Translations under genes and position numbers: made by a program | NCBI GenBank assembly: GCA_039197915.1 | Contig: JBCCTV010000001.1 | Span: forward strand, 5,140-69,139 | From: Pseudomonadota bacterium | GTDB taxonomy: Bacteria > Pseudomonadota > Alphaproteobacteria > Caulobacterales > Parvularculaceae | Reading direction: 5' to 3' | Length of the DNA: 64,000 nucleotides | Shown: positions 1 through 64,000 of the stretch, one piece after another | Position numbering within the stretch: position 1 is the stretch's first letter | How the letters are laid out: each line of letters opens with the position of its first letter | The notes under the pieces: generated by a model | What the model was told of the DNA's origin: nothing | Databases searched by the model: none | The model's input: the letters and a program-made list of their open reading frames with translations, nothing else

Positions 1-772
1 CATAGGCCACCCGATCCTCACCGACAATCACCGCATGGGCGTTTGGACGCAGCCTCTGTAGGTCAGCAAAGGCCGCCATAAACTGCGGGAACCCGCGATA
101 GGGCTCCATCCCCCGCGCCACATAGGTCACAATCTCAGACCCTTCCGGCACGGAGACGTCCCCAACTTTCAAAGACGTCGGCCGGAACGGCAACGGATGA
201 TAATAGTCCGTATCAATACCATCATGGTGGGTTGTGAGCTTGTCCTGAAAACACCCTGGAAACTGCTGCTGCTGCCATGCGGTGGGGCAAACCCCCAACT
301 CGCATGAGGCGAGATCCATCAAAATGGGGGCGTTCTTCGACCGCGAACGCGCGCATATATCTGGCGACGGCGCACGATCGTCGAGATAGGACACATCGGG
401 CGCCGGCGTATTATAGTACCATTCGTAGTAGCCCACGGTTTTGGTCCGTGGCCAGACATCTTTCGCATACATGCCCGGCCCCCAGCCCGAATGGGCGACG
501 ACGAGGTCCGGCGAGAAGCCCGCATCGCGCAACTTAATCGCTGTCCGGGCAAAACCCTGGCCGGTCAAAACCGCGTTCTCCCATGTGGCCGAGTAGGGAT
601 GTACGCCTTCGGCGGGCTCGCGGTGCATTTCATAAGCCACAATCTTGTTTGAAAGGGCGGCCGCGTCTTTGCGCTTCGTTGCAAACATCACCTCCCAACC
701 AAGGCCATCGAGATAGGCCCCAAGGCGGCCAAACTGCGCTGGAAAATTATCATGTACAAAGAGGACCTTCAT
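1..772 (-). CDS. Glycosyltransferase, GT4-like (N-terminal ~257 aa; the 3' end runs off the window)
   Basis: Absent from the ORF track because the window edge truncates it. My own minus-strand translation from ATG (772-770) stays open to position 1: MKVLFVHDNFPAQFGRLGAYLDGLGWEVMFATKR...VVAHSGWGPGMYAKDVWP...VTYVARGMEPYRGFPQFM. This looks like the N-terminal Rossmann half of a GT-B/GT4 enzyme. A GGGAG RBS lies ~8 nt upstream. The start is 19 nt after the MotB-like stop, which looks like an operon. Confidence 0.7.
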   Translation of the reverse strand, partial: MKVLFVHDNFPAQFGRLGAYLDGLGWEVMFATKRKDAAALSNKIVAYEMHREPAEGVHPYSATWENAVLTGQGFARTAIKLRDAGFSPDLVVAHSGWGPGMYAKDVWPRTKTVGYYEWYYNTPAPDVSYLDDRAPSPDICARSRSKNAPILMDLASCELGVCPTAWQQQQFPGCFQDKLTTHHDGIDTDYYHPLPFRPTSLKVGDVSVPEGSEIVTYVARGMEPYRGFPQFMAAFADLQRLRPNAHAVIVGEDRVAY

Positions 773-791
773 GATCCAGCTCCCGAATGGT

Positions 792-1376
792 CTAATTGGT
801 GAAGAATTCCACCTGGTCGATAAACTGTTTGGCCGGCGCTTCTTTAACGAAGATCGCGATATCGCTCGCCGCGAAGCCAGCGTCCATTAAGGACTTACGC
901 GCTTGCAACAATCGATAATAGGCGATGCGCTGCTTTTTTGTGTATGCGGATGATTTTCCATCGAAATAGGACGTTATAACGATTTCTTTACCAACCAATT
1001 TATCGCGATTGTCGTCAAAGTAGCCAGCGACCTCGCCCAACGCTCCCTCATCGATCGTGGTTGCGTCAGCCTTAAAAGTAAGGACCAGGCGGTCATCTGC
1101 GGCTTTTACCGCCTCAACACCGGTCTTGACCTCTTTTGTCTCGGGCGCATCGACTGTTACTTCGCGGGTTTGAATTGTCGTCGTTGATTTTTCCGTAGGC
1201 GTATTTTCAACGACAATTTTGACAATGTTTAGTGACATCGCAAAAATAGCGATCGCAAGAATGATCAACAAAAACGTCACAACCATGACGATCGTCGACA
1301 ACGCGTCGACGAAGCCCGGCCAATGGTTTTCTTCTTGTTGTTGCGCTTTCGCCACGACGCTCGCTTCAACACCCAT
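792..1376 (-). CDS. MotB/SiiA-like single-pass membrane protein (stator B-subunit-like) with a degenerate OmpA-like C-terminal half
   Basis: 194 aa. The N-terminus HWPGFVD24ALSTIVMVVTFLLIILAIAIF resembles the MotB plug/TM signature (E. coli ..YAD32FMTAMMAFFLV..), with the Asp conserved at the TM entry. The C-terminal segment (VITSYFDGKSSAYTKKQRIAYYRLLQARKSLMDAGFAASDIAIFVKEA) resembles an OmpA/MotB C-terminal fold. Confidence 0.6.
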   Translation of the reverse strand: MGVEASVVAKAQQQEENHWPGFVDALSTIVMVVTFLLIILAIAIFAMSLNIVKIVVENTPTEKSTTTIQTREVTVDAPETKEVKTGVEAVKAADDRLVLTFKADATTIDEGALGEVAGYFDDNRDKLVGKEIVITSYFDGKSSAYTKKQRIAYYRLLQARKSLMDAGFAASDIAIFVKEAPAKQFIDQVEFFTN

Positions 1377-1551
1377 ATGCCGGACGCGCCGGCGCTTAAC
1401 TGATCGTGGTTAATTGCCGTTGAGAGCGTTGCGATTTCGTAAACCCAGACTTTGGCGTCAGCCTTGGCGCAGAGTTTGGCCGACAATAAAAAATTAAGGT
1501 TATCGACCCACGTTCAGCTGCTTATTGGCGACGATTTAGGGCAGCGGCTCG

Positions 1552-2988
1552 ATGGGCAGCGTACGCACTCAGTTTAATCGGATCTTGTTTTCGCTCGGCG
1601 TTCTCATAGCGCTGAGCATTTGGCAGTGGGGCTTCGTCCTAAACGCCGTTAGCTCAAACCCGGCGCTGAACGGCCTGATCTTCGGCACATTTTTCTTCGG
1701 GTTTTATCTCGTTTTCTCCGGCGCGATGACCATTCGCAACGAGTACCGCTCGTTTAACGCGCTACAAGAAATGCTGGCCGATGTGCGGGGCGAGCAACAA
1801 ACCCGCGAGCTTGACCCCTATTGGCGCTATCGGCGGTGTAACGACATTGGGATCGTTTTTAAGCGCCCGAATATTCTGGGGCAGGCCTATCAGCTCATCT
1901 CCGACAGGCTGCGCCAGGAAAAAGACCTCTCGATCACCGCTTCAACCATGCAGACGCTGGTCGACGGCATTGACGAGCGGGTTCAGGAAATCCGCTCGCT
2001 CATATCCTATGTGGCGGGCATCCTCGTTCTATTGGGCCTTATCGGTACGTTCCTTGGCCTGATGATTACGCTTGCTTCCGTTGGCGACATTTTGGGGAGC
2101 CTCGACCTTACGGGCGGCGACCCGACGGAAACGGTCTCTGGCTTGATGGAAAGTTTGCAGGTGCCGCTTGGCGGCATGGCGACAGGCTTCTCGTCATCAT
2201 TGTTTGGTCTTGTGACGTCGTTAGCGCTCAGCCTGCAACAACAGCTTTTATCGCGCGCCTTCAGTACACTGAAATCGGATTTCTCAAACTGGCTCTCCGA
2301 TGCGGTTGAATTGCACGAGGGGGAAGTGGGCCTCAGCGGATATGGCGGCGTCGCCGTCTCAACTGGGGACGGCTCCAACGAAGGCGGCGCGGTCCACCAC
2401 GCCCCGCAAGTTACCTTAATGATGGAGGAGCGCCGTCTCGCTTTGTTGATGAAAACGGCCCGGCATATTTTGGTTGCAAACCGCCACCAGGGCCGGTCGC
2501 TTCGCCAGGTCACCAAAGGCTTAGAGGCCCTCGCGCTTGAAACGGCGGAAGTGACCGGCGCAATGCGCGAAGCGACCGACCGGCTGCAGGCGCTCAGCGA
2601 TCAAAACGAAGTCGTCCACAAAGCAATTGCACGGTCTACTGAAGCCCTCGCCGCTGTTGCCCAGGCCCAAACGGAACGGAAGGAAATCGCGGAGCTTACA
2701 GCGCTCCTCTCAACCCGTTTCCAAGAGCGCGACGCCCGCGTTTTAACGGGGATGCGCCAGATCTACCGGCGCGTTGGCGAGATCGCTGCGGACCGCGCGC
2801 GCGAACAGGATGCTCAAGATACGGAGCATGAGAGATTGCAAGAAGCGCTTGGCGAAGAGATTACCGATCTGAACATCAACGAATTACGCAACGCGGCTGA
2901 AGAAATGCGCCTCCCGCCGAAGGCCGCGCGCCGCGCGACTAGCGCTGAGGGCGATCCGAGGCCAGCAGCGCAAGCCAAGGGGCGCTGA
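1552..2988 (+). CDS. MotA/ExbB/TolQ-family proton-channel protein (SiiB/stator A-subunit-like) with a long C-terminal coiled-coil tail
   Basis: 478 aa. Four hydrophobic helices at residues ~11-30, 40-61, 151-176 and 208-230. The last two carry the family motifs LLGLIGTFLGL and ATGFSSSLFGL. Residues ~300-478 are Ala/Glu/Arg/Leu-rich and heptad-like. Transcribed divergently from the MotB-like gene across a 175-bp AT-richer spacer. Confidence 0.65.
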   Translation: MGSVRTQFNRILFSLGVLIALSIWQWGFVLNAVSSNPALNGLIFGTFFFGFYLVFSGAMTIRNEYRSFNALQEMLADVRGEQQTRELDPYWRYRRCNDIGIVFKRPNILGQAYQLISDRLRQEKDLSITASTMQTLVDGIDERVQEIRSLISYVAGILVLLGLIGTFLGLMITLASVGDILGSLDLTGGDPTETVSGLMESLQVPLGGMATGFSSSLFGLVTSLALSLQQQLLSRAFSTLKSDFSNWLSDAVELHEGEVGLSGYGGVAVSTGDGSNEGGAVHHAPQVTLMMEERRLALLMKTARHILVANRHQGRSLRQVTKGLEALALETAEVTGAMREATDRLQALSDQNEVVHKAIARSTEALAAVAQAQTERKEIAELTALLSTRFQERDARVLTGMRQIYRRVGEIAADRAREQDAQDTEHERLQEALGEEITDLNINELRNAAEEMRLPPKAARRATSAEGDPRPAAQAKGR

Positions 2989-2989
2989 T

Positions 2990-3472
2990 ATGATGAAACG
3001 TTTCGCAACGCGCATGCAGCAAGCCCTAGCGCCAGCGCGTAAACTTTCAAGCTACCGCCGTCGGCGCACGGACCTTGAGGCGCGCACGGTGCAGCGCCAG
3101 CGCAAAGCCCTCGTCCGGGATGAAAAACGCAACCAACACAAACGCGCCGAACAGCGCGTGGACATCTTTGCGCTCGCAGAGATCGCCCTGCCGGATCGCA
3201 ATTTCTCCCTCGACGGCGTTATAATCGACGCCTCCCCTGGAGGACTTTCCTTCCGGCCGTCGACGCAATTCATTGAAGACCTGACCGGCGAGCCAGTAAA
3301 ACTCCTGATCGAAGGCGTCGCCAAAAATGGCGTCATCCGCGCCACCCGTCCCAATGGGTATGGCGTTCAACTGACGCGCGGCTTCTCCACCGGCGAACTC
3401 GCATTGCTCAGAGATTTATCCGTAGACGTTGAAGACGAACGCACGGCGAAAGCGGCGTTGCTGGCCGAGTAG
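2990..3472 (+). CDS. PilZ-domain protein (predicted c-di-GMP receptor)
   Basis: 160 aa. Contains RAEQR (residues 52-56), 23 intervening residues, then DASPGG (80-85). This matches the canonical PilZ RxxxR...(D/N)xSxxG c-di-GMP site (nt 3143-3244). The ATG lies 1 nt after the MotA-like TGA (..TGAtATGATG..), suggesting translational coupling. Confidence 0.7.
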   Translation: MMKRFATRMQQALAPARKLSSYRRRRTDLEARTVQRQRKALVRDEKRNQHKRAEQRVDIFALAEIALPDRNFSLDGVIIDASPGGLSFRPSTQFIEDLTGEPVKLLIEGVAKNGVIRATRPNGYGVQLTRGFSTGELALLRDLSVDVEDERTAKAALLAE

Positions 3473-3643
3473 CGCTCGAGAGCCATTGCGTCGGACGCAT
3501 TTTCTTAAAACGAAAAATCGATCCCCCCAAAAAACGCGCACCTGCGACGGCGTGGTTTTCGGGGAGGCATAACGCTCTTCCAACATCCGTTTGAGCGCCC
3601 CGCAGCACTTACGAGGCGCCCATATTTGAATGAGCCCCAAGCT

Positions 3644-6600
3644 TTAAGCGACGGCGACCGTCAGTTCAGCGATCGTTGTGCTAAAGCCGTCTTCGAACGT
3701 ATAAAGCATGGACGACATATCGCCCGACGATGTCGCGGCGCCGACCACATTCACTTCGCTCACATCATCGACGAGCACCGTCAACGCGTTCCCTGAGTCC
3801 GTAACCGATTGCACGTCGGTTACATCCAACGTGAAGTCGGCTGTCAGGTTAGGTCCGCGCACGTCGATAATCTCAATGTCGGTCAAGATATCGAAGAGAC
3901 CGAGGTCGCTGACAATGCTTGGCGTTGGGCTTTCAAGGTCAACCGTGTCCGTATCAGCGCCGCCGTTGATTTGCGCGTTGGTGAGGTCAATCAGTCCAGT
4001 GTCAATGATGAACCGGTCATCGCCGCCTTCGCCAAGGGCGATATCGGCGCCGCCATTGGTGTCAATGATGTCGTCATTTGCTCCGCCCTCGAACCGGTTA
4101 GCGTCGCCGTCGCCCACAAGGGTGTCGTTGCCGTCGCCGCCCCGGAGCGTGTCGCCGCCTACGGCTGTGAGGCTATCATTGCCGCCAAGGCCCTCTAACA
4201 GGTTCGCATTGCCGTCCCCCGTTAGCGTGTCGCCGGCGGTGTTGGAGCCGATTACATTCTCAAAGCCTGCAATCGTGTCGCCAGCCGCATCGCCGCCGCT
4301 CGCGCTGTTCGTGCCAAGATTAATAGTCACACCGCCCGTCGAGGCCGCGTAGTCGAGCGTGTCAATCTCGCCGCCCCCGTCAAGGTCGTCAGCATCAGCG
4401 CCGCCGCGCACCGTGTCATTGCCCCCTTCGCCCCGAAGCGTGTCCCCGCCGGAACCGCCCTCAAGAACGTCAGCGCCCCCGCCGCCTGCCAAGCTGTTCG
4501 CAAGGCCAGACCCCGTCAGCGTGTCATTCCCAGAACCGCCTAGCGCGTTCTCAATCGCAATCAGCGTATCCCCAAGCGAGGACGTCTCGCCGCCAAGATC
4601 AATATCAACCCCTGAGCCAACGCTCGAGTAATCAACCGTGTCAATCTGGCCGCCGCCATCAAGCGAATCACCGCCGCCAGCGTCAGCGACAAGCGTGTCA
4701 GCCCCAAGGCCGCCAATGAGCGTATCAACACCGCCGAGACCCGTCAGACGGTCGGCCCCGGAGCCGCCCTCAATCCGGTTATTGGCTGACGAGCCCACAA
4801 GCGTGTCGTTGCCCGTGCCAGAAACAATGTTCTCAATAGACGTCAGCGTATCCCCGAGGGACGTCACGCCCGTCCCAAGGTCAACATCAAGGTCCCCGCT
4901 CTCGCTGCCATAGTCGACCGTGTCGTCATTCGCCCCGCCGTCAAGAAGGTCCCCGTCAGCGCCGCCGCGAAGCGTGTCGTTACCGCCTTCGCCCCGAAGC
5001 GTGTCAGAGCCCGCATCCCCTTCAAGGATGTCCCCGTCAGCACCGCCAAGCAAACTATCAAGGCCGCCGCCGCCAACAAGACTGTCCGCGCCCCCGCCCC
5101 CTTCGAGCGTGTTCGCATTGCCGTCCCCCGTTAGCGTGTCGGCAAAGTTCGACCCCCGGAGGTTTTCAATTTCGTTGAACGTGTCGCCGCTCGCATGGCC
5201 GACGGTTCCGCCGCCTGCAGCCAGGCTAGCATCGACAGGGCCCGTGGCGTTCTCGTAACTCGCCCAATCAATACCGCCGCCGCCATCGAGCGTATCGGCG
5301 TCGTCTCCGCCGACTAACGTATCCGCGCCTTCACCGCCGAAAAGCGCTTGGGCCGTCGGTGTACCGAAGATTAAATCATCGGCATCGCCGCCGATGACCG
5401 TGTCGACGCCAGAGAGCACATCGCCTTGCGCATGGCCGCCGGATGACGCGGTTCCGTCGAGGCGGATGACGAGATTGACCCCGGTTGGAGAGCCTGAATA
5501 GTCGACGGTATCGTCGCCCGTTCCGCCCTCAATTGTGTCAGCGCCTGCTGACGCGTTGATGAGGTCGTTGCCGCCGCCCGCATTAATGTTGTTGCCGCCG
5601 GCGCTGCCGGTGATTGTGTCATTGGCGCTTGAGCCGATGACATTCTCGATGCTGACGAGTGAATCGTTGCCATCGGCCCCGGTCGCCGTTTGGGCGTCGA
5701 GGTCAATCGTTACCGCGCCGCTCGCGTTAGCGTAGCTTGCCGTATCGAGCCCGCCCCCGCCGTCGATCGTATCCGCCCCGCCCCGGCCTTCGAGAACGTC
5801 CGCCGCCTCTCCGCCTTCGAGGATGTTTTCGTTATCATCACCGACGAGGGTGTCGAAGTTGTTTGATCCCCGGAGGTTTTCAACGCCGTTAAAGACGTCC
5901 CCCGCCGCGTCGCCTACGGTGCCGCCGCCCGCAAAGAGCGAGGCGACAACGCTTCCGCCTGCGGATGAATAATCCGCCGTGTCGTTACCGCCGCCGCCGA
6001 TCAAACTGTCAGCGCCGGCGCCGCCGACGAGAACGTCATCTAAAGCGCCGCCGTCCAGCGTCTGTGCGCCGCCAATACCGATGAGGCTGTCGTTAAAGTT
6101 CGAACCGGTCAGTCTTTCGATGCCGCTGACAATATCGCCCTGGGCATGGCCGCCAGATGAAGCGGTCCCGTCGAGGCGAACCGTGACGCCGTCATTTGAT
6201 CCGACATAGGTTAGGCTGTCGATCTCGGTTCCGCCGTCAATCGTATCGGCGCCAACGGAGCTTGTGAACGCATCGGCGCCGCCGCGGCCCTCAAGTCTGT
6301 TATTTTCAGTATTACCGGCAAGGGTATCGTTCTGGGCCGTACCGATAATCGCCTCGATGCTGACAAGTGTGTCGTTTGTTGCGTCGCCGCCGGTTGCGGT
6401 GTTCGCGCCGAGGTCCACATTGATTGCTGACCCTGAACCCGAATAATCAACCGTATCGAGACCACTGCCGCCATCAATATCATCGCCATCAGCGCCGCCG
6501 CTGATCAAGTCATCATCATCGCCGCCGCGCAAGGTGTTGGCCCCGGCGCCGCCAATAATCGTGTCCATGCCACGACCGCCATCGATGTCATCCGCATCGG

Positions 6601-9600
6601 CGCCGCCGTCGATGTTGTCATCTTCATCGCCGCCGGTGATCGTGTCGCTGCCGATGCCGCCGGTTATAAGGTCAGCCCCCTGACCACCGGCAATATTGTC
6701 GGCGCCGGCGCCCCCTTCGATCGTATCGGCGTCGCGGCCGCCGTCTAGGTTATCGTCGCCGTCGCCGCCGATCAGCGTGTCAAACCCGTCAAATCCGCGC
6801 AGGGTGTTTTCTAGGGTGTCGCCAACGAGGTTGTCATTGAAATCAGAACCGTCGATGCCTTCGATGCCAAAGAAACGGTCGCCCGCAGCATCACCGCCGG
6901 CGCCGGTCGCGCCTTCGGATAGGGTAATAGAAACGCCGCTGCCGCTCGATTGGAAGTCGACGATGTCGTCGCCCGCGCCGCCTCGATATTCGTCAGCGTT
7001 GGCGCCCGCGCCGCCGTCGAGAATATCATCGCCGTCGCCGCCCTCGAGCGTGTTGGAGGCGGTCGAGCCGCGCAGGGTATCGCCAAGGGTCGAGCCGATC
7101 AGGTTTTCAATACCGGATAAATCATCGCCCGCCGCCGTACCAAAGCGCTCAATATTGCCGGCGATGTCGATCTCAACGCCAGCGCCTGAGTCGCTGTAAT
7201 CCGCCGTATCAATACCCGCGCCGCCGACCAAGACATCGCTGCCGGCGCCGCCTTGCAGGGTGTCGTCGCCATCGCGGCCTTCAAGGCGATTATTCGCCCC
7301 ATTGCCGGTGATGTTATCGCCTAGCGATGTTCCGTATACCCGCTCAATACCGCGCAGGGTGTCCGTATCAACGCCGCTGACGCCAGTTTCTGCAACGAGG
7401 TCCACAATGACCGCAAGCGACAGCGATCCGTAGTCGATATCGTCAAAGGAGCCTGTCCCGCCGTCGATGAAATCGCTGCCGAGGTCGCCTTGGAAATCGT
7501 CGTTGTTGGCGCCGCCGATGAGGCTGTCGTCGCCTTCACCGCCGAAGATGTCGTCGTCGCCGGACCCGCCTAGGATCGTGTCATTCCCCTCGTCGCCAAA
7601 GAGTTGGTCATTTGAGTTGCCGCCGTCGATGCTGTCATTGTCAGCGCCGCCACGAATGATGTCCAAGCCCTCGCCGCCGATAATCTCGTCGTCGCCAGCA
7701 TCCCCTTGCAGGGAGTCATTATCGGCGCCGCCGTTAATCGTGTCATTGCCCTCGCCGCCGATGACCGTGTCATTTTCGTCACCAGCGGAAATGTCATCGT
7801 CACCTTCACCGCCGTCAATGGTGTCGCTGCCTTCGCCGCTGGTGATGATATCGTTATCGAGACCGCCTTCGATCAAGTCGTTGTTCCGGTCACCAACAAT
7901 CGTATCGTCGCCAGCGTCGCCGAAGAGTTGGTTCAGGCCTTCGCCGCCGATAATTGAGTCGTTGCCGGTATTGCCGCGGATCGTGTCATTGCCTTGCCCG
8001 CCGGTCAGCGTGTTTTCGCCGACCGTCCCTAGGAGCGAGTCAGAGCCCGATGAGCCGACAGCGCTCTCGATACTGACGAGCGTGTCGCCCTCGGCTTCGC
8101 CGCCGAGGCCAAATTCATTCTGTAGATCGACCGTTACGCCAACGCCTGAGTTGGAGTAGGTGACAACATCATCGCCAATACCGCCGTCGATGGAATCAGC
8201 GCCGCCAAAGCCGCGGAAGATGTCGTCGCCATCGCCGCCAATGAGCGTTTCAACACCGCCGGTGCCGGACAGTTGGTCGCTTTCGTCTGAACCAATGAGC
8301 ACTTCAATGTCGAACAGGCGGTCGCCGGCGGCGAACCCGCCAGAGCCCGTTGTCCCATTGAGGAAGGCGATCACGCCAGTGGTTGAATTACTATAATCGA
8401 CCGTATCGGTATCTTCGCCTCCTTCAAGGCGCTCTGTCCCGATGTTGCCGAAGAGCGTGTCATCGCCGTCTTGGCCGAAGAGGCTGTCATTGCCCTCGCC
8501 GCCATCGATGACGTCTGCGCCTTCGCCGCCGAAAATGCGGTTTGCGGCGGTATTGCCATCTAGCGTGTCGTCATTATCGGACCCACGCAGATCCTCGATA
8601 CTGGAATAGGTGTCGCCTAAGGCTTCGCCGGTGTTCAGGGCGGCGTTTGCGAGGTTCACAACAAGTCCGGGTCCGGCGTTTTGGTAATCGGCCATATCGC
8701 GACCCGCGCCGCCCTCAAGGGTGTCGGCCTCACCGCCGCCCTCAAGGGTGTCGTTTCCGCCGCCGCCTGTGAGCACATTCGCCAGCGCATCGCCGACGAT
8801 CGTGTCTGCCGCTTCGGAACCGATCACGTTTTCAACGTCGATAATCGTATCGTCAGCGGCGTCGCCGGCGAAGCCGCGTTCTTGGCTAAGGTCGACGCTG
8901 ACGCCAATGGTCAGCCCACTGTAGTCGACAACGTCAATATCATCGCCGCCATCGAGCGTGTCGCCATTGGCGCCGCCGATCAGCGTGTCATTGCCAAGGC
9001 CGCCTTCTAGCGAATTCTCAAAGCCGTCGCCAACAAGTCGGTCAGCGCCAGAGCCGCCGATAATACCTTCTATATTCGTATAGGTATCGCCTTCCGCAGC
9101 GCCGCCGGTGCCGACGCCGCCGAGCGTTGCGGTAATATCGACGGTCTCGGCCGAATAATCGACGATGTCGAAATTATCGCCGCCGTCGAGGGAATCTGCG
9201 CCCGTCCCGGTGAAGAATATATCGGCGCCGAGGCCGCCGAGGAGCGTGTCAACGCCTGCGCCGCCATCGAGCGTATCATTGCCGGCGCCGCCGTCGAGGC
9301 TGTCATTGTCACCGGCGCCGAGGAGGCTGTCATTGTCATCCCCGCCGAGGAGCGTGTCCGCGCCAGCCGCCCCTGTGAGCGTGTCATTGCCGGCCATACC
9401 CCGCAGTTCGTTGCCGGCCGCCGAGGTCGTTAGGCTATCGTCGAAACCTGAGCCTTCGAGAATTTCAATATCCGTAAACGTATCACCGGCAGCGTCGTCA
9501 TTGGCGCCGACAGCGCCAACAGCGAGAGACGCCGTAACGCCTGAACCCGCCGTGCGGTAGGTCGCAACGTCAATGCCTTCACCGCCGTCAAGGGCGTCGG

Positions 9601-12600
9601 CGCCGCCGGCGCCCTCGAGGGTATCAGCGCCGTCGCCGCCGTCGATTGAATTGACGTTGTCGTCGCCGGTTAGATCGTCGCCGTTCGATGAGCCGATCAA
9701 ATTTTGAATGTCGATGAGAACGTCGCCCGTGGCGTCGTTGCCGAAATGAACGCCCGTGTCGAGGTTCACCGAGACCGCGCCCGATCCCTCATAGGACGCT
9801 GTGTTGGAACCCGCGCCGCCGCGCAAAGTGTCCGCGTCCGCCCCGCCGCGCAGGACATCGTCGTCCTGGCCGCCCGATAAGTCATTACGCGCGCCATTGC
9901 CGACAATCGTGTCCGCGCCTTCGCCGCCAATAACAAATTCGATATTCGTCAGTATGTCGCCGGCCGCCTCCGCACCCGCATTATTGGCGTTATTCGATAG
10001 ATCGATGACAAGATCCGCAGTCGAATTAGCGTAATCGGCGACGTCGTTTAGCGTGCCGCCGCCATCAAGTGTGTCCGCGCCTAAACCGCCGCGCAGGGTG
10101 TCGATACCCGCGCCGCCTTCAAGGAGGTCAGCGACGGTCCCGCCGGTTAGAATGTCGCCGCCGCCTTCGCCGCGAAGCGTGCTGCCGGTATTGGCTGCGA
10201 TGAGCGTATCGCCGGTGTTTGAGCCCTCGAGGATTTCAATGCTATCGAGGAAATCGCCCTCGGCGTCGCCGCCGAGGCCGGCGCCCGTTTCAAGGTTGAT
10301 GTTTACCGCGCCTGCCGAGCCCGTATACCGGGCGGTGTCGATGCCGCTGTCGCCTTCAAGGCTGTCCGCACCCGCACCACCGATGAGGAGGTCATTGTCG
10401 CCGCCCCCTTGTAATCGGTTGATATTGCCGTCGCCGATGAGCGTGTCAGTGGAGCCGGATCCGATGATGTTCTCGATGAGCTCCAGTCGATCGCCAGCCG
10501 CGTCGCCGCCGGCGCCAAAATTTCCGATCGTGAGCTGAACGTTTACGCCCGCAGCTGAGTTCGAGTAATCGGCCGTATCAATACCGTCGCCGCCGACCAG
10601 GGTGTCGGCGCCTTCGCCGCCTTCGAGAAGGTCGTTTGACGCCGACCCGTCGAGCCGGTTGGCGAGGCTGTCGCCGATGAGCGTATCGTTATTGTTGCCG
10701 CCGATGAGGTTTTCGATGCTCGTTAGCGTGTCGTCGGCTGCGTCGCCGCCGGTGGCGACGCCGGTCGCCAAGTTGACCGAGACGGCGGCGGCCGCACCTT
10801 CGTAACTCGCCGTATCAAGGCCATCGCCGCCATCGAGACTATCGCCTGCGGAGCCCCCGATCAGCGTATCAGCGTTAGCGCCGCCTTCTAGCGTATCGGA
10901 GCCAATGCCGCCGCTTAGAATATCGTCGCCGCCACGTCCGAGTAAAACGTTCGTACCCGCATTTGCTGAGAGCGTATCATTGCTTTCAGAGCCGGCAGCA
11001 TTCTCAATATCCGTATAAACATCGTTCTGGGCGTCGCCGCCAATGCCACCGCCCGTAAGGTCGACATTCACGGCTGCCGACAGGGCGTAATCAACCCAGT
11101 CGTCGCCACCGCCGCCATTCAGCGTATCAGCGCCCGCCCCGCCAATGAGGGTGTCGTTTTCGTCACCACCCGCAAGGCTGTTGTCGAGACTATCGCCAGT
11201 GAGTTGGTCCGCGAAATCGGAGCCAATTAGGTTTTCGATCTCGGTCAGGACGTCCCCATCGGCGTGGCCGCCGCTCGCCGTATTGCCGCCGAGATTGATT
11301 GTTACAGCGTCGTCAGAGGCCGCATAGGTCGCCGTATCCGTACCCGAATTACCGAACAATGTGTCAGCACCCTCGCCGCCGGCGAGGAGGTCGGCGCCGG
11401 CCGATCCGTCAAGGCTATTATCGAGGCTGTCGCCAGTGAGCGTGTCGTTGCCTCCGGACCCGATGATGTTCTCGATTTGCGTTAGAACATCGCCCTGGGC
11501 GTCGCCAAACGCGTTTTGGAGGTTATCGGAAAGGTCCACGCGTACAGCGCCCGATGCGGTGTAATCGGCCGTATCAATGCCGCCGCCGCCGTCGATAATG
11601 TCGCCATCGGCACCGCCGCGCAGGACGTCGTTGTCGCCGCCGCCGGAAATCTGATCGACGCCTTCAAAACCAAAGATCGTGTCTGCGCCGCCGCCGCCGG
11701 ACAAAATGTTCGCTTCAAGATTACCCCGGATCGCGTCGTTAAAGCCGGAGCCGAGGACATTTTCGATATCGGTCAGCGTATCCTGGGCGCCGCCGTCGTC
11801 GATCGCGCGCCCGGTATCGAGGAAAACGGAAACGGCGCCGCCAGCGGATTCATAGCTGACAAAGTCGTTGTCGCCGCCGCCGTCTAAAATGTCCGCGCCG
11901 GCTTCCCCAACGAGCGTATCATTGCCGCCTTCGCCGAAGATCGTATCGTTGCCAGCGCCGCCAACGAGGCTGTCGTCTCCGTCGCCGCCCCGTAATTCAT
12001 TACCAAGACTATTACCAATCAGCGTGTCGTTGCCAGTGGTTGCAATGACCTCTTCGATTGAAATGAGAACGTCGCCATCTGCGTCGCCGCCGGACACCAC
12101 ACCGGTGCCCAGATTGACGCTAACGGGATCAGCCGAAGCCGAGTAGTCGACAATGTCAAAGCCTTCGCCGCCATCGAGCGTGTCGGCCCCGCTGCCGCCG
12201 GCCAGCGTATCAGCGCCGGCGCCCGCGCGAATTTCGTCATCGCCCCCAAGCCCGGTGAGGACGTCCCCGCCGCCGAGACCACGAATGACGTTCGCTTCGC
12301 CGTCACCCGTTATCTGATCATTTTGTTCCGAACCCGTGACATTCTCAATCTCGGTTAACGTGTCGCCTAGGGCGTCGCCATTTGTGCCGAGCCCGGAGAG
12401 AAGGCTCAAAACAACGCCGGAGGTCGATCCGCTATAGTCGGCCAAGTCAATATTGCCGCCGCCGTCGAGGCTGTCAGCGCCGGCGCCGCCAATCAGCGTA
12501 TCAGCGCCGAGATCGCCAAAGAGCTCGTTGGCGCCGCCGTCGCCGGCTAACAGGTCGTCGCCGTCTGAGCCCAGAACATTTTGAATGTTTGTAAGCGTAT

Positions 12601-15600
12601 CGCCTTGGGCGTCGCCGCCGAGCCCGGTTCCAAGCGCCAGATCGATCTGAATGCCGTCGGCGCCGCCCGTGTAAACGGCCGTGTTGACGCCGCCGCCGCC
12701 ATTGAGACTATCAGCGCCGGCGCCGCCTTCGAGCGTGTCTTCACCAGCATTGCCAAGAAGCGTATCGCCGCCTTCGCGACCGATCAGTTGGTCAGCGCCG
12801 CCGCCGCCTTCGAGGGTATTGCTAAGGGAGTCGCCCGCAATCGTATCGTTCTCACCGGACCCAATTACACGCTCAATACCGGCGAGCGTGTCGCCGTCGG
12901 CATCGCCAAACGTGCCCGTGCCCGCAGCGAGGTCGATGTCGACTGCGGTAGAGCCGGCATAACTCGCCGTGTCATCGCCCTCGCCGCCGTCAATGCTGTC
13001 TTGTCCCTCGCCGCCAAAGATCAGGTCCGCACCCTCCTGTCCAAGGAGGGTGTCGTTGCCGCCTTCGCCGCGTAGCTCGTCGGCGTTATCGCCGCCTTCG
13101 AGACGGTTCGCGCCCGATTGCCCGCGCAAGGTATCCGCGCCATCACCGCCAATGATATTCTCAATACTAACAAGGGAGTCGTTGCCGATATCGGCGCCGC
13201 TCGCCGCATTAGAAGCGAGGTTTGCGGTTACAGCCGCTGTCGAGGCGCTGTAATCGGCCGTATCGGCCTCGCCGCCGCCATCAAGGGTGTCGTTGCCGTC
13301 AAGACCGCTCAAGGTGTCAGCGCCGCCCGCCCCTTCGAGGCGGTTATCCAAGCTGTCGCCAGTTAGGGTGTCGGAAAGCCCCGAACCCAGAAGGTTTTCA
13401 ATGCCCGTCAGCGTATCGCCGTCGGCGTCGCCGCCGCTTGCGGTGTTGGCGTCCAAATTGACGTTTACGCCGGCCGTGGAGCCCACATATTCAGCCGTGT
13501 CAACACCGGCGTCGCCAATCAGGCTGTCGCCGCCTTCGCCGCCCCGCAAAGTATCGCCGTCCGCGCCGCCATCGAGCGTATCGGCCCCACCGCCGCCGCG
13601 CAGTTGATCAACCCCGCCAGCGCCGATGAGGATATTATCACGCGTATTGCCGATCAGCAGGTCAGCAGCTTCCGTACCCGTCACATTTTCAATGTCGATC
13701 AGCGTGTCGCCCTGGGCGTCGCCTCCGGCGCCAGTGCCGTCCACCAGGTTAACCGTAACGCCGCCGACCGAGCCGGTATAATCAGCTGTGTCGACGCCCT
13801 CGCCGCCGTCTAGCGTGTCGGCCGCCCCAAGGCCGCGCAGGATGTCGTCGCCACCGCGGCCTTCCAATCGGTTCTGTGCTGACGATCCGACAAGCGTGTC
13901 GTTTCCAGCGCCGCCAAAGGCGCCTTCAATGCTTGTGAGCGTGTCGCCGGCGGCATCGCCGCCGCTGGCGGTTCCAGCGCCTAGGTCAATGTTCACCGCG
14001 GTTGAAGCGCTATAGTCGGCAATGTCAAAATCGCCACCTTGCCCGTCGAGACTGTCAGCGCCGGCGCGACCGGCGAGGGTGTCGTTGCCTTCGCCGCCGA
14101 TGAGCGTGTTGCCGAGGCTGTCGCCGCTCAGGCTGTCGCCAAAGCCCGAACCAATGACTTGCTCAACGCCTTCAATCGTATCGCCTTGGGCGTCATTTGA
14201 GGCGCCAGTCCCAGCCGCCAAATCGATCTGTACAGCGCCGAATGATGCGGAATAATCAATCGCATCGATGCCGCCGCCGCCGACAAGGCTGTCCGCGCCG
14301 GAGCCGCCAATCAGGAGGTCGTTGTCGCCGCCACCGTCGAGCGTGTCATTTTCATCGCCGCCGTCGAGCGTGTCCTGGCCGGCATTGCCGGTGAGCGCGT
14401 TGCGCTGGGCGTCGCCGGTAAGTTCATCATTAAAGCCGGAGCCAATGAGATTTTCAATTTCGTCAAGGTCGTCGCCGGCGGCGTGACCGAAGGCCGCCGT
14501 GTCATTCTCGAGATCAATCACCACACGGTCATTTGACGCCGCATAGCTCGCCGTATCGCTGCCCTCGCCGCCGATGATTTGGTCAGCGCCGGCGCCGCCG
14601 ACGATAAAGTCTTCGCCGTCGCCGGCTTCAATTCGGTTGACGAGGCTGTCGCCCGTGAGCGTGTCGTCGAGACCGGACCCGATGATGTTCTCAAACCCAT
14701 CGATCACGTCGCCGGCGGCGTCGCCGCCCGAGGCGATATTGTTCGCGAGGTCGACATTAACCCCAGCGTTTGAGCTGGCGTAGGAAATTGTGTCGGTATC
14801 AGCGCCGCCGATCAGCGTATCAGCGCCTTGGCCGCCTTCGATGGTGTCAGCGCCGCCTTCCCCATCGATGGAGTCCGCCCCGCCAGCGCCCAAAATGATG
14901 TCGCTGCCGCCGCCGCCGAAGATATCGTTCGCCGTATCGGACCCCTCGAGCGTGTCGCCCGCGGCCGACCCTGTGAGGTTCTCAAAGTTTGTGAGCGTAT
15001 CGCCGGTTGCGTCGCCGCCGCTCGCAGCGCCGGTTCGCAAGCTGACGTTTACGCCCTGGGACGATTGGGCGTAAGTGACGGTGTCTTCTTCGCCGCCGCC
15101 GTCGAGCAAGTCGCCGCCGCTGCCGCCTTCGATCGTATCATTATCGCCGCCGCCGAGGAGAACGTCAGCGCCGCCGCCGCCGGAAAGAGCATCCGCACCT
15201 TGACCGCCTTCAAACCGGTTCGCAAGCGAATCGCCGGTAATCGTGTCGGCGTTAGCGCTACCGAGTATGTTCTCTATACTGATTAGCGTATCGTCAGCGG
15301 CGAGGCCGCCAGCCGCCGTATTCAATTCGAGGTCGATACTGACACCGGCCCCCGATAGGCGATAATCCGCGGTGTCGACGCCCGAGCTCCCGTCGAGACG
15401 GTCAGCGCCGCCGCCGCCGTCGAAAATATCATCGGAGCCCAGCCCTTCGAGCACATTGTCGTCGGCATCGCCGATCAACGTGTCCGCGCCCGCAGAACCA
15501 CGCAGATTTTCAAACCCGGAGATAATGTCGCCGGAGGCATCGCCGCCCGAGACAGCGCCGGTCGCCAAATTGACAGACACAGCACTTGCAGACCCTTGGT

Positions 15601-18600
15601 AGGAAAGCGTGTCGCTCTCGCTGCCGCCATCGAGCGTGTCTGCGCCAGCCCCGCCTTCAATGGTGTCCGCGCCGCCGGCGCCTTGGATGTTGTTGACGAA
15701 ATTGTCGCCGACTAAGCTGTCGCCATTGCCGGAGCCAATGATATTCTCAATACTGATGAACTGGTCGCCATCAGCGTCGCCGTCAAACCCAGCGCCGCTT
15801 GAGAGGAACACACGGACGGCGCTTGATCCGGTGTAATCGACCGTATCAATACCAATGTCGCCGTCCAAACGGTCAGCGCCAGCGCCCCCGATCAAGGTAT
15901 CCGCGCCTTCGCCGCCTTCCAGCGTATCAACGCCGGCGTCGCCGATGAGGCTGTCTGCGCCGCCGTCGCCGGTCAGAAGGTCGGCGCCGTCGTTGCCGCG
16001 CAAGGTGTCCGCCGATGCGCCGCCGATGAGCGTGTTGTTGGTGTCGTCGCCGGTGAGGGTGTCGCTAAAGGCCGACCCGATCACGCCTTCAATGTTGGCG
16101 AGCGTATCGTTATCGGCGTGGCCGCCAGACCAGGTTGATAAGAGCAGGTTGATGTCGACCCCGGCGTTGCTGCTTTCATAGCTCGCCAGGTCATCGCCGC
16201 CTTCGCCGTCAATATTGTCGCCGCCGGCGCCGCCCTCGAGGACGTCATTTTCGCCGCCGCCGGTGAGCACATCCCCATTGGCGCCGCCGCGCAGGGTGTC
16301 GGCCCCGCCGCCGCCGGCAAGATTATTCGCCTCAAGATTACCAACGACGCTATCAGCGCCGCCAGAACCGATGACGTTTTCGATTTCTGAATAGGTGTCG
16401 CCCGCAGCGTCGCCGCCCAAACCAACGCCGGTGCTCAGATTAACTGATACCGCGCCGCCGGACGCTCCGTAGTCTGCTGTATCAACGCCGCCCCCGCCGG
16501 AGAGGAAGTCAGCGCCAGCGAGGCCCGCAAGAATGTCGTTATCGCCGCCGCCTGCAAGGGTATTGCTTTCATCGTCACCGGTCAGCGTGTCTGCGTTTGC
16601 AGAGCCGGTCAGGTTTTCGATGCTACTAAAAGTGTCGCCGGCAGCCGAGCCAAACTGCGCCACATTCGTTGTCAGGTTCACATTCACGCCGACGCTGCTG
16701 TCGGCGTAACTGGCCGTATCCTGACCACCGCCGCCGATCAATTCGTCGCCGTCAGCGCCGCCCTGGAGAATGTCGTTCTGGGAGCCGCCGTCGAGGGTGT
16801 CCGCCCCCCCGCCGCCGATCAAGGTATCAACGCCCGCAAGGCCGGTTAGGATATTCGCGTCGCCATCGCCCGTTAGCACATCTTCTTGCAGCGAGCCTTC
16901 GATGTTTTCGATTTCGATCAGGACATCGCCGTCGGCGTCGCCGCCGCTCGTAAAGCCAGGGCCGCTGATATCAACCGTGACGCCGCCGCCGGAATTCCGG
17001 TAGGTGACCGTGTCATTGTCCGCACCACCGTCAATCGTATCCGCGCCAGCCCCGCCTTCGATCAGGTCCGCCCCTTGGCCGCCGCTCAAATTGTTCAGGG
17101 AAATGGTGCCGATCAGCGTATCATTGCCGTCCGACCCAATCGCGTTCTCTATGCTGACATATTCGTCGCCCTCGGCGAAGCCGCCAAGGCCGAAGCCGTT
17201 TTGCAAATCAACAAAGACCGCCGCGCCCGAACCGCTATAATCAACCGTGTCAAAGGCAGAACCGCCATCGAGGCTGTCGGCGCCCAGGCTGCCGACCAAT
17301 GTATCGGATCCCGCTTCGCCAAATATCGTGTCATTGCCGCCAGCGCCGTCGAGGCTGTCGTTACCGCCGCGCCCTTGGAGCACGTTTTCTTCCGAATCGC
17401 CGATGATCGTATCGTTGAAGTTTGACCCGATCGCGTTCTCGATATTGGAAAATGTATCGCCAGTGGCGTGACCGCCTGTCGCCGCATCGTTTTCAATATC
17501 GACAGAGACGGCCGCGTCGGACGTTTCATAGCTGACCGTATCAATGCCGCCGCCGCCATCGGTAACGTCTGCGCCTTCGCCGCCGATAAGCGTGTCTGCG
17601 TTTTCACCGCCGAGAAGCGTGTCATCTTCAGCGCCGCCCGACAATAAATCAGCGCCGTCGTTCCCTGTGAGGACGTTTTGCTCAGAATCGCCAATCAGCG
17701 TATCGCTTGAGTTTGAGCCCTGAACATTTTCAATTGAATCAAACGTATCAAATTGCGCATCGCCGCCGACGCCGACGCGTGCCTGCAAATTGACATTTAC
17801 GCCGACCCCGGAGCTTCGATAATCAACGAGGTCGACGCCGTCGCCGCCCACCAGGCTGTCCGCCCCGCCGAGGCCAATGAGCGTGTCGTTACTGTCGCCG
17901 CCCGACAACGTATTGTTTTCATTGTCACCCGTCAGCGTGTCGCTAAAGTCTGAGCCGATGACGCCTTCGATGTCGATATATTCATCGAGCGCGGCCGCGC
18001 CAAACTGGCCAACAGAGTTTAGGAGATCGACGTTTACGCCGACGCCTGAGTCCGTGTAGCTCGCGATATCAATGCCGAGCGAGCCGTCCAGGGTGTCGGC
18101 GCCGAGCCCGCCGGTCAGCGTATTTTCGCCAAGCCCGCCGATGAGCGAGTCCGCGCCGCCGCGGCCAAAGATCAAATCGTCGCTGGCCCCGCCATCAATG
18201 CGGTTGCCAGTATTATCCCCATAGAGAGTATCCCGGAATGCTGACCCGGTGAGATTTTCAATGCTGTCTAAAGTATCGCCGTTGGCGTGGCCGCCTGTAT
18301 TTGTATTGTTCAGGAGGTCAATATTCACCGATGCGTTTGACCCGGCATAGCTCGCCGTATCAAGGCCGTCGCCGCCAACGATCGAATCGCCCGCTGCCCC
18401 GCCTTCAAGAATGTCCGCGCCGTCGCCACCGGTCAAAACATTGACGGCGCCGTTGCCGATCAACGTATCGCCAAGGGCTGAGCCCTCAACATTTTCGATC
18501 GAAATCAGGACGTCGTTTTGAGCGTCGCCGCCGAGCCCTGTCTCAGTCGCCAGGTTGACGTTCACGCCAACGAGGGAGCCTGTGTAATTGACCGTATCAG

Positions 18601-21600
18601 AACCAATACCGCCGTCGATGGTGTCTGCGGCCGCGCCACCTTCAAGGGAATCGTCGCCCTCACCGCCGGATAGGGTGTTCTCGTTTTCGTCACCGATCAG
18701 AAGATCGTTAAAGTCAGTACCGATCACGCCTTGAATGTTGACAAGCGTGTCGCCGTCGGCGTCGCCTCCAGAGGCGCTTTGGGCGTCGATATTGACAGTC
18801 ACCGCGAGGCCCGAACCCGCATAGCTGACAACGTTCTGACCGATGCCGCCGTCAAGACTATCGGCGCCCTGACCACCGCTTAAGGTATCGTCGCCGCCGC
18901 CGCCGAGGAGCGTATCATCGCCGCCGAGGCCTGAGAGCGTGTCGTCGCCGCCAGCGCCGTCGAGGATATCGCCGTCGGCGCCGTTGTCGCCGATCAACGT
19001 GTCGCCAACGTTTGAGCCCGTTACGTCTTCAATTGAGATCAAGACATCGCCGTCGGCGTCGCCGCCAACGCCCGTCAACAACGAAAGATCGACGCTGACG
19101 CCCGCGTTTGACGTTATATAGCTGACGGCGTCACGGCCTTCGCCGCCGTCCAAGGTGTCGGCGCTCGCACCGCCGACGAGCGTGTCTTCGCCGTCGCCGC
19201 CGAGCAGACTATCCGCGCCGAAAGCGCCATCGAGGCTATCATTGCCGTCGCCGCCTTCGAGCACATTAGAGCGCACGTCGCCGAAGATATTGTCGTTGAA
19301 ATCACTGCCGCGAATATTTTCGATATTCGTCAGCGTGTCCCCATCGGCGTCGCCGCCAAGGCCGATATTGTTGGCCAGATCAACTGTGATCGCGGTTTCA
19401 CTGTCAGAATAATCAGCAAGGTCTAACCCCGCGCCGCCGTCCAGAACATCAGCACCGAGAAGACCGATCAAGGTGTCGTTACCAGCACCGCCGGTCAACG
19501 CATTGGCGTCGTCGGTGCCCCGCAAGCGGTCGGCCGAGCTCGTGCCAATAACGTTTTCTATATTTAGGAACGTGTCGCCGTCCGCGTCGCCGCCGGTTGC
19601 GGTCTGCAATTCGAGATTAACGTCGACCGCGACCGCCCCGCCTGAGTAATCAATCGTGTCGATGCCGGATCCGCCGTCGATCACGTCAGCGCCGGCGCCG
19701 CCGCGCAACTGGTCGGCGCCAGCCCCGCCGCTCAAGGTGTCGTCGCCGTCTTCACCAATAAGGGTATCGTCGCCGCCTTCGCCGCGCAGATCGTCGTCTG
19801 AAGCGTCGCCCACGAAGCGATCGTTAAAGGCCGATCCAACCAGCGCTTCTACGTCGAAAAACGTATCGCCATTGGCGTCGCCGCCGGAGCCGACGCCCGT
19901 GTTGAAATCGACAACAACGCCGCTGGCGGAACCCGCATAGCTTGCGATGTCAAAGCCCGCCCCGCCGGAAATCACATCAACGCCGGCGCCGCCTTCAAGC
20001 GAATCGTCGCCTTCGCCGCCGAAGAGTTGGTTGTTTTCACCGTCGCCGACGAGGGTGTCGTTGAAATCACTGCCGATGATGATCTCAAGATTGGCGTAGA
20101 CGTCGCCTGCTGCGTCGCCGCCGGCGCCAAAGCCTGTCGTGAGGTTTACATTGACGCCCACAACGCTTGCGGCGAAATCGACCGTGTCCACACCATCGCC
20201 GCCGTCGAGCGTATCGGCGCCACCGGCGCCCACAAGCGTATCGTTACCCTGGGCGCCGCGTAATTCATTCGCCTCGTCGTCGCCCAACAGGGTGTCGTTA
20301 AAGGCTGATCCCCCAACCCCTTCGATAGAGATCAGGGTGTCGCCGTTAGCGTCGCCGCCCGTCGCCAACTGAGCGGCCAGATCAACGCTTACCGCCGCGG
20401 ACGATGAGAAGTAATCCGTGCGATCGAGGCCAGCGCCCCCATCAAGTAAGTCTGCACCCTGACCACCTTCGAGACCATCGTCGCCAGCGCCGCCGCGCAG
20501 CGTATTCTCCCCGGCGTCGCCTTTTAGGGTGTCGTCAAACTGCGAACCGTCAATATTTTCAAATCCAGACAGCGTATCAACATCGCCGCCCTCAAGCCCC
20601 GCCGACGCCGTACCGGCGCCGAGATCCGCGTTTACGGCGGTCAACAGCGTACTGAAGTCTAGGACGTCAACGCCCACGCCGCCCGACAGGCTGTCGCTGC
20701 CGAGACCACCATCGATCGTGTCGTCGCCCACGCCGCCATCAAGGGTGTCAGAGCCTGCGGCCCCGCGCAAAATGTCCGAACCCGATCCACCGACAAAGCG
20801 ATTGTCGGCGCCGTCGCCAAGAAGCGTATCGTCGAAAGCGGAGCCCAGTATTTCTTCGATAGCAGTGACGACATCGCCATCGGCCTCGCCAGCAAAGCCA
20901 GCGCCGGCTGCAAGGTCCAGCCCTACCGCTGCGGTCGCCAGCGTGTAGTCGACAAGGTCAGACCCCTCGCCGCCATCGAGCGTGTCGGCCCCGCCCGCGC
21001 CGCCCAGGGTGTCGTCGCCGGCCCCGCCGAGGAGGCTGTTTGCGCCGCCATCGCCAACGATGAAATCATCAAAGGCGGATCCTTCGATGTTTTCTATATT
21101 AGTGAGCGTGTCGCCGGTGGCGTCGCCGCCTACAAAATCACCCGTACCGAGATTAATTGACACGGCTTCATCTGACCGTTGATAGCTCGCCGTGTCCAAA
21201 CCGCCGCCGCCGTCAATCTGGTCAGCGCCACCCAAGCCTTCGAAGAAATTTGCGCCCGCATCGCCGGTCAGGCTGTCGTTGAATTCAGAGCCGACAACGC
21301 CTTCGATCGACGTCAGCGCGTCTCCGTCCGCGTACCCGCCGGTGATTTCCCCGGCCACCAGGTTGATGCGCACGGGCGCATCCGAAAGCTCATAGGAGGC
21401 GATGTCGTCGCCTGCCCCGCCGTTGATTTGATCTGCGCCGATGCCAGCGACAATCGTATCGTCGCCGCCGCCTGCTGAGATGGTATTACCGGGCGGGTTT
21501 ACTGGGAGTACGACCACCTGGTCGCCCGTTAGCGCATCCACGAAGACCATGTCTTCTGGCGAGTCGACGATCGCCTGGACGACCTGGGTGCTCGCCGTGG

Positions 21601-22699
21601 TCGTACCGATATTTCCGTTGGCGTCGACCACGTCATACTGGACGGTCAGAACGGTAGAGCTAAAAAACCCGTTGGCGTCAGGCTCGCCCGTGGCGTCCGC
21701 CACCACATATTGAATTTGTGCATTCAATAGGAACGGGTTTTCCGGGTCCGCGACAAAGCTATAGCTGCCGTCGCCGCCCTCGCCGTTTAGGACGGTCCAG
21801 CCCTCTGGCAGGCCGGTAATTGTGGCTTGGGTCGGAACAAATCCTTCAAAGGGGATCTCAACAGAAATCTCAAACAGCCTAGTTGTTGAGCCCGTTGGCG
21901 CAAGGTCCGGAGAATCGGCAAAAATCAGATCCGAACCTTCCGTGCCGGAAACGCTCTCAACCGCGCTTTGGGCGGCGAAGCTATCGTTCGTATCGGCAGG
22001 TTCTTCTGCGGCGCCCCCTTCGATCCGCGCGCCGCCTCCCGGCAAAGCTTCGACCGATTGCGCCGTAACGCCGAGCAAGCGGACCGTGATATCTGAAACG
22101 CCAAGATCAAAGACGCTCTCATTATCTTCCGTCTGGGACGAGGGGCCAGCGGCCGCTTCGTTCGAGCGGAAGCGATTGCTAAATTGCGCGAGGTTCTCTT
22201 CAATCCGGGAGCTGATGTCCTGGCGGTCGCTGCTGCCTTTTTCAGGATCAATAAAGTCGAGCTCGGCCGCTTTTGGGGCTTCAACCTCGACGATTACCTC
22301 CGAAACAGATTGGTCCTGCGCCGACCCATCTTTATCTTCAGAACCCTGCTTTTCACCTGAGGTAAAAGTGACCTCGACGACTTCCGTCGCCTCGATTTCG
22401 CCGATACGAGCCAGCAGCTCCTGGGCGGAAAGGCCTTGCGTGCCGAACTGCAGGTAGAGGTCGTCGTCGGTAACGAGATCAAGTCCAGCGCCGAGCAAAA
22501 TGACCTGGGACCCGTCCGGAAACTTGATGATGATGTCGACGTCGACGACTTCGATTTTGACGTCTTCGATCTCGAACCCGAACTGCGCGTCGCGACCCTC
22601 TAGGCGATAGGCTTTGGTCTCGCCAGCCGCAGGCTTGTCGATACGCACAGAAGGCTTGTCGGTCGCCTCGTTTTCGGGAGTTGGCGTCGTTTCAGACAT
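3644..22699 (-). CDS. Giant RTX (repeats-in-toxin) calcium-binding T1SS substrate, 6351 aa
   Basis: One uninterrupted ORF of 19,056 nt. It contains hundreds of GGxGxDxUx nonapeptides. A non-RTX N-terminal region spans ~410 aa. The non-RTX acidic/hydrophobic C-terminus (...LYTFEDGFSTTIAELTVAVA) is typical of uncleaved T1SS secretion signals. HlyD, TolC and ABC genes are adjacent. Confidence 0.95.
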   Translation of the reverse strand: MSETTPTPENEATDKPSVRIDKPAAGETKAYRLEGRDAQFGFEIEDVKIEVVDVDIIIKFPDGSQVILLGAGLDLVTDDDLYLQFGTQGLSAQELLARIGEIEATEVVEVTFTSGEKQGSEDKDGSAQDQSVSEVIVEVEAPKAAELDFIDPEKGSSDRQDISSRIEENLAQFSNRFRSNEAAAGPSSQTEDNESVFDLGVSDITVRLLGVTAQSVEALPGGGARIEGGAAEEPADTNDSFAAQSAVESVSGTEGSDLIFADSPDLAPTGSTTRLFEISVEIPFEGFVPTQATITGLPEGWTVLNGEGGDGSYSFVADPENPFLLNAQIQYVVADATGEPDANGFFSSTVLTVQYDVVDANGNIGTTTASTQVVQAIVDSPEDMVFVDALTGDQVVVLPVNPPGNTISAGGGDDTIVAGIGADQINGGAGDDIASYELSDAPVRINLVAGEITGGYADGDALTSIEGVVGSEFNDSLTGDAGANFFEGLGGADQIDGGGGLDTASYQRSDEAVSINLGTGDFVGGDATGDTLTNIENIEGSAFDDFIVGDGGANSLLGGAGDDTLGGAGGADTLDGGEGSDLVDYTLATAAVGLDLAAGAGFAGEADGDVVTAIEEILGSAFDDTLLGDGADNRFVGGSGSDILRGAAGSDTLDGGVGDDTIDGGLGSDSLSGGVGVDVLDFSTLLTAVNADLGAGTASAGLEGGDVDTLSGFENIDGSQFDDTLKGDAGENTLRGGAGDDGLEGGQGADLLDGGAGLDRTDYFSSSAAVSVDLAAQLATGGDANGDTLISIEGVGGSAFNDTLLGDDEANELRGAQGNDTLVGAGGADTLDGGDGVDTVDFAASVVGVNVNLTTGFGAGGDAAGDVYANLEIIIGSDFNDTLVGDGENNQLFGGEGDDSLEGGAGVDVISGGAGFDIASYAGSASGVVVDFNTGVGSGGDANGDTFFDVEALVGSAFNDRFVGDASDDDLRGEGGDDTLIGEDGDDTLSGGAGADQLRGGAGADVIDGGSGIDTIDYSGGAVAVDVNLELQTATGGDADGDTFLNIENVIGTSSADRLRGTDDANALTGGAGNDTLIGLLGADVLDGGAGLDLADYSDSETAITVDLANNIGLGGDADGDTLTNIENIRGSDFNDNIFGDVRSNVLEGGDGNDSLDGAFGADSLLGGDGEDTLVGGASADTLDGGEGRDAVSYITSNAGVSVDLSLLTGVGGDADGDVLISIEDVTGSNVGDTLIGDNGADGDILDGAGGDDTLSGLGGDDTLLGGGGDDTLSGGQGADSLDGGIGQNVVSYAGSGLAVTVNIDAQSASGGDADGDTLVNIQGVIGTDFNDLLIGDENENTLSGGEGDDSLEGGAAADTIDGGIGSDTVNYTGSLVGVNVNLATETGLGGDAQNDVLISIENVEGSALGDTLIGNGAVNVLTGGDGADILEGGAAGDSIVGGDGLDTASYAGSNASVNIDLLNNTNTGGHANGDTLDSIENLTGSAFRDTLYGDNTGNRIDGGASDDLIFGRGGADSLIGGLGENTLTGGLGADTLDGSLGIDIASYTDSGVGVNVDLLNSVGQFGAAALDEYIDIEGVIGSDFSDTLTGDNENNTLSGGDSNDTLIGLGGADSLVGGDGVDLVDYRSSGVGVNVNLQARVGVGGDAQFDTFDSIENVQGSNSSDTLIGDSEQNVLTGNDGADLLSGGAEDDTLLGGENADTLIGGEGADVTDGGGGIDTVSYETSDAAVSVDIENDAATGGHATGDTFSNIENAIGSNFNDTIIGDSEENVLQGRGGNDSLDGAGGNDTIFGEAGSDTLVGSLGADSLDGGSAFDTVDYSGSGAAVFVDLQNGFGLGGFAEGDEYVSIENAIGSDGNDTLIGTISLNNLSGGQGADLIEGGAGADTIDGGADNDTVTYRNSGGGVTVDISGPGFTSGGDADGDVLIEIENIEGSLQEDVLTGDGDANILTGLAGVDTLIGGGGADTLDGGSQNDILQGGADGDELIGGGGQDTASYADSSVGVNVNLTTNVAQFGSAAGDTFSSIENLTGSANADTLTGDDESNTLAGGGDNDILAGLAGADFLSGGGGVDTADYGASGGAVSVNLSTGVGLGGDAAGDTYSEIENVIGSGGADSVVGNLEANNLAGGGGADTLRGGANGDVLTGGGENDVLEGGAGGDNIDGEGGDDLASYESSNAGVDINLLLSTWSGGHADNDTLANIEGVIGSAFSDTLTGDDTNNTLIGGASADTLRGNDGADLLTGDGGADSLIGDAGVDTLEGGEGADTLIGGAGADRLDGDIGIDTVDYTGSSAVRVFLSSGAGFDGDADGDQFISIENIIGSGNGDSLVGDNFVNNIQGAGGADTIEGGAGADTLDGGSESDTLSYQGSASAVSVNLATGAVSGGDASGDIISGFENLRGSAGADTLIGDADDNVLEGLGSDDIFDGGGGADRLDGSSGVDTADYRLSGAGVSIDLELNTAAGGLAADDTLISIENILGSANADTITGDSLANRFEGGQGADALSGGGGADVLLGGGDNDTIEGGSGGDLLDGGGEEDTVTYAQSSQGVNVSLRTGAASGGDATGDTLTNFENLTGSAAGDTLEGSDTANDIFGGGGSDIILGAGGADSIDGEGGADTIEGGQGADTLIGGADTDTISYASSNAGVNVDLANNIASGGDAAGDVIDGFENIIGSGLDDTLTGDSLVNRIEAGDGEDFIVGGAGADQIIGGEGSDTASYAASNDRVVIDLENDTAAFGHAAGDDLDEIENLIGSGFNDELTGDAQRNALTGNAGQDTLDGGDENDTLDGGGDNDLLIGGSGADSLVGGGGIDAIDYSASFGAVQIDLAAGTGASNDAQGDTIEGVEQVIGSGFGDSLSGDSLGNTLIGGEGNDTLAGRAGADSLDGQGGDFDIADYSASTAVNIDLGAGTASGGDAAGDTLTSIEGAFGGAGNDTLVGSSAQNRLEGRGGDDILRGLGAADTLDGGEGVDTADYTGSVGGVTVNLVDGTGAGGDAQGDTLIDIENVTGTEAADLLIGNTRDNILIGAGGVDQLRGGGGADTLDGGADGDTLRGGEGGDSLIGDAGVDTAEYVGSTAGVNVNLDANTASGGDADGDTLTGIENLLGSGLSDTLTGDSLDNRLEGAGGADTLSGLDGNDTLDGGGEADTADYSASTAAVTANLASNAASGADIGNDSLVSIENIIGGDGADTLRGQSGANRLEGGDNADELRGEGGNDTLLGQEGADLIFGGEGQDSIDGGEGDDTASYAGSTAVDIDLAAGTGTFGDADGDTLAGIERVIGSGENDTIAGDSLSNTLEGGGGADQLIGREGGDTLLGNAGEDTLEGGAGADSLNGGGGVNTAVYTGGADGIQIDLALGTGLGGDAQGDTLTNIQNVLGSDGDDLLAGDGGANELFGDLGADTLIGGAGADSLDGGGNIDLADYSGSTSGVVLSLLSGLGTNGDALGDTLTEIENVTGSEQNDQITGDGEANVIRGLGGGDVLTGLGGDDEIRAGAGADTLAGGSGADTLDGGEGFDIVDYSASADPVSVNLGTGVVSGGDADGDVLISIEEVIATTGNDTLIGNSLGNELRGGDGDDSLVGGAGNDTIFGEGGNDTLVGEAGADILDGGGDNDFVSYESAGGAVSVFLDTGRAIDDGGAQDTLTDIENVLGSGFNDAIRGNLEANILSGGGGADTIFGFEGVDQISGGGDNDVLRGGADGDIIDGGGGIDTADYTASGAVRVDLSDNLQNAFGDAQGDVLTQIENIIGSGGNDTLTGDSLDNSLDGSAGADLLAGGEGADTLFGNSGTDTATYAASDDAVTINLGGNTASGGHADGDVLTEIENLIGSDFADQLTGDSLDNSLAGGDENDTLIGGAGADTLNGGGGDDWVDYALSAAVNVDLTGGGIGGDAQNDVYTDIENAAGSESNDTLSANAGTNVLLGRGGDDILSGGIGSDTLEGGANADTLIGGSAGDSLDGGDGLDTASYEGAAAAVSVNLATGVATGGDAADDTLTSIENLIGGNNNDTLIGDSLANRLDGSASNDLLEGGEGADTLVGGDGIDTADYSNSAAGVNVQLTIGNFGAGGDAAGDRLELIENIIGSGSTDTLIGDGNINRLQGGGDNDLLIGGAGADSLEGDSGIDTARYTGSAGAVNINLETGAGLGGDAEGDFLDSIEILEGSNTGDTLIAANTGSTLRGEGGGDILTGGTVADLLEGGAGIDTLRGGLGADTLDGGGTLNDVADYANSTADLVIDLSNNANNAGAEAAGDILTNIEFVIGGEGADTIVGNGARNDLSGGQDDDVLRGGADADTLRGGAGSNTASYEGSGAVSVNLDTGVHFGNDATGDVLIDIQNLIGSSNGDDLTGDDNVNSIDGGDGADTLEGAGGADALDGGEGIDVATYRTAGSGVTASLAVGAVGANDDAAGDTFTDIEILEGSGFDDSLTTSAAGNELRGMAGNDTLTGAAGADTLLGGDDNDSLLGAGDNDSLDGGAGNDTLDGGAGVDTLLGGLGADIFFTGTGADSLDGGDNFDIVDYSAETVDITATLGGVGTGGAAEGDTYTNIEGIIGGSGADRLVGDGFENSLEGGLGNDTLIGGANGDTLDGGDDIDVVDYSGLTIGVSVDLSQERGFAGDAADDTIIDVENVIGSEAADTIVGDALANVLTGGGGNDTLEGGGEADTLEGGAGRDMADYQNAGPGLVVNLANAALNTGEALGDTYSSIEDLRGSDNDDTLDGNTAANRIFGGEGADVIDGGEGNDSLFGQDGDDTLFGNIGTERLEGGEDTDTVDYSNSTTGVIAFLNGTTGSGGFAAGDRLFDIEVLIGSDESDQLSGTGGVETLIGGDGDDIFRGFGGADSIDGGIGDDVVTYSNSGVGVTVDLQNEFGLGGEAEGDTLVSIESAVGSSGSDSLLGTVGENTLTGGQGNDTIRGNTGNDSIIGGEGLNQLFGDAGDDTIVGDRNNDLIEGGLDNDIITSGEGSDTIDGGEGDDDISAGDENDTVIGGEGNDTINGGADNDSLQGDAGDDEIIGGEGLDIIRGGADNDSIDGGNSNDQLFGDEGNDTILGGSGDDDIFGGEGDDSLIGGANNDDFQGDLGSDFIDGGTGSFDDIDYGSLSLAVIVDLVAETGVSGVDTDTLRGIERVYGTSLGDNITGNGANNRLEGRDGDDTLQGGAGSDVLVGGAGIDTADYSDSGAGVEIDIAGNIERFGTAAGDDLSGIENLIGSTLGDTLRGSTASNTLEGGDGDDILDGGAGANADEYRGGAGDDIVDFQSSGSGVSITLSEGATGAGGDAAGDRFFGIEGIDGSDFNDNLVGDTLENTLRGFDGFDTLIGGDGDDNLDGGRDADTIEGGAGADNIAGGQGADLITGGIGSDTITGGDEDDNIDGGADADDIDGGRGMDTIIGGAGANTLRGGDDDDLISGGADGDDIDGGSGLDTVDYSGSGSAINVDLGANTATGGDATNDTLVSIEAIIGTAQNDTLAGNTENNRLEGRGGADAFTSSVGADTIDGGTEIDSLTYVGSNDGVTVRLDGTASSGGHAQGDIVSGIERLTGSNFNDSLIGIGGAQTLDGGALDDVLVGGAGADSLIGGGGNDTADYSSAGGSVVASLFAGGGTVGDAAGDVFNGVENLRGSNNFDTLVGDDNENILEGGEAADVLEGRGGADTIDGGGGLDTASYANASGAVTIDLDAQTATGADGNDSLVSIENVIGSSANDTITGSAGGNNINAGGGNDLINASAGADTIEGGTGDDTVDYSGSPTGVNLVIRLDGTASSGGHAQGDVLSGVDTVIGGDADDLIFGTPTAQALFGGEGADTLVGGDDADTLDGGGGIDWASYENATGPVDASLAAGGGTVGHASGDTFNEIENLRGSNFADTLTGDGNANTLEGGGGADSLVGGGGLDSLLGGADGDILEGDAGSDTLRGEGGNDTLRGGADGDLLDGGANDDTVDYGSESGDLDVDLGTGVTSLGDTLTSIENIVSGTGNDTLVGSSANNRIEGGSGADRLTGLGGVDTLIGGLGADTLVADAGGGDSLDGGGQIDTVDYSSVGSGVDIDLGGETSSLGDTLIAIENALGGSGNDTLTGSGLANSLAGGGGADVLEGGSGGDTLRGEGGNDTVRGGADADDLDGGGEIDTLDYAASTGGVTINLGTNSASGGDAAGDTIAGFENVIGSNTAGDTLTGDGNANLLEGLGGNDSLTAVGGDTLRGGDGNDTLVGDGDANRFEGGANDDIIDTNGGADIALGEGGDDRFIIDTGLIDLTNAQINGGADTDTVDLESPTPSIVSDLGLFDILTDIEIIDVRGPNLTADFTLDVTDVQSVTDSGNALTVLVDDVSEVNVVGAATSSGDMSSMLYTFEDGFSTTIAELTVAVA
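4000..21475 (-). repeat. Coding array of ~63 diverged composite RTX modules (70-190 aa each) inside the giant gene
   Basis: Manual parsing of the translation. Each module has three parts: (D/S)Y-x2-S-x3-V-x-V-x-L; then GGDAxGD(T/V)L-x2-IEN-x2-GS-x3-D-x-L-x-GD; then 3 to ~20 GGxGxD repeats. The modules are diverged at both amino-acid and nucleotide level, and I saw no long identical DNA repeats. Confidence 0.85.
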
Positions 22700-23168
22700 C
22701 TGCAGACTTTCAAAGCGCCTTTAAGCGCGCACACAACTCACCGCCGTGCAGACGCAATTCGCCCGCACACCGGCGCCACTATTTGGAATTTTTAAGATCT
22801 CGAAGTGAACAGGTGGTTTTGAAACATGGTGAACCATCCCTTTACGGATGCTCGAAAATTGCTTGTTTATTGGGGTTTGAGGGCCTTTCTCGTCATCCGG
22901 CGTTGGGCGCCCCAACGCTCGGCAACGACGAGCGGCGGTTAACGATAAGGGTAAGGATGATCTTCGCCTAAACACGCGTGAGCAGAGGGCGCGGGCCATG
23001 GGGTTGGGTTGAGGACGTTGGGTTGAGGAAGTGGACGCGGGGGCGCGGGGCCGCGCTCGTGCGACCACGGAAGGATCCTATGGCGCTCATCGGGACAATC
23101 GACGGCGGCCCTTGCGCCTTCGTCATCCGCAAAAAAAATCGCGGCATTTGATTAAAATACCCAACGCC

Positions 23169-25082
23169 TTACCGGCGGGCGGCGCGCTCAACCTCGGTGA
23201 GTTCAAAATCAAGCTGATCGGCCAATTGCTGGGCCAAAACATTTTGGAACCGCAGGCTCGCAAATGACGCCGACATATTCTCAAACTTGTTGGCGATATT
23301 TTCTTCGCGCGCTTCCGCTAATTCCGCCTGCGCCTCGAGAAGCTCCAGAAGCGTTCTGCGACCCGCTTCAAACTGCTTAAAATAGAGGTCAATAACGCGT
23401 TCGCTCGCCTCGACCTGTTCAACGAGTATTTGGGTTTTATCGCTGCTGGTGCGCAAGACACTAATGATATTAAAGGCGTCCTGCTTCAGGAGGTTGCGCT
23501 CTTTAAGAAGTCGCTGCTCGACCTCGCGTTCGCGCGCCGCCAACTGTTTGCCGCGAGCGCGCGCAGCGCCCCCGTCATAAAGCGTCCAAGTCGCGGCCAG
23601 CATGGCGCGCCCTTCAGTGTTGAAATCCGTAACGCCCAGCAAATTATCCTGGTACCGGCCGGTGACCTCGATTGACACATCCGGCAAAAAGGTACGCTTA
23701 ACAGCCTTTAATTGGTGCCGTACGGAATTTCCTTCGCGCAGAATTGACTGCAGCAAAAAGCTCCGTGACATGATCGCATCAACGCTTTGCTCATTGAGAG
23801 CGTAGGCTTCGCCGACATCAAGGCGCGGCTCGATCAACGTTCCAGGTTCGAGGCCCGTAACCTCCCGGAAACGCCCAATCGCCTGTTCCCGGCGATTTTC
23901 AAGGTCGAGCGCTGCGGTGCGCGCCCGATCAAGGCGCGAACGCGCCCGCTTAAGCTCCGCCTCCGACGTATTTCCGCCGTCAAAACTCAACTGGACCAAC
24001 GCCACAATCCGCTCATGGGCGGCGACGTTATCGCGCGCATTTTGTAGCAACTCGCTGGTCGCTAGAAGATCAAGATAGGCCGAGATCGCCTGGAAAAGCG
24101 TGTCCTCAACAATGTCCCTAAACAGAAGATCGCGCGCTTGATAAAGCGCTTTGGTTCGTTTGATTGCCTGGGACGACCGACCAAAATCATAAATACGTTG
24201 GGTGACCCGGGCAGACGCCTCGCGGCGGTTCAAGAGATAAGTGCCGACGCCGGACTCATTATAGGTGCTTTCAAGCCCGGTCGCCCCGCTCAACTCCACC
24301 TGAGGCAGATAGGCAGCCCTAGCGCCGCCGATCGCCGCCCGACTGTCTTCGGCTTGCCAACGCGCAATTCCAATATCTGGATTATTCTTCAGAGTGTAGA
24401 TAATCACATCACGAAGGGAAAGCGCCGTGCCCGCTAAGTTTGGCGGCAAGATCAACGCATCATTGACGAAGCGCCGGCTGTTTGTCGTCTTCACCGGCGG
24501 CCGTGACAGAGCGGCCTCATATTGCTCCTCGTCGCCATCGAGCAGCGTCTCCTGTCGCTCGATCGGAATGCTCGCCGGGTCGGGCCGGTTTTTCTTTGAC
24601 CATTTTTTAGGCTTTTCATCCGCCGGCGGCGCCGGCACTTCAGCCGTTGGCTGCGTCTCCTCATATTGCGCATAACTCAATATGCTGACCAATGGCGGGA
24701 TTTCATCCATGCCGAGGGCGCCAGATTGGGGCGTGGCGTCCGCCGCTGGGTCATTAACAACACGCTCATTAAGGTCGGCACTGATATCGGCACTCGGTTC
24801 CGTCTCGCCGCCCGGCGCCGATGCATTTTTCTTAGCATTAGGTTTCGGTTCTTTAGTCCGGTCGGCCTTTTTCCCGTCGACTTGTGGTAAAGGCGGCTGT
24901 TGCAAAACAGGCCGATAAACGCTGCGCAGTTCGAGCTCGGCATAGGCGGGCGTTTGCGCGCGCACGTCAGCTGGCGCCGCCAAAAGCAACGCACACGCTG
25001 CAAAAGCAGCGCTCCGCACACCAATTAAGATGCGAGACCGAGCTGACATAGGTACCAAAAGACGTACTAACCCATACTTCAA
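23169..25082 (-). CDS. TolC-family outer-membrane channel (T1SS OMP) with a long low-complexity N-terminal extension
   Basis: 637-aa ORF. An alternative ATG at 25049 gives MSARSRILIGVRSAAFAACALLLAAPADVRA, which looks like a signal peptide. The core from residue ~220 (LSLRDVIIYTLKNNPDIGIARWQAEDSRAAIGGARAAYLPQVELSG...) has the two-repeat TolC helical pattern. It lies directly between the HlyD gene and the RTX gene on the same strand. Confidence 0.85.
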   Translation of the reverse strand: MKYGLVRLLVPMSARSRILIGVRSAAFAACALLLAAPADVRAQTPAYAELELRSVYRPVLQQPPLPQVDGKKADRTKEPKPNAKKNASAPGGETEPSADISADLNERVVNDPAADATPQSGALGMDEIPPLVSILSYAQYEETQPTAEVPAPPADEKPKKWSKKNRPDPASIPIERQETLLDGDEEQYEAALSRPPVKTTNSRRFVNDALILPPNLAGTALSLRDVIIYTLKNNPDIGIARWQAEDSRAAIGGARAAYLPQVELSGATGLESTYNESGVGTYLLNRREASARVTQRIYDFGRSSQAIKRTKALYQARDLLFRDIVEDTLFQAISAYLDLLATSELLQNARDNVAAHERIVALVQLSFDGGNTSEAELKRARSRLDRARTAALDLENRREQAIGRFREVTGLEPGTLIEPRLDVGEAYALNEQSVDAIMSRSFLLQSILREGNSVRHQLKAVKRTFLPDVSIEVTGRYQDNLLGVTDFNTEGRAMLAATWTLYDGGAARARGKQLAAREREVEQRLLKERNLLKQDAFNIISVLRTSSDKTQILVEQVEASERVIDLYFKQFEAGRRTLLELLEAQAELAEAREENIANKFENMSASFASLRFQNVLAQQLADQLDFELTEVERAARR

Positions 25083-25162
25083 CAGAAGTTATCGGCTTTT
25101 AGGGTTAATCTCGCGTTATTGGTAAACGCCTGAAAACGCAGAATTTATTGAATGTGATCAAG

Positions 25163-26497
25163 CTATTCGCGAAGCGCTTTCGCCTGCACTTCTCGAATGG
25201 GTTTTAACAGATAGGCAAGAATAGTTTGTTTTCCGGTAATAATATCTACTTCGGCGACCATTCCCGGTAATACCGGCTTGTCGTCCCCAAGGGAGGCGCT
25301 TTCGGCCTCAATCCTTACCCGGAAGTAAAGACGGCCGTCCTCGTCCTTCAGGGCGTCTGGCGATACCTCAACGATCTTGCCCGCAAGGCCGCCATGGGTA
25401 GCGTAATCATAGGCTGAGACTTTGACGACGGCGGGTAGGCCCGGCCAGACATTCGCGCGATCACGGGGCGAGAGTTTCGCCTCCACTTCAATCGATGCGT
25501 TGTCCGGAACAATCTCAGCGATATTTTCGCCGGGCCGCACAACCCCGTTTATATTGTTAACGAAGAGTTTATTGATGACGCCGCTCGTCGGCGCCAACAC
25601 ATCAAAACGGGTGTTGCGGTCGCGCAGCGCTTCGATCGTTTCCTCGAGTTTTGAGATTTCGAACGCCACCTCTGTGAGCTCGCGCTCAGCGTCGGCGACA
25701 AACGCAAGCTCCGCCTCGCGACGACGGCCCTTCACTTCCTCCAGCGCCGCTTCGACTTGCGGAATTTGGAACTCCAAATCCGAAATCTGGGTCAGCACCT
25801 GCTGGAAACGGGTTTCATTTTCTAAAAGCTCGTTGCGCGATACAGCGCCCTCCTTGCTCAGCTTGCGCAAACTGCCGAGCCGTTCGGACATCAACGCCCG
25901 TTCCCGCTTTTTATTCTCAAGGCGCGATTTCCGTTCTGAGAGTTCAAAGTCTTTTTGGTTCACCTGGTCATCGACGATGCTTAACGCTTCGGTAAGTTCC
26001 GCCCGTCGACGTTCAAAAAAACGGGTCTGCTGCATCACTTCCGCCGGGAAACGCTGGGCGAGGGCGCCATCAAATTCCACAGTTTCAAGGCCATTCGCTT
26101 CTGCAAAAAGCCGACTGCGTTTGAGTTTTGCAGTGTTTAAATCGAGCGCTGCGGCTGCGAGCTCGGCTTGGGCGAAACTGTTTTCAATCCGTAAAAGGAC
26201 ATCCCCCTTCGCAACCTGCTCGCCTTCAGAAATCAAAATCTGGGTGATAATCCCGCCTTCAAAGTGCTGGACAAAATTGTTTTTCTCTTGCGAAACGATC
26301 CTTCCTGTGCCCCGGGTTACACGGTCTAGCTCCGCCGTCGCCGCCCAAATGAGCGCAACGCTCAGCGCACCGATGACAATTTGCAGAAAGCGCCGGCTCG
26401 CCCGCGCGATGATCACGTCAGAAGAGTCGCCTAGGAAATCCTCTTCTGCGGAAGGATCGTCGGTGGAATGCGTGTCGGAGGAGTGATCGTCAGACAT
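25163..26497 (-). CDS. HlyD-family type I secretion periplasmic adaptor (membrane fusion protein)
   Basis: The ORF extends to 26551, but ATG at 26497 (MSDDHSSD...) is the likelier start. It has one N-terminal TM helix (FLQIVIGALSVALIWAATA). This is followed by a lipoyl-like segment (KGDVLLRIENSFAQAELAAA), a long coiled coil and a C-terminal beta-barrel segment (VKVSAYDYATHGGLAGKIVEVSPD). Confidence 0.9.
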   Translation of the reverse strand: MSDDHSSDTHSTDDPSAEEDFLGDSSDVIIARASRRFLQIVIGALSVALIWAATAELDRVTRGTGRIVSQEKNNFVQHFEGGIITQILISEGEQVAKGDVLLRIENSFAQAELAAAALDLNTAKLKRSRLFAEANGLETVEFDGALAQRFPAEVMQQTRFFERRRAELTEALSIVDDQVNQKDFELSERKSRLENKKRERALMSERLGSLRKLSKEGAVSRNELLENETRFQQVLTQISDLEFQIPQVEAALEEVKGRRREAELAFVADAERELTEVAFEISKLEETIEALRDRNTRFDVLAPTSGVINKLFVNNINGVVRPGENIAEIVPDNASIEVEAKLSPRDRANVWPGLPAVVKVSAYDYATHGGLAGKIVEVSPDALKDEDGRLYFRVRIEAESASLGDDKPVLPGMVAEVDIITGKQTILAYLLKPIREVQAKALRE

Positions 26498-26796
26498 AAA
26501 AAACCCGCGGCGTTTGCCAATCAGCACGCATAGAAAAACGCCATTAACCAATCCTTACTCACTCGCTCCTTAAAGATCGGTGCAACGACCAATTCTTTTG
26601 AGTTCGGCACGCCGTGCGCAAGCCTTATGGGATTGCGTCAAACTTTAGGGAAACGCTCCGCGATAGGCGCGCATATTGGTTTTGGATCGGGTCTTGTTGT
26701 GCAACGGGCATTGACGACAGTGAAAGAAAATATCGGCGCTCGGTTGCAGCGCGCAAAGAGGCCGACGCAGACCGCAGGGGCGGGTCCTGAGACGGG

Positions 26797-26832
26797 GACC
26801 GTTTCAGGGCCTGGGACTGTTTCAGGGCCTGG
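26797..26832. repeat. Tandem direct repeat, 18 bp x 2 (gacYgtttcagggcctgg)
   Basis: Read directly: gaccgtttcagggcctgg / gactgtttcagggcctgg. Located in the divergent hlyD / ABC intergenic region. Confidence 0.9.
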
Positions 26833-26871
26833 GGCTGGGAGAGGATCCGGGACGAGATCTGGGCCACCGCC

Positions 26872-26919
26872 CTCAAATGGGCCCTCAGATGGGCCCTCAG
26901 ACGGGCGCTCAGACGGGCG
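26872..26919. repeat. Tandem direct repeat, 12 bp x 4 (ctcaRaYgggcS)
   Basis: Read directly: ctcaaatgggcc ctcagatgggcc ctcagacgggcg ctcagacgggcg. It ends 40 nt upstream of the preferred ABC start at 26960. Confidence 0.9.
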
Positions 26920-26959
26920 CTCTGCAACGCGTCAAAACGGATTTCCGTTGCCAGCGGCC

Positions 26960-29053
26960 ATGAATAAACTCGCCCAGGCGCAAGGCTTTGGGGCAGATAC
27001 GGACGATGACGCCCTGACGCAAGAATATGGCGAAAAGCCTCGGCGTGCGTCCCTACAAATCCTGGGCGAGCGCCTCGGCTTTAAGCTCGCCGTGCGCAAA
27101 ACGCCTGTCGCCTCCCTTACCCCAGAAGACGCGCCGTGCATCGTTGTTCTGCGGTCTGGACTGGGGGTCGTTGTTAAGTCCTTCGACCAAAAGGGGTGCC
27201 GGATCGAAACGCCGGACGGTGAAACGACGGCGGACCTCGCCGACCTCGCCGCCCAATCGGCCGGCATCGTCTTAGGGCTGCCGTTACGGGACGCGGACGC
27301 CAAGCGGCTCACAGAAATCGGCGCAAAGCCACAAAAAGACGACGACGCTGACACGAACCGCGATCCGATGGCGTGGCTTGCCCAGCTCGTATGGCGGCGT
27401 CACAAACCGCAATTTGCGCAACTTTTCGCCGCCGCTCTCATCAGTAACTTGTTCCTGGTAACACTGCCGCTTTTCATCATGTCGGTTTATGACCGGGTCA
27501 TTCCGCATGCCGCCTTTGCTAGCCTGATAACGCTGACAATTGGCGTATTGATTGTCTTTGCCGCTGATCTCGGCTTGCGCTGGGCGCGTTTGAAGTTTGC
27601 AGACGCGATTGGCCTGCGTGTCCTCCAGGGCGTGCAATCGACGATTTACCGGCGCGTCTTATTTGTGAAACTTGCAAACCGGCCGAAATCCGCCGCGGCG
27701 ATATCGAACCTACAGCGGGATCTGGAAAACGCATGCCTCATGTTGCCTGAGTTTATGGTGGGGTGCGTAACGGACACGGCCTTCGCCTTACTAATCATTA
27801 TGCTGATAGCATCGATTTCTGGCCCCGTCGCTTTAGTCACGCTTCTCGGCGCCGCGGTGGTCGCGGGTGTGGTTTTCTATGGCGCGACGAAAGCACAAAA
27901 ACCAATCCGGGAAACGACGCAATTGCGCGGCCTTGGCGCCGGGCAAATCGCAGAAACGATAGACGCCTTAAGCGCGGTTAAAGCAAGCGGCGCCGAACAT
28001 GCGCTGTTGCGCAAATATGAGCGCGCAAACACGCTCACCGCCGTAAAAGGCCACGATGCGCGCCACCTGACGCGATTTTCATCGCAAGCGGCTGGCGTCA
28101 TCGTTCAAGCGACGATTGTCGCATCGATCGCCTGGGGTGTTGTGCGCATCGATGCAGGCGCAATGTCAATCGGGGCTTTGGCGGCGACGACCTTGCTTGT
28201 CGGCCGGGCCGTCACGCCCATTGGTCAGCTAACAGATCAATTCTGCCGGCTGCGTTCGGCGCGCGACGCCCTCTCGGAAGCATTTAAACTTGTAAATACC
28301 CCAGAAGAAGAGGGCGGCGAAGCCGACGGCGGATCAGAGCGGCCCGTGCACGGCGCATTTTCCCTCACGAAAGCAAGTTACCGCCATGAGGGAGCGGAAA
28401 TCGATGCGCTTTCAGAAATTTCTATACAAATTAAACCGGGAGAAAAAATCGGTCTGATCGGCCGAAATGGCGGCGGCAAGACCACGCTCTTGCATCTCTT
28501 ATCGCGCCTCTATGAGCCGACAAGCGGCGCCATGACGATTGAAGGCGTCGATGCGCGGCAGTTCTCCCCCCAACGCTTGCGGCGGGACATCTCATTCATG
28601 CCCCAGGAAACCGTTCTCTTTAACGACACATTGCTGGCGAATATTTGCCTAGGGATGGAAAAGGTAGGCGCGAAAGCCTTTGAGCGCGCAGTCTCGCTTT
28701 CGGGCGTCGACCAGTTCGCAGCTTTGAACCCAAAAGGCTACAGCATGATCGTCGGGCCCCGGGGTGAATTCCTGTCGGCGGGTGAGCGCCAGGCGGTTGG
28801 TCTTGCGCGCGCTTTGTTGCGGAATACGCCGGTTCTTCTCCTCGATGAGCCGACGTCCCTTATGGACCAAACCGCGGAAGCGCGCGTTGTCGCCGCTTTT
28901 GCTGACGCCATGAAAGAGACGACGCTGATCCTATCCACCCACCGCTTGCGGCTTCTCGCGCTGACGACACGCGTCATCGTACTCGACCGTGGCCGGATTA
29001 TCGCCGATGGACCCCGCGATGAGATTTTGAAGTCCATGGGTGCGGCCGCCTAA
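26960..29053 (+). CDS. Type I secretion ABC exporter (permease/ATPase fusion, HlyB/LapB size class with an N-terminal appendix)
   Basis: The ORF is open from ATG 26627 (808 aa). The first 111 residues are Gly/Ser/Pro low complexity encoded by the tandem repeats. ATG 26960 (MNKLAQAQGF..) gives 697 aa. It has a ~110-aa N-terminal domain and a six-helix TMD. NBD motifs are Walker A GRNGGGKTT, signature LSAGERQ and Walker B VLLLDEPTS. Confidence 0.85.
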   Translation: MNKLAQAQGFGADTDDDALTQEYGEKPRRASLQILGERLGFKLAVRKTPVASLTPEDAPCIVVLRSGLGVVVKSFDQKGCRIETPDGETTADLADLAAQSAGIVLGLPLRDADAKRLTEIGAKPQKDDDADTNRDPMAWLAQLVWRRHKPQFAQLFAAALISNLFLVTLPLFIMSVYDRVIPHAAFASLITLTIGVLIVFAADLGLRWARLKFADAIGLRVLQGVQSTIYRRVLFVKLANRPKSAAAISNLQRDLENACLMLPEFMVGCVTDTAFALLIIMLIASISGPVALVTLLGAAVVAGVVFYGATKAQKPIRETTQLRGLGAGQIAETIDALSAVKASGAEHALLRKYERANTLTAVKGHDARHLTRFSSQAAGVIVQATIVASIAWGVVRIDAGAMSIGALAATTLLVGRAVTPIGQLTDQFCRLRSARDALSEAFKLVNTPEEEGGEADGGSERPVHGAFSLTKASYRHEGAEIDALSEISIQIKPGEKIGLIGRNGGGKTTLLHLLSRLYEPTSGAMTIEGVDARQFSPQRLRRDISFMPQETVLFNDTLLANICLGMEKVGAKAFERAVSLSGVDQFAALNPKGYSMIVGPRGEFLSAGERQAVGLARALLRNTPVLLLDEPTSLMDQTAEARVVAAFADAMKETTLILSTHRLRLLALTTRVIVLDRGRIIADGPRDEILKSMGAAA

Positions 29054-29280
29054 GCTCCCCGAAAAACCGACGACGCGCCCCAGGGCCCCTCAGCGCGGCA
29101 TGGGCCCTGGTCGTTCCGCCAAACCGCTCCGTAGCAAAAGCGCCCTTGTTTCCCAAAGGGTAATGGGCGCGAGAGAACGCCTTCCTTCCCCAAAGCAATG
29201 CCAAAACCACTGGCGAAAGCGCTACTGGCGCTTTGTCTTATCCGATCCGCTTCCCAATAGCGGTCCTCGAATAGGCGGCG

Positions 29281-29356
29281 CCCGTTGGCGGTCAAGAAAA
29301 CGCGAGTAAACCAAAGACAAGTACCCAGTTCAGAACGTAGCGACGTTGCTCTAGCG
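29281..29356 (+). repeat. Intergenic repeat family, copy C (partial and more diverged)
   Basis: cccgttggcggtcaagaaaacgcgagtaaaccaaaga...tcagaacgtagcgacgttgctctagcg aligns by eye with copy A (45147-45255), ccggttgggggccaagaaaacgcgaaaaaacaaaaa...tcagattggggcgaagttgctctag. Confidence 0.55.
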
Positions 29357-29496
29357 CAGCGGGCGTTCTAATAGGTCGGCCGCGCGTCTCGACGTTTTTG
29401 TTTGGCGCGACTGCGACAGCCTTCCCTGCGCCAATATGCTGACATTGTGGTCGCCTGGCGCGCGAGGGTCGCGCCAATGGAAAAGGATGCACGGCA

Positions 29497-30930
29497 ATGA
29501 CTCTCGAAACTGGGACACTGGAAACGGAGACGCTCGAAACGGACTATCTGATTATTGGCGCTGGCGCCGCGGGGCTCGCCTTTGCCGATGAAATGCTAAA
29601 CCATTCGGACGCCCACATGACTTTGGTCGACAAGCGCCACGCACCGGGCGGCCATTGGAACGACGCCTATCCTTTTGTCACGCTGCACCAGCCGTCGGCT
29701 TTTTACGGGGTTAACTCGAAGGAGTTAAGCGACGGCCGGATCGACGACCGCGGCGTCAACGCTGGGTACATGTCGCTCGCATCCGGCGCTCAGGTTACCG
29801 ACTATTTTCATTCAATCCTGCGCGATCGCCTATTGCCGTCCGGACGCGTCTCGTTTCTGCCGATGACACAAGCAAGCGAAGACGGCTCATTGAAATCAAT
29901 GCTCTCTGGCGAACCTCAGAAAATTCATGTGCGGCGGAAAATTGTCAACGCTGGCTATCAAACAAACAGTGTGCCTCGCACCCATGAACGGAAATTCAAG
30001 GTAGCGCCTAGCGTCCGGTGCGAACCGCCGAACGACCTGCCGCGCCTCGCCCCTGACCACGACCGCTACGTTGTCTTAGGCGCTGGTAAAACCGCAATCG
30101 ATTCGCTCGTCTGGATGCTGACGAACGGGGTTTCACTGGACGCGATCACCTGGGTGATGCCGCGCGACCCTTGGCTTTGGAATCGGGCGACAACCCAGCC
30201 GACGCTGTCGCATTTTGAGGCGACGTTCGGTGGACTGGCGGCCGAACAAGAAGCCCTCGCGGCCGCAACGGACGCCGCCGATTTTGCTCACCGTATGGAG
30301 CAATCCGGCCGTTGGCTGCGTATTGACCCCAGCGTTGAGCCGCAATTTTTCCACGCCGCGACCGTCAGTGAGCGTGAGGTATCTGAGTTGCGCAAGATCA
30401 GCGACATCATCCGTATGGGGCGCGTACAAGAAATCACTGAAGCCGAGATCGTTCTAGACGGGGGTCGGCGCCCTACCCCCGAAGGCGCGCTTGTGATTGA
30501 CTGCACTGCGCAGGCTATCGCGAAAACGCCCCTCAAAACAGTCTTTGATGGAAACACCATCACTGTTCAAATGATCCGCTTTCCGCAGATCACATTTAGT
30601 GCAGCGTTGATTGCCTTCATGGAAGCGACCATCTATGACGACGCTGAGAAAAACAAAATGGCGGCGCCGATCCCCCTGCCAGACAGTATCGAGGACTATT
30701 TCTCAACCCTCCTGCCTGACTATATGAACCGATACGCCTGCGGACAGAATACGGAAATTCGCCGGTGGATCGCCGCCTCACGGCTTGATGGATTTATTAA
30801 AGTCGCCAAATCAGCCCCTGAAGACGACGCCGAAAAACAGGCGTGCTTGAAGCGCCTGCGGGACGCGACCATGCCGGCGGCGGCAGGGCTTCAGCGGCTG
30901 GTTGCCCAAAGCTCGACGGATGGGGCCTAG
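29497..30930 (+). CDS. FAD/NAD(P)-binding oxidoreductase (flavin monooxygenase-like)
   Basis: 477 aa. N-terminal dinucleotide-binding motif DYLIIGAGAAGLAFADEM. A second GxGxxA-like motif, VVLGAGKTAIDSLVWM, is consistent with a two-dinucleotide-binding-domain flavoprotein. The N-terminus carries a TLET-type mini-repeat. Confidence 0.6.
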   Translation: MTLETGTLETETLETDYLIIGAGAAGLAFADEMLNHSDAHMTLVDKRHAPGGHWNDAYPFVTLHQPSAFYGVNSKELSDGRIDDRGVNAGYMSLASGAQVTDYFHSILRDRLLPSGRVSFLPMTQASEDGSLKSMLSGEPQKIHVRRKIVNAGYQTNSVPRTHERKFKVAPSVRCEPPNDLPRLAPDHDRYVVLGAGKTAIDSLVWMLTNGVSLDAITWVMPRDPWLWNRATTQPTLSHFEATFGGLAAEQEALAAATDAADFAHRMEQSGRWLRIDPSVEPQFFHAATVSEREVSELRKISDIIRMGRVQEITEAEIVLDGGRRPTPEGALVIDCTAQAIAKTPLKTVFDGNTITVQMIRFPQITFSAALIAFMEATIYDDAEKNKMAAPIPLPDSIEDYFSTLLPDYMNRYACGQNTEIRRWIAASRLDGFIKVAKSAPEDDAEKQACLKRLRDATMPAAAGLQRLVAQSSTDGA

Positions 30931-30972
30931 CGCTGAAAGCTTCAGCTCTTACACCGCAATACCGCGCAAGGT

Positions 30973-31920
30973 TTAGGGCGCCGCCGACGCTACGTTGTTT
31001 GCGTTCGGACGATCGAGATGGTGGTCGTCCGCGCCGTCAAAATCAGCTGCCGCGTCAAACACAACCTTTAGCAACGGGTTGGGAAAACGGCGCCGTGTTG
31101 TCACCGCATAGAAATGCTCGGCGACGCTCGGCAACGTCGTCACTTCATCGAGCGCACCGCTTTCTAATTCGTCGATAACAACAATGGGCGGCACCACGGC
31201 GAGGCCGGCGCCGTCCCGGGCAAGCACCCGCAGGAGCGCCATGTCGTCAACCTCAGCGACGATCTTCGGCCGCACACCGAGTTTTTCACACAGGGCGTCA
31301 AACCCAACCCGCATGGCGTTATCAACCGACGGCGTAATCACAACGTGCTTTGAGATCGTTTCCGCCAGGTTTTTCCCTGGCTTCAGCCGCCGGGGGCAGC
31401 CGACGAGGCTCACCCGTTGCTCGGCGAGCTTGTGGACAATCCAGTCCTCATCGGCGGTGCGCACGGGCGCCTGGTTAGTCAGCACCACATCAAGATTGTG
31501 GGCGTTCAGGTCTTCAATCAGCGTGCGCAAGCCCGCCGTGCGGATCGTGACCCCGGCGGTGTCGTCTGTCATTAAGGGTTTTAAAAACTGGGCCTGGAAG
31601 TTGCGCGACAGGGTCGAGAGGGCGCCGACCCGCAAGACCCGCAACGTCCCGTCCGATTGCTCATTTAGGGTGCTGACCAATTCGTCACCGGTGGAAAAAA
31701 TCGCGTCCGCATGGTCGAGCGCGATCTTGCCGGCCTCCGTCAGAACCAGTTGCTTGCCTTTGCGGTCAAACAGAGCGTGACCTAGGCGGTCTTCTAACTT
31801 CTTGATTTGGAGCGATAAAGCAGACTGGGAAACGTTTAGCTGGTCGGCCGTGCGGGTCAGATTGCCGTTATGAGCGACGGCCCAAAAGTAGCGCAGGTGA
31901 TTGTAGTTCAGGATCGCCAT
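30973..31920 (-). CDS. LysR-family transcriptional regulator, NhaR-like
   Basis: The ORF is open from GTG 31929. ATG 31920 gives MAILNYNHLRYFWAVAHNGNLTRTADQLNVSQSALSLQIKKLEDRLG. The NYNHL-YFW N-terminus and HTH resemble NhaR-type LTTRs. Divergent from dabB. Confidence 0.8.
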   Translation of the reverse strand: MAILNYNHLRYFWAVAHNGNLTRTADQLNVSQSALSLQIKKLEDRLGHALFDRKGKQLVLTEAGKIALDHADAIFSTGDELVSTLNEQSDGTLRVLRVGALSTLSRNFQAQFLKPLMTDDTAGVTIRTAGLRTLIEDLNAHNLDVVLTNQAPVRTADEDWIVHKLAEQRVSLVGCPRRLKPGKNLAETISKHVVITPSVDNAMRVGFDALCEKLGVRPKIVAEVDDMALLRVLARDGAGLAVVPPIVVIDELESGALDEVTTLPSVAEHFYAVTTRRRFPNPLLKVVFDAAADFDGADDHHLDRPNANNVASAAP

Positions 31921-31923
31921 TTT

Positions 31924-31944
31924 GTTCACTTATTTAGAATGAAC
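31924..31944. promoter_or_regulatory. Perfect inverted repeat GTTCA-N11-TGAAC, a candidate LTTR operator in the lysR/dabB divergent spacer
   Basis: Read directly: gttca cttatttagaa tgaac, 4 nt upstream of the regulator ATG. The spacer (31921-32022) is AT-rich. Dyad symmetry around T-N11-A is the classic LTTR box layout. Confidence 0.4.
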
Positions 31945-32022
31945 TTATCTCATCTTTGAATTATATAAATTTTACGGTCTTCGATAGATGCTCCTGAGCC
32001 AAAACGTCACGGAGAAGACCCG

Positions 32023-33606
32023 ATGTCCCCATTTGCGTCTCAACTTGCCCCAGCGGCCTACCTGCCATTCGTCGCTGCGCTCGCCTATGCGTCCGTGGCG
32101 ATCTTCGGCCTAACGCGGAACCCGTCTGCGACGCTGACCGTCAACGCAGCCCGGTTAGCTGGCATCATTGGCTTCGTGGCGGCGATCGCCAGTCTCGCTG
32201 CAGCGCTCATGACGCTTGGCACAGGCGGGGTGACAGCGTCCGCCCTTGGATACGCGTTCCGGCTCGACGCCTTAAGCGGGATGATGCTGGGCGTTGTCTC
32301 TTTTGTCGGTATGGTCGTGATCGCCTTTAGCCGTAATTATCTCGACGGGGACCCACGGCACGCGCACTTCATGGCGCGCCTTTGCCTGACGCTTTGCGCC
32401 GTAACGCTCCTTGTGTCCGCAAGCAATCTCTACCAACTCGTGGGCGCATGGATCGGTATGAGCCTCGCCCTGCATGAGCTTTTGGTGTTCCGCAAAGAAC
32501 GCCGCGGCGCGGTCATCGCGGCGCGAAAAAAATTCGTCCTGGCACGGATTGGCGATACCTGCCTCCTCGTTGCAGCGATCCTACTTGCGCGCGCCTTCGG
32601 GTCGACCGAACTCGCCACAATATTCGAGGCGGCGAAAGCGGCATCCGCGGCGGGCGCCGTTCCAGCGGAAGCGATGGTCGCGAGCGCTTTAATCGGGGCG
32701 ACGGCGCTTTTGAAGTCAGCGCAATTCCCGGCCCATGGTTGGATTACGGAGGTTATGGAAACGCCGACGCCGGTGTCCGCACTCCTGCACGCCGGTGTCG
32801 TTAACGCAGGCGGCTTCCTGCTTATTCGGTTTGCTGACGTTTTCATGCTCAATGCCGGCGCAATGCACATAGTCGCGTTTGTCGGCGCCGCCACCGCGAT
32901 CTTCGGCGCCGCTGTCATGCTGACGCAATCGAGCATCAAGGTGCAGCTTGCCTATTCGACCGTGGCGCAAATGGGCTTCATGATCATGCAATGCGGCTTC
33001 GGCGCGTTCTCTGCGGCCGCACTCCATATTGCCGCCCATAGTTTTTACAAAGCCTACGCCTTCCTCTCCTCCGGGGACGCCGTGCGCAATGTTGAAGCGC
33101 TGAAAAAAGCGCCGAAGGCGGAAGCAAAACCCGCCTATGTCGCGCTTGCGGCGGCCATGGCGGTCACGGCCTACGCTGTCGGGTCGACGCTATTCGCGGG
33201 CCTTTTAGGCCATAACGCGGCAACGCTGACCCTCGGCGCGATCTTCGTGATGGGCGTCTTTGTTTTCCTCAAAGAAGGGGCTAGCAACATTTCGCTGATT
33301 GCGCGGATCGCACCGGCCGCCCTTGCAGCGACTGCAATTTACTTTGGGCTGCAGTTCGCGTTCGCCGTCGCCTTCGCGGGCGTCGCCCCAGCGCCCGCAG
33401 AGCCGGGGGCCGTTGGCGCGGCGTTGATGGCGACCACCATCCTCGCGTTTTTGGGCCTGACGTGGCTTCAAACGGCGCCTGAAAATCTGCGCCTAAAAGT
33501 TCTGCGGGCAGTCTATACGCCGCTTAAAAATGGTCTCTACACAAACCTCTACTTCGATCGCCTCGTGGGGGCGCGCAAGCGCGTTCCCGGAGCCCAAAAC
33601 GTTTAA
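32023..33606 (+). CDS. dabB: DabB: NdhF/NuoL/MnhA-like proton-pumping membrane subunit of a DAB inorganic-carbon transporter
   Basis: 527 aa and highly hydrophobic with many TM helices. Carries the motif WITEVMETPTPVSALLHAGVVNAGGFLL, typical of complex I antiporter-like subunits. GGAGA RBS present. A DUF2309-type gene follows 30 nt downstream. Confidence 0.8.
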   Translation: MSPFASQLAPAAYLPFVAALAYASVAIFGLTRNPSATLTVNAARLAGIIGFVAAIASLAAALMTLGTGGVTASALGYAFRLDALSGMMLGVVSFVGMVVIAFSRNYLDGDPRHAHFMARLCLTLCAVTLLVSASNLYQLVGAWIGMSLALHELLVFRKERRGAVIAARKKFVLARIGDTCLLVAAILLARAFGSTELATIFEAAKAASAAGAVPAEAMVASALIGATALLKSAQFPAHGWITEVMETPTPVSALLHAGVVNAGGFLLIRFADVFMLNAGAMHIVAFVGAATAIFGAAVMLTQSSIKVQLAYSTVAQMGFMIMQCGFGAFSAAALHIAAHSFYKAYAFLSSGDAVRNVEALKKAPKAEAKPAYVALAAAMAVTAYAVGSTLFAGLLGHNAATLTLGAIFVMGVFVFLKEGASNISLIARIAPAALAATAIYFGLQFAFAVAFAGVAPAPAEPGAVGAALMATTILAFLGLTWLQTAPENLRLKVLRAVYTPLKNGLYTNLYFDRLVGARKRVPGAQNV

Positions 33607-33636
33607 CGCCCGCTCGAGCCTTAAGAGGACAAGCAG

Positions 33637-36123
33637 ATGAATATCGCAACACTGAATAAAACAGACGAACGAGGCGCCAAACGGATCCCGTCCCTTTCGG
33701 CCTCGGCGGTTAAAACGGCGGCGGCGCAAGCTATTGAGAAAATTGCGCCGCTTTGGCCCCTAAAGACGTTTGTTGCGGTCAACCCAATGCTTGGGTTTGC
33801 GGGCGAAGACTTCTCTGACGCCGCACAAGCGATCGCGCTCGCCCATGGCGGCCGGACGCTCGCAACCCGGTCATTTTACAAGGACGCCTTCGCCAGCGGG
33901 CGCATTGACGCCGACGCCATTGCCGAGGCCCTAAAAACACTTGGAGGGTCCTACGCCCGCACACATACGGTAGACACGATCATTGCAGCCCTCGACGAAA
34001 CGCCAAAAAAGCGCGTTAAGCCGGCGCCGACCGTCGCTGACATCGCGAGCGAGACGTCAGACACAGACTGGAATGCGGTGATTACGGATAAAGTATCCGC
34101 ATGGGCTGGTTCCTATTTTGACGAAGGCCAAGCCGCCTGGCGCTCGCCCTGGCGGGACTTGCCGCCCTATCAAGCCTGGCGCGAAGAAGCGATGCGGGAC
34201 GCGAGTTTTAAGCATATTGGATTGAGCGACCTGCGCGCAGCGATCGCGGCCTTGCCGGAAACCGCCGTTGAAATGCTCCAGGCGGCGGCGACACGGCACG
34301 CGTTTGATGAAAAAAGTCTGTCTGCATATTTTCTGCGTCTGCTGGCGACGGTCAGCGGCTGGGCCGGGCACGCCCGCTTTAAGGGCTGGATTGCTGGCTT
34401 AAATGGCGCACAAGACGAGACGGCGATAGACATGCTTGCGATCCGAGCGGCCTATGACCTTGCAATCCTCGATGCAACGCCATCGGCCACGCTTTCGCCT
34501 GCTTGGGCGACGGCGACAAAGCGCTTCTCCGACGAAGCGGGGCTGACGCCGACGAAAGACTTCACCATCGATTATATTCTGCATACGGCCTATGAAATAT
34601 CGGGCCGGAGGCCACTCTTGGACGCGTTGACTGCAGAAAATAAGGGCCAGACACAAGAAACCCGCGCGTCGTCTCAATTGGTCTTTTGCATTGACGTTCG
34701 CTCAGAGCGCCTTCGCCGCTCCATTGAGGCGGCAGAGCCTAGTGTTGAGACCATGGGATTCGCCGGGTTTTTTGGCTTCGCGATCGAAGTCGCGCCGCTG
34801 GGCTCAAAGGAAGGCGGCGCCCAGTGTCCCGTGCTTTTAGCGCCGTCGCACACGGTTGCAGAACATGTTTGCGGCGCAAGCCACGAAGAGAATGAAACGG
34901 CGATAAAAACACTGACTGCCGGAAAACGGTTTCAACGGGCTTGGAAGGCTTTTAAGTCGTCGTCCGTTTCGTCTTTCGCCTTTGTGGAAGCGATGGGCTT
35001 CGGCTTTGCCGGCAAGCTCGCGCGCGCCTCGATCGGCGCGACTGAAAACCATACGGCGCCGCGGACCGCGCCCTCGATCGAGCCAGCAACGCTCGGCGAG
35101 CGCGCCATTGGGTTCGACGCTGAGACCCGGTTGGCGCTCGCCACTGGCGCCTTAAAATCTATGTCGCTGACGGATAATTTTGCGCGCCTCGTTGTAATGG
35201 TCGGACACGGCTCGACCACTGAAAATAATCCCTATGCGGCGGGCCTTGATTGCGGCGCCTGCGGCGGACACACCGGTGAAGCAAACGCCCGGGTCGCCGC
35301 GGCGATCTTAAATGACCCGGCGGTGCGTGACGGGCTCAAAGACGCCGGGATCTCCATTCCCGAAGACACACACTTCCTCGCCGGGCTTCATGACACCACA
35401 ACCGACGACGTGACCCTTTTTGAAACGGACCGCGCCCCGGAGAGCCACGCCGATGACATAACGGCGCTCCAGAAAACCCTAGCGACCGCCGGCGAGACCA
35501 CCCGGACCGAGAGGGCGCCGTTTCTGGCAATTCCGTCGGGCGACAACATCCATTCAAATATTGATGCGCGCGCCCGCGACTGGTCGCAGGTGCGCCCTGA
35601 ATGGGGCCTCGCCGGGTGCTCAGCCTTTATTGTGGGTCCTAGGGCGCGCTCCATGGGTCACGACTTTGGCGGCCGGGCCTTCCTCCATTCCTACGACTGG
35701 AAAGCCGACGATAGCTTTGCAACGCTTGAGCTCATCATGACAGCGCCAATGGTGGTCGCTAGCTGGATCAACCTCCAATATTACGCCTCGACGGTCGACA
35801 ACCGCGTCTTCGGGAGCGGCGACAAGACTTTACACAATGTGGTCGGGGCGCTCGGCGTCCTCGAGGGCAACGCCGGCGACCTGCGGGTTGGGCTGCCGCT
35901 GCAATCAGTGCATGACGGGGCGCAATTCATGCATGAGCCAATGCGGTTGAACGCCTTTATTGATGCGCCAATCGAGGCCATGAATGAGGTGATCGCCAAA
36001 CACGCCGGGGTCAAAGACCTATTGGACAACGGCTGGGTACATTTATATGCGTTAACTGAAACGGGCGCACCGCGGCGGTATCTGGGCGGTCTCGAATGGG
36101 AGACCGCTGCAGCAGCAGCTTAA
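33637..36123 (+). CDS. dabA: DabA: DUF2309-family, beta-carbonic-anhydrase-like subunit of a DAB inorganic-carbon transporter
   Basis: 828 aa. Family hallmarks are FCIDVRSE (Cys351 and Asp353 in this ORF, nt 34687-34695) and MVGHGS...LDCGACGG (His524 at nt 35206, Cys539 at nt 35251). This gives a complete predicted Zn site. Paired with the NdhF-like gene upstream. Confidence 0.85.
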   Translation: MNIATLNKTDERGAKRIPSLSASAVKTAAAQAIEKIAPLWPLKTFVAVNPMLGFAGEDFSDAAQAIALAHGGRTLATRSFYKDAFASGRIDADAIAEALKTLGGSYARTHTVDTIIAALDETPKKRVKPAPTVADIASETSDTDWNAVITDKVSAWAGSYFDEGQAAWRSPWRDLPPYQAWREEAMRDASFKHIGLSDLRAAIAALPETAVEMLQAAATRHAFDEKSLSAYFLRLLATVSGWAGHARFKGWIAGLNGAQDETAIDMLAIRAAYDLAILDATPSATLSPAWATATKRFSDEAGLTPTKDFTIDYILHTAYEISGRRPLLDALTAENKGQTQETRASSQLVFCIDVRSERLRRSIEAAEPSVETMGFAGFFGFAIEVAPLGSKEGGAQCPVLLAPSHTVAEHVCGASHEENETAIKTLTAGKRFQRAWKAFKSSSVSSFAFVEAMGFGFAGKLARASIGATENHTAPRTAPSIEPATLGERAIGFDAETRLALATGALKSMSLTDNFARLVVMVGHGSTTENNPYAAGLDCGACGGHTGEANARVAAAILNDPAVRDGLKDAGISIPEDTHFLAGLHDTTTDDVTLFETDRAPESHADDITALQKTLATAGETTRTERAPFLAIPSGDNIHSNIDARARDWSQVRPEWGLAGCSAFIVGPRARSMGHDFGGRAFLHSYDWKADDSFATLELIMTAPMVVASWINLQYYASTVDNRVFGSGDKTLHNVVGALGVLEGNAGDLRVGLPLQSVHDGAQFMHEPMRLNAFIDAPIEAMNEVIAKHAGVKDLLDNGWVHLYALTETGAPRRYLGGLEWETAAAAA

Positions 36124-36161
36124 GTTTGGCGGCGCGTCGCAACGACAAAAGGACCTTCGCC

Positions 36162-37055
36162 ATGCGTCTACCGCCACACCTTGACCGCTTGGAAAGCGAA
36201 GCGATCCACATTTTGCGAGACGGCGTCGCTGAGGCTGAGCGGCCCGTCATCCTGTTTTCTGCCGGCAAGGATTCAACGGTCCTTGCGCATCTCGCCATCC
36301 GCGCCTTTTACCCATCCCCACCGCCGGCCCCGCTCCTGCACGTCGATTCCACCTGGGAGTTTAAGGACCTGATGGCGTTCCGGGACGACTTTGCAAAAAA
36401 ATGGAATTTCGAGTTGCTCGTGCGGTCAAACGAGAAAGGCCGCGCAGAGGGCGTGAACCCGTTTGACCACGGCTCCTATTACACGACGACCATGCGAACA
36501 GAAGCGCTCAAAAACTCCCTAGACGAGGGCAAATTTGACGTGATCTTCGGCGGCGCCCGCCGGGACGAAGAAGCCTCGCGCGCCAAGGAGCGGATTGTTT
36601 CCGTGCGTGACAAATCCCACGGCTGGGAACCGCGCCGGCAACGCCCCGAGTTATGGAACAATTATAATTGGCGCCGGTCGCCGGGGGAAACGCTGCGGGT
36701 CTACCCGATCTCCAATTGGACCGAGTCGGACCTTTGGGATTACATCCTGATCCGGAATATCGAGCTCGCGCCCCTTTACTACGCGGCGCCCCGGCCCGTT
36801 GTTGAGCGGGACGGCGTTTTGATCGTTGTCGATGATGAAAAGACCATGCGCTTTGAGCCCGGTGAAGAGCCAAAGATGGAAACAGTCCGCTTCCGGACCT
36901 TAGGCTGCTGGCCCGTTACCGGAGCGATTAAATCAGACGCCGCTGACAATGCAGGGATCGTTCGGGAAAACCGCGCGGCCAATATTTCTGAGCGCCAAGG
37001 CCGCGTAAGCGACGAAGGCAGCCTCGAAGCACAAAAACGCGCCGGCTATTTTTAG
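36162..37055 (+). CDS. cysD: Sulfate adenylyltransferase subunit 2 (CysD, PAPS-reductase/ATP-PPase fold)
   Basis: The ORF is open from 36096 and would overlap the dabA end. ATG 36162 gives MRLPPHLDRLESEAIHILRDGVAEAERPVILFSAGKDSTVLAHLA (SxGKDS PP-loop), and the protein ends ...QKRAGYF like CysD proteins. No cysN follows. Confidence 0.8.
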   Translation: MRLPPHLDRLESEAIHILRDGVAEAERPVILFSAGKDSTVLAHLAIRAFYPSPPPAPLLHVDSTWEFKDLMAFRDDFAKKWNFELLVRSNEKGRAEGVNPFDHGSYYTTTMRTEALKNSLDEGKFDVIFGGARRDEEASRAKERIVSVRDKSHGWEPRRQRPELWNNYNWRRSPGETLRVYPISNWTESDLWDYILIRNIELAPLYYAAPRPVVERDGVLIVVDDEKTMRFEPGEEPKMETVRFRTLGCWPVTGAIKSDAADNAGIVRENRAANISERQGRVSDEGSLEAQKRAGYF

Positions 37056-37171
37056 GCGGAAGGCGTCGAGACTTTATTTCTTGCTATCCGCGCACTAATG
37101 AACGGCACAGCTTAAAGCCGTGCTCTTCGCTGGAAAGCGTTTAACGGGATCAAATCCCGTATCATCAGTAT

Positions 37172-38335
37172 TTAAGCGAGACCGCCGTCGATCAAGGCGA
37201 AGTTACGCGCTGATCGCTTGAGCGCTTCTGGCGTGGTGTAGGAGAACCGCGGCGCCTGCCGTGGCTTTTCACCCAGTCGCTCAATGACCGCGTCAGCGAA
37301 CGCGGTGGGCTCAAGCGCCGTCGCATAAGGGTTTAAGTGGGCGAGGTCTTCCGTGTGCACCCCGCTTTCAAAGGCTGAAAGCAAAGCGTCGCAGGCTTTC
37401 TCAGCAGCCGAGGTAAAACCAGCAGCCGCTGCAAGCCGAGCGCCCGCCAGGATCGACGGCGCAACACCACAAGCCTGGTGGTCAGCGTCTGCTCGCCAAC
37501 CAGGCGCCGCCGTGGCGACACAATAGGGCCCACGCGCCTTGGCGCCCGCAGGGTTCTCGGTGATCGATAGCGTGCGTGCGCCCGATAATTCTCGCGCGAC
37601 GTCGGCCACCGTTTCCGCAAACGGCCGCGGCGCGAAAATCACGCTGACGCTCGCCCCGCTCACGAGCCGGGACAAACCGGCATGCACCGGCGCGATTTCT
37701 ATTGTAACGTCTAGGGCGTCGTTGATCTCCCGCCCGGCCATTGCGGAAAGCCCCGCGCGCGAGGCTAGATCATGGGTTTCGGTCAGGATCAAAAGCGGCT
37801 CGCCGGAGCGCTCACGCGTCAGCGCCTGGGCGCGCATCAACGCTGCGTAGGCGCTCGCCTGGCCCGGGGCCGATGGCGAAACCACGGCGACGTCCAGTTT
37901 TTTCAGACCCGCCCGCAGAAACGGGTGATAGGCGCGCACGAAGTCGACGCGCGCATCCGCAGCAGCCCCAGTGGCAGCCGCACCAGTGGCAGGAGCGCCA
38001 TGGACTTCGTCGCGAGCTTGGGCGTAGCGGTGGGGACCTGAGCCTAACGAACGATCGGTGAGGTATAATGCGTGACGCCCCGCATCCTTTAAGCGAGGCG
38101 CGTCAGACATGATAGTCAGCTTCGCGCCCGCGGCCTCTAAGATATTTAAGCCCAAGCGCGCCTCTGCCCCGAGGTGGGCCCGCGCGGCGGCGATTTCGAT
38201 GGTGAGCCCGGCGTTCGCTTCAACGATTTCCAGCGTCGTTGGCGCTTCCGGCGGCTTTTGGTGGATCGTCATGGGCGCGTCCCGCATTATGCAACAATGC
38301 TTTGTACGGGTGCCGACGACGCAACAAAAATTCAT
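37172..38335 (-). CDS. Hypothetical protein, possibly a distant and degenerate isocitrate/isopropylmalate dehydrogenase-like fold
   Basis: 387-aa ORF. The start is uncertain, with internal Met at 38287 or 38272. The only weak resemblance is in the C-terminal third (..GVAPSILAGARLAAAAGFTSAAEKACDALLSAFESGVHTEDL..), which is similar to the IDH/IPMDH C-terminus. It contains an ATGAA-ATGAA mini-repeat. Coding is supported by length and GC3 bias only. Confidence 0.3.
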   Translation of the reverse strand: MNFCCVVGTRTKHCCIMRDAPMTIHQKPPEAPTTLEIVEANAGLTIEIAAARAHLGAEARLGLNILEAAGAKLTIMSDAPRLKDAGRHALYLTDRSLGSGPHRYAQARDEVHGAPATGAAATGAAADARVDFVRAYHPFLRAGLKKLDVAVVSPSAPGQASAYAALMRAQALTRERSGEPLLILTETHDLASRAGLSAMAGREINDALDVTIEIAPVHAGLSRLVSGASVSVIFAPRPFAETVADVARELSGARTLSITENPAGAKARGPYCVATAAPGWRADADHQACGVAPSILAGARLAAAAGFTSAAEKACDALLSAFESGVHTEDLAHLNPYATALEPTAFADAVIERLGEKPRQAPRFSYTTPEALKRSARNFALIDGGLA

Positions 38336-38362
38336 TTTCGCGAAAGTTACGATCGAAAAAAA

Positions 38363-40300
38363 CTATTGATCCAAAACCGCCTCGGTCAGTTTTTTTGGCG
38401 AGCCAAATTGGATCTCAGCAAACCGCGCATAAAGGCCGCCCCTTGCCATCAGCGTTTCATGGTCGCCTTGATCAACGATACGGCCGTTTTCGAGGACGAG
38501 AATGCGGTCTGCATTCAAAACCGTCGATAATCGATGCGCGATCACGAGCGTCGTGCGGTCTTCAGAGATCTTCTGAAACGCCGCCTGGACGGCCCGCTCG
38601 CTCTCAGAATCAAGGGCGCTTGTGGCCTCATCGAGGAGCAAAATAGGCGCATCGCGCAGGATCGCCCGGGCAATCGAAAGCCGCTGGCGCTGGCCGCCGG
38701 ACAGTTGGTTTGAGCCTTCGCCGAGCGGCGTTTCATACCTCTCGGGCAAACGGTCAATAAATTGGGCGTCGTCGGCCGCCTCGGCTGCCGCGCGAACATC
38801 AGCGTCGCTCGCCTCGGGCCGCCCATATCGAATGTTGTCGGTCACGTCGCCTGAAAACAGCGGCGCATTTTGTTGGACGACGGCAAAGGCGCTGCGCAGG
38901 TCCAGGGGATCGAGCGACTTGATGTCGAGGCCGTCAATTGTGATGCGCCCGGCGGTCGGATCATAAAACCGTAAGAGCAGCTGGAAAATCGTGCTTTTTC
39001 CGGCCCCGGACGGTCCGACGAGCGCCACCGTCTCGCCTGGATTGACGTTGAAAGAAACGCCGTCAAGCGCCTGTTCGTTCGCGCGCTGGGGATAGGCGAA
39101 GCGAACATCATTAAAGGCGAGACGTCCTTCAAATGGCGCCGGCGCGATGGCCGGCGTCGCCGGGGCCGCGATCTCCGGTTCTAGGTCCAGAATTTCAACG
39201 AGCCGCTCGGTCGCGCCGGCGGCGCGCATGATTTCAGCATAGACTTCCGACAGGAGGCCAACGCCGCTCACCACGGTGAAAGCGTACAAGACAAATTGCG
39301 CCATAGCGCCAGGGGTTGTCGCCCCGCTTTGCACTTGCACCGCGCCGAACCATAACATCCCAATGAGACCGCAGGCAGACCCAGCCGTTAGGACGCCCAA
39401 CATCACCGTACGGACTAATATCCGTTTCATTGAAACCTGGAACGTCGCCTCAAGCGCATCATCGAAACGCGCGATTTCAGCCTTTTCTTGGGTAAACGCT
39501 TGGACCGTTTGAATGGCGCTGACGCCTTCGCTTGCGCGCATTGAGGCGCGCGCCAGGGTGTCTTGGCTCGCGCGCGATAGGCGCTGTATGCGATTGCCCA
39601 GTCTGAGTGCCGGAAAAATCAACAAAGGCGCCGCGGCCAGGACAATCGCAGCCAGGCGCCAATTAACGATGACCATCAAAATGAGCGCGCCAATGGTTGT
39701 CACGGACGTGCGCAGGGCGACCGAGATCGACGAGCCCACAAGGGTTTGGATAAGCGTCGTATCCGTTGTGAGGCGGGAGAGAATTTCACCGGTGCGCAGG
39801 TCGGCGTAGGCCCGGGGGTTTAACGCCATCAGGCGCGCATAGACGGCGGAGCGCAAGTCAGCGACGACGCGCTCGCCCAGTCGTGAAATAAAATAAAACC
39901 GCGCCGCCATCGCCGCGCCGAGCGCGAGGGCGACGCCCATGCCAGCAAGAAAATAAATGCTTAGCCCCCTGCCCCCCGGACCGCTGTCGCCAATACCTCC
40001 GCATACCGACGTCAGGCCGTCGCCAACGCCCTCAATTGAAACGCCGTAGCCGCAGTCCAGAAGAAACCGGAAGGCAGCCGGCAGGGCGAGGGTTAAAACC
40101 GACGCAAGCAACAAGAAAAAACAAAACGCCGCCAACTGCGCCGGATAGGCGCGCACAAACGGCCAAAGCCTGCGCAACGGACGCACCGTGCGGCCTTTGC
40201 CCCGCTTGCCCGTTTCATTGCGAATACGCTCGGAGAGAGCAGCGCCTGGGCTTCGGGCGACATCGTCTGCGCCTCTCACCGGCGGCGTTGCTGTTGTCAT
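38363..40300 (-). CDS. ABCB-type half-transporter (fused TMD-NBD exporter, MsbA/Atm1-like)
   Basis: The ORF is open to 40363, but ATG 40300 (MTTATPPVRG..) is likelier. It has a six-helix TMD. NBD motifs are Walker A GPSGAGKST, signature LSGGQRQRLSIARA and Walker B ILLLDEATSALD. Confidence 0.85.
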   Translation of the reverse strand: MTTATPPVRGADDVARSPGAALSERIRNETGKRGKGRTVRPLRRLWPFVRAYPAQLAAFCFFLLLASVLTLALPAAFRFLLDCGYGVSIEGVGDGLTSVCGGIGDSGPGGRGLSIYFLAGMGVALALGAAMAARFYFISRLGERVVADLRSAVYARLMALNPRAYADLRTGEILSRLTTDTTLIQTLVGSSISVALRTSVTTIGALILMVIVNWRLAAIVLAAAPLLIFPALRLGNRIQRLSRASQDTLARASMRASEGVSAIQTVQAFTQEKAEIARFDDALEATFQVSMKRILVRTVMLGVLTAGSACGLIGMLWFGAVQVQSGATTPGAMAQFVLYAFTVVSGVGLLSEVYAEIMRAAGATERLVEILDLEPEIAAPATPAIAPAPFEGRLAFNDVRFAYPQRANEQALDGVSFNVNPGETVALVGPSGAGKSTIFQLLLRFYDPTAGRITIDGLDIKSLDPLDLRSAFAVVQQNAPLFSGDVTDNIRYGRPEASDADVRAAAEAADDAQFIDRLPERYETPLGEGSNQLSGGQRQRLSIARAILRDAPILLLDEATSALDSESERAVQAAFQKISEDRTTLVIAHRLSTVLNADRILVLENGRIVDQGDHETLMARGGLYARFAEIQFGSPKKLTEAVLDQ

Positions 40301-40580
40301 GTGTTTTCCACGCGTCGCGCCAATGAAAACAAAAACGACGCGCCTTTTTCTCCCGCAGCGCAAAGGTTATTCCGGGCCCTGCTGTTACGCTTAGAGTAGG
40401 CGCGGTCAGGTGAGAAACAAGGTTTCGACCATGATTAGTCCGGCGCTTTTCGAACTTTGTTCCGCAAATGGCGGCGCTATTCTCGGACGAGCCATCTGAA
40501 GATGCGCTTGAGAAGCGCCTGCGACGGCAGGGCGCGCGTCCCCAACGAGGTCAGAGCCCCGTTGAAATGCGTAACAGGCC

Positions 40581-41378
40581 TTGTACATGACGAACGAAAC
40601 GCAAAATGCGACGCAATCGGCGGGGGATATCCTGACCACCATTAAATCACCACCAGACTGGACCAGCGCGTCACGGGATCGGGCGACCGAGAGCGTTGGC
40701 GTTAGTGGAAGCGGGACCAAAGAGGCCTTGGTCGTTCGAGATTTATGCAAGCGCTACGAGACTGATGGCGGCGCTTTGAACGTTTTGGATCGCGCGTCCC
40801 TCACGCTTGCTCCCGGCGACGCCGTGGCGCTCACCGGCGAATCCGGAAGCGGCAAGAGCACACTCCTGCATTTGATCGCGGGGCTCGACGCCCATGACGC
40901 TGGCGACATCATCATCGCCGGGCGCGCCCTTGAAGGGCTGAACGACGAAGAGCGCGCCCGCATGCGCCGCGAGGAGATTGGTGTTGTCTTCCAACAGTTC
41001 AACTTGATCCCAAGTTTGCCAGTCTTCGACAATATTGCGTTTCAAGCGCGGATCGCCGATCGCTTTGACGCGGCCTGGACGAACACCCTTGTCGATCGCC
41101 TAGGGCTCGGCGCGCTAACCCGTCGGTATCCGGAGCAACTCTCCGGCGGCCAACAACAGCGCGTCGCCGTGGCGCGCGCACTCGCTGGTAAGCCAACACT
41201 CATCCTAGCCGATGAGCCAACGGGCAATCTTGACGAAGAAACAAGCGATAGCGTGCTCGCGCTGACGCTTGATCTCGTCGCCGATAGCGGCGCGGCCCTT
41301 TTGATGGTGACCCATTCGGAACGACTTGCAGGGCGCCTGCGCCGGCGGTTGCACCTATCGGGCGGGAAACTACAGTGA
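40581..41378 (+). CDS. ABC transporter ATP-binding protein (LolD/MacB-NBD/AttE-like)
   Basis: Walker A GESGSGKSTLL, signature LSGGQQQRVAVARA and Walker B LILADEPTGNLD. The conserved domain begins near residue 50, so the true start may lie downstream of 40581. The stop overlaps the permease start (GTGA). Confidence 0.8.
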   Translation: MYMTNETQNATQSAGDILTTIKSPPDWTSASRDRATESVGVSGSGTKEALVVRDLCKRYETDGGALNVLDRASLTLAPGDAVALTGESGSGKSTLLHLIAGLDAHDAGDIIIAGRALEGLNDEERARMRREEIGVVFQQFNLIPSLPVFDNIAFQARIADRFDAAWTNTLVDRLGLGALTRRYPEQLSGGQQQRVAVARALAGKPTLILADEPTGNLDEETSDSVLALTLDLVADSGAALLMVTHSERLAGRLRRRLHLSGGKLQ

Positions 41379-43921
41379 CCGCGTTTTGGTGGACGCTCCG
41401 CACGCTTCTGAGCGATTGGCGCCGCCGTCCAGCCCAAGCGTTGATGTTTTTGGCGGGCCTCGCCTCGGCGACGGCACTTTTCTCAGGCGTCCAAGCCTTG
41501 AACTTTCAAGCCCGCCAAAGCTACGCTGAAGCCGCCTCGCAATTGGGCGGCGCCCAGCTTGCATCCGTCCGTACACCAAGCGAAACGCCATTTGACCAGC
41601 GCGCCTTCATCGCGCTTAGAAAAGCCGGGTATAAAGTCTCGCCCGTGGTCGAGGGCGATATCTTAATCGGCCGCCAGCCGATAACCGTTATTGGCATTGA
41701 TTTGGCGACGCTGCCAGCGGCGGCCGCCGGCGATAGTCTGCAGGCCATCGGGGGAAACGGCAGACAGTTAAGCGCAAACACCGACCTCGAGACTATACAG
41801 CCTGCGGATTTTTTGCTGCCGCCTGGCGTTGGCCTTGTCGCCCCTGAGACGCTCACGAAACTCTCGGCAAACGAGGGCGATCGGCTGCGCTCGTCGACTG
41901 ACCAATTGCTGCCGCCGCTCCAGACCTCGGCGGGGATCACCCCAGACACGATCATTACAGACATCGCGCCCGCGCAAATGCTCCTATCCTTAGGGGGAAA
42001 AATTTCGAGGCTCCTCGTCGACGAAACCCAGGCGACCGGCCTCCCTCCCCTCGCCAAAGCGCTGGGCGACCTTGAAACGACAGCGCTTAAAGGTCTGGCG
42101 CCCGCCGGATTGGCGCTGAATAAACCGACCAACACGAACGACATGTCGCGACTGACGGATAGCTTCCATTTGAATCTTACAGCATTCGGGTTTTTGTCGT
42201 TTTTTGTCGGCCTACTGATCGTACACGGCGCCGTGGGCCTCGTCTTTGAGCAGCGGCGAACGTTAATGCGGACGATGCGCGCTTGCGGCGTCTCATCAAA
42301 ATCCCTGACGATCGCCGCCGCGACCGAGCTGCTTCTGCTCGCGACGGCCGCCGGGGCCGTGGGCCTCGCGATCGGATATACGGTTGCGGGCGCACTCTTG
42401 CCGGACGTGGCGGTCAGCCTACGGAGCCTATACGGTGCGAAAGTTGCGGGCGCCCTCGCCTTCCGGCCCACTTGGCTCGCCCTCGGCTTATTTATCGCCG
42501 TTGCGGGCGCGGCCGCGGCCGCAGCGGGCAGCCTTTACAAGACCTGGAAACTGCCCGTCCTCGCGCCTGGCAAACCCACGGCCTGGCGCGCCGCTGAACA
42601 ACAAACAATCAAACGAAACGCCCTTTTTGCGGGCTTTTTCTTCGCAACGGCCCTGGGGCTTCTCCTCGCCGCCGGCGGCTTATTCGCCGGGTTCGCCCTC
42701 ATGGGCGCAAGCCTCCTCGCTGCGGCGCTTATACTGCCAGCGATTTTGTCCGTCCTCCTACGACTTGCGGAGGCGAACGCCAGCGGGCCCATTGTGCGCT
42801 GGTTTTTTGCCGATGGACGCCAACAACTGCCCTCAATTTCCTTGGCGTTGCAGGCCCTCCTGATCGCCCTTGCGGTCAATATCGGCGTCGGGTCGATGGT
42901 CGGCGGGTTTCGCGCAACGTTCCTCGGCTGGCTCGACCAACGTTTAGCGGCTGAGCTTTACGTGAACGCCGGCGCCCCCGGCCGCGCCATTGAGATGCGC
43001 GCCCTCCTTGAGGCCCAAGACGCTGTGACAGCAATCCTGCCGCTCGCCTTTGCGAGTACGCGATTTAATGATCTGCCAGCGGAACTTTACGGATTTACGG
43101 ACCACGAGACCTACCGCGACAGCTGGCCGCTGCTGGCGCAAAACCCTGGCGCTTGGGATAGGGTGACGTCCGGCGAGGCGATATTCATCAATGAGCAGCT
43201 TTTTCGCGGGGACGACATTAAAGTTGGCGAGCGGATCACACTGGAAGCGCCCACAGGCCCCTGGGCGGTTGAGGTCGCCGGCGTCTATTCCGATTACGGC
43301 AACACCCGCGCCCAGTTTATGGTTGCGGTCGACACGCTCAAAGGCCGTTGGCCTGACGCCCAGGGGGACCTTTTTATTCTCCGCGTAGAAAAAGAGAGCG
43401 TCGATAGGGTCGCGCAGCTCCTAACGGAGCGGTTTCAATTGACCGACAGCGATCTCATCAACCAAACGGACTTGAAGGCGCTGTCTGAAACAATCTTTGA
43501 AAAGACATTCACGGTGACGGCTGCACTGAACGTGTTAACGTTGGTGGTTGCGGGCGTGGCGCTATTAACGGGCCTTTTGTCCTTGGCGACGGCGCGGCTG
43601 CCGCAAGTCGCTCCTTTATGGGCGTGCGGATTAACGCGTCGGCGGCTTGCGCTCCTTGACCTCCTGAAAACCTTAAGCCTCGCCGCAGTAACGAGTATTT
43701 TAGCGATACCCTTAGGCGTCGCGGTTGCATGGATGCTGACGGCGATCATCAATGTGGAAGCCTTTGGCTGGCGTCTACCGCTGCACCATTTCCCGGACCA
43801 GTGGGCCGGACTGATCATACTCGCCGTCGCCATCGCCGCCCTCTCATCAGCGCCGGTGACAGCGGCCCTGTGGCGCGCGTCGCCAACGCGACTGATAAAG
43901 GTCTTTGCAGATGAACGGTAA
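41375..43921 (+). CDS. FtsX-family ABC permease, duplicated (YbbP/AttF-AttG-like, ~10 TM)
   Basis: 848 aa. Two FtsX-like 4-TM bundles (residues ~250-390 and ~720-840), each preceded by a large extracytoplasmic segment. Its GTG start overlaps the ATPase TGA. Confidence 0.75.
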   Translation: MTAFWWTLRTLLSDWRRRPAQALMFLAGLASATALFSGVQALNFQARQSYAEAASQLGGAQLASVRTPSETPFDQRAFIALRKAGYKVSPVVEGDILIGRQPITVIGIDLATLPAAAAGDSLQAIGGNGRQLSANTDLETIQPADFLLPPGVGLVAPETLTKLSANEGDRLRSSTDQLLPPLQTSAGITPDTIITDIAPAQMLLSLGGKISRLLVDETQATGLPPLAKALGDLETTALKGLAPAGLALNKPTNTNDMSRLTDSFHLNLTAFGFLSFFVGLLIVHGAVGLVFEQRRTLMRTMRACGVSSKSLTIAAATELLLLATAAGAVGLAIGYTVAGALLPDVAVSLRSLYGAKVAGALAFRPTWLALGLFIAVAGAAAAAAGSLYKTWKLPVLAPGKPTAWRAAEQQTIKRNALFAGFFFATALGLLLAAGGLFAGFALMGASLLAAALILPAILSVLLRLAEANASGPIVRWFFADGRQQLPSISLALQALLIALAVNIGVGSMVGGFRATFLGWLDQRLAAELYVNAGAPGRAIEMRALLEAQDAVTAILPLAFASTRFNDLPAELYGFTDHETYRDSWPLLAQNPGAWDRVTSGEAIFINEQLFRGDDIKVGERITLEAPTGPWAVEVAGVYSDYGNTRAQFMVAVDTLKGRWPDAQGDLFILRVEKESVDRVAQLLTERFQLTDSDLINQTDLKALSETIFEKTFTVTAALNVLTLVVAGVALLTGLLSLATARLPQVAPLWACGLTRRRLALLDLLKTLSLAAVTSILAIPLGVAVAWMLTAIINVEAFGWRLPLHHFPDQWAGLIILAVAIAALSSAPVTAALWRASPTRLIKVFADER

Positions 43922-45050
43922 ACGGACGATTTTGGCGTTGGCTTTGCATGTGGCTTTTGCTGCAGGCTTTTTTGCCTTTGGCTCGGTCGGCGCGAGGGCG
44001 CAAGGCTTCGCCTCGCTCGCCCAGGACGCAGATGGCTTCAAAACGGTGACGCCAGGGCGCGCATTTTCCTTTCCCGCCGACCATGCGCCCCATGACGGAT
44101 ATCGCATCGAATGGTGGTACCTGACGGCGAACCTGACAGATGCCGAGGGCCGGGCCTATGGCGCCCAGTGGACGCTCTTTCGGGCGAAGCTCGCTGGCGG
44201 CGGCGAAGATAAGGAAAGTTCAACCGCCGGCGACACCTGGTCATCGCCTTATCTCTTTATGGCGCACGCGGCCCTGACGAGCGAAGACAGCCACACCCAT
44301 GCTGAACGGTTCGCGAGGGCAGGCCTTGGCCAGGCTGGCGTCACGACAGCGCCTTTTTCGGCGTATATTGACGATTGGCGCTTTGAACAAACCTCAGAGA
44401 GCGGATTGAATGCCGCCCGGGTGGTCGCGCGCGGTGATGACTTCTCCTATGACTTGTCCATTAAAACCGATGCGGCGCCCGTGCTCCAGGGGGAGGCCGG
44501 CTACAGCCTAAAAGCGCTCAGCGGCCAGGCGTCATATTATTATAGCCAACCCTTCTTTACCCTGACGGGCGCCATTACGCTTGACGGAAAAGAAATCCCG
44601 GTCACGGGAAACGCCTGGATGGACCGCGAGTGGTCAAGCCAACTGCTCTCAAAGACACAGACCGGCTGGGACTGGTTTTCCCTGCACCTTGATACGGGCG
44701 AAAAAGTGATGGCGTTTCGCCTGCGCGACACGGCCGTTGACGCTTACGTTTCTGGCGGGTGGATTAATGCAGACGGCGCGCCTGAGCCCTTGACCGGGAA
44801 GGCGATTGAGATCACGCCGTTAAACCCGCCACGAAAAAACGCCGCCGGCGCACCGACCCGCTGGCGCATTACTATTCCTTCTAAGGACTTATCGATTGAA
44901 GCCACAGCGCTTAACCAGCGCAGCTGGATGCGAACGTCTTTCCCCTATTGGGAGGGGCCGATTAAGCTTTCAGGGAGCCATGGCGGCGTCGGCTACCTGG
45001 AAATGACGGGCTACACTGCGCCCGCTGAGAAGCGCCGCGCACAACGCTGA
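43911..45050 (+). CDS. Secreted AttH/CrtC-like lipocalin-domain protein (hydroxyneurosporene-synthase-like fold)
   Basis: ATG 43911 overlaps the permease stop by 11 nt; the track starts at TTG 43905. Signal peptide MNGKRTILALALHVAFAAGFFAFGSVGARAQG. Carries the motifs FPADHAPHDGYRIEWWYLTANL and WMDREWSS, which I recognise from AttH-like proteins that accompany this ABC/FtsX pair. Confidence 0.65.
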   Translation: MNGKRTILALALHVAFAAGFFAFGSVGARAQGFASLAQDADGFKTVTPGRAFSFPADHAPHDGYRIEWWYLTANLTDAEGRAYGAQWTLFRAKLAGGGEDKESSTAGDTWSSPYLFMAHAALTSEDSHTHAERFARAGLGQAGVTTAPFSAYIDDWRFEQTSESGLNAARVVARGDDFSYDLSIKTDAAPVLQGEAGYSLKALSGQASYYYSQPFFTLTGAITLDGKEIPVTGNAWMDREWSSQLLSKTQTGWDWFSLHLDTGEKVMAFRLRDTAVDAYVSGGWINADGAPEPLTGKAIEITPLNPPRKNAAGAPTRWRITIPSKDLSIEATALNQRSWMRTSFPYWEGPIKLSGSHGGVGYLEMTGYTAPAEKRRAQR

Positions 45051-45146
45051 CCCGGTGCAAACTCCCGTTGCCGTCAATATTCCGCATAAGGAATAGAAAA
45101 ACGCGCAGATAGCGCCCAGCCATGCGCTGATCGGAATCGCACAGTG

Positions 45147-45255
45147 GCTCTAGCGTTTTCCGACCAAGTGGAAACCGGTTGGGGGCCAAGAAAACGCGAA
45201 AAAACAAAAAATCTAAAGCAACGAAGCGACTCAGATTGGGGCGAAGTTGCTCTAG
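45147..45255 (+). repeat. Intergenic repeat family, copy A (~105-110 bp, imperfect hairpin-forming)
   Basis: gctctagcgttttccgaccaagtggaaaccggttgggggccaagaaaacgcgaaaaaacaaaaaatctaaagcaacgaagcgactcagattggggcgaagttgctctag. It is bounded by gctctag at both ends. gcgttttc can pair with gaaaacgc. About 85% identical by eye to the reverse complement of 53901-54007. Confidence 0.8.
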
Positions 45256-45283
45256 ATTATCGAAGCGCGATGACTCGCTAGAC

Positions 45284-46594
45284 TTATGACTGGGCGAACT
45301 CCGGATAGGCCTCTAACCCAAGCTCCGCCTTATCGAGGCCGAGGCGCTCATGCTCAACGCTTGCTCGCAGACCGATCGAGAATTTCAGCGCATACCACAA
45401 CAACGCGCTGAAGGCGCATACAAACACGCCCACCATGGCGACGCCCACAAACTGACCGACAAAACTCGCCGTATCATCCGTCCACGGAACAATCATTGTC
45501 CCCCATATGCCGCATACGAGGTGGGCGGGGATCGCGCCGACAACATCATCAATCTTGAACCGGTCCAGCAGTGGGATCGATAGCGTTACCAGAGCGCCGC
45601 CGACGCCGCCGATCAGCACTGCCTGCCAAATGACCGGTTCCAACGGTTGGGCGGTGATCGCCACGAGCCCGCCAATGGCGCCGTTCAGCACGACCGTTAA
45701 GTCGACCTTGGAATAGACAAAACGCGTCATGGCGAGCGCGGCGACCACGCCGCCGCAAGCAGCCATATTGGTGTTGACGATGATTTTCGCGACGGACAGT
45801 GAATCGGTAACCGTGCCGAAAGCCAATTGCGACCCGCCGTTAAAGCCAAACCAGCCGAGCCAGAGAATGAATGTGCCAAGCGTTGCAAGCGGCAACGACG
45901 ACCCCGGGAACGCCGCCGGCGGACGGCCTTCAGGGTACTTACCGTCCCGGGGCCCGAGAATAAGCGCGCCGGTGAGCGCGGCCCAACCGCCAGTGGAGTG
46001 CACCAACGTTGAGCCAGCAAAGTCGCCGAAGCTCCAGCGGGTGTGCAAATATCCCCCGCCCCATTTCCAAGAGGCGACAATCGGGTAAATCAAGCCCGTC
46101 AGTACGGCAACAAACAGAAGAAACGGGGCGAGCTTAATGCGTTCGGCGAGTGTTCCAGAAACAATAGAGGCCGCCGTCGCCACAAACACCATCTGGAAAA
46201 ACCAGTCCGAATAGGCGCCGTAGCCTAGACCCACCGGGTCGTCGTCAGTGTTGAGCGTGAAAAAGAGTTTGAACGGCGCGATCAGACCGCCTTCTTCAAT
46301 GCCGTAGATCATGTTGTACCCGATGATCCAAACAGCGAGCCCGGCCACCGAATAAAGCGAGATATTCTTCAAACAAATCGTGGCAGCGTTCTTGGCGCGC
46401 ACGAGCCCCGCCTCCAACATGCAAAAGCCCGCCGCCATAAACATGACCACCATGCCGCTCAGCAAAAACAACAGCGTGTTGAAGATGACCACCGCCGATT
46501 CGGTCGCCGGTTGGATATCCTGGGCGCTTGCGCTTGAAACAAGTGAGAAGAAACCAGCGCCGCATACAACGGTCGCTAACTGCGCGCGAGTCAT
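45284..46594 (-). CDS. amtB: Ammonium transporter (Amt family)
   Basis: The ORF is open to 46735. ATG 46594 gives MTRAQLATVVCGAGFFSLVSSASAQ, a signal-like N-terminus. Amt signature DFAGSTLVHSTGGWAALTGALILGPR with ~11 TM helices. No glnK is adjacent. Confidence 0.9.
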   Translation of the reverse strand: MTRAQLATVVCGAGFFSLVSSASAQDIQPATESAVVIFNTLLFLLSGMVVMFMAAGFCMLEAGLVRAKNAATICLKNISLYSVAGLAVWIIGYNMIYGIEEGGLIAPFKLFFTLNTDDDPVGLGYGAYSDWFFQMVFVATAASIVSGTLAERIKLAPFLLFVAVLTGLIYPIVASWKWGGGYLHTRWSFGDFAGSTLVHSTGGWAALTGALILGPRDGKYPEGRPPAAFPGSSLPLATLGTFILWLGWFGFNGGSQLAFGTVTDSLSVAKIIVNTNMAACGGVVAALAMTRFVYSKVDLTVVLNGAIGGLVAITAQPLEPVIWQAVLIGGVGGALVTLSIPLLDRFKIDDVVGAIPAHLVCGIWGTMIVPWTDDTASFVGQFVGVAMVGVFVCAFSALLWYALKFSIGLRASVEHERLGLDKAELGLEAYPEFAQS

Positions 46595-46784
46595 TGTTTT
46601 TCCTTTGCTTTGTCCGTCGGTGGGCAAGCGTGAACGGTAGGGCTCTCTCTGACGCAATGCAACATTTTCGTCAGGCGCTGCGTCTTTGGCTAAGCGCAAA
46701 CCGTAGGCGCCTGTCCTAGCGACGGGGCGCCGCACGACTGTTCCGGGGGTGGAAATACCAGCGTCGCGTCGCCAAACTAGCGTT

Positions 46785-48020
46785 ATGAAAGATCATTTCG
46801 ACATCTGCATCATTGGCGGTGGTTTGGCGGGCGGCCTGGCGTCGTTGGCGCTCTCCGACGCTGGGTTTTCCTGCGCCGTTATTGACAGTCAAAACCCAAA
46901 GACCATGCGAGACGCGCAGTTTGACGGGCGCACGACGGCAATCGCCTACGCCAATGCGCGGATGTTTACGCGGCTCGGTCTTTGGGAGCGGATCGCGCCC
47001 TATGCCTCACCTATCAATGACATTCTGGTGACGGATGGACGCGCCGACACCCGCTTCCGGCGCGGTCACGTCTCCGCGCTTGGGCTCCATTTTGATTCAT
47101 CAGAGCTTGAGACCGGCGCGCCGCTTGGCTGGATTGTCGAGAACGTTGGGATGCGGAACGTCATTTTCGATGAAATCGCCGACAACGACAATATTGCGCT
47201 CTTTGCGCCCGCCCGCCGCACGAAGCTCGATATTTCCACGCGGCGCGCCGTTGTCACACTCGACGACGGCAGAGAAGTGAGCGCCGATTTGTTGGTTGCG
47301 GCGGACGGCAAGAAATCCCAAACCCGGGCCGAGGCGGGCTTAAAAGTGACCCGCTGGAGCTACGGCCAAATGGGGATCGTTGCGACAGTCAGCCATGACC
47401 GGCCCCATAAGGGCGTCGCTCAGGAATTCTTTTTGCCGAGCGGCCCTTTTGCCATCCTACCCATGACAGGCGACCGGTCGTCGCTTGTCTGGACAGAAAA
47501 ATCTGACCAGACGCCGGCCTACCTCTCCCTTGATAATGACGATTTCACCGCCGAGGTCGCCTCGCGGTTCGGACCCTACCTTGGCGACGTGCGCGCCGAT
47601 GGTCCGCGCTTCGCGTATCCGCTCGGCTTTCACCTATCCCAGCGCCTCATCAGTCCCCGGATTGCTCTGATTGGCGACGCCGCCCGGGCGGTCCACCCAA
47701 TTGCCGGCCAGGGGTTCAATCTCGGCATCAAAGACATTGCAGCGCTCACGGATGTCTTGACGGAGGCGCGCGGCGTCGGCCTGAACATCGGGGCCCACAA
47801 TGTGCTTGAAAATTATCAAAGCTGGCGACGCTTTGACAGTGTCATGCTTGCTCTTGGAACGGATGTTTTAAACCGGATCTTCTCCAATGATCTGGCGCCG
47901 CTACGCGCGGCGAGAGACATTGGCGCTGGCGTCGTCAACCAAATCGGCCCTTTGCGCCGGTTTTTCATGCGCCAGGCGGGCGCTGACGTAGGCCGGTTGC
48001 CATCGCTCATTCGGCCCTGA
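46785..48020 (+). CDS. UbiH/UbiF/VisC/Coq6-family FAD-dependent ubiquinone-biosynthesis hydroxylase
   Basis: ATG 46785 gives MKDHFDICIIGGGLAGGLASLAL (GxGxxG). Also carries the family motif IALIGDAARAVHPIAGQGFNLGIKD. Confidence 0.85.
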   Translation: MKDHFDICIIGGGLAGGLASLALSDAGFSCAVIDSQNPKTMRDAQFDGRTTAIAYANARMFTRLGLWERIAPYASPINDILVTDGRADTRFRRGHVSALGLHFDSSELETGAPLGWIVENVGMRNVIFDEIADNDNIALFAPARRTKLDISTRRAVVTLDDGREVSADLLVAADGKKSQTRAEAGLKVTRWSYGQMGIVATVSHDRPHKGVAQEFFLPSGPFAILPMTGDRSSLVWTEKSDQTPAYLSLDNDDFTAEVASRFGPYLGDVRADGPRFAYPLGFHLSQRLISPRIALIGDAARAVHPIAGQGFNLGIKDIAALTDVLTEARGVGLNIGAHNVLENYQSWRRFDSVMLALGTDVLNRIFSNDLAPLRAARDIGAGVVNQIGPLRRFFMRQAGADVGRLPSLIRP

Positions 48021-48066
48021 AAAGGGCCTTCACGATCCGCGAAGCGTTCGGTATCGTTGGTGAAAA

Positions 48067-48588
48067 TTATCCGCGTAGGATGAGTTCGTCGCCGCGGGCT
48101 TCAACGCTTGGCAGACGCGACAGGAAGCTCATGCCAAGGAGATTCACGCTCAGGCGATCATCCGGCAAAATATAAGCGTCGACATTTTCCAAGCGCAGGC
48201 CTTGGATTTCAATGGTTTCGACGAGAACGCGGGCGGCCCGCGCTTCGCCGTTCGCCGTGCGCACTGGCTCATCGAACTCTGCGCCGCCGCGCAAGATATT
48301 GGCGCGCTGGGCGTCCGTTTCGCGCAAGGCGACAAAGGTCGCGCCGGTATCGATTAAAAATTCCGTACGGCGATTATTTACGTCCGCAGCAACACGGAAG
48401 TGGCGATCCCGGTCGGCGATAATTCGCACTTCGCGACGCCATCCCGGCTGATAGGCCGAAAAGGCGTTGCCAGGCGTCGTTTGAGCGACAGGCGCGGCAT
48501 TTTTAGCGGGTGCGTTTGCATCAATATACCGTACACCGACGGCTGAACCCGCAACACACAACGCAACAAAAACGAGCTCACTCCGCAT
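48067..48588 (-). CDS. Retropepsin-like (clan AA) aspartic protease, membrane-anchored
   Basis: 173 aa. N-terminal TM helix followed by the catalytic motif FLIDTGATFVAL (D-T-G). Confidence 0.7.
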   Translation of the reverse strand: MRSELVFVALCVAGSAVGVRYIDANAPAKNAAPVAQTTPGNAFSAYQPGWRREVRIIADRDRHFRVAADVNNRRTEFLIDTGATFVALRETDAQRANILRGGAEFDEPVRTANGEARAARVLVETIEIQGLRLENVDAYILPDDRLSVNLLGMSFLSRLPSVEARGDELILRG

Positions 48589-48709
48589 ACTAAGCCTCGC
48601 CGCAGCCTACCGACGCGCCGCTCTTGGCGCCGTTCCACGTGCGAACTTTGCTAAACCAAAGTAAAAAAAAGAGCCGGCGGATGATTAAAATTCCGCATGC
48701 CGCGTAACC

Positions 48710-49558
48710 TTAATCCAACGCTAAGACGTCGCGCATGGTGTAAAGGCCCGGCGCCTGGCGAGCGACCCAACGCGCAGCCGTGAGGGCGCCGTCGGCAAAT
48801 AGCGCGCGATCAAGGGCGCGGTGAGAAAGCGTTAGGGTTTCGCGCTCGCCCAAAAATGAAACCGCGTGGTCGCCATAGACGCCGCCCCCGCGCGACACCG
48901 AAAAGCCGACAGCGCCCGTTTCGCGAGCCCCCGACCGATCGGCGGGCGCGCGGACGTGATCAAGGGGTGCGCCCCGGCCGATGGCGGCGGCTTCGCCCAA
49001 CATCAACGCCGTTCCCGACGGCGCATCGACCTTTCGGCGGTGGTGTGTCTCCTCGATTTCGATGTCATACCGGGGGCCGAGGGCGCCCGCCGCTTTTTCA
49101 ACGAGGGCCGCCAAAACCGTTACGCCGAGGCTCATATTCCGCGCTTTGACAATCGCCGCATGCTCGGCGGCTTTCGAAATCTTGGCGTCAGCCTCTGCGG
49201 TAAAGCCCGTCACCCCAATCACCATCGCAACGCCATGGTCGGCCGACGCGGCCGCTACGGTTGGCGTGACCTGCGGCAGGCTGAAGTCAATCACCACATC
49301 GGCCGTCGGTAGGACCCGCCCTATGTCAGCCAGACGGTGCACGGGCAGGCCGTCCATTTCACCGGGCTCGCTGGCAATACCGGCAATAATTTCAAGTGTT
49401 TCGGCAGGTTTTGCTTCTGCGCGCGCCGCACCGCCCGCGCTCGCTCCGTCTCCGCTGGTCTGGCGCGCGGCGGCAAGGATGGAGCGGCCCATGCGGCCGG
49501 TAGCGCCTGCGAGCAAGACTTTTAGGGGCGCGGGATTTGGCCCAGGCGGTCCGCCCAT
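48710..49558 (-). CDS. dapB: 4-hydroxy-tetrahydrodipicolinate reductase
   Basis: Contains KVLLAGATGRMGRSIL (NAD(P)-binding GxxGxxG) and ..EIEETHHRRKVDAPSGTAL.. (DapB E-x-HH-x-K-x-DAPSGTA signature). The ORF is open to 49609. ATG 49558 is used here, but the exact start is uncertain. Confidence 0.9.
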   Translation of the reverse strand: MGGPPGPNPAPLKVLLAGATGRMGRSILAAARQTSGDGASAGGAARAEAKPAETLEIIAGIASEPGEMDGLPVHRLADIGRVLPTADVVIDFSLPQVTPTVAAASADHGVAMVIGVTGFTAEADAKISKAAEHAAIVKARNMSLGVTVLAALVEKAAGALGPRYDIEIEETHHRRKVDAPSGTALMLGEAAAIGRGAPLDHVRAPADRSGARETGAVGFSVSRGGGVYGDHAVSFLGERETLTLSHRALDRALFADGALTAARWVARQAPGLYTMRDVLALD

Positions 49559-49674
49559 AGGGCCCTCCTTCGAAAAAAGTGAGAGTAATGCCTTTAGGGC
49601 TCTTACCACGATCGCTAGACGGTGGATAAGCCGCCAGTACCATTTGGCGACTGGCCAGATAAACCTAATCGGCC

Positions 49675-50040
49675 CTAGCGTTCGTTGGACTTTGCGTCTT
49701 TTACCCGTAGCCGAAAGCGTCTGGCGTTTGCGCGCGCACGTTTATAGCCCGGTCCTACCAAGGCGAACGCCGTTTCAACGAGGGCGCTGTTTCCAGATAG
49801 AGCGCCAGAATATCCAAACCAACCGAAACGATTTTGGCCGAGGAGCACCTTTGTGGCAGCTTGAAACCCATCTAGCGCCACCTCAAATTTTTCTTGAACC
49901 ATACGGAGATCTTCTGACCGCGGCCGAAAATCCCCGTCCGCCGCTCGATAGGCGAGGTCGGCGCTTCGCATGGCGACGGTAAAACCGGCATCGTTAAACG
50001 CCTTGAGCGAGGCCCAATAGAAATCACACACAGGCGTCAC
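49675..50040 (-). CDS. Hypothetical protein (121 aa)
   Basis: ORF with a GTG start immediately downstream of the GNAT gene on the same strand. No motif recognised. Confidence 0.35.
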   Translation of the reverse strand: MTPVCDFYWASLKAFNDAGFTVAMRSADLAYRAADGDFRPRSEDLRMVQEKFEVALDGFQAATKVLLGQNRFGWFGYSGALSGNSALVETAFALVGPGYKRARANARRFRLRVKDAKSNER

Positions 50041-50053
50041 TCACTCGCTTCCG

Positions 50054-50701
50054 TCAAAGAGTGACGGAATAATAAAGGAGCCCGCCTTTTCGGGGCGCCC
50101 TATCGCCTGAAAAGCGATCGCTATCACCTGAAAAGCGTGCGTCATCGCCTGAAAACCCGGCCTCATTGCCCGAAAACAGAGTTTGCCCGTCAAAAGCCGC
50201 GGGCGAGGACCGCCGACGCCAAGCATCCTGCGATGAAACGGGTCGCCAGCCTTGGGCCTCATAGAACCGGATCGCTCGGGCGTTGATGGGCGTCACGTTC
50301 AGCATGGCTTCGTCATAGCCTGCGGCGCGCAGGGCGTCCCGTGCGTAATCATCAAGCACGCCGCCAAAGCCGTAGCCCCGCCGATCTTCACGGACATAAA
50401 GGTGATGGACGCAGCCAATCGCCGGGTTCTTCGCGTCGGCCCCTAAGACGACAAAGCCGATATCCTGGTTTTCGTGGGTCATTATTGCGGCAAAGCCCGG
50501 GTCGCGGTCTGCGCAGCGTGCAATCCAGACCGGAAAACGCACGCCATAGGGCCCATAATCCCGATAAAACGCGGCAGTCGATCCGGTGCTCGCGATATAA
50601 AGCCCGGCGCCGAAAGCAATAAGCGTGCGGCGGTCAGCGTCCGGCGAGGCTGGTCGAAACGCAATATTGCGCCGGAAAAGCTGTGGAGCGGTTTCGGTCA
50701 T
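50054..50701 (-). CDS. GNAT-family N-acetyltransferase with a C-terminal heptapeptide tandem repeat
   Basis: The ORF is open from TTG 50722, but ATG 50701 (MTETAPQLF..) is preferred. The acetyl-CoA-binding-like segment is VREDRRGYGFGGVLDDYARDALRAAG (R/Q-x-x-G-x-G/A type). The C-terminus reads FSGNEAG-FSGDDAR-FSGDSDR-FSGDRAP. Confidence 0.7.
   Translation of the reverse strand: MTETAPQLFRRNIAFRPASPDADRRTLIAFGAGLYIASTGSTAAFYRDYGPYGVRFPVWIARCADRDPGFAAIMTHENQDIGFVVLGADAKNPAIGCVHHLYVREDRRGYGFGGVLDDYARDALRAAGYDEAMLNVTPINARAIRFYEAQGWRPVSSQDAWRRRSSPAAFDGQTLFSGNEAGFSGDDARFSGDSDRFSGDRAPRKGGLLYYSVTL
50102..50185. repeat. Tandem repeat, 21 bp x 4, in frame within the GNAT 3' end
   Basis: Read directly: atcgcctgaaaagcgatcgct / atcacctgaaaagcgtgcgtc / atcgcctgaaaacccggcctc / attgcccgaaaacagagtttg. 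Confidence 0.85.
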
Positions 50702-50913
50702 TTCACCGTCCTTTCCCTGCAACGATAGACTTGCTGCAGCGCAAAAACCAGTAAATTGCGACGCCTCAACGCAGGTTAATAAATGGCCGCGTTTGGCCGC
50801 GTTCTGTTCGATCAGCGCGCGCCCGCCTGCCTGTTAGCCTACTTGTCCCTTTGCTTGCGGGTTGGCTTGGTTGTTTGCTTGCGCGTCGATCGGCTCGCCC
50901 TATTGTCCGGGCC

Positions 50914-52218
50914 ATGGCGCTCACTCCCTCAATCGCAGTCTTCCGCCGCCAGGCCTATCGCCGCTACTGGATCATGCGGCAGTTCGTTTCCGCCTCCCGT
51001 CAGATGACGGCCGTCGCCATCGGTTGGCAAGTTTACGACTATGCGCGCGAGACTCGATCAATTGAGGAGGCGGCCTTGTTGCTGGGGGCCGTCGGGCTGA
51101 CGCAATTTGCGCCCGTTTTGGCGCTTTCGCTGATCGGCGGACAGGCGGCCGACCGATATGATCGCAAGACCATTCTAACGCTTGGGAATTGCGCCAAGCT
51201 GATCGTCTTGCTGGCGCTTGGGTTTGCAGCGGGCGCCGAAACGAACACCGCGCTGATCATCATTTTTGCCTGTGCCGCAGCCCTCGGGGGCATCAATGCG
51301 TTCATTCCAGCGGCGAGCAACTCGCTTTACCCCAAGCTTGTGCCCCGCAGCGAACTGCCGCTCGCCATTTCCTGGAACTCGCTAGGCTTTCAGACCGCGG
51401 CCATTCTCGGACCCGCCCTCGGCGGCGCGCTTTATATTGGGGGGCCAGGCCTCGTTTACGGGGTGGCGGCCGCCATGACCGTTTGCGCCATTATCTCGAT
51501 CGCGGGCGCGAAAACCCCGGCGCACGAACCGATCGCCAATGCGCGCGGAAGCGCGATGATATTGGACGGACTTAGATATATGCGCTCAAACCGCATCGTC
51601 CTCGGCGCGATATCGCTCGACCTCGTTGTTGTGCTGTTCGGCGGCGCGACCGCTCTTCTGCCGGTCTTCGCCCGAGACATTTTAGGCGTCGGCGCCGAAG
51701 GCCTCGGCATCCTGCGGGCCGCACCCGCCCTCGGCGCGGTGCTTGTCGCCGCAACGCTCGCAAGCCGTCCGCTTACCAATCATGTGGGGCGCTGGCTCTT
51801 AGGCGCGATCGCCGTTTATGGCGTTGCGACCATCGGTTTTGGGTTATCGACCGCCTTTTGGCTTTCAATCGTTATGCTCGCGATCACCGGCGCCGCTGAC
51901 ATGATCTCTGTCTATATCCGCCAATCGCTGATCCAACTGGCGACGCCTGACGGCATGCGCGGGCGGGTATCGTCCGTCTCCTTCATTTTTATTTCAGCGT
52001 CCAATGAGCTAGGCGAATTTGAAAGCGGCGTCGCCGCCCGGTTCCTCGGCCCCGTGGGCGCGGTCCTCCTCGGGGGGTGCGTGGCGCTCGCCTGCGCCGG
52101 CCTTTGGCCAAAGCTCTTTCCGACGCTTTCCAACGCAAGCCGATTTGAAGACACACACCTTCACCAAGCCCCTAAAGCCCCACTGGAGGCCTCACCGATA
52201 AAGTCTACGTCGTTGTAA
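50914..52218 (+). CDS. MFS transporter (EntS/MFS_3-like)
   Basis: The ORF is open from 50851. ATG 50914 gives MALTPSIAVFRRQAYRRYWIMRQFVSASRQMTAVAIGWQVY, typical of this MFS subgroup. About 12 TM helices. Contains a GGQAADRYDRK loop. Confidence 0.75.
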   Translation: MALTPSIAVFRRQAYRRYWIMRQFVSASRQMTAVAIGWQVYDYARETRSIEEAALLLGAVGLTQFAPVLALSLIGGQAADRYDRKTILTLGNCAKLIVLLALGFAAGAETNTALIIIFACAAALGGINAFIPAASNSLYPKLVPRSELPLAISWNSLGFQTAAILGPALGGALYIGGPGLVYGVAAAMTVCAIISIAGAKTPAHEPIANARGSAMILDGLRYMRSNRIVLGAISLDLVVVLFGGATALLPVFARDILGVGAEGLGILRAAPALGAVLVAATLASRPLTNHVGRWLLGAIAVYGVATIGFGLSTAFWLSIVMLAITGAADMISVYIRQSLIQLATPDGMRGRVSSVSFIFISASNELGEFESGVAARFLGPVGAVLLGGCVALACAGLWPKLFPTLSNASRFEDTHLHQAPKAPLEASPIKSTSL

Positions 52219-52339
52219 AAACGGTACCCGCGTGCGCCAACTTTCGTGCTCGCTTGCCGATACCAATCGCGGCGGTCATAGTTGACCGCGTTTCTTCGGG
52301 CGTAAAAGAGCGCACAAGACTAAAGCAAACGGGGGCTTC

Positions 52340-53650
52340 ATGCAGCGGTACGGGTTTTCAACCGCGATCGCGATCATCATCGCAAATATGATCGGAACCG
52401 GAGTTTTCACGAGCCTCGGCTTTCAACTGATCGACATCAAGTCCGGCTTCGCGATTGCCGCGTTATGGACGATCGGCGGGATAATCGCCCTTTGCGGGGC
52501 GCTCTGTTACGCAGAGCTCGGCGCCGCCATCCCCCGATCCGGCGGAGAATACACCTTCCTGACACGGTGTTATCATCCGGCCGCCGGGTTTATTTCTGGG
52601 TTCGTCTCGGCGACCGTTGGGTTTGCCGCACCCATTGCCTTGGCCGCGATGACATTCGCCGCCTACGGAACATCCGTATTTGGCGATACCGTCCCGGACG
52701 CCGTTCGCCCGGCTCTCGCGTGCCTCCTCGTCCTCCTCATGGCCGTCGCTCATAGCGGCAAACGCGGCGCGAGCGGCGCGACGCAGTTGCTGTTCACGAT
52801 CTTAAAACTCGGCGTTATCATCGCCTTTTGCGTCGCGGCGCCAACGCTCGCGGACGCGTTGCAGCCCGTGCGGTTTCAGCCCGTCCCTGCGGACGCAACC
52901 GTCCTTTTAAGCGGGGCGTTCGCGGTCTCTTTGATTTATGTGAACTACGCTTTCCAAGGCTGGAACGCCGCGACCTATATCAGCGCGGAATTAGAAACGC
53001 CGCAAAAGACCGTACCCCTTGTTTTGACGATCGGGGCCCTTGTCGTTGCGACGCTTTACGTCGCCCTCAACGTTGTCTTTTTGCTCGTGGCGCCGGTTGA
53101 CGCCCTCACCGGGGAAATCGAAGTCGGCTTTATCGCCGCTGAATACGCCTTCGGACCGACGCTCGCAAAGGCGACCGGTCTCGTTATGGCGGCCCTTCTG
53201 ATCTCGACTGTCAGCGCCATGACAATTGCGGGACCACGGGTCCTCCACGCAATGGGCGAGGACTTTCGCGCCTTTCGGGTTTTGGGCGCTGTCAACGATG
53301 ACGGCATCCCGGCGCGCGCGATTTACTTGCAAGCCCTCATCGCCTGCGCGTTTATTTTAACGTCGAGCTTTGAAACCGTTTTGCTATTTGCTGGTTTTAC
53401 GCTTTCCCTGAACACATTTTTCGCCGTGCTCGGCCTACTGGTTTTGCGCGTGCGTGAACCAGGGCTTGAACGGCCTTTCAGGGCCACGCTCTATCCGGCG
53501 CCAATGATTATATTCCTGGTTCTGATGGGTTGGACGCTGGTCTTCACAGCAATCCAACGCCCGGCGGAGATCCGCTTTGCGGGCGCCGTCATCATCGTTG
53601 GATTAATTGGGTATCTGGTCAGCGGTCGTCGGCCCCGGGACAGCGATTGA
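52340..53650 (+). CDS. APC-superfamily amino acid/polyamine permease
   Basis: 436 aa with ~12 TM helices. N-terminal motif IIIANMIGTGVFTSLGF and AELGAAIPRSGGEYTF, typical of APC permeases. Confidence 0.75.
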   Translation: MQRYGFSTAIAIIIANMIGTGVFTSLGFQLIDIKSGFAIAALWTIGGIIALCGALCYAELGAAIPRSGGEYTFLTRCYHPAAGFISGFVSATVGFAAPIALAAMTFAAYGTSVFGDTVPDAVRPALACLLVLLMAVAHSGKRGASGATQLLFTILKLGVIIAFCVAAPTLADALQPVRFQPVPADATVLLSGAFAVSLIYVNYAFQGWNAATYISAELETPQKTVPLVLTIGALVVATLYVALNVVFLLVAPVDALTGEIEVGFIAAEYAFGPTLAKATGLVMAALLISTVSAMTIAGPRVLHAMGEDFRAFRVLGAVNDDGIPARAIYLQALIACAFILTSSFETVLLFAGFTLSLNTFFAVLGLLVLRVREPGLERPFRATLYPAPMIIFLVLMGWTLVFTAIQRPAEIRFAGAVIIVGLIGYLVSGRRPRDSD

Positions 53651-53900
53651 CCCCAAGAAAACGCGCTTAGGCGGTGCGTATGTTGACGATCATGTTGATT
53701 GGATCAGCGCTTAGGGTGGCGTATTGGGGAGCGCCAGAAACGGGCCGACATCACTTGCGCTCAAGGCAGCTGCACGGGAATTAACCCGTCGGCGCCGAGG
53801 GGCGCCATCTAACGCTTAAGAAATTGATCTTGGGACAGAGAGAAATGTAATCAGCTTGCATACGTTTATTTCGCCATCGCTTTTTTTGGGGCGCGCATCG

Positions 53901-54007
53901 CTAGTGCAACTTCGCATCAATCTGAACCGCTTCGTTGCTCCAGGTTTTTGTTTTGTCGCGTTTTCTTACGCCCAACCGACGCCCACTTGGTCGGAAAAGC
54001 TCTAGCG
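53901..54007 (-). repeat. Intergenic repeat family, copy B (inverted relative to copy A)
   Basis: The reverse complement reads cgctagagcttttccgaccaagtgggcgtcggttgggcgtaagaaaacgcgacaaaacaaaaacctggagcaacgaagcggttcagattgatgcgaagttgcactag, which aligns along its whole length with 45147-45255. A 13-nt fragment, ccaagaaaacgcg, recurs at 53652-53664. Confidence 0.8.
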
Positions 54008-54067
54008 CCGAAAACCGTTGTTTGCTTTTTCACGCGATCCCATGAAGGCCCAAACTTCAGACGGCGA

Positions 54068-55210
54068 TTAAGCGTCTGTCATTGAATCCCAAAAGGTCTT
54101 TGCACGTTCAAAGAAGTTCTTTGACTGCGGGCAATTATCCGATCCGCCGGCTTCGCAAAATTCCCGTAGAAGCTCTTTTTGGCGCGCCGTTAAACCAACG
54201 GGCGTTTCCACCTGAATTTCGACAAAAAGATCGCCCCGCCCTTTTTGGTTCAAGCGAGACATGCCCTTGCCGCGGACGCGGAAGCGCTTACCGGCTTGCG
54301 CCCCCTCCGGCACTTGTATTTTGACCCGGCCGCCATCAATCGTCGGCGCCTCGAGCGAGCCGCCAAGGGCCGCGGTCGTCATTGGAAGCGGCAGTGAGCA
54401 GTAGAGGTCTTGTCCGTCGCGCTCAAAAAGATCGTGGTCGCCAACTTCGATGAAAATATAGAGATCCCCGGCTGGGCCGCCGAGAGGGCCCGCCTCGCCC
54501 TCGCCCGCAAGACGAATGCGTGTTCCGTCTTCTATCCCGGCGGGGATGTCTACCTTCAGTGTGCGCTCTTTGATCACGCGCCCAGTCCCGCCGCAATCCT
54601 CACACGGATCGGTGATCACGCGTCCGGATCCGCCGCAATCGGGACACGTCCGCTCGATCGTGAAGAAGCCCTGTTGCATTCGCACACGCCCAGAGCCCTG
54701 GCAGGTCTGGCATGTCACCGGCCCAGACCCTGGTTTTGCGCCTGACCCGCCGCAGGTTTCGCACGTCACCGAGCCGGGGACGACAACTTCCGCCGATTTT
54801 CCAGCGAACGCTTCCTCCAGGGTAATCCGTAGGGCGTATTTTAAATCAGCCCCGCGGCCGGGACCCGAACGCCTGGCGCCAGCGCGCCCGCCCATGAACT
54901 CGCCGAAAATGTCGTCGAAAATGTCTGAAAAAGCAGCCGAACTAAACCCGGCGCCGCCGCCCCCGCCAGCGCCGTTCATCCCGCCATTGACAAACGCATC
55001 GTGTCCGAACCGGTCGTACGCCGCGCGCTTTTGCGGGTCCGATAGGACTTCGTACGCTTCGTTTAGTTCTTTGAATTTTTTCTCCGCACCAGGATCATCC
55101 GGGTTACGGTCCGGATGGTACTTCATCGCGGCCTTGCGAAAGGCCGATTTTAGCGCCGACGCGTCCGCGCCGCGTTCAACCCCAAGCGTTGAGTAGAAGT
55201 CTTCAGCCAT
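54068..55210 (-). CDS. dnaJ: Molecular chaperone DnaJ
   Basis: J domain (DFYSTLGV...[10 protein letters not shown]). G/F-rich linker. Four CxxCxGxG zinc-finger repeats ([32 protein letters not shown]). Confidence 0.97.
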
Positions 55211-55281
55211 CAGCCTCTTTGCGCCCCGCTTTCGCTTCGCAGATTAGTCGACCCAACGCACGCACCGCAATGCGCACCGCC

Positions 55282-55593
55282 TTACGAATATTGTTCGTGA
55301 AAGACCCGATGGTTCAGGGCCTTGTCCTCCTTACCCAGAAGAAATTTATCATCTTCCGGATAATACTTGGCCTTCGACGGGTCGGCCCCGGCGAAGCGCG
55401 CAACGGCCTCTTCGTCGCGCCAAACCGTCACCAGCAAAAAATGAGAAACCTCGCCCTCGTCGCGTCGGGTGAATACGAGTTTCAGGAGCCCATCAACCGA
55501 GGCGTAATCGGGCGCCGCACGCTCCCGCATGAACGTTTCATAGGCATCGCCATCAGCGCGACGCGTTTCGCCATGCCAAGTGCGCAGGATCAT
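55282..55593 (-). CDS. Small ABM/Dabb-like (antibiotic biosynthesis monooxygenase fold) protein inserted between dnaK and dnaJ
   Basis: 103 aa: MILRTWHGETRRADGDAYETFMRER...FLLVTVWRDEEAVARFAG. The size and the ..W.s.eA...f.. pattern resemble ABM-domain proteins. The assignment is tentative. Confidence 0.45.
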   Translation of the reverse strand: MILRTWHGETRRADGDAYETFMRERAAPDYASVDGLLKLVFTRRDEGEVSHFLLVTVWRDEEAVARFAGADPSKAKYYPEDDKFLLGKEDKALNHRVFHEQYS

Positions 55594-55679
55594 GAGCGGC
55601 CTCCCGATACGCAGGCTGGGTCGACGGTTGGGTTGGCGAAAATGCTAACTAAACGCCTTCGCCAACCCGCGCCTGTCGC

Positions 55680-57608
55680 TTAGTCTTTTTTCTCGCCGTC
55701 GACTTCTTCAAAGTCGGCGTCGACGACGTTGTCATCCCCAGCGTCGTCGCCACCGGCAGCATCAGCGCCGAGGTCACCGGGGTCGCCGGCGTCTCCAGCT
55801 TGGGCGCTATACATGGCCTCGCCGAGTTTCATCGACGCGGTGAGAAGAGCCTGCTGCCCGTTGTTGAGAGCCTCGACATCGGCGTCTTCGTTGCTGAGCG
55901 TTTCACGAAGGGACGCGAGCGCATCTTCGATGGCTTTGCGTTCCTCTTCGGAGACTTTGTCGCCGTGCTCTTTAAGCGCCGTTTCAGTTTGGTGCGCCGT
56001 CGCTTCCGCCTGGTTACGCGCCTCGACAACCGCGCGGCGTTCTTTATCCGCCTCGGCGTTTGCTTCGGCGTCTTTCACCATTTGCTCGATATCGTCGTCC
56101 GACAATCCGCCAGAGGCCTGGATCCGGATCGATTGCTCTTTGTTCGTCGCTTTGTCTTTCGCCGAGACGTTGACGATGCCATTGGCGTCAATGTCGAAGG
56201 TGACCTCAACCTGGGGGACGCCCCGGGGCGCGGGCGGAATACCGACGAGGTCAAACTGGCCGAGCAATTTATTGTCCGCGGCCATTTCACGCTCGCCCTG
56301 GAAGACGCGGATGGTCACAGCGGATTGGTTATCCTCAGCCGTTGAAAAGACCTGGCTCTTCTTTGTTGGAATGGTCGTGTTGCGGTCGATCAAACGCGTG
56401 AAGACGCCGCCTAGGGTCTCGATACCCAGAGAAAGCGGGGTGACGTCGAGCAGAAGCACGTCCTTCACGTCGCCTTGCAACACGCCCGCCTGGATCGCCG
56501 CGCCGAGCGCCACCACTTCGTCCGGGTTCACGCCTTTATGGGGCTCTTTACCGAAGAACTGCTTCACGGTCTCTTGCACTTTAGGCATCCGCGTCATGCC
56601 GCCAACAAGCACCACATCGTCAATATCACCCGGCGACAGGCCAGCGTCTTTGAGCGCCGCCTTACACGGATCAACCGTCCGCTTCACGAGATCGCCAACG
56701 AGGCTTTCAAGCTTTGCGCGCGAGAGCTTCATGTTTAGGTGCTTCGGTCCGGAAGCGTCTGCGGTGATAAACGGCAGGTTCACTTCATACTGGGAGGTTG
56801 ATGAAAGCTCTTTCTTCGCCTTCTCGGCCTCTTCCTTCAGGCGCTGCAAGGCAAGCTTGTCTTTGCGCAGATCAATGCCTTGGTCTTTATTAAATTCATC
56901 CGCAAGGTAATCAACGATGCGCAGATCGAAGTCTTCGCCGCCGAGAAATGTGTCGCCGTTGGTTGCTAAAACTTCAAAAACGCCGTCGCCAATTTCTAGG
57001 ATCGAGATATCAAAAGTGCCGCCGCCAAGGTCGTAGACGGCGATCTTCTGGCCTTCTTTGCGATCAAGGCCATAGGCGAGCGCTGCGGCCGTCGGCTCGT
57101 TGATGATCCGCAGGACATCAAGCCCGGCAATTTTACCCGCGTCTTTTGTCGCCTGGCGCTGGGCGTCGTTAAAGTAGGCGGGAACCGTGATCACCGCCTG
57201 CTCGACCGTCTCGCCGAGATAGGCCTCGGCGGTTTCCTTCATTTTCTGAAGAACAAAAGCTGAGATTTGCGACGGCGCATATTTTTCGCCGCGCGAGGAG
57301 ACCCAGGCGTCGCCATTCTCCGCCTCAACAATTTCATACGGCACCATGCCTTTGTCTTTGGAGACGGTCGGGTCTTTAAACGGGCGGCCGATCAGGCGTT
57401 TGATCGCGAAGAATGTGTTTTCCGGATTGGTGACGGCCTGGCGCTTGGCGGGCTGCCCGATCAGGCGCTCACCGTCTTCTGAAAACGCAACGACCGACGG
57501 GGTCGTGCGCGCGCCCTCGGCGTTCTCGATAACCTTTGGCTCTTTGCCTTCCATCACGGCGACGCATGAGTTCGTCGTCCCGAGGTCGATACCAATTACC
57601 TTCGCCAT
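55680..57608 (-). CDS. dnaK: Molecular chaperone DnaK (Hsp70)
   Basis: 642 aa. Begins [21 protein letters not shown], with [12 protein letters not shown] and [12 protein letters not shown] signatures. Confidence 0.98.
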
Positions 57609-57823
57609 CTACTTATCTTCTCCTTTGCCCAGCGAGCCGGTCCATTAAGCGGGGCCTTCCCCATCGCATTTAAGATCCAGCGGGGTAATCCCGACTGGAC
57701 GACTTTCTAGACGCGATCGGACGAAATAAGCGCGCCCGCACGGCCAGCTCCTGTCTGGTCTTTTGACCGATTTACCGTAGTGAAAACCTCGCCGCCGAAT
57801 GGCCAGCGCAGCGTTCGAACGCG

Positions 57824-57852
57824 ATATATGCAGAGGCGACGGGGCCTGCAAC
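57824..57852 (-). promoter_or_regulatory. Candidate RpoH (sigma32)-type promoter upstream of dnaK
   Basis: The minus strand reads GTTGCA-N15-CATATAT (gttgcaggccccgtcgcctctgcatatat). This is close to the CTTG-N16-17-CYTATNT heat-shock consensus used in Alphaproteobacteria. It would imply a ~215-nt leader. The match is weak and unverified. Confidence 0.25.
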
Positions 57853-58025
57853 ATCCGCCAGCGGAAACTCGCAGGGAAATTTCGCCCCGTTGTGATTGTT
57901 TATCCGATTGACGGCGATTTTCCTTGAAATCGCGACGACGTTTTGGCTGCGCACCTATTTGGACTTGCATTCGTTCGTTGTTTGTTCCATTGTCGCGACA
58001 TTCTGTCTGCAGAGGGAGCGCGCTC

Positions 58026-59606
58026 ATGGTCGCCGAAATCGCCACTTTTGCTTTTCACGGGATCGACGCGCGCATCGTCACCGTGCAGGTGCAGATCACG
58101 GGCGGGGCAAACGCCTTCACGATTGTGGGGCTGCCGGACAAAGCCGTGTCTGAGGCGCGCGAGCGGGTGCGCGCGGCACTCGCCGCCGTTGGGCTCGGGC
58201 TGCCGGCAAAACGCGTCACCGTCAGCCTGGCGCCGGCCGACCTGCCAAAAATGGGCGGCCACTTTGACCTGCCGATCGCCCTTGGCCTGATGGCTGAGAT
58301 GGGCGCCTGCCCGCGGGACGCCATTGATGGTTTTGCCGCCATGGGCGAACTCCGGCTGGACGGATCAATTGCCGACGTGACCGGCGTCTTGCCGGGCGCC
58401 GTTGCAGCGAACGCCGAAGGCCTCGGGCTAATCTGTCCCCAAGGGAATGGACCGGAAGCGGCCTGGGCGAACGGCGATACGGAAATCCTGGCGCCCAAAA
58501 GCCTGATCCAAATCGTTAATCACTTTAAAGGCGCGCAACTTCTAACCAGACCCGAGCCAGGAGCCCTGGAGAGCGGCGCAAAAGCCCCTGACCTGCGCGA
58601 TGTCCGCGGGCAACACCAGGCCCGGCGCGCCCTAGAGGTGGCGGCCGCCGGCGGACATAATCTCTTAATGGTAGGCCCGCCGGGCTCCGGGAAATCGATG
58701 CTCGCCGCACGCCTGCCCGGCATATTGCCGCCAATGTCGCCTGCCGAAACGCTTGACGTCTCCATGGTGCATTCGATGGCGGGGTTTGTTGAAAAAGGAC
58801 GGCTCACCCGGGCGCGCCCCTTCCGCACGCCCCACCACTCGGCGTCAATGGCGGCGATGGTCGGCGGCGGGGCCTTCGTGCGCCCTGGCGAGGCGGCGCT
58901 CGCCCACCGCGGAGTGCTTTTCTTGGATGAATTGCCGGAGTTTTCAGCGCCGGTGCTCGACAGCTTGCGCCAACCCCTCGAGACGGGTGATGTCATGATC
59001 GCCCGCGCGAATGCGCGCATTCGCTTCCCGGCGCGGTTTCAGTTGGTCGCCGCCATGAACCCCTGTCGATGCGGCTACGGGGCGGCAAGCGGCCGAGCCT
59101 GCAAGCGCGGACGGGCCTGCGAAGCGGCCTACCAGGCGCGAATTTCAGGGCCGCTGCTCGACCGCTTAGACCTTGCGATTACCCTCGCCCCGGTGCCAGC
59201 GACCGACCTTTTAACGCCGGCCAATGGGGAGCCGAGCGCTCAAGTGGCAAGGCGGGTGGAGGCCGCAAGGGCCGCGCAAAGGGAGCGGTCGGCGGACCTC
59301 GGGCCAACTGCGACCGCTGAGACACTGAACGCGTTTTTGACCGACGAGGCGCTTGCGCGCGTTGCAACGCCGGACGCCGCGGGCACCGCGATCCTTGCCC
59401 AGGCGGTGGAAACCTTTGGCCTTTCAGCGCGCGCCTATTTCCGAATTTTGCGCGTCGCCCGGACGCTCGCCGACCTCGAAGGGGCGACAGCCCTCAAACG
59501 CCGCCATGTGGCAGAGGCGATCGCTTACCGGCAGCGCAGCGCATTATCCGAAAAACCTGCGTCCGAAAAAACAGTGCATGAACCAACGGTTAACCATGCC
59601 GCCTAA
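58026..59606 (+). CDS. comM: YifB/ComM-family Mg-chelatase-like AAA+ ATPase
   Basis: The ORF is open from 57924. ATG 58026 gives MVAEIATFAFHGIDARIVTVQVQI.., the standard family N-terminus. Walker A MVGPPGSGKSMLA, Walker B VLFLDELPEF, and a C-terminal ChlI-like domain. Confidence 0.9.
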   Translation: MVAEIATFAFHGIDARIVTVQVQITGGANAFTIVGLPDKAVSEARERVRAALAAVGLGLPAKRVTVSLAPADLPKMGGHFDLPIALGLMAEMGACPRDAIDGFAAMGELRLDGSIADVTGVLPGAVAANAEGLGLICPQGNGPEAAWANGDTEILAPKSLIQIVNHFKGAQLLTRPEPGALESGAKAPDLRDVRGQHQARRALEVAAAGGHNLLMVGPPGSGKSMLAARLPGILPPMSPAETLDVSMVHSMAGFVEKGRLTRARPFRTPHHSASMAAMVGGGAFVRPGEAALAHRGVLFLDELPEFSAPVLDSLRQPLETGDVMIARANARIRFPARFQLVAAMNPCRCGYGAASGRACKRGRACEAAYQARISGPLLDRLDLAITLAPVPATDLLTPANGEPSAQVARRVEAARAAQRERSADLGPTATAETLNAFLTDEALARVATPDAAGTAILAQAVETFGLSARAYFRILRVARTLADLEGATALKRRHVAEAIAYRQRSALSEKPASEKTVHEPTVNHAA

Positions 59607-59662
59607 CGGCGTGTTATCGCTCGTCATCTACCGTCCCAGCGGAAACGATTGGGACGGAAACA

Positions 59663-61948
59663 ATGGCGGCCATCCATCACAAAACGCACTCAGCTACGCC
59701 GACTAATGCGGCCACAAATGGGGCCACAACAAACGCGGTCACGACAAGCGGGGCGTTTGAGCCCAGCGCTCGGCAGAACGACCCCGCTACGAGCAGCCAA
59801 GGCGGGCGGGCGCAGGAGCGCGCCGGCGGTGACGACGCCCTGCGGCCGCAATCAACGGGGCGCGACACGCGCCCTTTTGTTGTTTTGTGCAGCGCCGACG
59901 GGTCAATCCGTTTTGTCAGCCTCTCTTTTGCAACCCTTTTGCAGCGCCAGGCGGAAAGCCTCTACGGTCGTAAATTTACACCGTTTACGGATAACAAGGA
60001 CGGGACTGTTGGCGCTGGAGCTGGGGCCACACGCACATTCACGATGCATGTCGACGGCGCGAGCGGCGAACGGCGCATCAACTGGGAAGAGACAACGCTC
60101 GCAGGCGGAGAGCGCCTCTATGTGGGTGCGGAGGAAAGCCCAACAAATGACGCTGAGCGGGCGTCGTCTACGCCTAACCCCTCTTTACACATACAAAATA
60201 ACCGAGTAGCGGCAGCGCCCGGCGAAAAAGCAAGTGAACCGTTTGGCGAAGCGCAAACCGAAGGGGCCGGAGTCGCGTCTGAAGCTGTCGGCTTCCTCGC
60301 CACCATGAGCCACGAAATGCGCACGCCACTTAATGGCATTATCGGGATGACCGGCCTGTTGATTGATAGCGGGCTCAACCCGCACCAGCGCGCCTACGCC
60401 GACGCCATTCGCGATTCCGGCAAGGCGCTTTTGACCTTAATCAACGACCTCCTCGACCACTCAAAGATGAACGCCGGAAAACTAACTCTTGATACGGCGC
60501 CGTTTGATGTGACGGCGCTCGTACAAGGCGTGTGCGAATTATTGGCGGCGAAGGCCGACGAAAAAGGCGTCGAAGTCGCGGCTTTTATTGACCCAGAAAT
60601 CCCTGGGCGCATCATCGGCGACGAGGCGCGATTGCGCCAGATACTGACGAACCTGGCGGGCAACGGCGTTAAGTTTACCGATATTGGCGGCGTCGCCATC
60701 GAGGTTCGCTCTGTCTCATCCGCAGAGGGAACGGTGCGATTGGACTTCGCCGTCAGAGACACGGGCGTTGGCATATCGCCGGAAGCCCAACGCGGTATTT
60801 TTGAAGCCTTTGACCAGGCGGACGCCCATGGCGCAAAACGCTCCGAGGGCACGGGGCTCGGACTTTCCATTTCACGCCGCCTCGCGGAAGCCATGGGCGG
60901 GAAAATCAGTGTGGAGAGCACCGTTGGTGAAGGAAGCGTCTTTTCCTTCACGGCCGAGTTCGGCGTCGATGGCCCGGTCACTGCAATAAGCACAGCCGTA
61001 GCGGCGCCGGCGGCGCCCATCGTCGTCGCAGCTCAAAGCGAAACGGTTGCAACAACACTCTCCCATTATTTCGACACCCTCGGCGTTGGGCGCTACCACA
61101 TGGCCCCGGACGCGGCGACGGCGCTTTCAATCCTGACAGCGACACCCGGCGCCACGCTATTTGCCGACCTTGAAATCGCGACGGAAAGCGGCGAGGCGCT
61201 CGCCCAGGCGGCGACACGAGCCATGGTTTTGGTTTCGCCGAACAAACGCGACGCCATCGAGGCGGTGCGCGCGTCCGGTTTTGACGGTTACCTCGTGAAA
61301 CCAATCCGGCGCGAGACTTTATTCCGCGCGCTTGATGAAACCGGCGGCGACTATTGCGAGCGTGCGCCCTTTGCCGACCAGAGCCCCGTGCCGGACGCAG
61401 CAGACGCGACGCCGTCGGCGTCGTCCCAACCACGCTCCAGCCTGGAAGCGGCCAAAGCGACTGCGCAAACGCACCCGGCGCTGGCCTTAGTCGACGCCGA
61501 AGACGCCCCAGCGCTCGCAAGGTCGTCAGAACCCGAAATCGCAGGCGATCGCGATGGCGGCGCGCTCTCCATTCTGCTGGCCGAAGACAATCGCATCAAC
61601 GCCGTCCTCGCAACGGCGCTCATGGAGCGCAGCGGACACCAGGTAACGCTCGCGGAAAATGGCGAGGAAGCGATCCGACTGGCGCAGGCGGGAACGTTCG
61701 ACATGATCTTCATGGACATGCACATGCCCGTGCTTGACGGCCTTGAGGCGACGCGCCAGCTGCGGGCGCTTGCCGGGCGAACGGCGTCGACGCCGATCAT
61801 CGCCTTGACCGCGAATGCAATGGCGAGCGACCGAATTAAATGCCTCGAAGCGGGCATGGATGATTTTCTGTCGAAACCGTTTGAGGCTGCGGACTTAGAG
61901 AACATGCTGGAAAAGTGGGTTGCGCGCGCCGCGGCCCCTGTCGCCTAG
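59663..61948 (+). CDS. Cytoplasmic hybrid sensor histidine kinase with a pseudo-receiver and a receiver domain
   Basis: 761 aa with no TM helix. H-box FLATMSHEMRTPLNGIIG. HATPase motifs NLAGNGVKFT and GTGLGLSISRRLAEAMGG. A central receiver-like segment is followed by a canonical REC (ILLAEDNRINAVL...FDMIFMDMHMPVLDG...ALTANAM..KP). Confidence 0.85.
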   Translation: MAAIHHKTHSATPTNAATNGATTNAVTTSGAFEPSARQNDPATSSQGGRAQERAGGDDALRPQSTGRDTRPFVVLCSADGSIRFVSLSFATLLQRQAESLYGRKFTPFTDNKDGTVGAGAGATRTFTMHVDGASGERRINWEETTLAGGERLYVGAEESPTNDAERASSTPNPSLHIQNNRVAAAPGEKASEPFGEAQTEGAGVASEAVGFLATMSHEMRTPLNGIIGMTGLLIDSGLNPHQRAYADAIRDSGKALLTLINDLLDHSKMNAGKLTLDTAPFDVTALVQGVCELLAAKADEKGVEVAAFIDPEIPGRIIGDEARLRQILTNLAGNGVKFTDIGGVAIEVRSVSSAEGTVRLDFAVRDTGVGISPEAQRGIFEAFDQADAHGAKRSEGTGLGLSISRRLAEAMGGKISVESTVGEGSVFSFTAEFGVDGPVTAISTAVAAPAAPIVVAAQSETVATTLSHYFDTLGVGRYHMAPDAATALSILTATPGATLFADLEIATESGEALAQAATRAMVLVSPNKRDAIEAVRASGFDGYLVKPIRRETLFRALDETGGDYCERAPFADQSPVPDAADATPSASSQPRSSLEAAKATAQTHPALALVDAEDAPALARSSEPEIAGDRDGGALSILLAEDNRINAVLATALMERSGHQVTLAENGEEAIRLAQAGTFDMIFMDMHMPVLDGLEATRQLRALAGRTASTPIIALTANAMASDRIKCLEAGMDDFLSKPFEAADLENMLEKWVARAAAPVA

Positions 61949-62183
61949 GAGGCCGAGCGCCCTCGCCCCCTTTTGCATCGTGGGCGCCCACATCCTACCC
62001 TTGATTTGCTTATTCCGGCCTGCCGTATTTGTTTCGCGTTGTCCCGACCGTTTACCGCTCCCAAAAGATCGGGGTTACCGGACGCGCGAAACTGCGTAAT
62101 GTTTTTCTTGGACGGCGCTTGCTTTTGCTAGCCAGCGCAAGCGACGCCGCCACACCATACCCGCAGAAACGCGATAGGCCGCA

Positions 62184-63956
62184 ATGTCCGAAGCTCCCGC
62201 AAACAGCGCCCCAAACACCAGCACCCCAAACACCAGCGCAGCAGCAGCCAAAACGTCCGATGACCTTTCATCTGTCCAGAAACCATCCGTCTGGAAAGCG
62301 TTGGGCAAACGAAAAACCGGCGCTATGGCTGTCCTCGGCTTTGCCGCCGGCCTCCCCTACGCCCTCATCACGGGCACACTTCTCGCCTGGTTCACGGAGG
62401 AAGGGGTCGACATAAAAACGATCGGCGTCTTTTCCTGGGTCATCCTGATTTACAGCTTTAAATTTCTATGGGCCCCTGGCGTCGATCGGCTACCGGCGCC
62501 TGGTGTATTCAGTATGGGCCAACGCCGCGCCGGCATCCTATTCCTCCAAGCCCTGATCATTATCGCGCTTGCAACCATTTCTTTTGCGTCGCCTCAAAAT
62601 CAACTTGGCCTAATCGCCGCCGCCGCTGTTGTGTGCACCTTTGCATCGTCGTGCCAGGACGTTTTGATTGACGCCTGGCGCATCGAAATCGCTGATGAGG
62701 AGATCACAGTTGATCTGTTATCATCCGTATACCAAATTGGCTACCGGCTGGCGACAATTCTGGGCGGCGCTGGCGCGCTTATTATGGCGGCGCGCATCGG
62801 GTGGAACAGCGCCTTTGTTGCGCTTGCAGTGCTGATGGCGCTGGCCGTTTGCGGCGTTTTTATCGCCGAGGATTCAACGCGCGCGCCGAGCCCTGACGTC
62901 AGTCAGGATAAAGACGGGCCGCCGACGAATTGGCGCAACCTTGCGCTATTGCCGGTCCTCGCCGGCTGGGCCTGGGCGTTTGTCGCGCTCTTCGGGTTTA
63001 TGGCGTTCGCTTTGCAGGCCCCAGGCGAGGCTAATGCGCGGGTCTTCACCCGCGAAAAAGGCCCCCTGATCGTCCTCGCGGCCGTTGTTGCGCCAATGGT
63101 GTGCGCCGCCGCGCTATTATGGTTGCGCGAACGCAAAACCCTTCTGCCCAGGGACAATTCACCCTGGTTCGCCCAGTCGGTCCTGGACACGCTCTACGGC
63201 GCCGTGCTCACGCCTCTTAGCGAATTGATCGAGCGGCTGCGGTTCGGCGCAATATTGGTGATCGCGCTTGTCTTATCGTACCGATTTGTCGATCTCGTCT
63301 GGGGCGCCTTCGCCTACCCGTTTTATCTAGGCGTTGAAAACGGCGCCCTCGGCCATACCCTCGACGAAGTGGCGATCGCCTCAAAATTATTTGGCACCCT
63401 GATGACTTTTCTGGGCATTGGCGTTGGCGCCGCGGCAATATTGCGGTTTGGGCGCATGCCTTGCGTTGTCGCTGGCGCAATTCTGGCGGCGGCGACGAAC
63501 CTCCTCTTCGCGGACTTAGCCCTTGGCGGCGCCGGCGTCGACGCCTTCATGCGCGCAGCGCGGCTTTATCCGGTCTTTAGTATTTTCCAGCCCCTCGCGG
63601 ATTTTTTAGGCCTCGATGTGACGATGAACGAACGGTTGGCGCGCTTGATGGTGGCGATCGCCGCGGAAAACCTCGCGCTCGGGTTTGCGAGCGCCGCGAG
63701 CGTCGTTTACCTCTCGTCGATTGTCAGCCCACGGTTTGCCGCCGTTCAATACGCCCTCCTCGCTTCACTCGTTATGCTCATCGGCTCCCTCGGCCGGGGG
63801 GCGCTTGGCGAATTGATTGGCACACGGGGCTTTGCCTATGTCTTTTATTTGACCGCAGTGCTGGGGCTTTTCGCAGTCGTCGCCTCGATTTTGGAATGGA
63901 TACGCCAGGCCCGGGGCGGCGCCGCCGAACCGACGCGCGAAAGCGCACCAGCTTAA
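62184..63956 (+). CDS. ampG: AmpG-family muropeptide/MFS permease (long form)
   Basis: 590 aa. AmpG-like N-terminus LGFAAGLPYALITGTLLAWFTEEGVDIKTIGVFSWVILIYSFKFLWAPGVDR. About 14 TM helices. Confidence 0.75.
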   Translation: MSEAPANSAPNTSTPNTSAAAAKTSDDLSSVQKPSVWKALGKRKTGAMAVLGFAAGLPYALITGTLLAWFTEEGVDIKTIGVFSWVILIYSFKFLWAPGVDRLPAPGVFSMGQRRAGILFLQALIIIALATISFASPQNQLGLIAAAAVVCTFASSCQDVLIDAWRIEIADEEITVDLLSSVYQIGYRLATILGGAGALIMAARIGWNSAFVALAVLMALAVCGVFIAEDSTRAPSPDVSQDKDGPPTNWRNLALLPVLAGWAWAFVALFGFMAFALQAPGEANARVFTREKGPLIVLAAVVAPMVCAAALLWLRERKTLLPRDNSPWFAQSVLDTLYGAVLTPLSELIERLRFGAILVIALVLSYRFVDLVWGAFAYPFYLGVENGALGHTLDEVAIASKLFGTLMTFLGIGVGAAAILRFGRMPCVVAGAILAAATNLLFADLALGGAGVDAFMRAARLYPVFSIFQPLADFLGLDVTMNERLARLMVAIAAENLALGFASAASVVYLSSIVSPRFAAVQYALLASLVMLIGSLGRGALGELIGTRGFAYVFYLTAVLGLFAVVASILEWIRQARGGAAEPTRESAPA

Positions 63957-64000
63957 TACCTTGGCTTTATAAATAAGTCTCGCTACCGACGATGTGACGC

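Follow-up and report, generated by a model that had tools for sequence, protein, structure and literature searches.

The window (the whole 64,000-nucleotide stretch of DNA that was analysed) carries a trio of genes for a MotB-like protein, a MotA-like protein and a PilZ protein, next to a gene for a giant RTX protein and a set of T1SS genes. The features are, in order:

2..772, minus strand: family-4 glycosyltransferase (GT4), cut by the window edge (Pfam Glyco_trans_4_3, E=4e-54)
792..1376, minus strand: MotB/SiiA-like B subunit, 194 aa (ORF)
1377..1551, no strand: divergent intergenic region between motB-like and motA-like, 175 bp (coordinates and sequence)
1552..2988, plus strand: MotA/ExbB/TolQ-type A subunit, 478 aa, SiiB-like in role and size (ORF)
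2990..3472, plus strand: stand-alone PilZ-domain protein, 160 aa (ORF, Pfam PilZ)
3487..3499, plus strand: terminator-like hairpin and T-run, 15 nt past the pilZ stop (consensus scan, pattern match only)
3644..22699, minus strand: giant RTX protein, 6351 aa (ORF, Pfam, NCBIfam)
23169..25082, minus strand: TolC-family outer-membrane channel, 637 aa (Pfam OEP, E=6.5e-45; TIGR01844 type_I_sec_TolC, E=5.5e-51)
25163..26551, minus strand: HlyD-family T1SS periplasmic adaptor, 462 aa (TIGR01843, 366 bits against a cut-off of 209; Pfam HlyD_3)
26627..29053, plus strand: T1SS ABC permease/ATPase, 808 aa (Pfam ABC_membrane and ABC_tran; TIGR03375)

The 19-kb RTX gene is convergent with pilZ, 171 nt from the pilZ stop, and the TolC, HlyD and ABC genes lie beyond it, all placed as the first-pass annotation had described. 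The RTX giant consists almost wholly of Ca-binding nonapeptide repeat blocks. Its C-terminal part matches Pfam HemolysinCabind and RTX/serralysin-type models of NCBIfam; its N-terminal 400 aa match no known family in either database, and family searches recognised no retention module in the protein, N-terminus included. We presume that it is the T1SS substrate. The ABC transporter most closely resembles the LssB type (TIGR03375, E=4.7e-164; 547 bits, under the cut-off of 693); about 125 further N-terminal residues match no family, and the N-terminal 268 aa as a whole gave no family match. The TolC-family protein carries an N-terminal extension of about 200 aa. At the other end, the GT4 gene follows motB-like after 19 nt in the same orientation and is probably co-transcribed with it in the window's clade, while its membership in the motor-PilZ system is uncertain. 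Flagellar, Tol-Pal, TonB, LapD/LapG and GGDEF/EAL genes had been reported missing from the window, and none occurs among its ORFs of at least 150 aa; the motif GG[DE]EF is absent from all six frames. The divergent region 1377..1551 presumably holds the promoters of both transcription units, and a sigma-70 scan of it gave no consensus match. The motA-like-pilZ transcript probably ends at the hairpin.

The B subunit has the stator-B character first ascribed to it. A short cytoplasmic N-terminus leads into one TM helix with Asp 24 (...ENHWPGFVD24ALSTIVMVVTFLLIIL...), and a linker of about 30 disordered residues joins this helix to a peptidoglycan-binding domain of minimal OmpA-like type (about residues 87–194). 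WPGFVD is almost invariant in the family alignment, the TM Asp is present in all 72 orthologous ORFs, and an R..YYRxxxxR motif is found in 70 of them; R150, R155 and R160 of the OmpA-like domain are invariant. Orthologues begin at the position of codon 8 of the window gene, and this codon, a GTG, is therefore a possible alternative start; D24 would then become D17.

The OmpA/MotB-like C-terminal half that the first-pass annotation read from the letters is real, but it takes profiles or structures to see it. Pfam OmpA does not match the window protein itself, yet 13 of 26 family members match PF00691, and the family profile matches Campylobacter jejuni MotB (6ykp_F, E=2e-6) across the TM helix and C-terminal domain. 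In the AF2 model (pLDDT 79) the C-terminal domain resembles OmpA-like domains, and the top Foldseek match in the PDB is the SiiA domain SiiA-PD (6qvp; E=4e-7, TMt 0.83, rmsd 2.1 A). The resemblance to SiiA was detected in structure and not in sequence: the family profile does not retrieve SiiA at E<=10, so the kinship is one of fold, architecture and context.

The A subunit has four hydrophobic TM segments (about residues 10–32, 39–60, 150–180 and 205–230), with topology read by eye from the positive-inside rule, and a conserved cytoplasmic loop at 61–150. The channel motifs claimed for it are in place, LLGLIGTFLGL at 159–169 and MATGFSSSLFGL at 209–220, and GLIGTF.GLM and GMA.GFSSSLFGL are invariant among 83 motA-like homologues. 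Pfam MotA_ExbB does match (E=2.8e-4), but at 21.1 bits it falls slightly under the cut-off of 22.9; the best sequence-profile matches for the channel helices are PADLOC ZorA models (E down to 7e-8, residues 147–238). By fold, the top 50 Foldseek matches of the AF2 model (pLDDT 81) are all ExbB, TolQ, ZorA or PomA, with probabilities of 0.80–1.00. A cytoplasmic tail of about 170 aa (287–453) is predicted to form a helical hairpin of two long helices (287–371 and 376–453).

The pilZ gene starts 1 nt past the motA-like TGA (2986–2988). Its product has a basic N-terminal extension, then R52AEQR56 (RxxxR), 23 residues and D80ASPGG85 (DxSxxG; spacing counted by hand), so that both motifs of the canonical c-di-GMP site are present as had been stated. 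It matches Pfam PilZ at 23.9 bits (cut-off 22.5); 27 of 37 orthologues also match PilZ.

We surveyed 80 alphaproteobacterial genome loci, at which the trio lies in or beside a T1SS/RTX cluster with the usual order hlyD, then ABC-motB-like-motA-like-pilZ, and short gaps. Median gaps are 64 nt from ABC to motB (55 loci, same strand), 108 nt from motB to motA and 6 nt from motA to pilZ. Full flanks, with 5 kb or more upstream and 1.5 kb or more downstream, were available for 51 loci. Of these 51, 50 have T1SS or RTX genes in their flanks and 50 have motB-like, and ABC and/or HlyD genes lie within 10 kb in 44; in six of the remaining seven the flank is filled by a giant RTX gene, as in the window. 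Homologous RTX genes occur at 43 loci, and at four (L047, L050, L054, L056) the trio stands between ABC and TolC. At all 72 loci with sufficient sequence, motA-like is followed within 150 nt by a PilZ-family ORF. Conservation around motA-like is limited to the gene families motB-like, ABC, PilZ, HlyD, RTX, GGDEF-EAL, TolC and GT4, and independent gene calls concur. No flagellar, Tol or TonB neighbours were found at any of the 80 loci. The expectation that orthologues would sit beside T1SS/RTX genes, not flagellar, Tol or TonB genes, was strongly borne out. The layout in the window, with motB-like divergently transcribed and the trio parted from the T1SS genes by the RTX gene, is derived and confined to its own clade; the common form is a single ABC-motB-motA-pilZ operon.

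We read the trio as an accessory module of the adjacent T1SS, a motor coupled to proton-motive force (PMF) with a PilZ switch acting on the RTX giant, and put the probability of this at about 60%. The first-pass annotation had proposed such a SiiA/SiiB-like channel with a PilZ protein. Synteny, the SiiA-PD match, the ExbB/TolQ/ZorA fold and the GGDEF-EAL gene acquired in one clade all favour it. The A and B subunits would form a proton-driven inner-membrane motor of the MotAB/ExbBD type, expected to be a 5:2 assembly, tethered to peptidoglycan by the minimal OmpA-like domain of the B subunit, as in Salmonella SiiA. By analogy with SiiAB, the motor could couple PMF to the ABC/HlyD/TolC conduit and bias the giant RTX protein either towards full release or towards holding at the surface. 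The PilZ protein, whose translation is coupled to that of the A subunit and which, like that subunit's long helical tail, is cytoplasmic, would bind c-di-GMP through RxxxR and DxSxxG. It may dock on that tail or on the cytoplasmic loop and activate or shut down the motor, in the manner of YcgR-type PilZ proteins acting on flagellar stators.

In Salmonella the partner of SiiB is the ABC transporter SiiF, to which it binds, and PMF favours the retention of SiiE at the surface. SiiAB is PMF-dependent and controls retention versus release of SiiE (PMC6272769), and the chemoreceptor CheM, a cytoplasmic/membrane signalling protein, binds SiiAB and moves SiiE towards retention (bioRxiv 10.1101/2021.05.14.443827). 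Binding of PilZ proteins to flagellar stators is also established (PMC10140304, PMC11725899). The SiiAB-type accessory motor of a T1SS is known already; for the variant with a PilZ gene on a T1SS, our literature search found no earlier description. The module suggests an undescribed control of giant-protein secretion or surface retention by a second messenger together with membrane energy.

The intact RxxxR...(D/N)xSxxG site claimed for the window protein is there, but it is not typical of the family. RxxxR is intact in 59 of 73 orthologues and lost in 14; [DNE]xSxxG is found in 53 of 73, and in 60 of 73 the second motif starts with Glu (ExSxxG), not Asp or Asn. Binding of c-di-GMP is therefore not universal in the family. 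Because the gene is kept at 72 of 72 loci despite this loss, what is conserved is the PilZ protein and not the ligand site. It could then be a structural adaptor of the T1SS module, for example a stabiliser or localiser of the motor, with any c-di-GMP control exerted through other proteins; the tetrameric PilZ protein FlgX, a partner of Campylobacter stators, is a precedent (PMC11725899). We consider this unlikely, though it deserves to be kept in mind. The window protein has both canonical motifs, and RxxxR is retained across deep branches. All loci that lack it belong to the clade that gained an adjacent GGDEF-EAL gene, which lies directly downstream of the PilZ gene, with intact motifs, at about 18 loci. 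At five of the loci (L068, L070, L071, L079, L080) an intact RxxxR coexists with the GGDEF-EAL gene, a link between the module and c-di-GMP.

The motor-PilZ unit might instead serve another envelope process, such as export of surface polysaccharides or glycans, tethering of the outer membrane or surface motility, its adjacency to the T1SS reflecting co-regulation and not physical coupling. One locus with full flanks (L052) has motB-motA-pilZ-like-GGDEF/EAL and no T1SS gene within reach, and L057, L061 and L062 are probably alike, and the module can occur apart from a T1SS. GT4 adjoins motB-like in the window's clade (L001-L006), with a sugar-modification cluster beyond it in L082, and lies between motB and motA in L036. 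We regard this reading as improbable: GT4 is a neighbour at only seven loci, at the 55 loci noted above motB-like stands closely downstream of the T1SS ABC gene in the same orientation, four loci hold the trio between ABC and TolC, and SiiA is the structure that the B subunit matches best.

That the trio is a Zorya-like anti-phage system, with a long-tailed ZorAB-type motor signalling to an effector, is very improbable. The ZorA matches noted above come from PADLOC ZorA1 and ZorA3, with ZorB at 0.012 and NCBIfam ZorA at about 1e-3; the long cytoplasmic helical tail recalls ZorA, and ZorA structures 8vvn and 8qyk are among the fold matches. However, the sequence matches are confined to the shared channel helices and lie far under the family cut-offs, and the matches to ExbB and TolQ are no worse. 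Genes conserved nearby are those for T1SS, RTX and PilZ proteins, with no ZorC, ZorD, ZorE or other nuclease- or helicase-type effector among them. An extra flagellar stator braked by a YcgR-type protein would explain the four-TM MotA-like topology, the MotB-like Asp and the presence of a PilZ partner resembling YcgR, MotI or FlgZ, but is scarcely credible given the absence of flagellar genes from the window and the conserved neighbours, a long helical tail and a SiiA-like minimal peptidoglycan-binding domain, both foreign to flagellar stators.

Among known systems, Salmonella SPI-4 likewise encodes a MotB-like and MotA-like pair, SiiA/SiiB, with a T1SS (SiiCDF) and a giant substrate, the adhesin SiiE. 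The sii genes run siiA then siiB, the same B-then-A order as motB-like-motA-like. SiiA and the B subunit are both about 200 aa long, and in both a TM helix bearing a conserved Asp is joined by a disordered linker to a minimal OmpA-like domain; SiiB (about 460 aa) and the A subunit (478 aa) are of the same size class and are likened by size and role. R162 and R167 of SiiA, both required for peptidoglycan binding, have the spacing of the invariant R155 and R160, five apart (PMC12607715). SiiAB also takes input from a signalling protein, in its case CheM. SPI-4 differs in that no PilZ gene has been described there, whereas here one is fixed downstream of the A subunit. SiiE is a BIg-domain adhesin and the substrate here an RTX nonapeptide giant, LssB is the nearest type of the ABC transporter here, and the module is hosted by free-living Alphaproteobacteria, mostly from marine settings or soil.

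The alphaproteobacterial pair of a 'MotA/TolQ/ExbB proton channel family protein' and a PRK09039 'peptidoglycan-binding protein' (e.g. in Sinorhizobium meliloti) is a distant paralogue, with 34% identity over the channel helices and PRK09039 models matching the N-terminal TM motif of the B subunit at 1e-8, but has A-then-B order and neither a PilZ gene nor a T1SS. Zorya ZorAB is likewise a 5:2-type motor whose A subunit has a long cytoplasmic helical tail; here the tail is shorter and predicted to be a hairpin, the Zor effector genes are absent and the context is a T1SS.

For control, YcgR, MotI, FlgZ, MotL and FlgX are small PilZ-domain proteins paired with a MotA-type subunit, and the YcgR-type logic, c-di-GMP controlling a proton-driven 5:2 motor through its cytoplasmic face, is presumably the same. 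These proteins, many of which have a YcgR-N domain in addition, act on flagellar motors, and their translation is not coupled to that of the stator gene, whereas the motor here sits in a secretion operon. As in LapD/LapG-LapA, c-di-GMP would decide between retention and release of a giant T1SS substrate, and in one clade a GGDEF-EAL gene is in the operon. The window, however, has no LapG protease, LapD or recognisable N-terminal retention module; LapD is a degenerate receptor, whereas in related loci the catalytic motifs of the GGDEF-EAL proteins are intact. Here a PilZ protein would be the receptor and a motor, rather than a protease, the effector.

The motB-like, motA-like and pilZ genes are very likely a functional part of the type I secretion system (T1SS) that neighbours them. 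The relevant features are as follows; the three module genes and the RTX gene are taken from the ORF list and the hairpin from a pattern scan.

792-1376, minus strand: motB-like gene (B subunit), 194 aa
1552-2988, plus strand: motA-like gene (A subunit), 478 aa
2990-3472, plus strand: pilZ gene, 160 aa, starting 1 nt past the preceding TGA
3487-3499: terminator-like hairpin 3' of the pilZ gene
3644-22699, minus strand: giant RTX gene, 6351 aa, with 171 nt between its stop and that of pilZ
23169-25082, minus strand: TolC-family gene, the T1SS outer-membrane component, on the other side of the RTX gene
25163-26551, minus strand: HlyD-family type I adaptor, 366 bits on TIGR01843
26627-29053, plus strand: T1SS ABC permease/ATPase, closest type LssB

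The first-pass annotation had proposed these genes as a candidate SiiA/SiiB-like channel coupled to proton-motive force (PMF), with a PilZ receptor, serving the T1SS. The genes it named are all in place in the ORF list, as are the motifs it quoted in the window translations. Its report that flagellar, Tol, TonB, LapD/LapG and GGDEF/EAL genes are absent also holds: none occurs among the window ORFs of at least 150 aa, and the GG[DE]EF motif is missing from all six frames. The other ORFs of that size are housekeeping, transport or regulatory genes. The region 30973-37055, unrelated to the module, holds a probable inorganic-carbon uptake system made of a DabB-like (Proton_antipo_M) protein and DabA, together with a divergent LysR regulator and, after the pair, a PAPS-reductase-domain gene. 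At 40581-45050 (plus strand) lies an unusual trio of a MacB-type ABC ATPase, an FtsX/MacB_PCD permease and a CrtC-like lipocalin protein (PF07143, PF17186).

A scan for A-subunit homologues, with one genome per species, gave 137 confirmed homologues, and 80 loci were kept with flanks of up to 10 kb (loci carry handles beginning with L). Nearly all are from Alphaproteobacteria; carriers include Parvularculaceae, Devosiaceae/Maritalea, Cohaesibacter, Roseibium, Rhodobiaceae, Bosea, Beijerinckiaceae, Methylocystis, Geminicoccaceae and a Rhodobacterales MAG. Two loci with an alphaproteobacterial module come from MAGs labelled Glaciecola sp. (L010) and Hydrogenophaga intermedia (L071), and the L010 protein falls in a cluster named Parvularcula marina. 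Both contigs are probably mis-binned and not evidence of the module in Gamma- or Betaproteobacteria. Searching 1.84 billion proteins with the channel domain returned 122 representatives (50% identity clusters) at E<=1e-30, a modest but real family.

Mapping of ORFs combined with window-protein searches gave a recurrent layout: RTX, hlyD on the minus strand, then ABC, motB-like, motA-like and pilZ together on the plus strand, with median gaps of 64, 108 and 6 nt between these last four. At four loci (L047, L050, L054 and L056) TolC and the RTX gene come after pilZ, and the trio therefore lies inside the T1SS cluster. Neighbourhood counts were restricted to the 51 loci with full flanks. A motB-like gene is present in 50 of these, and ABC and/or HlyD lie within 10 kb in 44; in six of the other seven a giant RTX gene fills the flank, like in the window. 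T1SS or RTX genes are found beside 50/51, as they are in the window. In all 72 loci that have at least 600 nt after motA-like, an HMM of PilZ orthologues detected a same-strand PilZ-family ORF no more than 150 nt away. Unsupervised clustering of all ORFs found only motB-like, ABC, PilZ, HlyD, RTX, GGDEF-EAL, TolC and family-4 glycosyltransferase (GT4) genes conserved around motA-like, and independent gene calls with precomputed Pfam matches agree with this map. The first-pass annotation had named synteny as a check on its reading; the trio does co-occur with T1SS and RTX genes, and flagellar, Tol and TonB genes are not among its conserved neighbours.

Two departures from the recurrent layout were seen. 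The window arrangement, with motB-like divergent and the T1SS genes past the RTX gene, is common only to the nearest relatives (L001-L006, ~50% identity) and is therefore derived. The module is also separable from the T1SS, since L052, and probably also L057, L061 and L062, have the order motB-motA-pilZ-like-GGDEF/EAL with no T1SS genes within reach.

The GT4 family occurs near motA-like in seven loci. In the window its gene (2-772, minus strand) shares the strand of motB-like and lies 19 nt downstream of it, and the window clade (L001-L006) has it too. In L036 it lies between motB-like and motA-like (8557-9870, plus strand), and in L082, the closest relative, its neighbour is a cluster of sugar-modification genes (GT2, epimerase, aminotransferase and GtrA; 703-9171). 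A connection with glycosylation of the RTX protein or of the envelope is possible.

On the Pfam MotA_ExbB model (PF01618), with which the first-pass annotation had proposed to check it, the A subunit reaches 21.1 bits (E=2.8e-4, TM3 region only), just short of the 22.9-bit cut-off; several homologues carry precomputed PF01618 matches. The predicted fold fits this superfamily. An AlphaFold2 model built from 83 homologues has pLDDT above 90 for residues 1-250, a disordered stretch at 257-285 and two long helices at 287-371 and 376-453. Its top 50 Foldseek matches in the PDB are all ExbB, TolQ, ZorA or PomA (probabilities 0.80-1.00, TMt up to 0.58), and the membrane core is thus modelled with the fold of 5:2-motor A subunits. 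The motifs GLIGTF.GLM and GMA.GFSSSLFGL, in the last two TM helices, are invariant in the 83 homologues and presumably correspond to the channel-lining Thr positions of ExbB/TolQ. By the positive-inside rule, both the loop at 61-150 and the helical tail should face the cytoplasm. A/B pairs of this type are 5:2 proton-driven motors (PMC12204202).

In the family profile, the part that covers the tail (residues ~287-453, window 2410-2988) hits a methyl-accepting chemotaxis protein in its cytoplasmic hairpin (2ch7, E=7e-4) and gives a weak hit to the tail of ZorA (8vvn_C, E=0.08). Both matches probably reflect coiled-coil composition, and we set them aside as evidence because the profile search of PDB chains was swamped by coiled-coil matches to the tail. 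The chemoreceptor match is a curiosity in that Salmonella SiiAB binds the chemoreceptor CheM.

Matches to ZorA also led us to consider a Zorya system. PADLOC ZorA models match the last two TM helices of the A subunit (best 7e-8) and span only ~85 residues, and the NCBIfam ZorA models give 18 bits against cut-offs of 100-500. Zor effectors (ZorC/D, ZorE, ZorF/G) are not among the conserved neighbours, which are T1SS, RTX and PilZ genes. Zorya was rejected on this context and coverage.

For the B subunit, the first-pass annotation had described an OmpA/MotB-like C-terminal half. The window protein has no Pfam match of its own, OmpA included, and 13 of 26 family members match Pfam OmpA; profile and fold both agree with the description. 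The N-terminal TM motif matches alphaproteobacterial PRK09039 'peptidoglycan-binding protein' models (1e-8), and the family profile finds Campylobacter jejuni MotB (E=2e-6) in a match that takes in both the TM helix and the C-terminal domain. The single sequence gave only noise against PDB chains. In its AlphaFold2 model a TM helix comes first (pLDDT 90-98), residues 59-80 form a disordered linker, and a compact beta/alpha domain follows. This domain has 90 Foldseek matches in the PDB at E<=1e-3, all OmpA-like. The best of them is to Salmonella SiiA, through its peptidoglycan-binding domain (6qvp; E=4e-7, TM-score 0.83 on target, rmsd 2.1 A across the whole 104-residue chain), and it ranks above MotB, OmpA, Pal and T6SS anchors. 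The C-terminal domain is accordingly modelled as OmpA-like and predicted to be a peptidoglycan anchor.

Conservation in the B subunit centres on two sites. The TM Asp within WPGF[VI]D is present in 72/72 orthologous ORFs and, by analogy, is the candidate proton-accepting residue; proton conduction by SiiAB depends on D13 (bioRxiv 10.1101/641415). The motif R..YYRxxxxR is present in 70/72. Its two invariant arginines, R155 and R160, have the same spacing as SiiA R162 and R167 and may be their equivalents; the SiiA pair is needed for peptidoglycan binding (PMC12607715). Residue numbers would shift by 7 if the window gene starts at a GTG at codon 8 (1355-1376, minus strand), which may be the true start because orthologues begin MAKAQ... 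or MA...; neither candidate start has a clear Shine-Dalgarno sequence ahead of it.

The pilZ gene is translationally coupled to the A subunit. Its product passes the Pfam PilZ model (PF07238), a check that the first-pass annotation had suggested, with 23.9 bits against a cut-off of 22.5, and 27 of 37 orthologues match at E<=0.01 (best 3.6e-8). Neither the single sequence nor the PilZ profile matched any PDB chain. The proposed c-di-GMP site is intact in the window protein: R52AEQR56 is followed after 23 residues by D80ASPGG85, a canonical DxSxxG at the usual spacing. Among 73 PilZ-family proteins, RxxxR is intact in 59, and the second motif reads ExSxxG in 60, with Asp or Asn as its first residue in five. 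The window protein probably binds c-di-GMP.

A further link to c-di-GMP comes from ~18 loci of a Beijerinckiaceae/Bosea/Methylocystis branch, where a gene for a membrane GGDEF-EAL protein lies directly downstream of the PilZ-like gene.

L045, 8487-10133, plus strand: GGDEF-EAL gene after the PilZ-like gene
L052, 12254-14017, plus strand: GGDEF-EAL gene after the PilZ-like gene
L046, L053, L057, L060-L064, L068-L072, L077, L079 and L080: equivalent gene
L059, 6421-9708, minus strand: GGDEF-EAL gene between motB-like and motA-like

Both the GGDEF and the EAL motif are intact in these proteins, except in L045, where the EAL motif was not found. The distribution of this gene is independent genomic evidence and argues that the module is wired to c-di-GMP. 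All 14 PilZ-like proteins lacking RxxxR sit in the GGDEF-EAL branch, so ligand binding by PilZ is not universal; five loci have both RxxxR and a GGDEF-EAL gene. In this branch the enzyme may have taken over the c-di-GMP input from PilZ, or may add to it.

By family search, RTX nonapeptide repeats make up the C-terminal portion of the giant protein. Its N-terminus has no family match, and neither a LapA-type retention module nor a BapA-type prefix was found there. A LapD/LapG system was rejected, as no LapG protease, LapD-type receptor or substrate retention module was found in the window (ORFs of at least 150 aa). A Tol/Ton energiser and a flagellar stator or brake were also rejected, as neither the window nor the set of conserved neighbours contains such genes. 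In L082 the convergent RTX product is at least 8978 aa in the deposited gene call (12066-21452, minus strand), against 6351 aa in the window; substrate size differs widely among close relatives.

Our preferred reading is of a motor attached to the T1SS. It rests on the MotA/ExbB-fold A subunit with its tail, the SiiA-like B subunit, the coupled PilZ protein and the operon linkage. The motor would couple PMF to the ABC/HlyD/TolC conduit and thereby set release versus retention of the RTX giant, or its secretion rate. PilZ proteins bind flagellar stators (PMC10140304, PMC11725899); here c-di-GMP-bound PilZ would dock on the cytoplasmic face of the A subunit and gate the motor. We give this whole statement, which draws on analogy, a probability of roughly 0.6. 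Two N-terminal extensions were seen in the conduit. The ABC protein has about 125 N-terminal residues that the LssB-type model does not cover, and residues 1-268 have no family match (26627-27430, plus strand); ABC proteins of relatives are likewise long, at ~750 aa. TolC has a ~200-aa extension with a weak Lys/Pro-rich match (24420-25082, minus strand). The motor might dock on either extension.

A broader proposal is tentative, and we hold it at somewhat less than even odds: that this is a widespread alphaproteobacterial T1SS subtype that has a proton-driven rotary motor resembling SiiAB, is gated through a dedicated PilZ receptor for c-di-GMP and is supplied in one clade with an operon GGDEF-EAL enzyme. 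Such a system would choose between RTX release and surface retention by c-di-GMP and membrane energy, independently of a protease and distinct from LapD/LapG, and the SiiAB principle, so far known from Salmonella SPI-4 alone, would prove general. The module would offer a direct, testable link from c-di-GMP to T1SS output without LapD/LapG. Its fixed PilZ partner indicates where on its cytoplasmic side the motor is controlled, and the machines that PilZ proteins may control would widen beyond flagella, pili and polysaccharide synthases. The conserved module family has members in many alphaproteobacterial families, culturable strains among them, and provides comparative material. The literature we covered, which excludes subscription-only papers and whose silence is no proof, describes neither a PilZ gene within a T1SS operon nor SiiAB-like genes in Alphaproteobacteria.

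A distant paralogue exists in Sinorhizobium meliloti, a MotA/TolQ/ExbB-family protein paired with a PRK09039 protein.

L081 (CP090106.1), 6722-8859: paralogous pair, adjoining a convergent ABC-domain gene

Unlike the module, this pair has A-then-B order and lacks both a PilZ gene and a T1SS. A search of a plasmid collection found only this distant S. meliloti/Shinella paralogue, not T1SS-linked. This pair looks like another 5:2-type motor of Alphaproteobacteria.

To our knowledge, no MotAB-type motor other than SiiAB has been described on a type I secretion system, and a survey of 5:2 motors from 2025 likewise lists it as the sole T1SS example (PMC12204202). The first-pass annotation had suggested remote-homology searches against SiiA/SiiB. 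Neither the B-subunit sequence nor its family profile retrieved the SiiA periplasmic domain (6qvp) from PDB sequences at E<=10, in a comparison limited to that domain, the only part of SiiA in the PDB. We do not file the module as a SiiAB orthologue, because sequence homology to SiiA is not detectable and the comparison reached SiiA only. The likeness lies in fold, architecture, gene order and T1SS context, and the B subunit has the overall architecture reported for the 210-aa SiiA (bioRxiv 10.1101/641415). In Salmonella, SiiB binds the ABC transporter SiiF, and the way in which SiiAB uses PMF has yet to be explained (PMC12607715). PMF and SiiAB tip SiiE towards surface retention and away from release (PMC6272769), and the chemoreceptor CheM binds SiiAB and moves SiiE towards retention (bioRxiv 10.1101/2021.05.14.443827). 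By analogy, the alphaproteobacterial module may work like SiiAB.

Follow-up and report, generated by a model that had tools for sequence, protein, structure and literature searches.

A 6351-residue alphaproteobacterial protein built from 63 CyaA-type RTX modules, encoded among type I secretion, stator-like, and PilZ genes

INTRODUCTION

RTX proteins are characterized by tandem Gly- and Asp-rich nonapeptides (GGxGxDxUx) and by linked genes for ABC, membrane-fusion, and TolC-type proteins; as substrates of type I secretion systems (T1SSs), they have an uncleaved C-terminal secretion signal and undergo Ca2+-dependent folding after export (Linhartova et al. 2010). In CyaA, the Bordetella whooping-cough toxin, the linkers share a conserved Tyr/Phe, a Val strand, and an (I/V)EN motif (Goldsmith et al. 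2021; PMC8486122). In the solved structures, the hydrophobic core runs continuously through these linkers, and every linker of this type contributes one additional antiparallel strand together with a kink (PMC8486122). Folding of CyaA is templated from the C terminus toward the N terminus and serves as an export ratchet (PMC10511787; PMC6891781).

Three features define a second group of T1SS substrates, the RTX adhesins (LapA, MpIBP, FrhA, and SiiE-like proteins): a retention module, Ig-like extenders in tandem, and a region that binds ligand (bioRxiv 10.1101/2025.09.30.679566). In Salmonella, SiiAB forms a MotAB-like proton channel of the SPI-4 T1SS and has been linked to whether SiiE stays on the surface or is released. 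Here, we describe a giant RTX gene and its neighbors, and compare them with these systems.

RESULTS

The giant gene and its module array. The window (by which we mean the whole 64-kb stretch of DNA that was analyzed) contains one open frame of 6351 codons at 61% GC, whose start codon is backed by the conserved MSET or MSEN N termini of orthologues (Table 1). The computed product has a mass of 615 kDa, a pI of 4.05, and a net charge of about -1078; it is rich in Gly (21.4%) and Asp (14.3%), contains no Cys, and has only 10 Lys residues, 9 of which lie within the first 154 aa. The first-pass annotation had described a 6351-aa T1SS substrate made almost wholly of RTX modules, about 63 by manual count. 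Both observations are confirmed: the frame is uninterrupted, and a module HMM built from 59 IEN-anchored seeds found exactly 63 full modules (scores above 40 bits), the first at aa 430-491 and the last at aa 6111-6173. The array, which makes up about 92% of the chain, begins at about aa 409 and ends at about aa 6255 rather than at ~5900 as first proposed. The ~410-aa non-RTX N-terminal region stands (408 aa), whereas the ~120 aa assigned to the C-terminal one shrink to about 96 aa.

Table 1. Features of the giant-protein locus, with positions in the 64-kb window
Feature	Position	Strand	Basis
MotB/ExbD/SiiA-like protein, 194 aa	792..1376	(-)	homologues in family loci
MotA/ExbB/SiiB-like protein, 478 aa	1552..2988	(+)	Pfam MotA_ExbB E=2.8e-4, below gathering score
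PilZ-domain protein, 160 aa	2990..3472	(+)	Pfam PilZ E=5.3e-5, above cut-off
Giant gene, 6351 aa	3644..22699	(-)	single open frame of 6351 codons, no interruption
C-terminal 96 aa, non-RTX, ends ...TIAELTVAVA	3647..3934	(-)	position as in other RTX proteins
RTX array, aa 409-6255, 63 modules	3935..21475	(-)	HMM count, phase rule, AF2, CyaA homology
N-terminal domain, aa 1-408, non-RTX	21476..22699	(-)	outside repeat array
TolC-family outer-membrane channel, 637 aa	23169..25082	(-)	Pfam OEP E=6.5e-45
HlyD-family T1SS periplasmic adaptor, 462 aa	25163..26551	(-)	TIGR01843 type_I_hlyD E=2.2e-109, above curated cut-off
T1SS ABC permease/ATPase, 808 aa	26627..29053	(+), divergent	TIGR03375 LssB-type E=4.7e-164

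Each module consists of a CyaA-type linker motif (about 45 aa) followed by a short nonapeptide block, with the consensus GxDTxxYxxSxxxVxVxLxxxxxxGGDAxGDTLxxIENxIGSxxxDTLxGDxxxNxLxGGxG and then nonapeptides. The spacer past the 62-aa core amounts to about two nonapeptides in 33 modules, about four in 21, and 6, 8, 12, or 20 in the remainder. There are 103 strict and 152 loose matches to GGxGxDxUx, and Pfam HemolysinCabind matched a 257-aa piece with an E value of 2.2e-24. GxD-type turns number 208 to 310, a figure that makes the binding of hundreds of Ca2+ ions, as first suggested, plausible on sequence grounds. Module lengths follow a strict rule: the period is 79 aa in 21 cases and 97 aa in 16, and 59 of the 62 periods fit 79+18n +/-2 (binomial P=2e-29), with only one equal to 79+9+18n. 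Paralogous module cores are on average 43% identical (maximum, 64.5%). At the DNA level, the giant gene contains only short 27-bp tandem repeats that are 66 to 86% identical, and no long or near-identical repeats were found within it.

Likeness to CyaA. When the module was compared with CyaA by phmmer, the alignments traversed the linkers (7usl_C, E=5.8e-42; 7rah_E, 6.5e-25; 6sus_A, 3.7e-19). The conserved linker positions also correspond. Module column 7 is Tyr in 94% of modules and Phe in at least three others (modules 4, 6, and 54), V14 is conserved in 91%, and columns 36 to 38 are occupied by Ile (69%), Glu (84%), and Asn (56%); this IEN aligns with the GIENV and NIENL of CyaA, and its Glu is predicted to complete a Ca2+ site. 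One feature of CyaA linkers L1 to L3, a buried Lys in place of Ca2+, is missing, K726 being the sole Lys in the array, but this feature is not universal within CyaA itself, where L4 lacks one. As judged from sequence, then, the module is the RTX block plus conserved inter-block linker unit of CyaA. The composite module of the first-pass annotation is therefore not new: the sequence matches, the Foldseek results given below, and the published linker anatomy (PMC8486122) identify it with the CyaA unit.

Predicted fold and shape. Three consecutive modules (aa 818-1103) were modeled with AF2, using an alignment that consisted of nine paralogous segments only; the result was a single continuous beta-roll composed entirely of short strands (pLDDT, 96; pTM, 0.90). 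The linkers were modeled at a pLDDT of at least 93, as unbroken 3-residue strands at spacings of 11, 7, 10, and 6 residues inside each linker, and a 79-aa module has nine predicted strands, that is, eight roll strands plus one. The top Foldseek matches of the model were again CyaA structures (7usl_C, 7rah_E, and 6sus; E values for the top CyaA matches of 6.5e-14, 3.3e-10, and 3.3e-5; TM, 0.29 to 0.54), whereas the straight solenoid 3p4g superposed poorly (TM, 0.24 to 0.31).

The model bears on three earlier proposals. That the protein has no Ig-like extender is borne out for these three modules, which are pure beta-roll. Hinges between separate beta-roll units, in contrast, find no place in a model with this pTM and such confident linkers, nor in the solved CyaA linkers with their continuous core. 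A straight 150-nm rod is also unlikely, given that CyaA-type linkers kink and that the match to 3p4g is poor; the figure of about 150 nm is a contour length and not an end-to-end distance. Since the periods of the array obey the 79+18n rule, the kinks should be in register, which makes a curved or superhelical fiber more likely than a straight rod. From the CyaA structures and the low TM scores to straight solenoids, we consider that the fiber is probably curved or superhelical.

Neighboring secretion genes. The giant gene lies next to genes for a T1SS-type set (Table 1). The TolC-like protein matches TIGR01844 (type_I_sec_TolC) over residues 220-621, after an N-terminal extension of about 220 aa, and the ABC protein matches TIGR03375 over residues 127-804, as well as Pfam ABC_membrane and ABC_tran. 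A T1SS gene set also adjoins the giant gene in the orthologous locus L003, in the same arrangement, and in the relatives L004-L008. The adjacency of TolC-like, HlyD-type, and LssB-type ABC genes upholds the view that this is a T1SS substrate locus, and the giant protein is predicted to be secreted. Among the scanned ORFs of the 64-kb window, we found no LapG, LapD, or RtxC-type acyltransferase.

A conserved MotB-like, MotA-like, and PilZ trio. On the other side of the giant gene lie three further genes. The MotB-like protein has a WxxFVD motif (Asp24), followed by one N-terminal TM helix, a linker, and an OmpA-like C-terminal domain; W19, F22, V23, D24, and RxAYYR are invariant in five homologues, four of which match Pfam OmpA (best E=5.3e-5), the window copy being unmatched. 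The MotA-like protein combines a proton-channel-type TM region (aa about 120-235) with a long helical C-terminal tail. Its Pfam MotA_ExbB matches (E=1.3e-4 to 2.8e-4 in three of five homologues) all fall below the gathering score, and it contains an invariant TM3-TM4-like block, GLxGTFxGLM...PLxGMxxGFxxSLFGL. Homologues of both proteins occur in family loci L004-L008 (E values of 1e-12 to 2e-18 for MotB-like and 1e-46 to 8e-64 for MotA-like) and in locus L009, whose giant is outside the N-terminal-domain family (7e-13 and 2e-16, respectively). PDB sequence searches detected no similarity of the MotB-like and MotA-like proteins to the SiiA periplasmic domain or to any stator subunit, MotB, MotA, and ZorA included (all E values at least 0.07). 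The PilZ protein has canonical RxxxR (RAEQR) and DxSxxG (DASPGG) motifs, and its homologues directly follow the MotA-like gene in L004-L008.

The trio adjoins T1SS genes in all six loci of the N-terminal-domain family that have a readable flank, namely, the window, Methylorubrum populi, Sphingomonas sp., Chthonobacter albigriseus, and two metagenomic contigs (L001-L003 being left out of this count). In the window, the trio is 3' of the giant gene, with the MotB-like gene on the opposite strand from the other two; elsewhere, the three genes follow the ABC gene as one operon. The trio is missing from the 10 kb upstream of orthologue L003, this being the upstream side only. Beside a more distant giant (P0005), the stator pair is accompanied by HDOD and GGDEF-EAL genes, which replace PilZ. 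That the trio is kept beside T1SS genes in six family loci argues for envelope-coupled control of the substrate.

Terminal regions. Three parts can be told apart in the N-terminal domain: a head rich in beta structure (about aa 17-97), which carries the motif KPxxG...FxF...DVDxxIxFxDGSxIxL; a low-complexity, acidic linker (about aa 100-210); and another beta-rich region (about aa 270-375). Neither the single sequence nor a 10-sequence profile matched anything in Pfam, NCBIfam, or PDB, retention-module models included, and the AF2 model is unreliable (pLDDT, 39.6). The profile of 10 homologues did, however, identify this domain at the N terminus of 28 of the 150 best module-array proteins, and by its sequence this domain of roughly 420 aa marks out a family with members in Sphingomonas, Methylobacterium, Chthonobacter, and Parvularculaceae. 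The C-terminal 96 aa are homologous to the C terminus of family member P0020, with no homologues in PDB or in databases outside the family. From their position, which matches that in other RTX proteins, they presumably comprise a cap and an uncleaved T1SS signal.

Relatives and age of the array. Three MAG orthologues retain the same module-length order over about 31 modules, with identities given as 56 to 57% and as 56 to 75% and with 56 gap columns in an alignment of 3356. In each of these three loci, the frame continues without a stop for 3758 codons or more, up to the end of the available sequence. Nonsynonymous diversity is far below synonymous diversity (pN, 0.17 to 0.33; pS, 0.60 to 0.83). 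The first-pass annotation took the array to be old and maintained, rather than a recent expansion or artifact, and these data support it. The design, which it called different, is not rare: at E<=1e-3, the module finds matches in 190,519 cluster representatives, and at E<=1e-30 in 30,759, many of them 4000 to 8000 aa long. Among the best 150 module-array matches, 71 are at least 4000 aa. What sets the window protein apart is degree: in a comparison of 151 proteins, it had the most full modules (63, versus at most 58), and its 18-residue phasing was the strictest of the proteins compared. Relatives include proteins of Sphingomonas sp. (MDR6116697.1; 7183 aa), Methylorubrum populi (WP_455973421.1; 6283 aa), Methylobacterium organophilum (WP_238311778.1; 5240 aa), and Chthonobacter albigriseus (WP_181699667.1; 4751 aa), and bear database names such as "Ca2+-binding RTX toxin-like," "DUF642 domain-containing," and "cadherin domain-containing." By sequence similarity, the giant protein belongs to a widespread, unstudied family of alphaproteobacterial giants.

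DISCUSSION

We favor, with a probability of roughly 60%, a reading in which the array is the T1SS-exported, CyaA-type beta-roll stalk of a surface-retained filament or adhesin that is under stator and PilZ control. The giant protein would be an extremely acidic substrate of the adjacent T1SS in a marine alphaproteobacterium (closest relatives, Parvularculaceae MAGs). By analogy with CyaA, the chain would stay unfolded in the low-Ca2+ cytosol and exit C terminus first; outside the cell, folding would proceed in the C-to-N direction, with every module serving as template for the one after it and export being ratcheted. Within each linker, the Tyr/Phe would pack into the core, a Val-bearing strand would be added, and the glutamate of (I/V)EN would complete the Ca2+ site of the neighboring block. 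We expect the exported chain to form a single rigid and continuous beta-roll that holds a few hundred Ca2+ ions and has neither Ig-like domains nor flexible hinges; kinked at each linker, it would probably make a curved or superhelical fiber whose contour length is about 150 nm. Judging from the neighborhood, the array probably takes the stalk role that BIg repeats have in SiiE or LapA. The N-terminal domain would leave the secretion channel last and is therefore likely the retention or interaction end. The MotB-like/MotA-like proton-channel pair and the PilZ protein, a putative c-di-GMP receptor, may control retention versus release or may place the filament under load; such control would parallel SiiAB of Salmonella SPI-4 and YcgR-MotA of the flagellum.

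A bolder, tentative version is that the protein is the largest sampled member of an undescribed alphaproteobacterial system of seven genes (TolC, MFP, ABC, MotB-like, MotA-like, PilZ, and a giant with the family N-terminal domain), in which a proton-driven stator gated by c-di-GMP and PilZ retains, releases, or mechanically loads a regularly kinked, Ca2+-loaded beta-roll superhelix. If so, the system would represent a new class of extracellular fiber with CyaA-type block-plus-linker modules in place of Ig-like extenders, and a natural counterpart of the synthetic design that Goldsmith et al. put forward as a "linker array."

An alternative that we regard as rather unlikely, albeit one to be taken seriously, is that the protein is a freely released exoprotein, serving either as a self-assembling S-layer or matrix (as do RsaA, Sll1951, and Roseobacter RTX exoproteins) or as an extracellular Ca2+ buffer, with no cell anchoring and with the stator and PilZ proteins serving otherwise. 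RTX S-layer proteins are well established (PMC3034196), and so are abundant marine RTX exoproteins (PMC3933643, PMC2953401). Moreover, neither the N-terminal domain searches nor the window ORFs revealed a retention module, LapG, or LapD, and the variable module positions are fairly free (positional-orthologue identity of 31%, versus a 16% background), as would be expected of a scaffold more than of 63 specific binding sites. Against free release stands the conservation of the trio beside T1SS genes in every readable family locus. The conserved 410-aa N-terminal domain also co-occurs with the trio, suggesting a specific interaction at the last-exiting end.

It is improbable that the protein is a canonical two-step RTX adhesin of the LapA/MpIBP type, held in TolC by a plug formed from its N-terminal retention module, released by LapG and LapD, and different only in its extender. 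The giant size, dedicated T1SS genes, C-terminal beta-roll, and beta-rich N-terminal head would all be expected of such an adhesin. However, the three modeled modules have no Ig-like extenders, NCBIfam, Pfam, and PDB gave no retention-module match, the window has no LapG or LapD gene (although these could lie elsewhere in the genome), and the candidate di-alanine site, PKAAE, is not conserved in P0002. We would be surprised if the protein were a pore-forming or multifunctional RTX toxin, notwithstanding the homology of its repeats to CyaA and the "RTX toxin-like" names of its relatives: a hydrophobic pore-forming segment is missing (the longest G/D-free stretch being 23 polar residues), there are no effector domains and no RtxC-type acyltransferase in the window, and an array with only one Lys offers no acylation site. 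An assembly artifact or decaying pseudogene is scarcely credible; repetitive 19-kb genes are often misassembled, and the relative in Sphingomonas sp. SORGH_AS_0950 is called as two genes (4720 and 2516 aa, versus 7183 aa in a sister strain), but the frame is open throughout, long near-identical repeats are missing and module cores are at most 64.5% identical, module-length order is collinear in three independent MAGs, and purifying selection is evident.

These findings have several implications. The giant protein would put templated C-to-N folding and "push-ratchet" export, a model derived from the five blocks of CyaA, to an extreme test in nature, since about 5,850 residues in 63 blocks, with a few hundred predicted Ca2+ sites, would have to fold in series. 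The strict 18-residue phasing of the linkers yields a geometric prediction (kinks in register, hence a superhelix) and may supply design rules for beta-roll materials. If a MotAB-like pair and a c-di-GMP module do work with the T1SS beside which they are conserved, the idea derived from SiiAB would no longer be confined to Salmonella SPI-4 but would also cover Alphaproteobacteria that are common in soil, on plants, and in the sea, and the action of a stator on a T1SS substrate could be studied in another system quite unlike the first. In addition, the module occurs under uninformative names in tens of thousands of database proteins, whose annotation a family definition would improve.

Among known systems, the other alphaproteobacterial giants share with the window protein the N-terminal domain, an array with 79/97-aa periods, a short C terminus, adjacent T1SS genes, and the trio. 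In the window, however, the trio has changed sides relative to the giant gene, and some relatives have extra cadherin or DUF642-like segments and an adjacent glycosyltransferase. Like LapA, MpIBP, and FrhA, it is a giant T1SS-type substrate with a C-terminal beta-roll, presumably with Ca2+-dependent rigidity and c-di-GMP-linked control of surface display; the c-di-GMP input, which there passes through LapD, would here pass through PilZ. Of the elements that define those adhesins, the searches and the model revealed no retention module, no tandem Ig-like extenders, and no ligand-binding region here. A long, unbroken, Ca2+-loaded beta-solenoid in a giant T1SS adhesin has a precedent in region IV of MpIBP/MpAFP (PDB 3P4G), but that solenoid is straight and is built from 19-residue repeats with one Ca2+ row and no linker motifs.

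The locus also resembles Salmonella SPI-4 (SiiABCDEF). In both, a dedicated T1SS serves one substrate of about 600 kDa and is accompanied by two proteins, one MotB-like (about 200 aa, with a TM Asp and a domain of the peptidoglycan-binding type) and the other MotA-like (about 460 to 480 aa). Unlike SPI-4, it includes a PilZ gene, and its MotB-like protein has no detectable sequence similarity to the SiiA periplasmic domain. The stalk of SiiE consists of 53 BIg domains, whereas that proposed here is a beta-roll array, and Salmonella is an enteric pathogen, whereas this family belongs to environmental Alphaproteobacteria.

As for CyaA, it gives the best match in both sequence and fold: a nonapeptide block plus a linker with the core Tyr/Phe, Val strand, and (I/V)EN, assembled into a beta-roll whose hydrophobic core is unbroken. 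Its Ca2+-driven, templated C-to-N folding, tied to T1SS export, is expected here too. However, CyaA has five modules with blocks of 8 to 11 nonapeptides, whereas the giant protein has 63 with blocks of 2 to 4, joined by minimal linkers of about 45 aa without the long loops of CyaA. The giant protein also lacks the adenylate cyclase and the hydrophobic and acylated domains of CyaA, and the array that fills the C-terminal third of CyaA accounts here for about 92% of the protein.

Results

The gene for the giant protein is a single unbroken frame of 6351 codons. Its product has a computed mass of 615 kDa, a pI of 4.05 and a net charge of ~-1078; it is 21% Gly and 14% Asp, lacks Cys entirely, and carries 10 Lys, nine of them within residues 1-154. 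An HMM built from 59 seeds and anchored on the IEN motif recovered 63 full modules, the first at aa 430-491 and the last at aa 6111-6173, with the consensus GxDTxxYxxSxxxVxVxLxxxxxxGGDAxGDTLxxIENxIGSxxxDTLxGDxxxNxLxGGxG, followed by nonapeptides. The first-pass annotation had reached the same number (~63) by manual count. It had ended the array at ~5900 and left ~120 different residues at the C terminus; RTX-type sequence in fact runs on to ~aa 6255, and the non-RTX C terminus is ~96 aa. Near the C-terminal cap the module type changes: in modules 61-62 (aa 5924-6075), the linker is shortened and has no GGDAxGD turn ('...TSLGDTLTSIEN...'). The two longest unbroken runs of canonical nonapeptides both lie in the C-terminal quarter, the part that would leave and fold first.

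Features of the window and their coordinates
Feature	Position	Strand	Remarks
MotB/ExbD/TolR/SiiA-like protein, 194 aa	792-1376	-	Invariant WxxFVD; Asp24 starts single TM helix
MotA/ExbB-like protein, 478 aa	1552-2988	+	Sub-threshold MotA_ExbB match in 3/5 homologues
PilZ domain protein, 160 aa	2990-3472	+	Above Pfam cut-off; RAEQR and DASPGG motifs
Giant protein, 6351 aa	3644-22699	-	63 full modules
Nonapeptide run, ~12 repeats	~6464-6787		aa 5305-5412 of giant protein
Nonapeptide run, ~20 repeats	~7451-7990		aa 4904-5083 of giant protein
Gap between giant and TolC-like genes, 470 bp	22700-23168		
Small ORF, 115 aa	22721-23068	-	Within the gap; no family match
TolC-like protein	23169-25082	-	~220 aa precede TolC profile start; no family match in extension
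ABC transporter	26627-29053	+	~125 aa precede LssB-type profile start; no family match in extension
DabB (NuoL-like, 527 aa) and DabA (828 aa)	32023-36123	+	Inorganic-carbon pump; Pfam DabA, E=1e-263
Ammonium transporter	45284-46735	-	"Marine subtype"

When three modules were searched by sequence against solved structures, the RTX domain of the Bordetella toxin CyaA led all matches by a wide margin (7usl_C, E=5.8e-42; also 7rah_E, 6.5e-25, and 6sus_A, 3.7e-19), and the alignments continued through the linkers that join its RTX blocks (e.g., '...GVDTVDYS...ADL...'). Goldsmith et al. 2021 (PMC8486122) described the CyaA linkers as a conserved module with an N-terminal Tyr/Phe that packs into the core, an added antiparallel strand that bears a core Val, and an (I/V)EN motif whose Glu completes the Ca2+ site of the adjoining block. 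In their structures, the linker motif kinks the roll, in a direction set by which roll face enters the linker, and the hydrophobic core remains continuous. In the window's module, no other non-Gly/Asp positions are as well conserved as these three linker features (Y, 94%; V, 91%; I/E/N, 69/84/56%). Because the CyaA matches span the linkers and all three features are conserved, the "composite module" of the first-pass annotation is the known block-plus-linker unit of CyaA in minimal form. Compared with CyaA, its blocks are shorter (2-4 nonapeptides rather than 8-11), its linker is minimal (~45 aa), and it has no counterpart to the Lys buried in CyaA L1-L3.

We modeled three modules (aa 818-1103) with AlphaFold2 from an alignment of nine paralogous triples. 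The model (pLDDT 96.0, pTM 0.90) has uninterrupted 3-residue strands every 9 residues, with spacings of 11, 7, 10, and 6 within each linker, and over these three modules contains neither low-confidence junctions nor Ig-like domains, in keeping with the earlier observation that the protein has no Ig-like extender. A Foldseek search of the PDB again placed CyaA at the top (7usl_C, 7rah_E, and 6sus, the last with a TM of 0.49/0.54). The single straight beta-rolls of serralysins superposed over just ~100-130 residues (1.7-3.5 A), and the straight solenoid 3p4g superposed poorly (TM, 0.24-0.31). Together with the CyaA structures, the model and these comparisons support an array that is a rigid, continuous, kinked beta-roll. 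The first-pass annotation had weighed a continuous straight rod against separate units joined by hinges. Continuity is favored by the pTM and the confident junctions, which speak against hinged beads; straightness does not appear to hold, given the kinks of CyaA and the poor fit of 3p4g. The fibre would thus be kinked, neither straight nor hinged. Its ~645 strands give a contour length of the order of the 150 nm originally estimated.

The distances between successive modules are mostly 79 aa (21 times) or 97 aa (16 times), and otherwise 115, 134, 170, or 242 aa. No fewer than 59 of the 62 periods match 79+18n (+/-2 residues), against a single period that matches 79+9+18n (binomial P=2e-29); the spacers therefore vary nearly always by whole beta-roll turns. 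Since the direction of a CyaA kink depends on the face that enters the linker, whole-turn spacing would hold the 63 kinks in register, and we infer that the fibre would form a regular curve or superhelix. This 18-residue phase rule is also obeyed by some related giants (the database relatives P0003, P0004, P0006, and P0009 are examples) but not by every module-array protein.

Scanning genome contigs, we found three orthologous MAG loci (two "Pseudomonadota bacterium," one Parvularculaceae), each with a frame open for at least 3758 codons, up to the end of the available sequence, and an N-terminal domain 53-54% identical to that of the window. All four proteins share the same order of module lengths (70, 79, 97, 79, 79, 79, 97, 79, 97, 97, 79, 79, 97, ...) over ~31 modules; aligned over 3300 aa, they are 56-75% identical, with gaps in only 56 columns. 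Values of pN (0.17-0.33) fall well under those of pS (0.60-0.83, saturated), alike in the array and the N-terminal domain. The shared order, the few gaps, and the low pN bear out the earlier proposal of an old, maintained array. Positions that vary among paralogues are 31% identical between positional orthologues (background, 16%), which shows true positional orthology of the modules but little module-specific constraint, consistent with a scaffold. Tandem repeats in the DNA of the giant gene are short only (27 bp, 66-86% identity), and paralogous module cores are on average 43% and at most 64.5% identical; a higher-order repeat was rejected, as core identity is flat (0.43-0.46) at module offsets 1-15. 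Assembly collapse or expansion of the array is therefore unlikely. More generally, an assembly artefact or a pseudogene is contradicted by the open orthologue frames, the collinear module lengths, the diverged repeats, and pN < pS.

Proteins of this kind are abundant. A 79-aa module profile searched against 1.84 billion cluster representatives matched 190,519 at E<=1e-3, of which 30,759 reached E<=1e-30. Of the best 150 matches, 71 measure 4000 aa or more and 13 measure 6000 aa or more; when full modules were recounted by HMM among the best matches, the window protein had the most (63, followed by 58, 57, 47, and fewer). Named giants include a "Ca2+-binding RTX toxin-like protein" of Sphingomonas sp. 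(4720-7183 aa), a "DUF642 domain-containing protein" of Methylorubrum populi (6283 aa), and proteins of Methylobacterium organophilum (5240-5321 aa) and Chthonobacter albigriseus (4751 aa). Lengths given in databases should be read with caution for this family: in Sphingomonas sp. SORGH_AS_0950 (locus L005, 10001-31553), gene calling splits the relative into two overlapping genes (4720 and 2516 aa), probably through a frameshift or sequencing error in a repetitive gene, and in a sister strain the protein is one chain of 7183 aa.

Pfam, NCBIfam, and the PDB yielded no match to the 408-aa N-terminal region, nor did a 10-sequence profile find anything in the PDB or Pfam; an AlphaFold2 model of the first 430 aa, from a 3-sequence alignment, was unusable (pLDDT 39.6). 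A search of 5.8 billion proteins returned two fragments only. With a profile of ten homologues, however, the full domain was found in 28 of the 150 best module matches, named cultured species included, each time at the N terminus and immediately before the array. Its closest database relative, the metagenomic fragment P0001 (696 aa), has three modules and then a nonhomologous Arg/Pro-rich tail, probably a frameshift at the contig end. At the other end, the C-terminal 136 aa had no homologues in a word-indexed search, and of the last 191 aa only the RTX part matched the PDB.

In five loci of related giants (M. populi, L004; Sphingomonas, L005; Chthonobacter, L006; metagenomic contigs, L007 and L008), the ABC gene is followed in an operon by genes for proteins of ~250, ~510-620, and ~110-136 aa, with the MFP, TolC, and giant genes alongside. 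These three accessory proteins are homologous to the products of the three window genes just 3' of the giant gene (MotB-like, MotA-like, and PilZ), a trio rearranged in the window relative to the other loci. The MotB-like protein has an OmpA-like C-terminal domain (Pfam OmpA matches 4/5 homologues), and the MotA-like protein combines an invariant GLxGTFxGLM...PLxGMxxGFxxSLFGL block with a long helical tail. Neither single sequences nor profiles of the stator-like proteins showed similarity to solved MotB, SiiA, ZorA, or ExbB chains. ORFs upstream of the ABC gene in the orthologous locus L003 were considered as a trio and ruled out, being unrelated by BLASTP. The more distant giant P0005 (L009, 27941-37179) is without the family N-terminal domain; its locus has T1SS genes and the MotB-like/MotA-like pair, with HDOD and GGDEF-EAL genes replacing PilZ, which would be an alternative c-di-GMP module on the same theme. 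P0011, also without that domain, has neither T1SS genes nor the trio nearby.

Sizes of the L003 orthologues (645 and 763 aa) suggest that the N-terminal extensions of the TolC-like and ABC proteins are conserved. M. populi likewise has an unannotated small ORF (104 aa) adjoining its TolC gene. Promoter and terminator scans around the ends of the giant gene, the 470-bp gap included, gave no consensus and were uninformative. Directly downstream of the giant gene, M. populi (L004, 28875-30131) and a MAG (L007, 25028-26272) have a glycosyltransferase (Glyco_trans_4_3 and Glycos_transf_1), in M. populi with a polysaccharide-type cluster (MurJ, GT4, Wzy_C, deacetylase) after it; one possibility is that the fibre is glycosylated or that a matrix is coproduced. 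The window has no equivalent next to its giant gene. The DabAB pair and the ammonium transporter fit a marine chromosomal context.

Discussion

The novelty first attributed to this design was overstated, since its module is known, its class is abundant, and its architecture is common. The window protein is most aptly classed as an extreme representative of an alphaproteobacterial family (our literature search found no published study of its module-array giants), and its system as a variant of two kinds already described: multi-block RTX domains and an SPI-4-like T1SS with a giant substrate. Two findings most deserve pursuit: the 18-residue phasing of the modules and the conserved association of the stator pair with PilZ.

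The initial assignment as a T1SS substrate is, judging from sequence, probably right. That the protein is a freely released matrix or S-layer-type exoprotein is less likely but a serious alternative. A canonical RTX adhesin is very unlikely: it would need a retention module and Ig-like extenders; the extenders are absent, a retention module is undetectable, and LapG and LapD are absent from the window. We discounted 'PKAAE' as a LapG cleavage site, since the database relative P0002 does not conserve it. A pore-forming toxin is dismissed, as the protein lacks a hydrophobic domain and acylation sites and no RtxC was found among the window ORFs scanned.

By analogy, and on the basis of the conserved gene neighborhood, we read the locus as an SPI-4-like system. 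Salmonella SPI-4 is the sole T1SS reported with a MotAB-type motor. Its SiiA (~210 aa; TM residue Asp13, peptidoglycan-binding domain) and MotA-like SiiB (~460 aa) conduct protons and are required for adhesion via the 595-kDa SiiE, and SiiAB-interacting signaling moves SiiE between released and surface-retained states. As the last part to leave the T1SS, and one that co-occurs with the trio, the N-terminal domain would be the obvious choice for the end that is retained or interacts.

The window's MotB-like protein has no detectable sequence similarity to SiiA. Unlike SiiE, whose stalk consists of 53 BIg domains, the window protein would have a beta-roll array as its stalk. The locus would also add to the SPI-4 scheme a c-di-GMP input through PilZ, reminiscent of YcgR, which acts on MotA.
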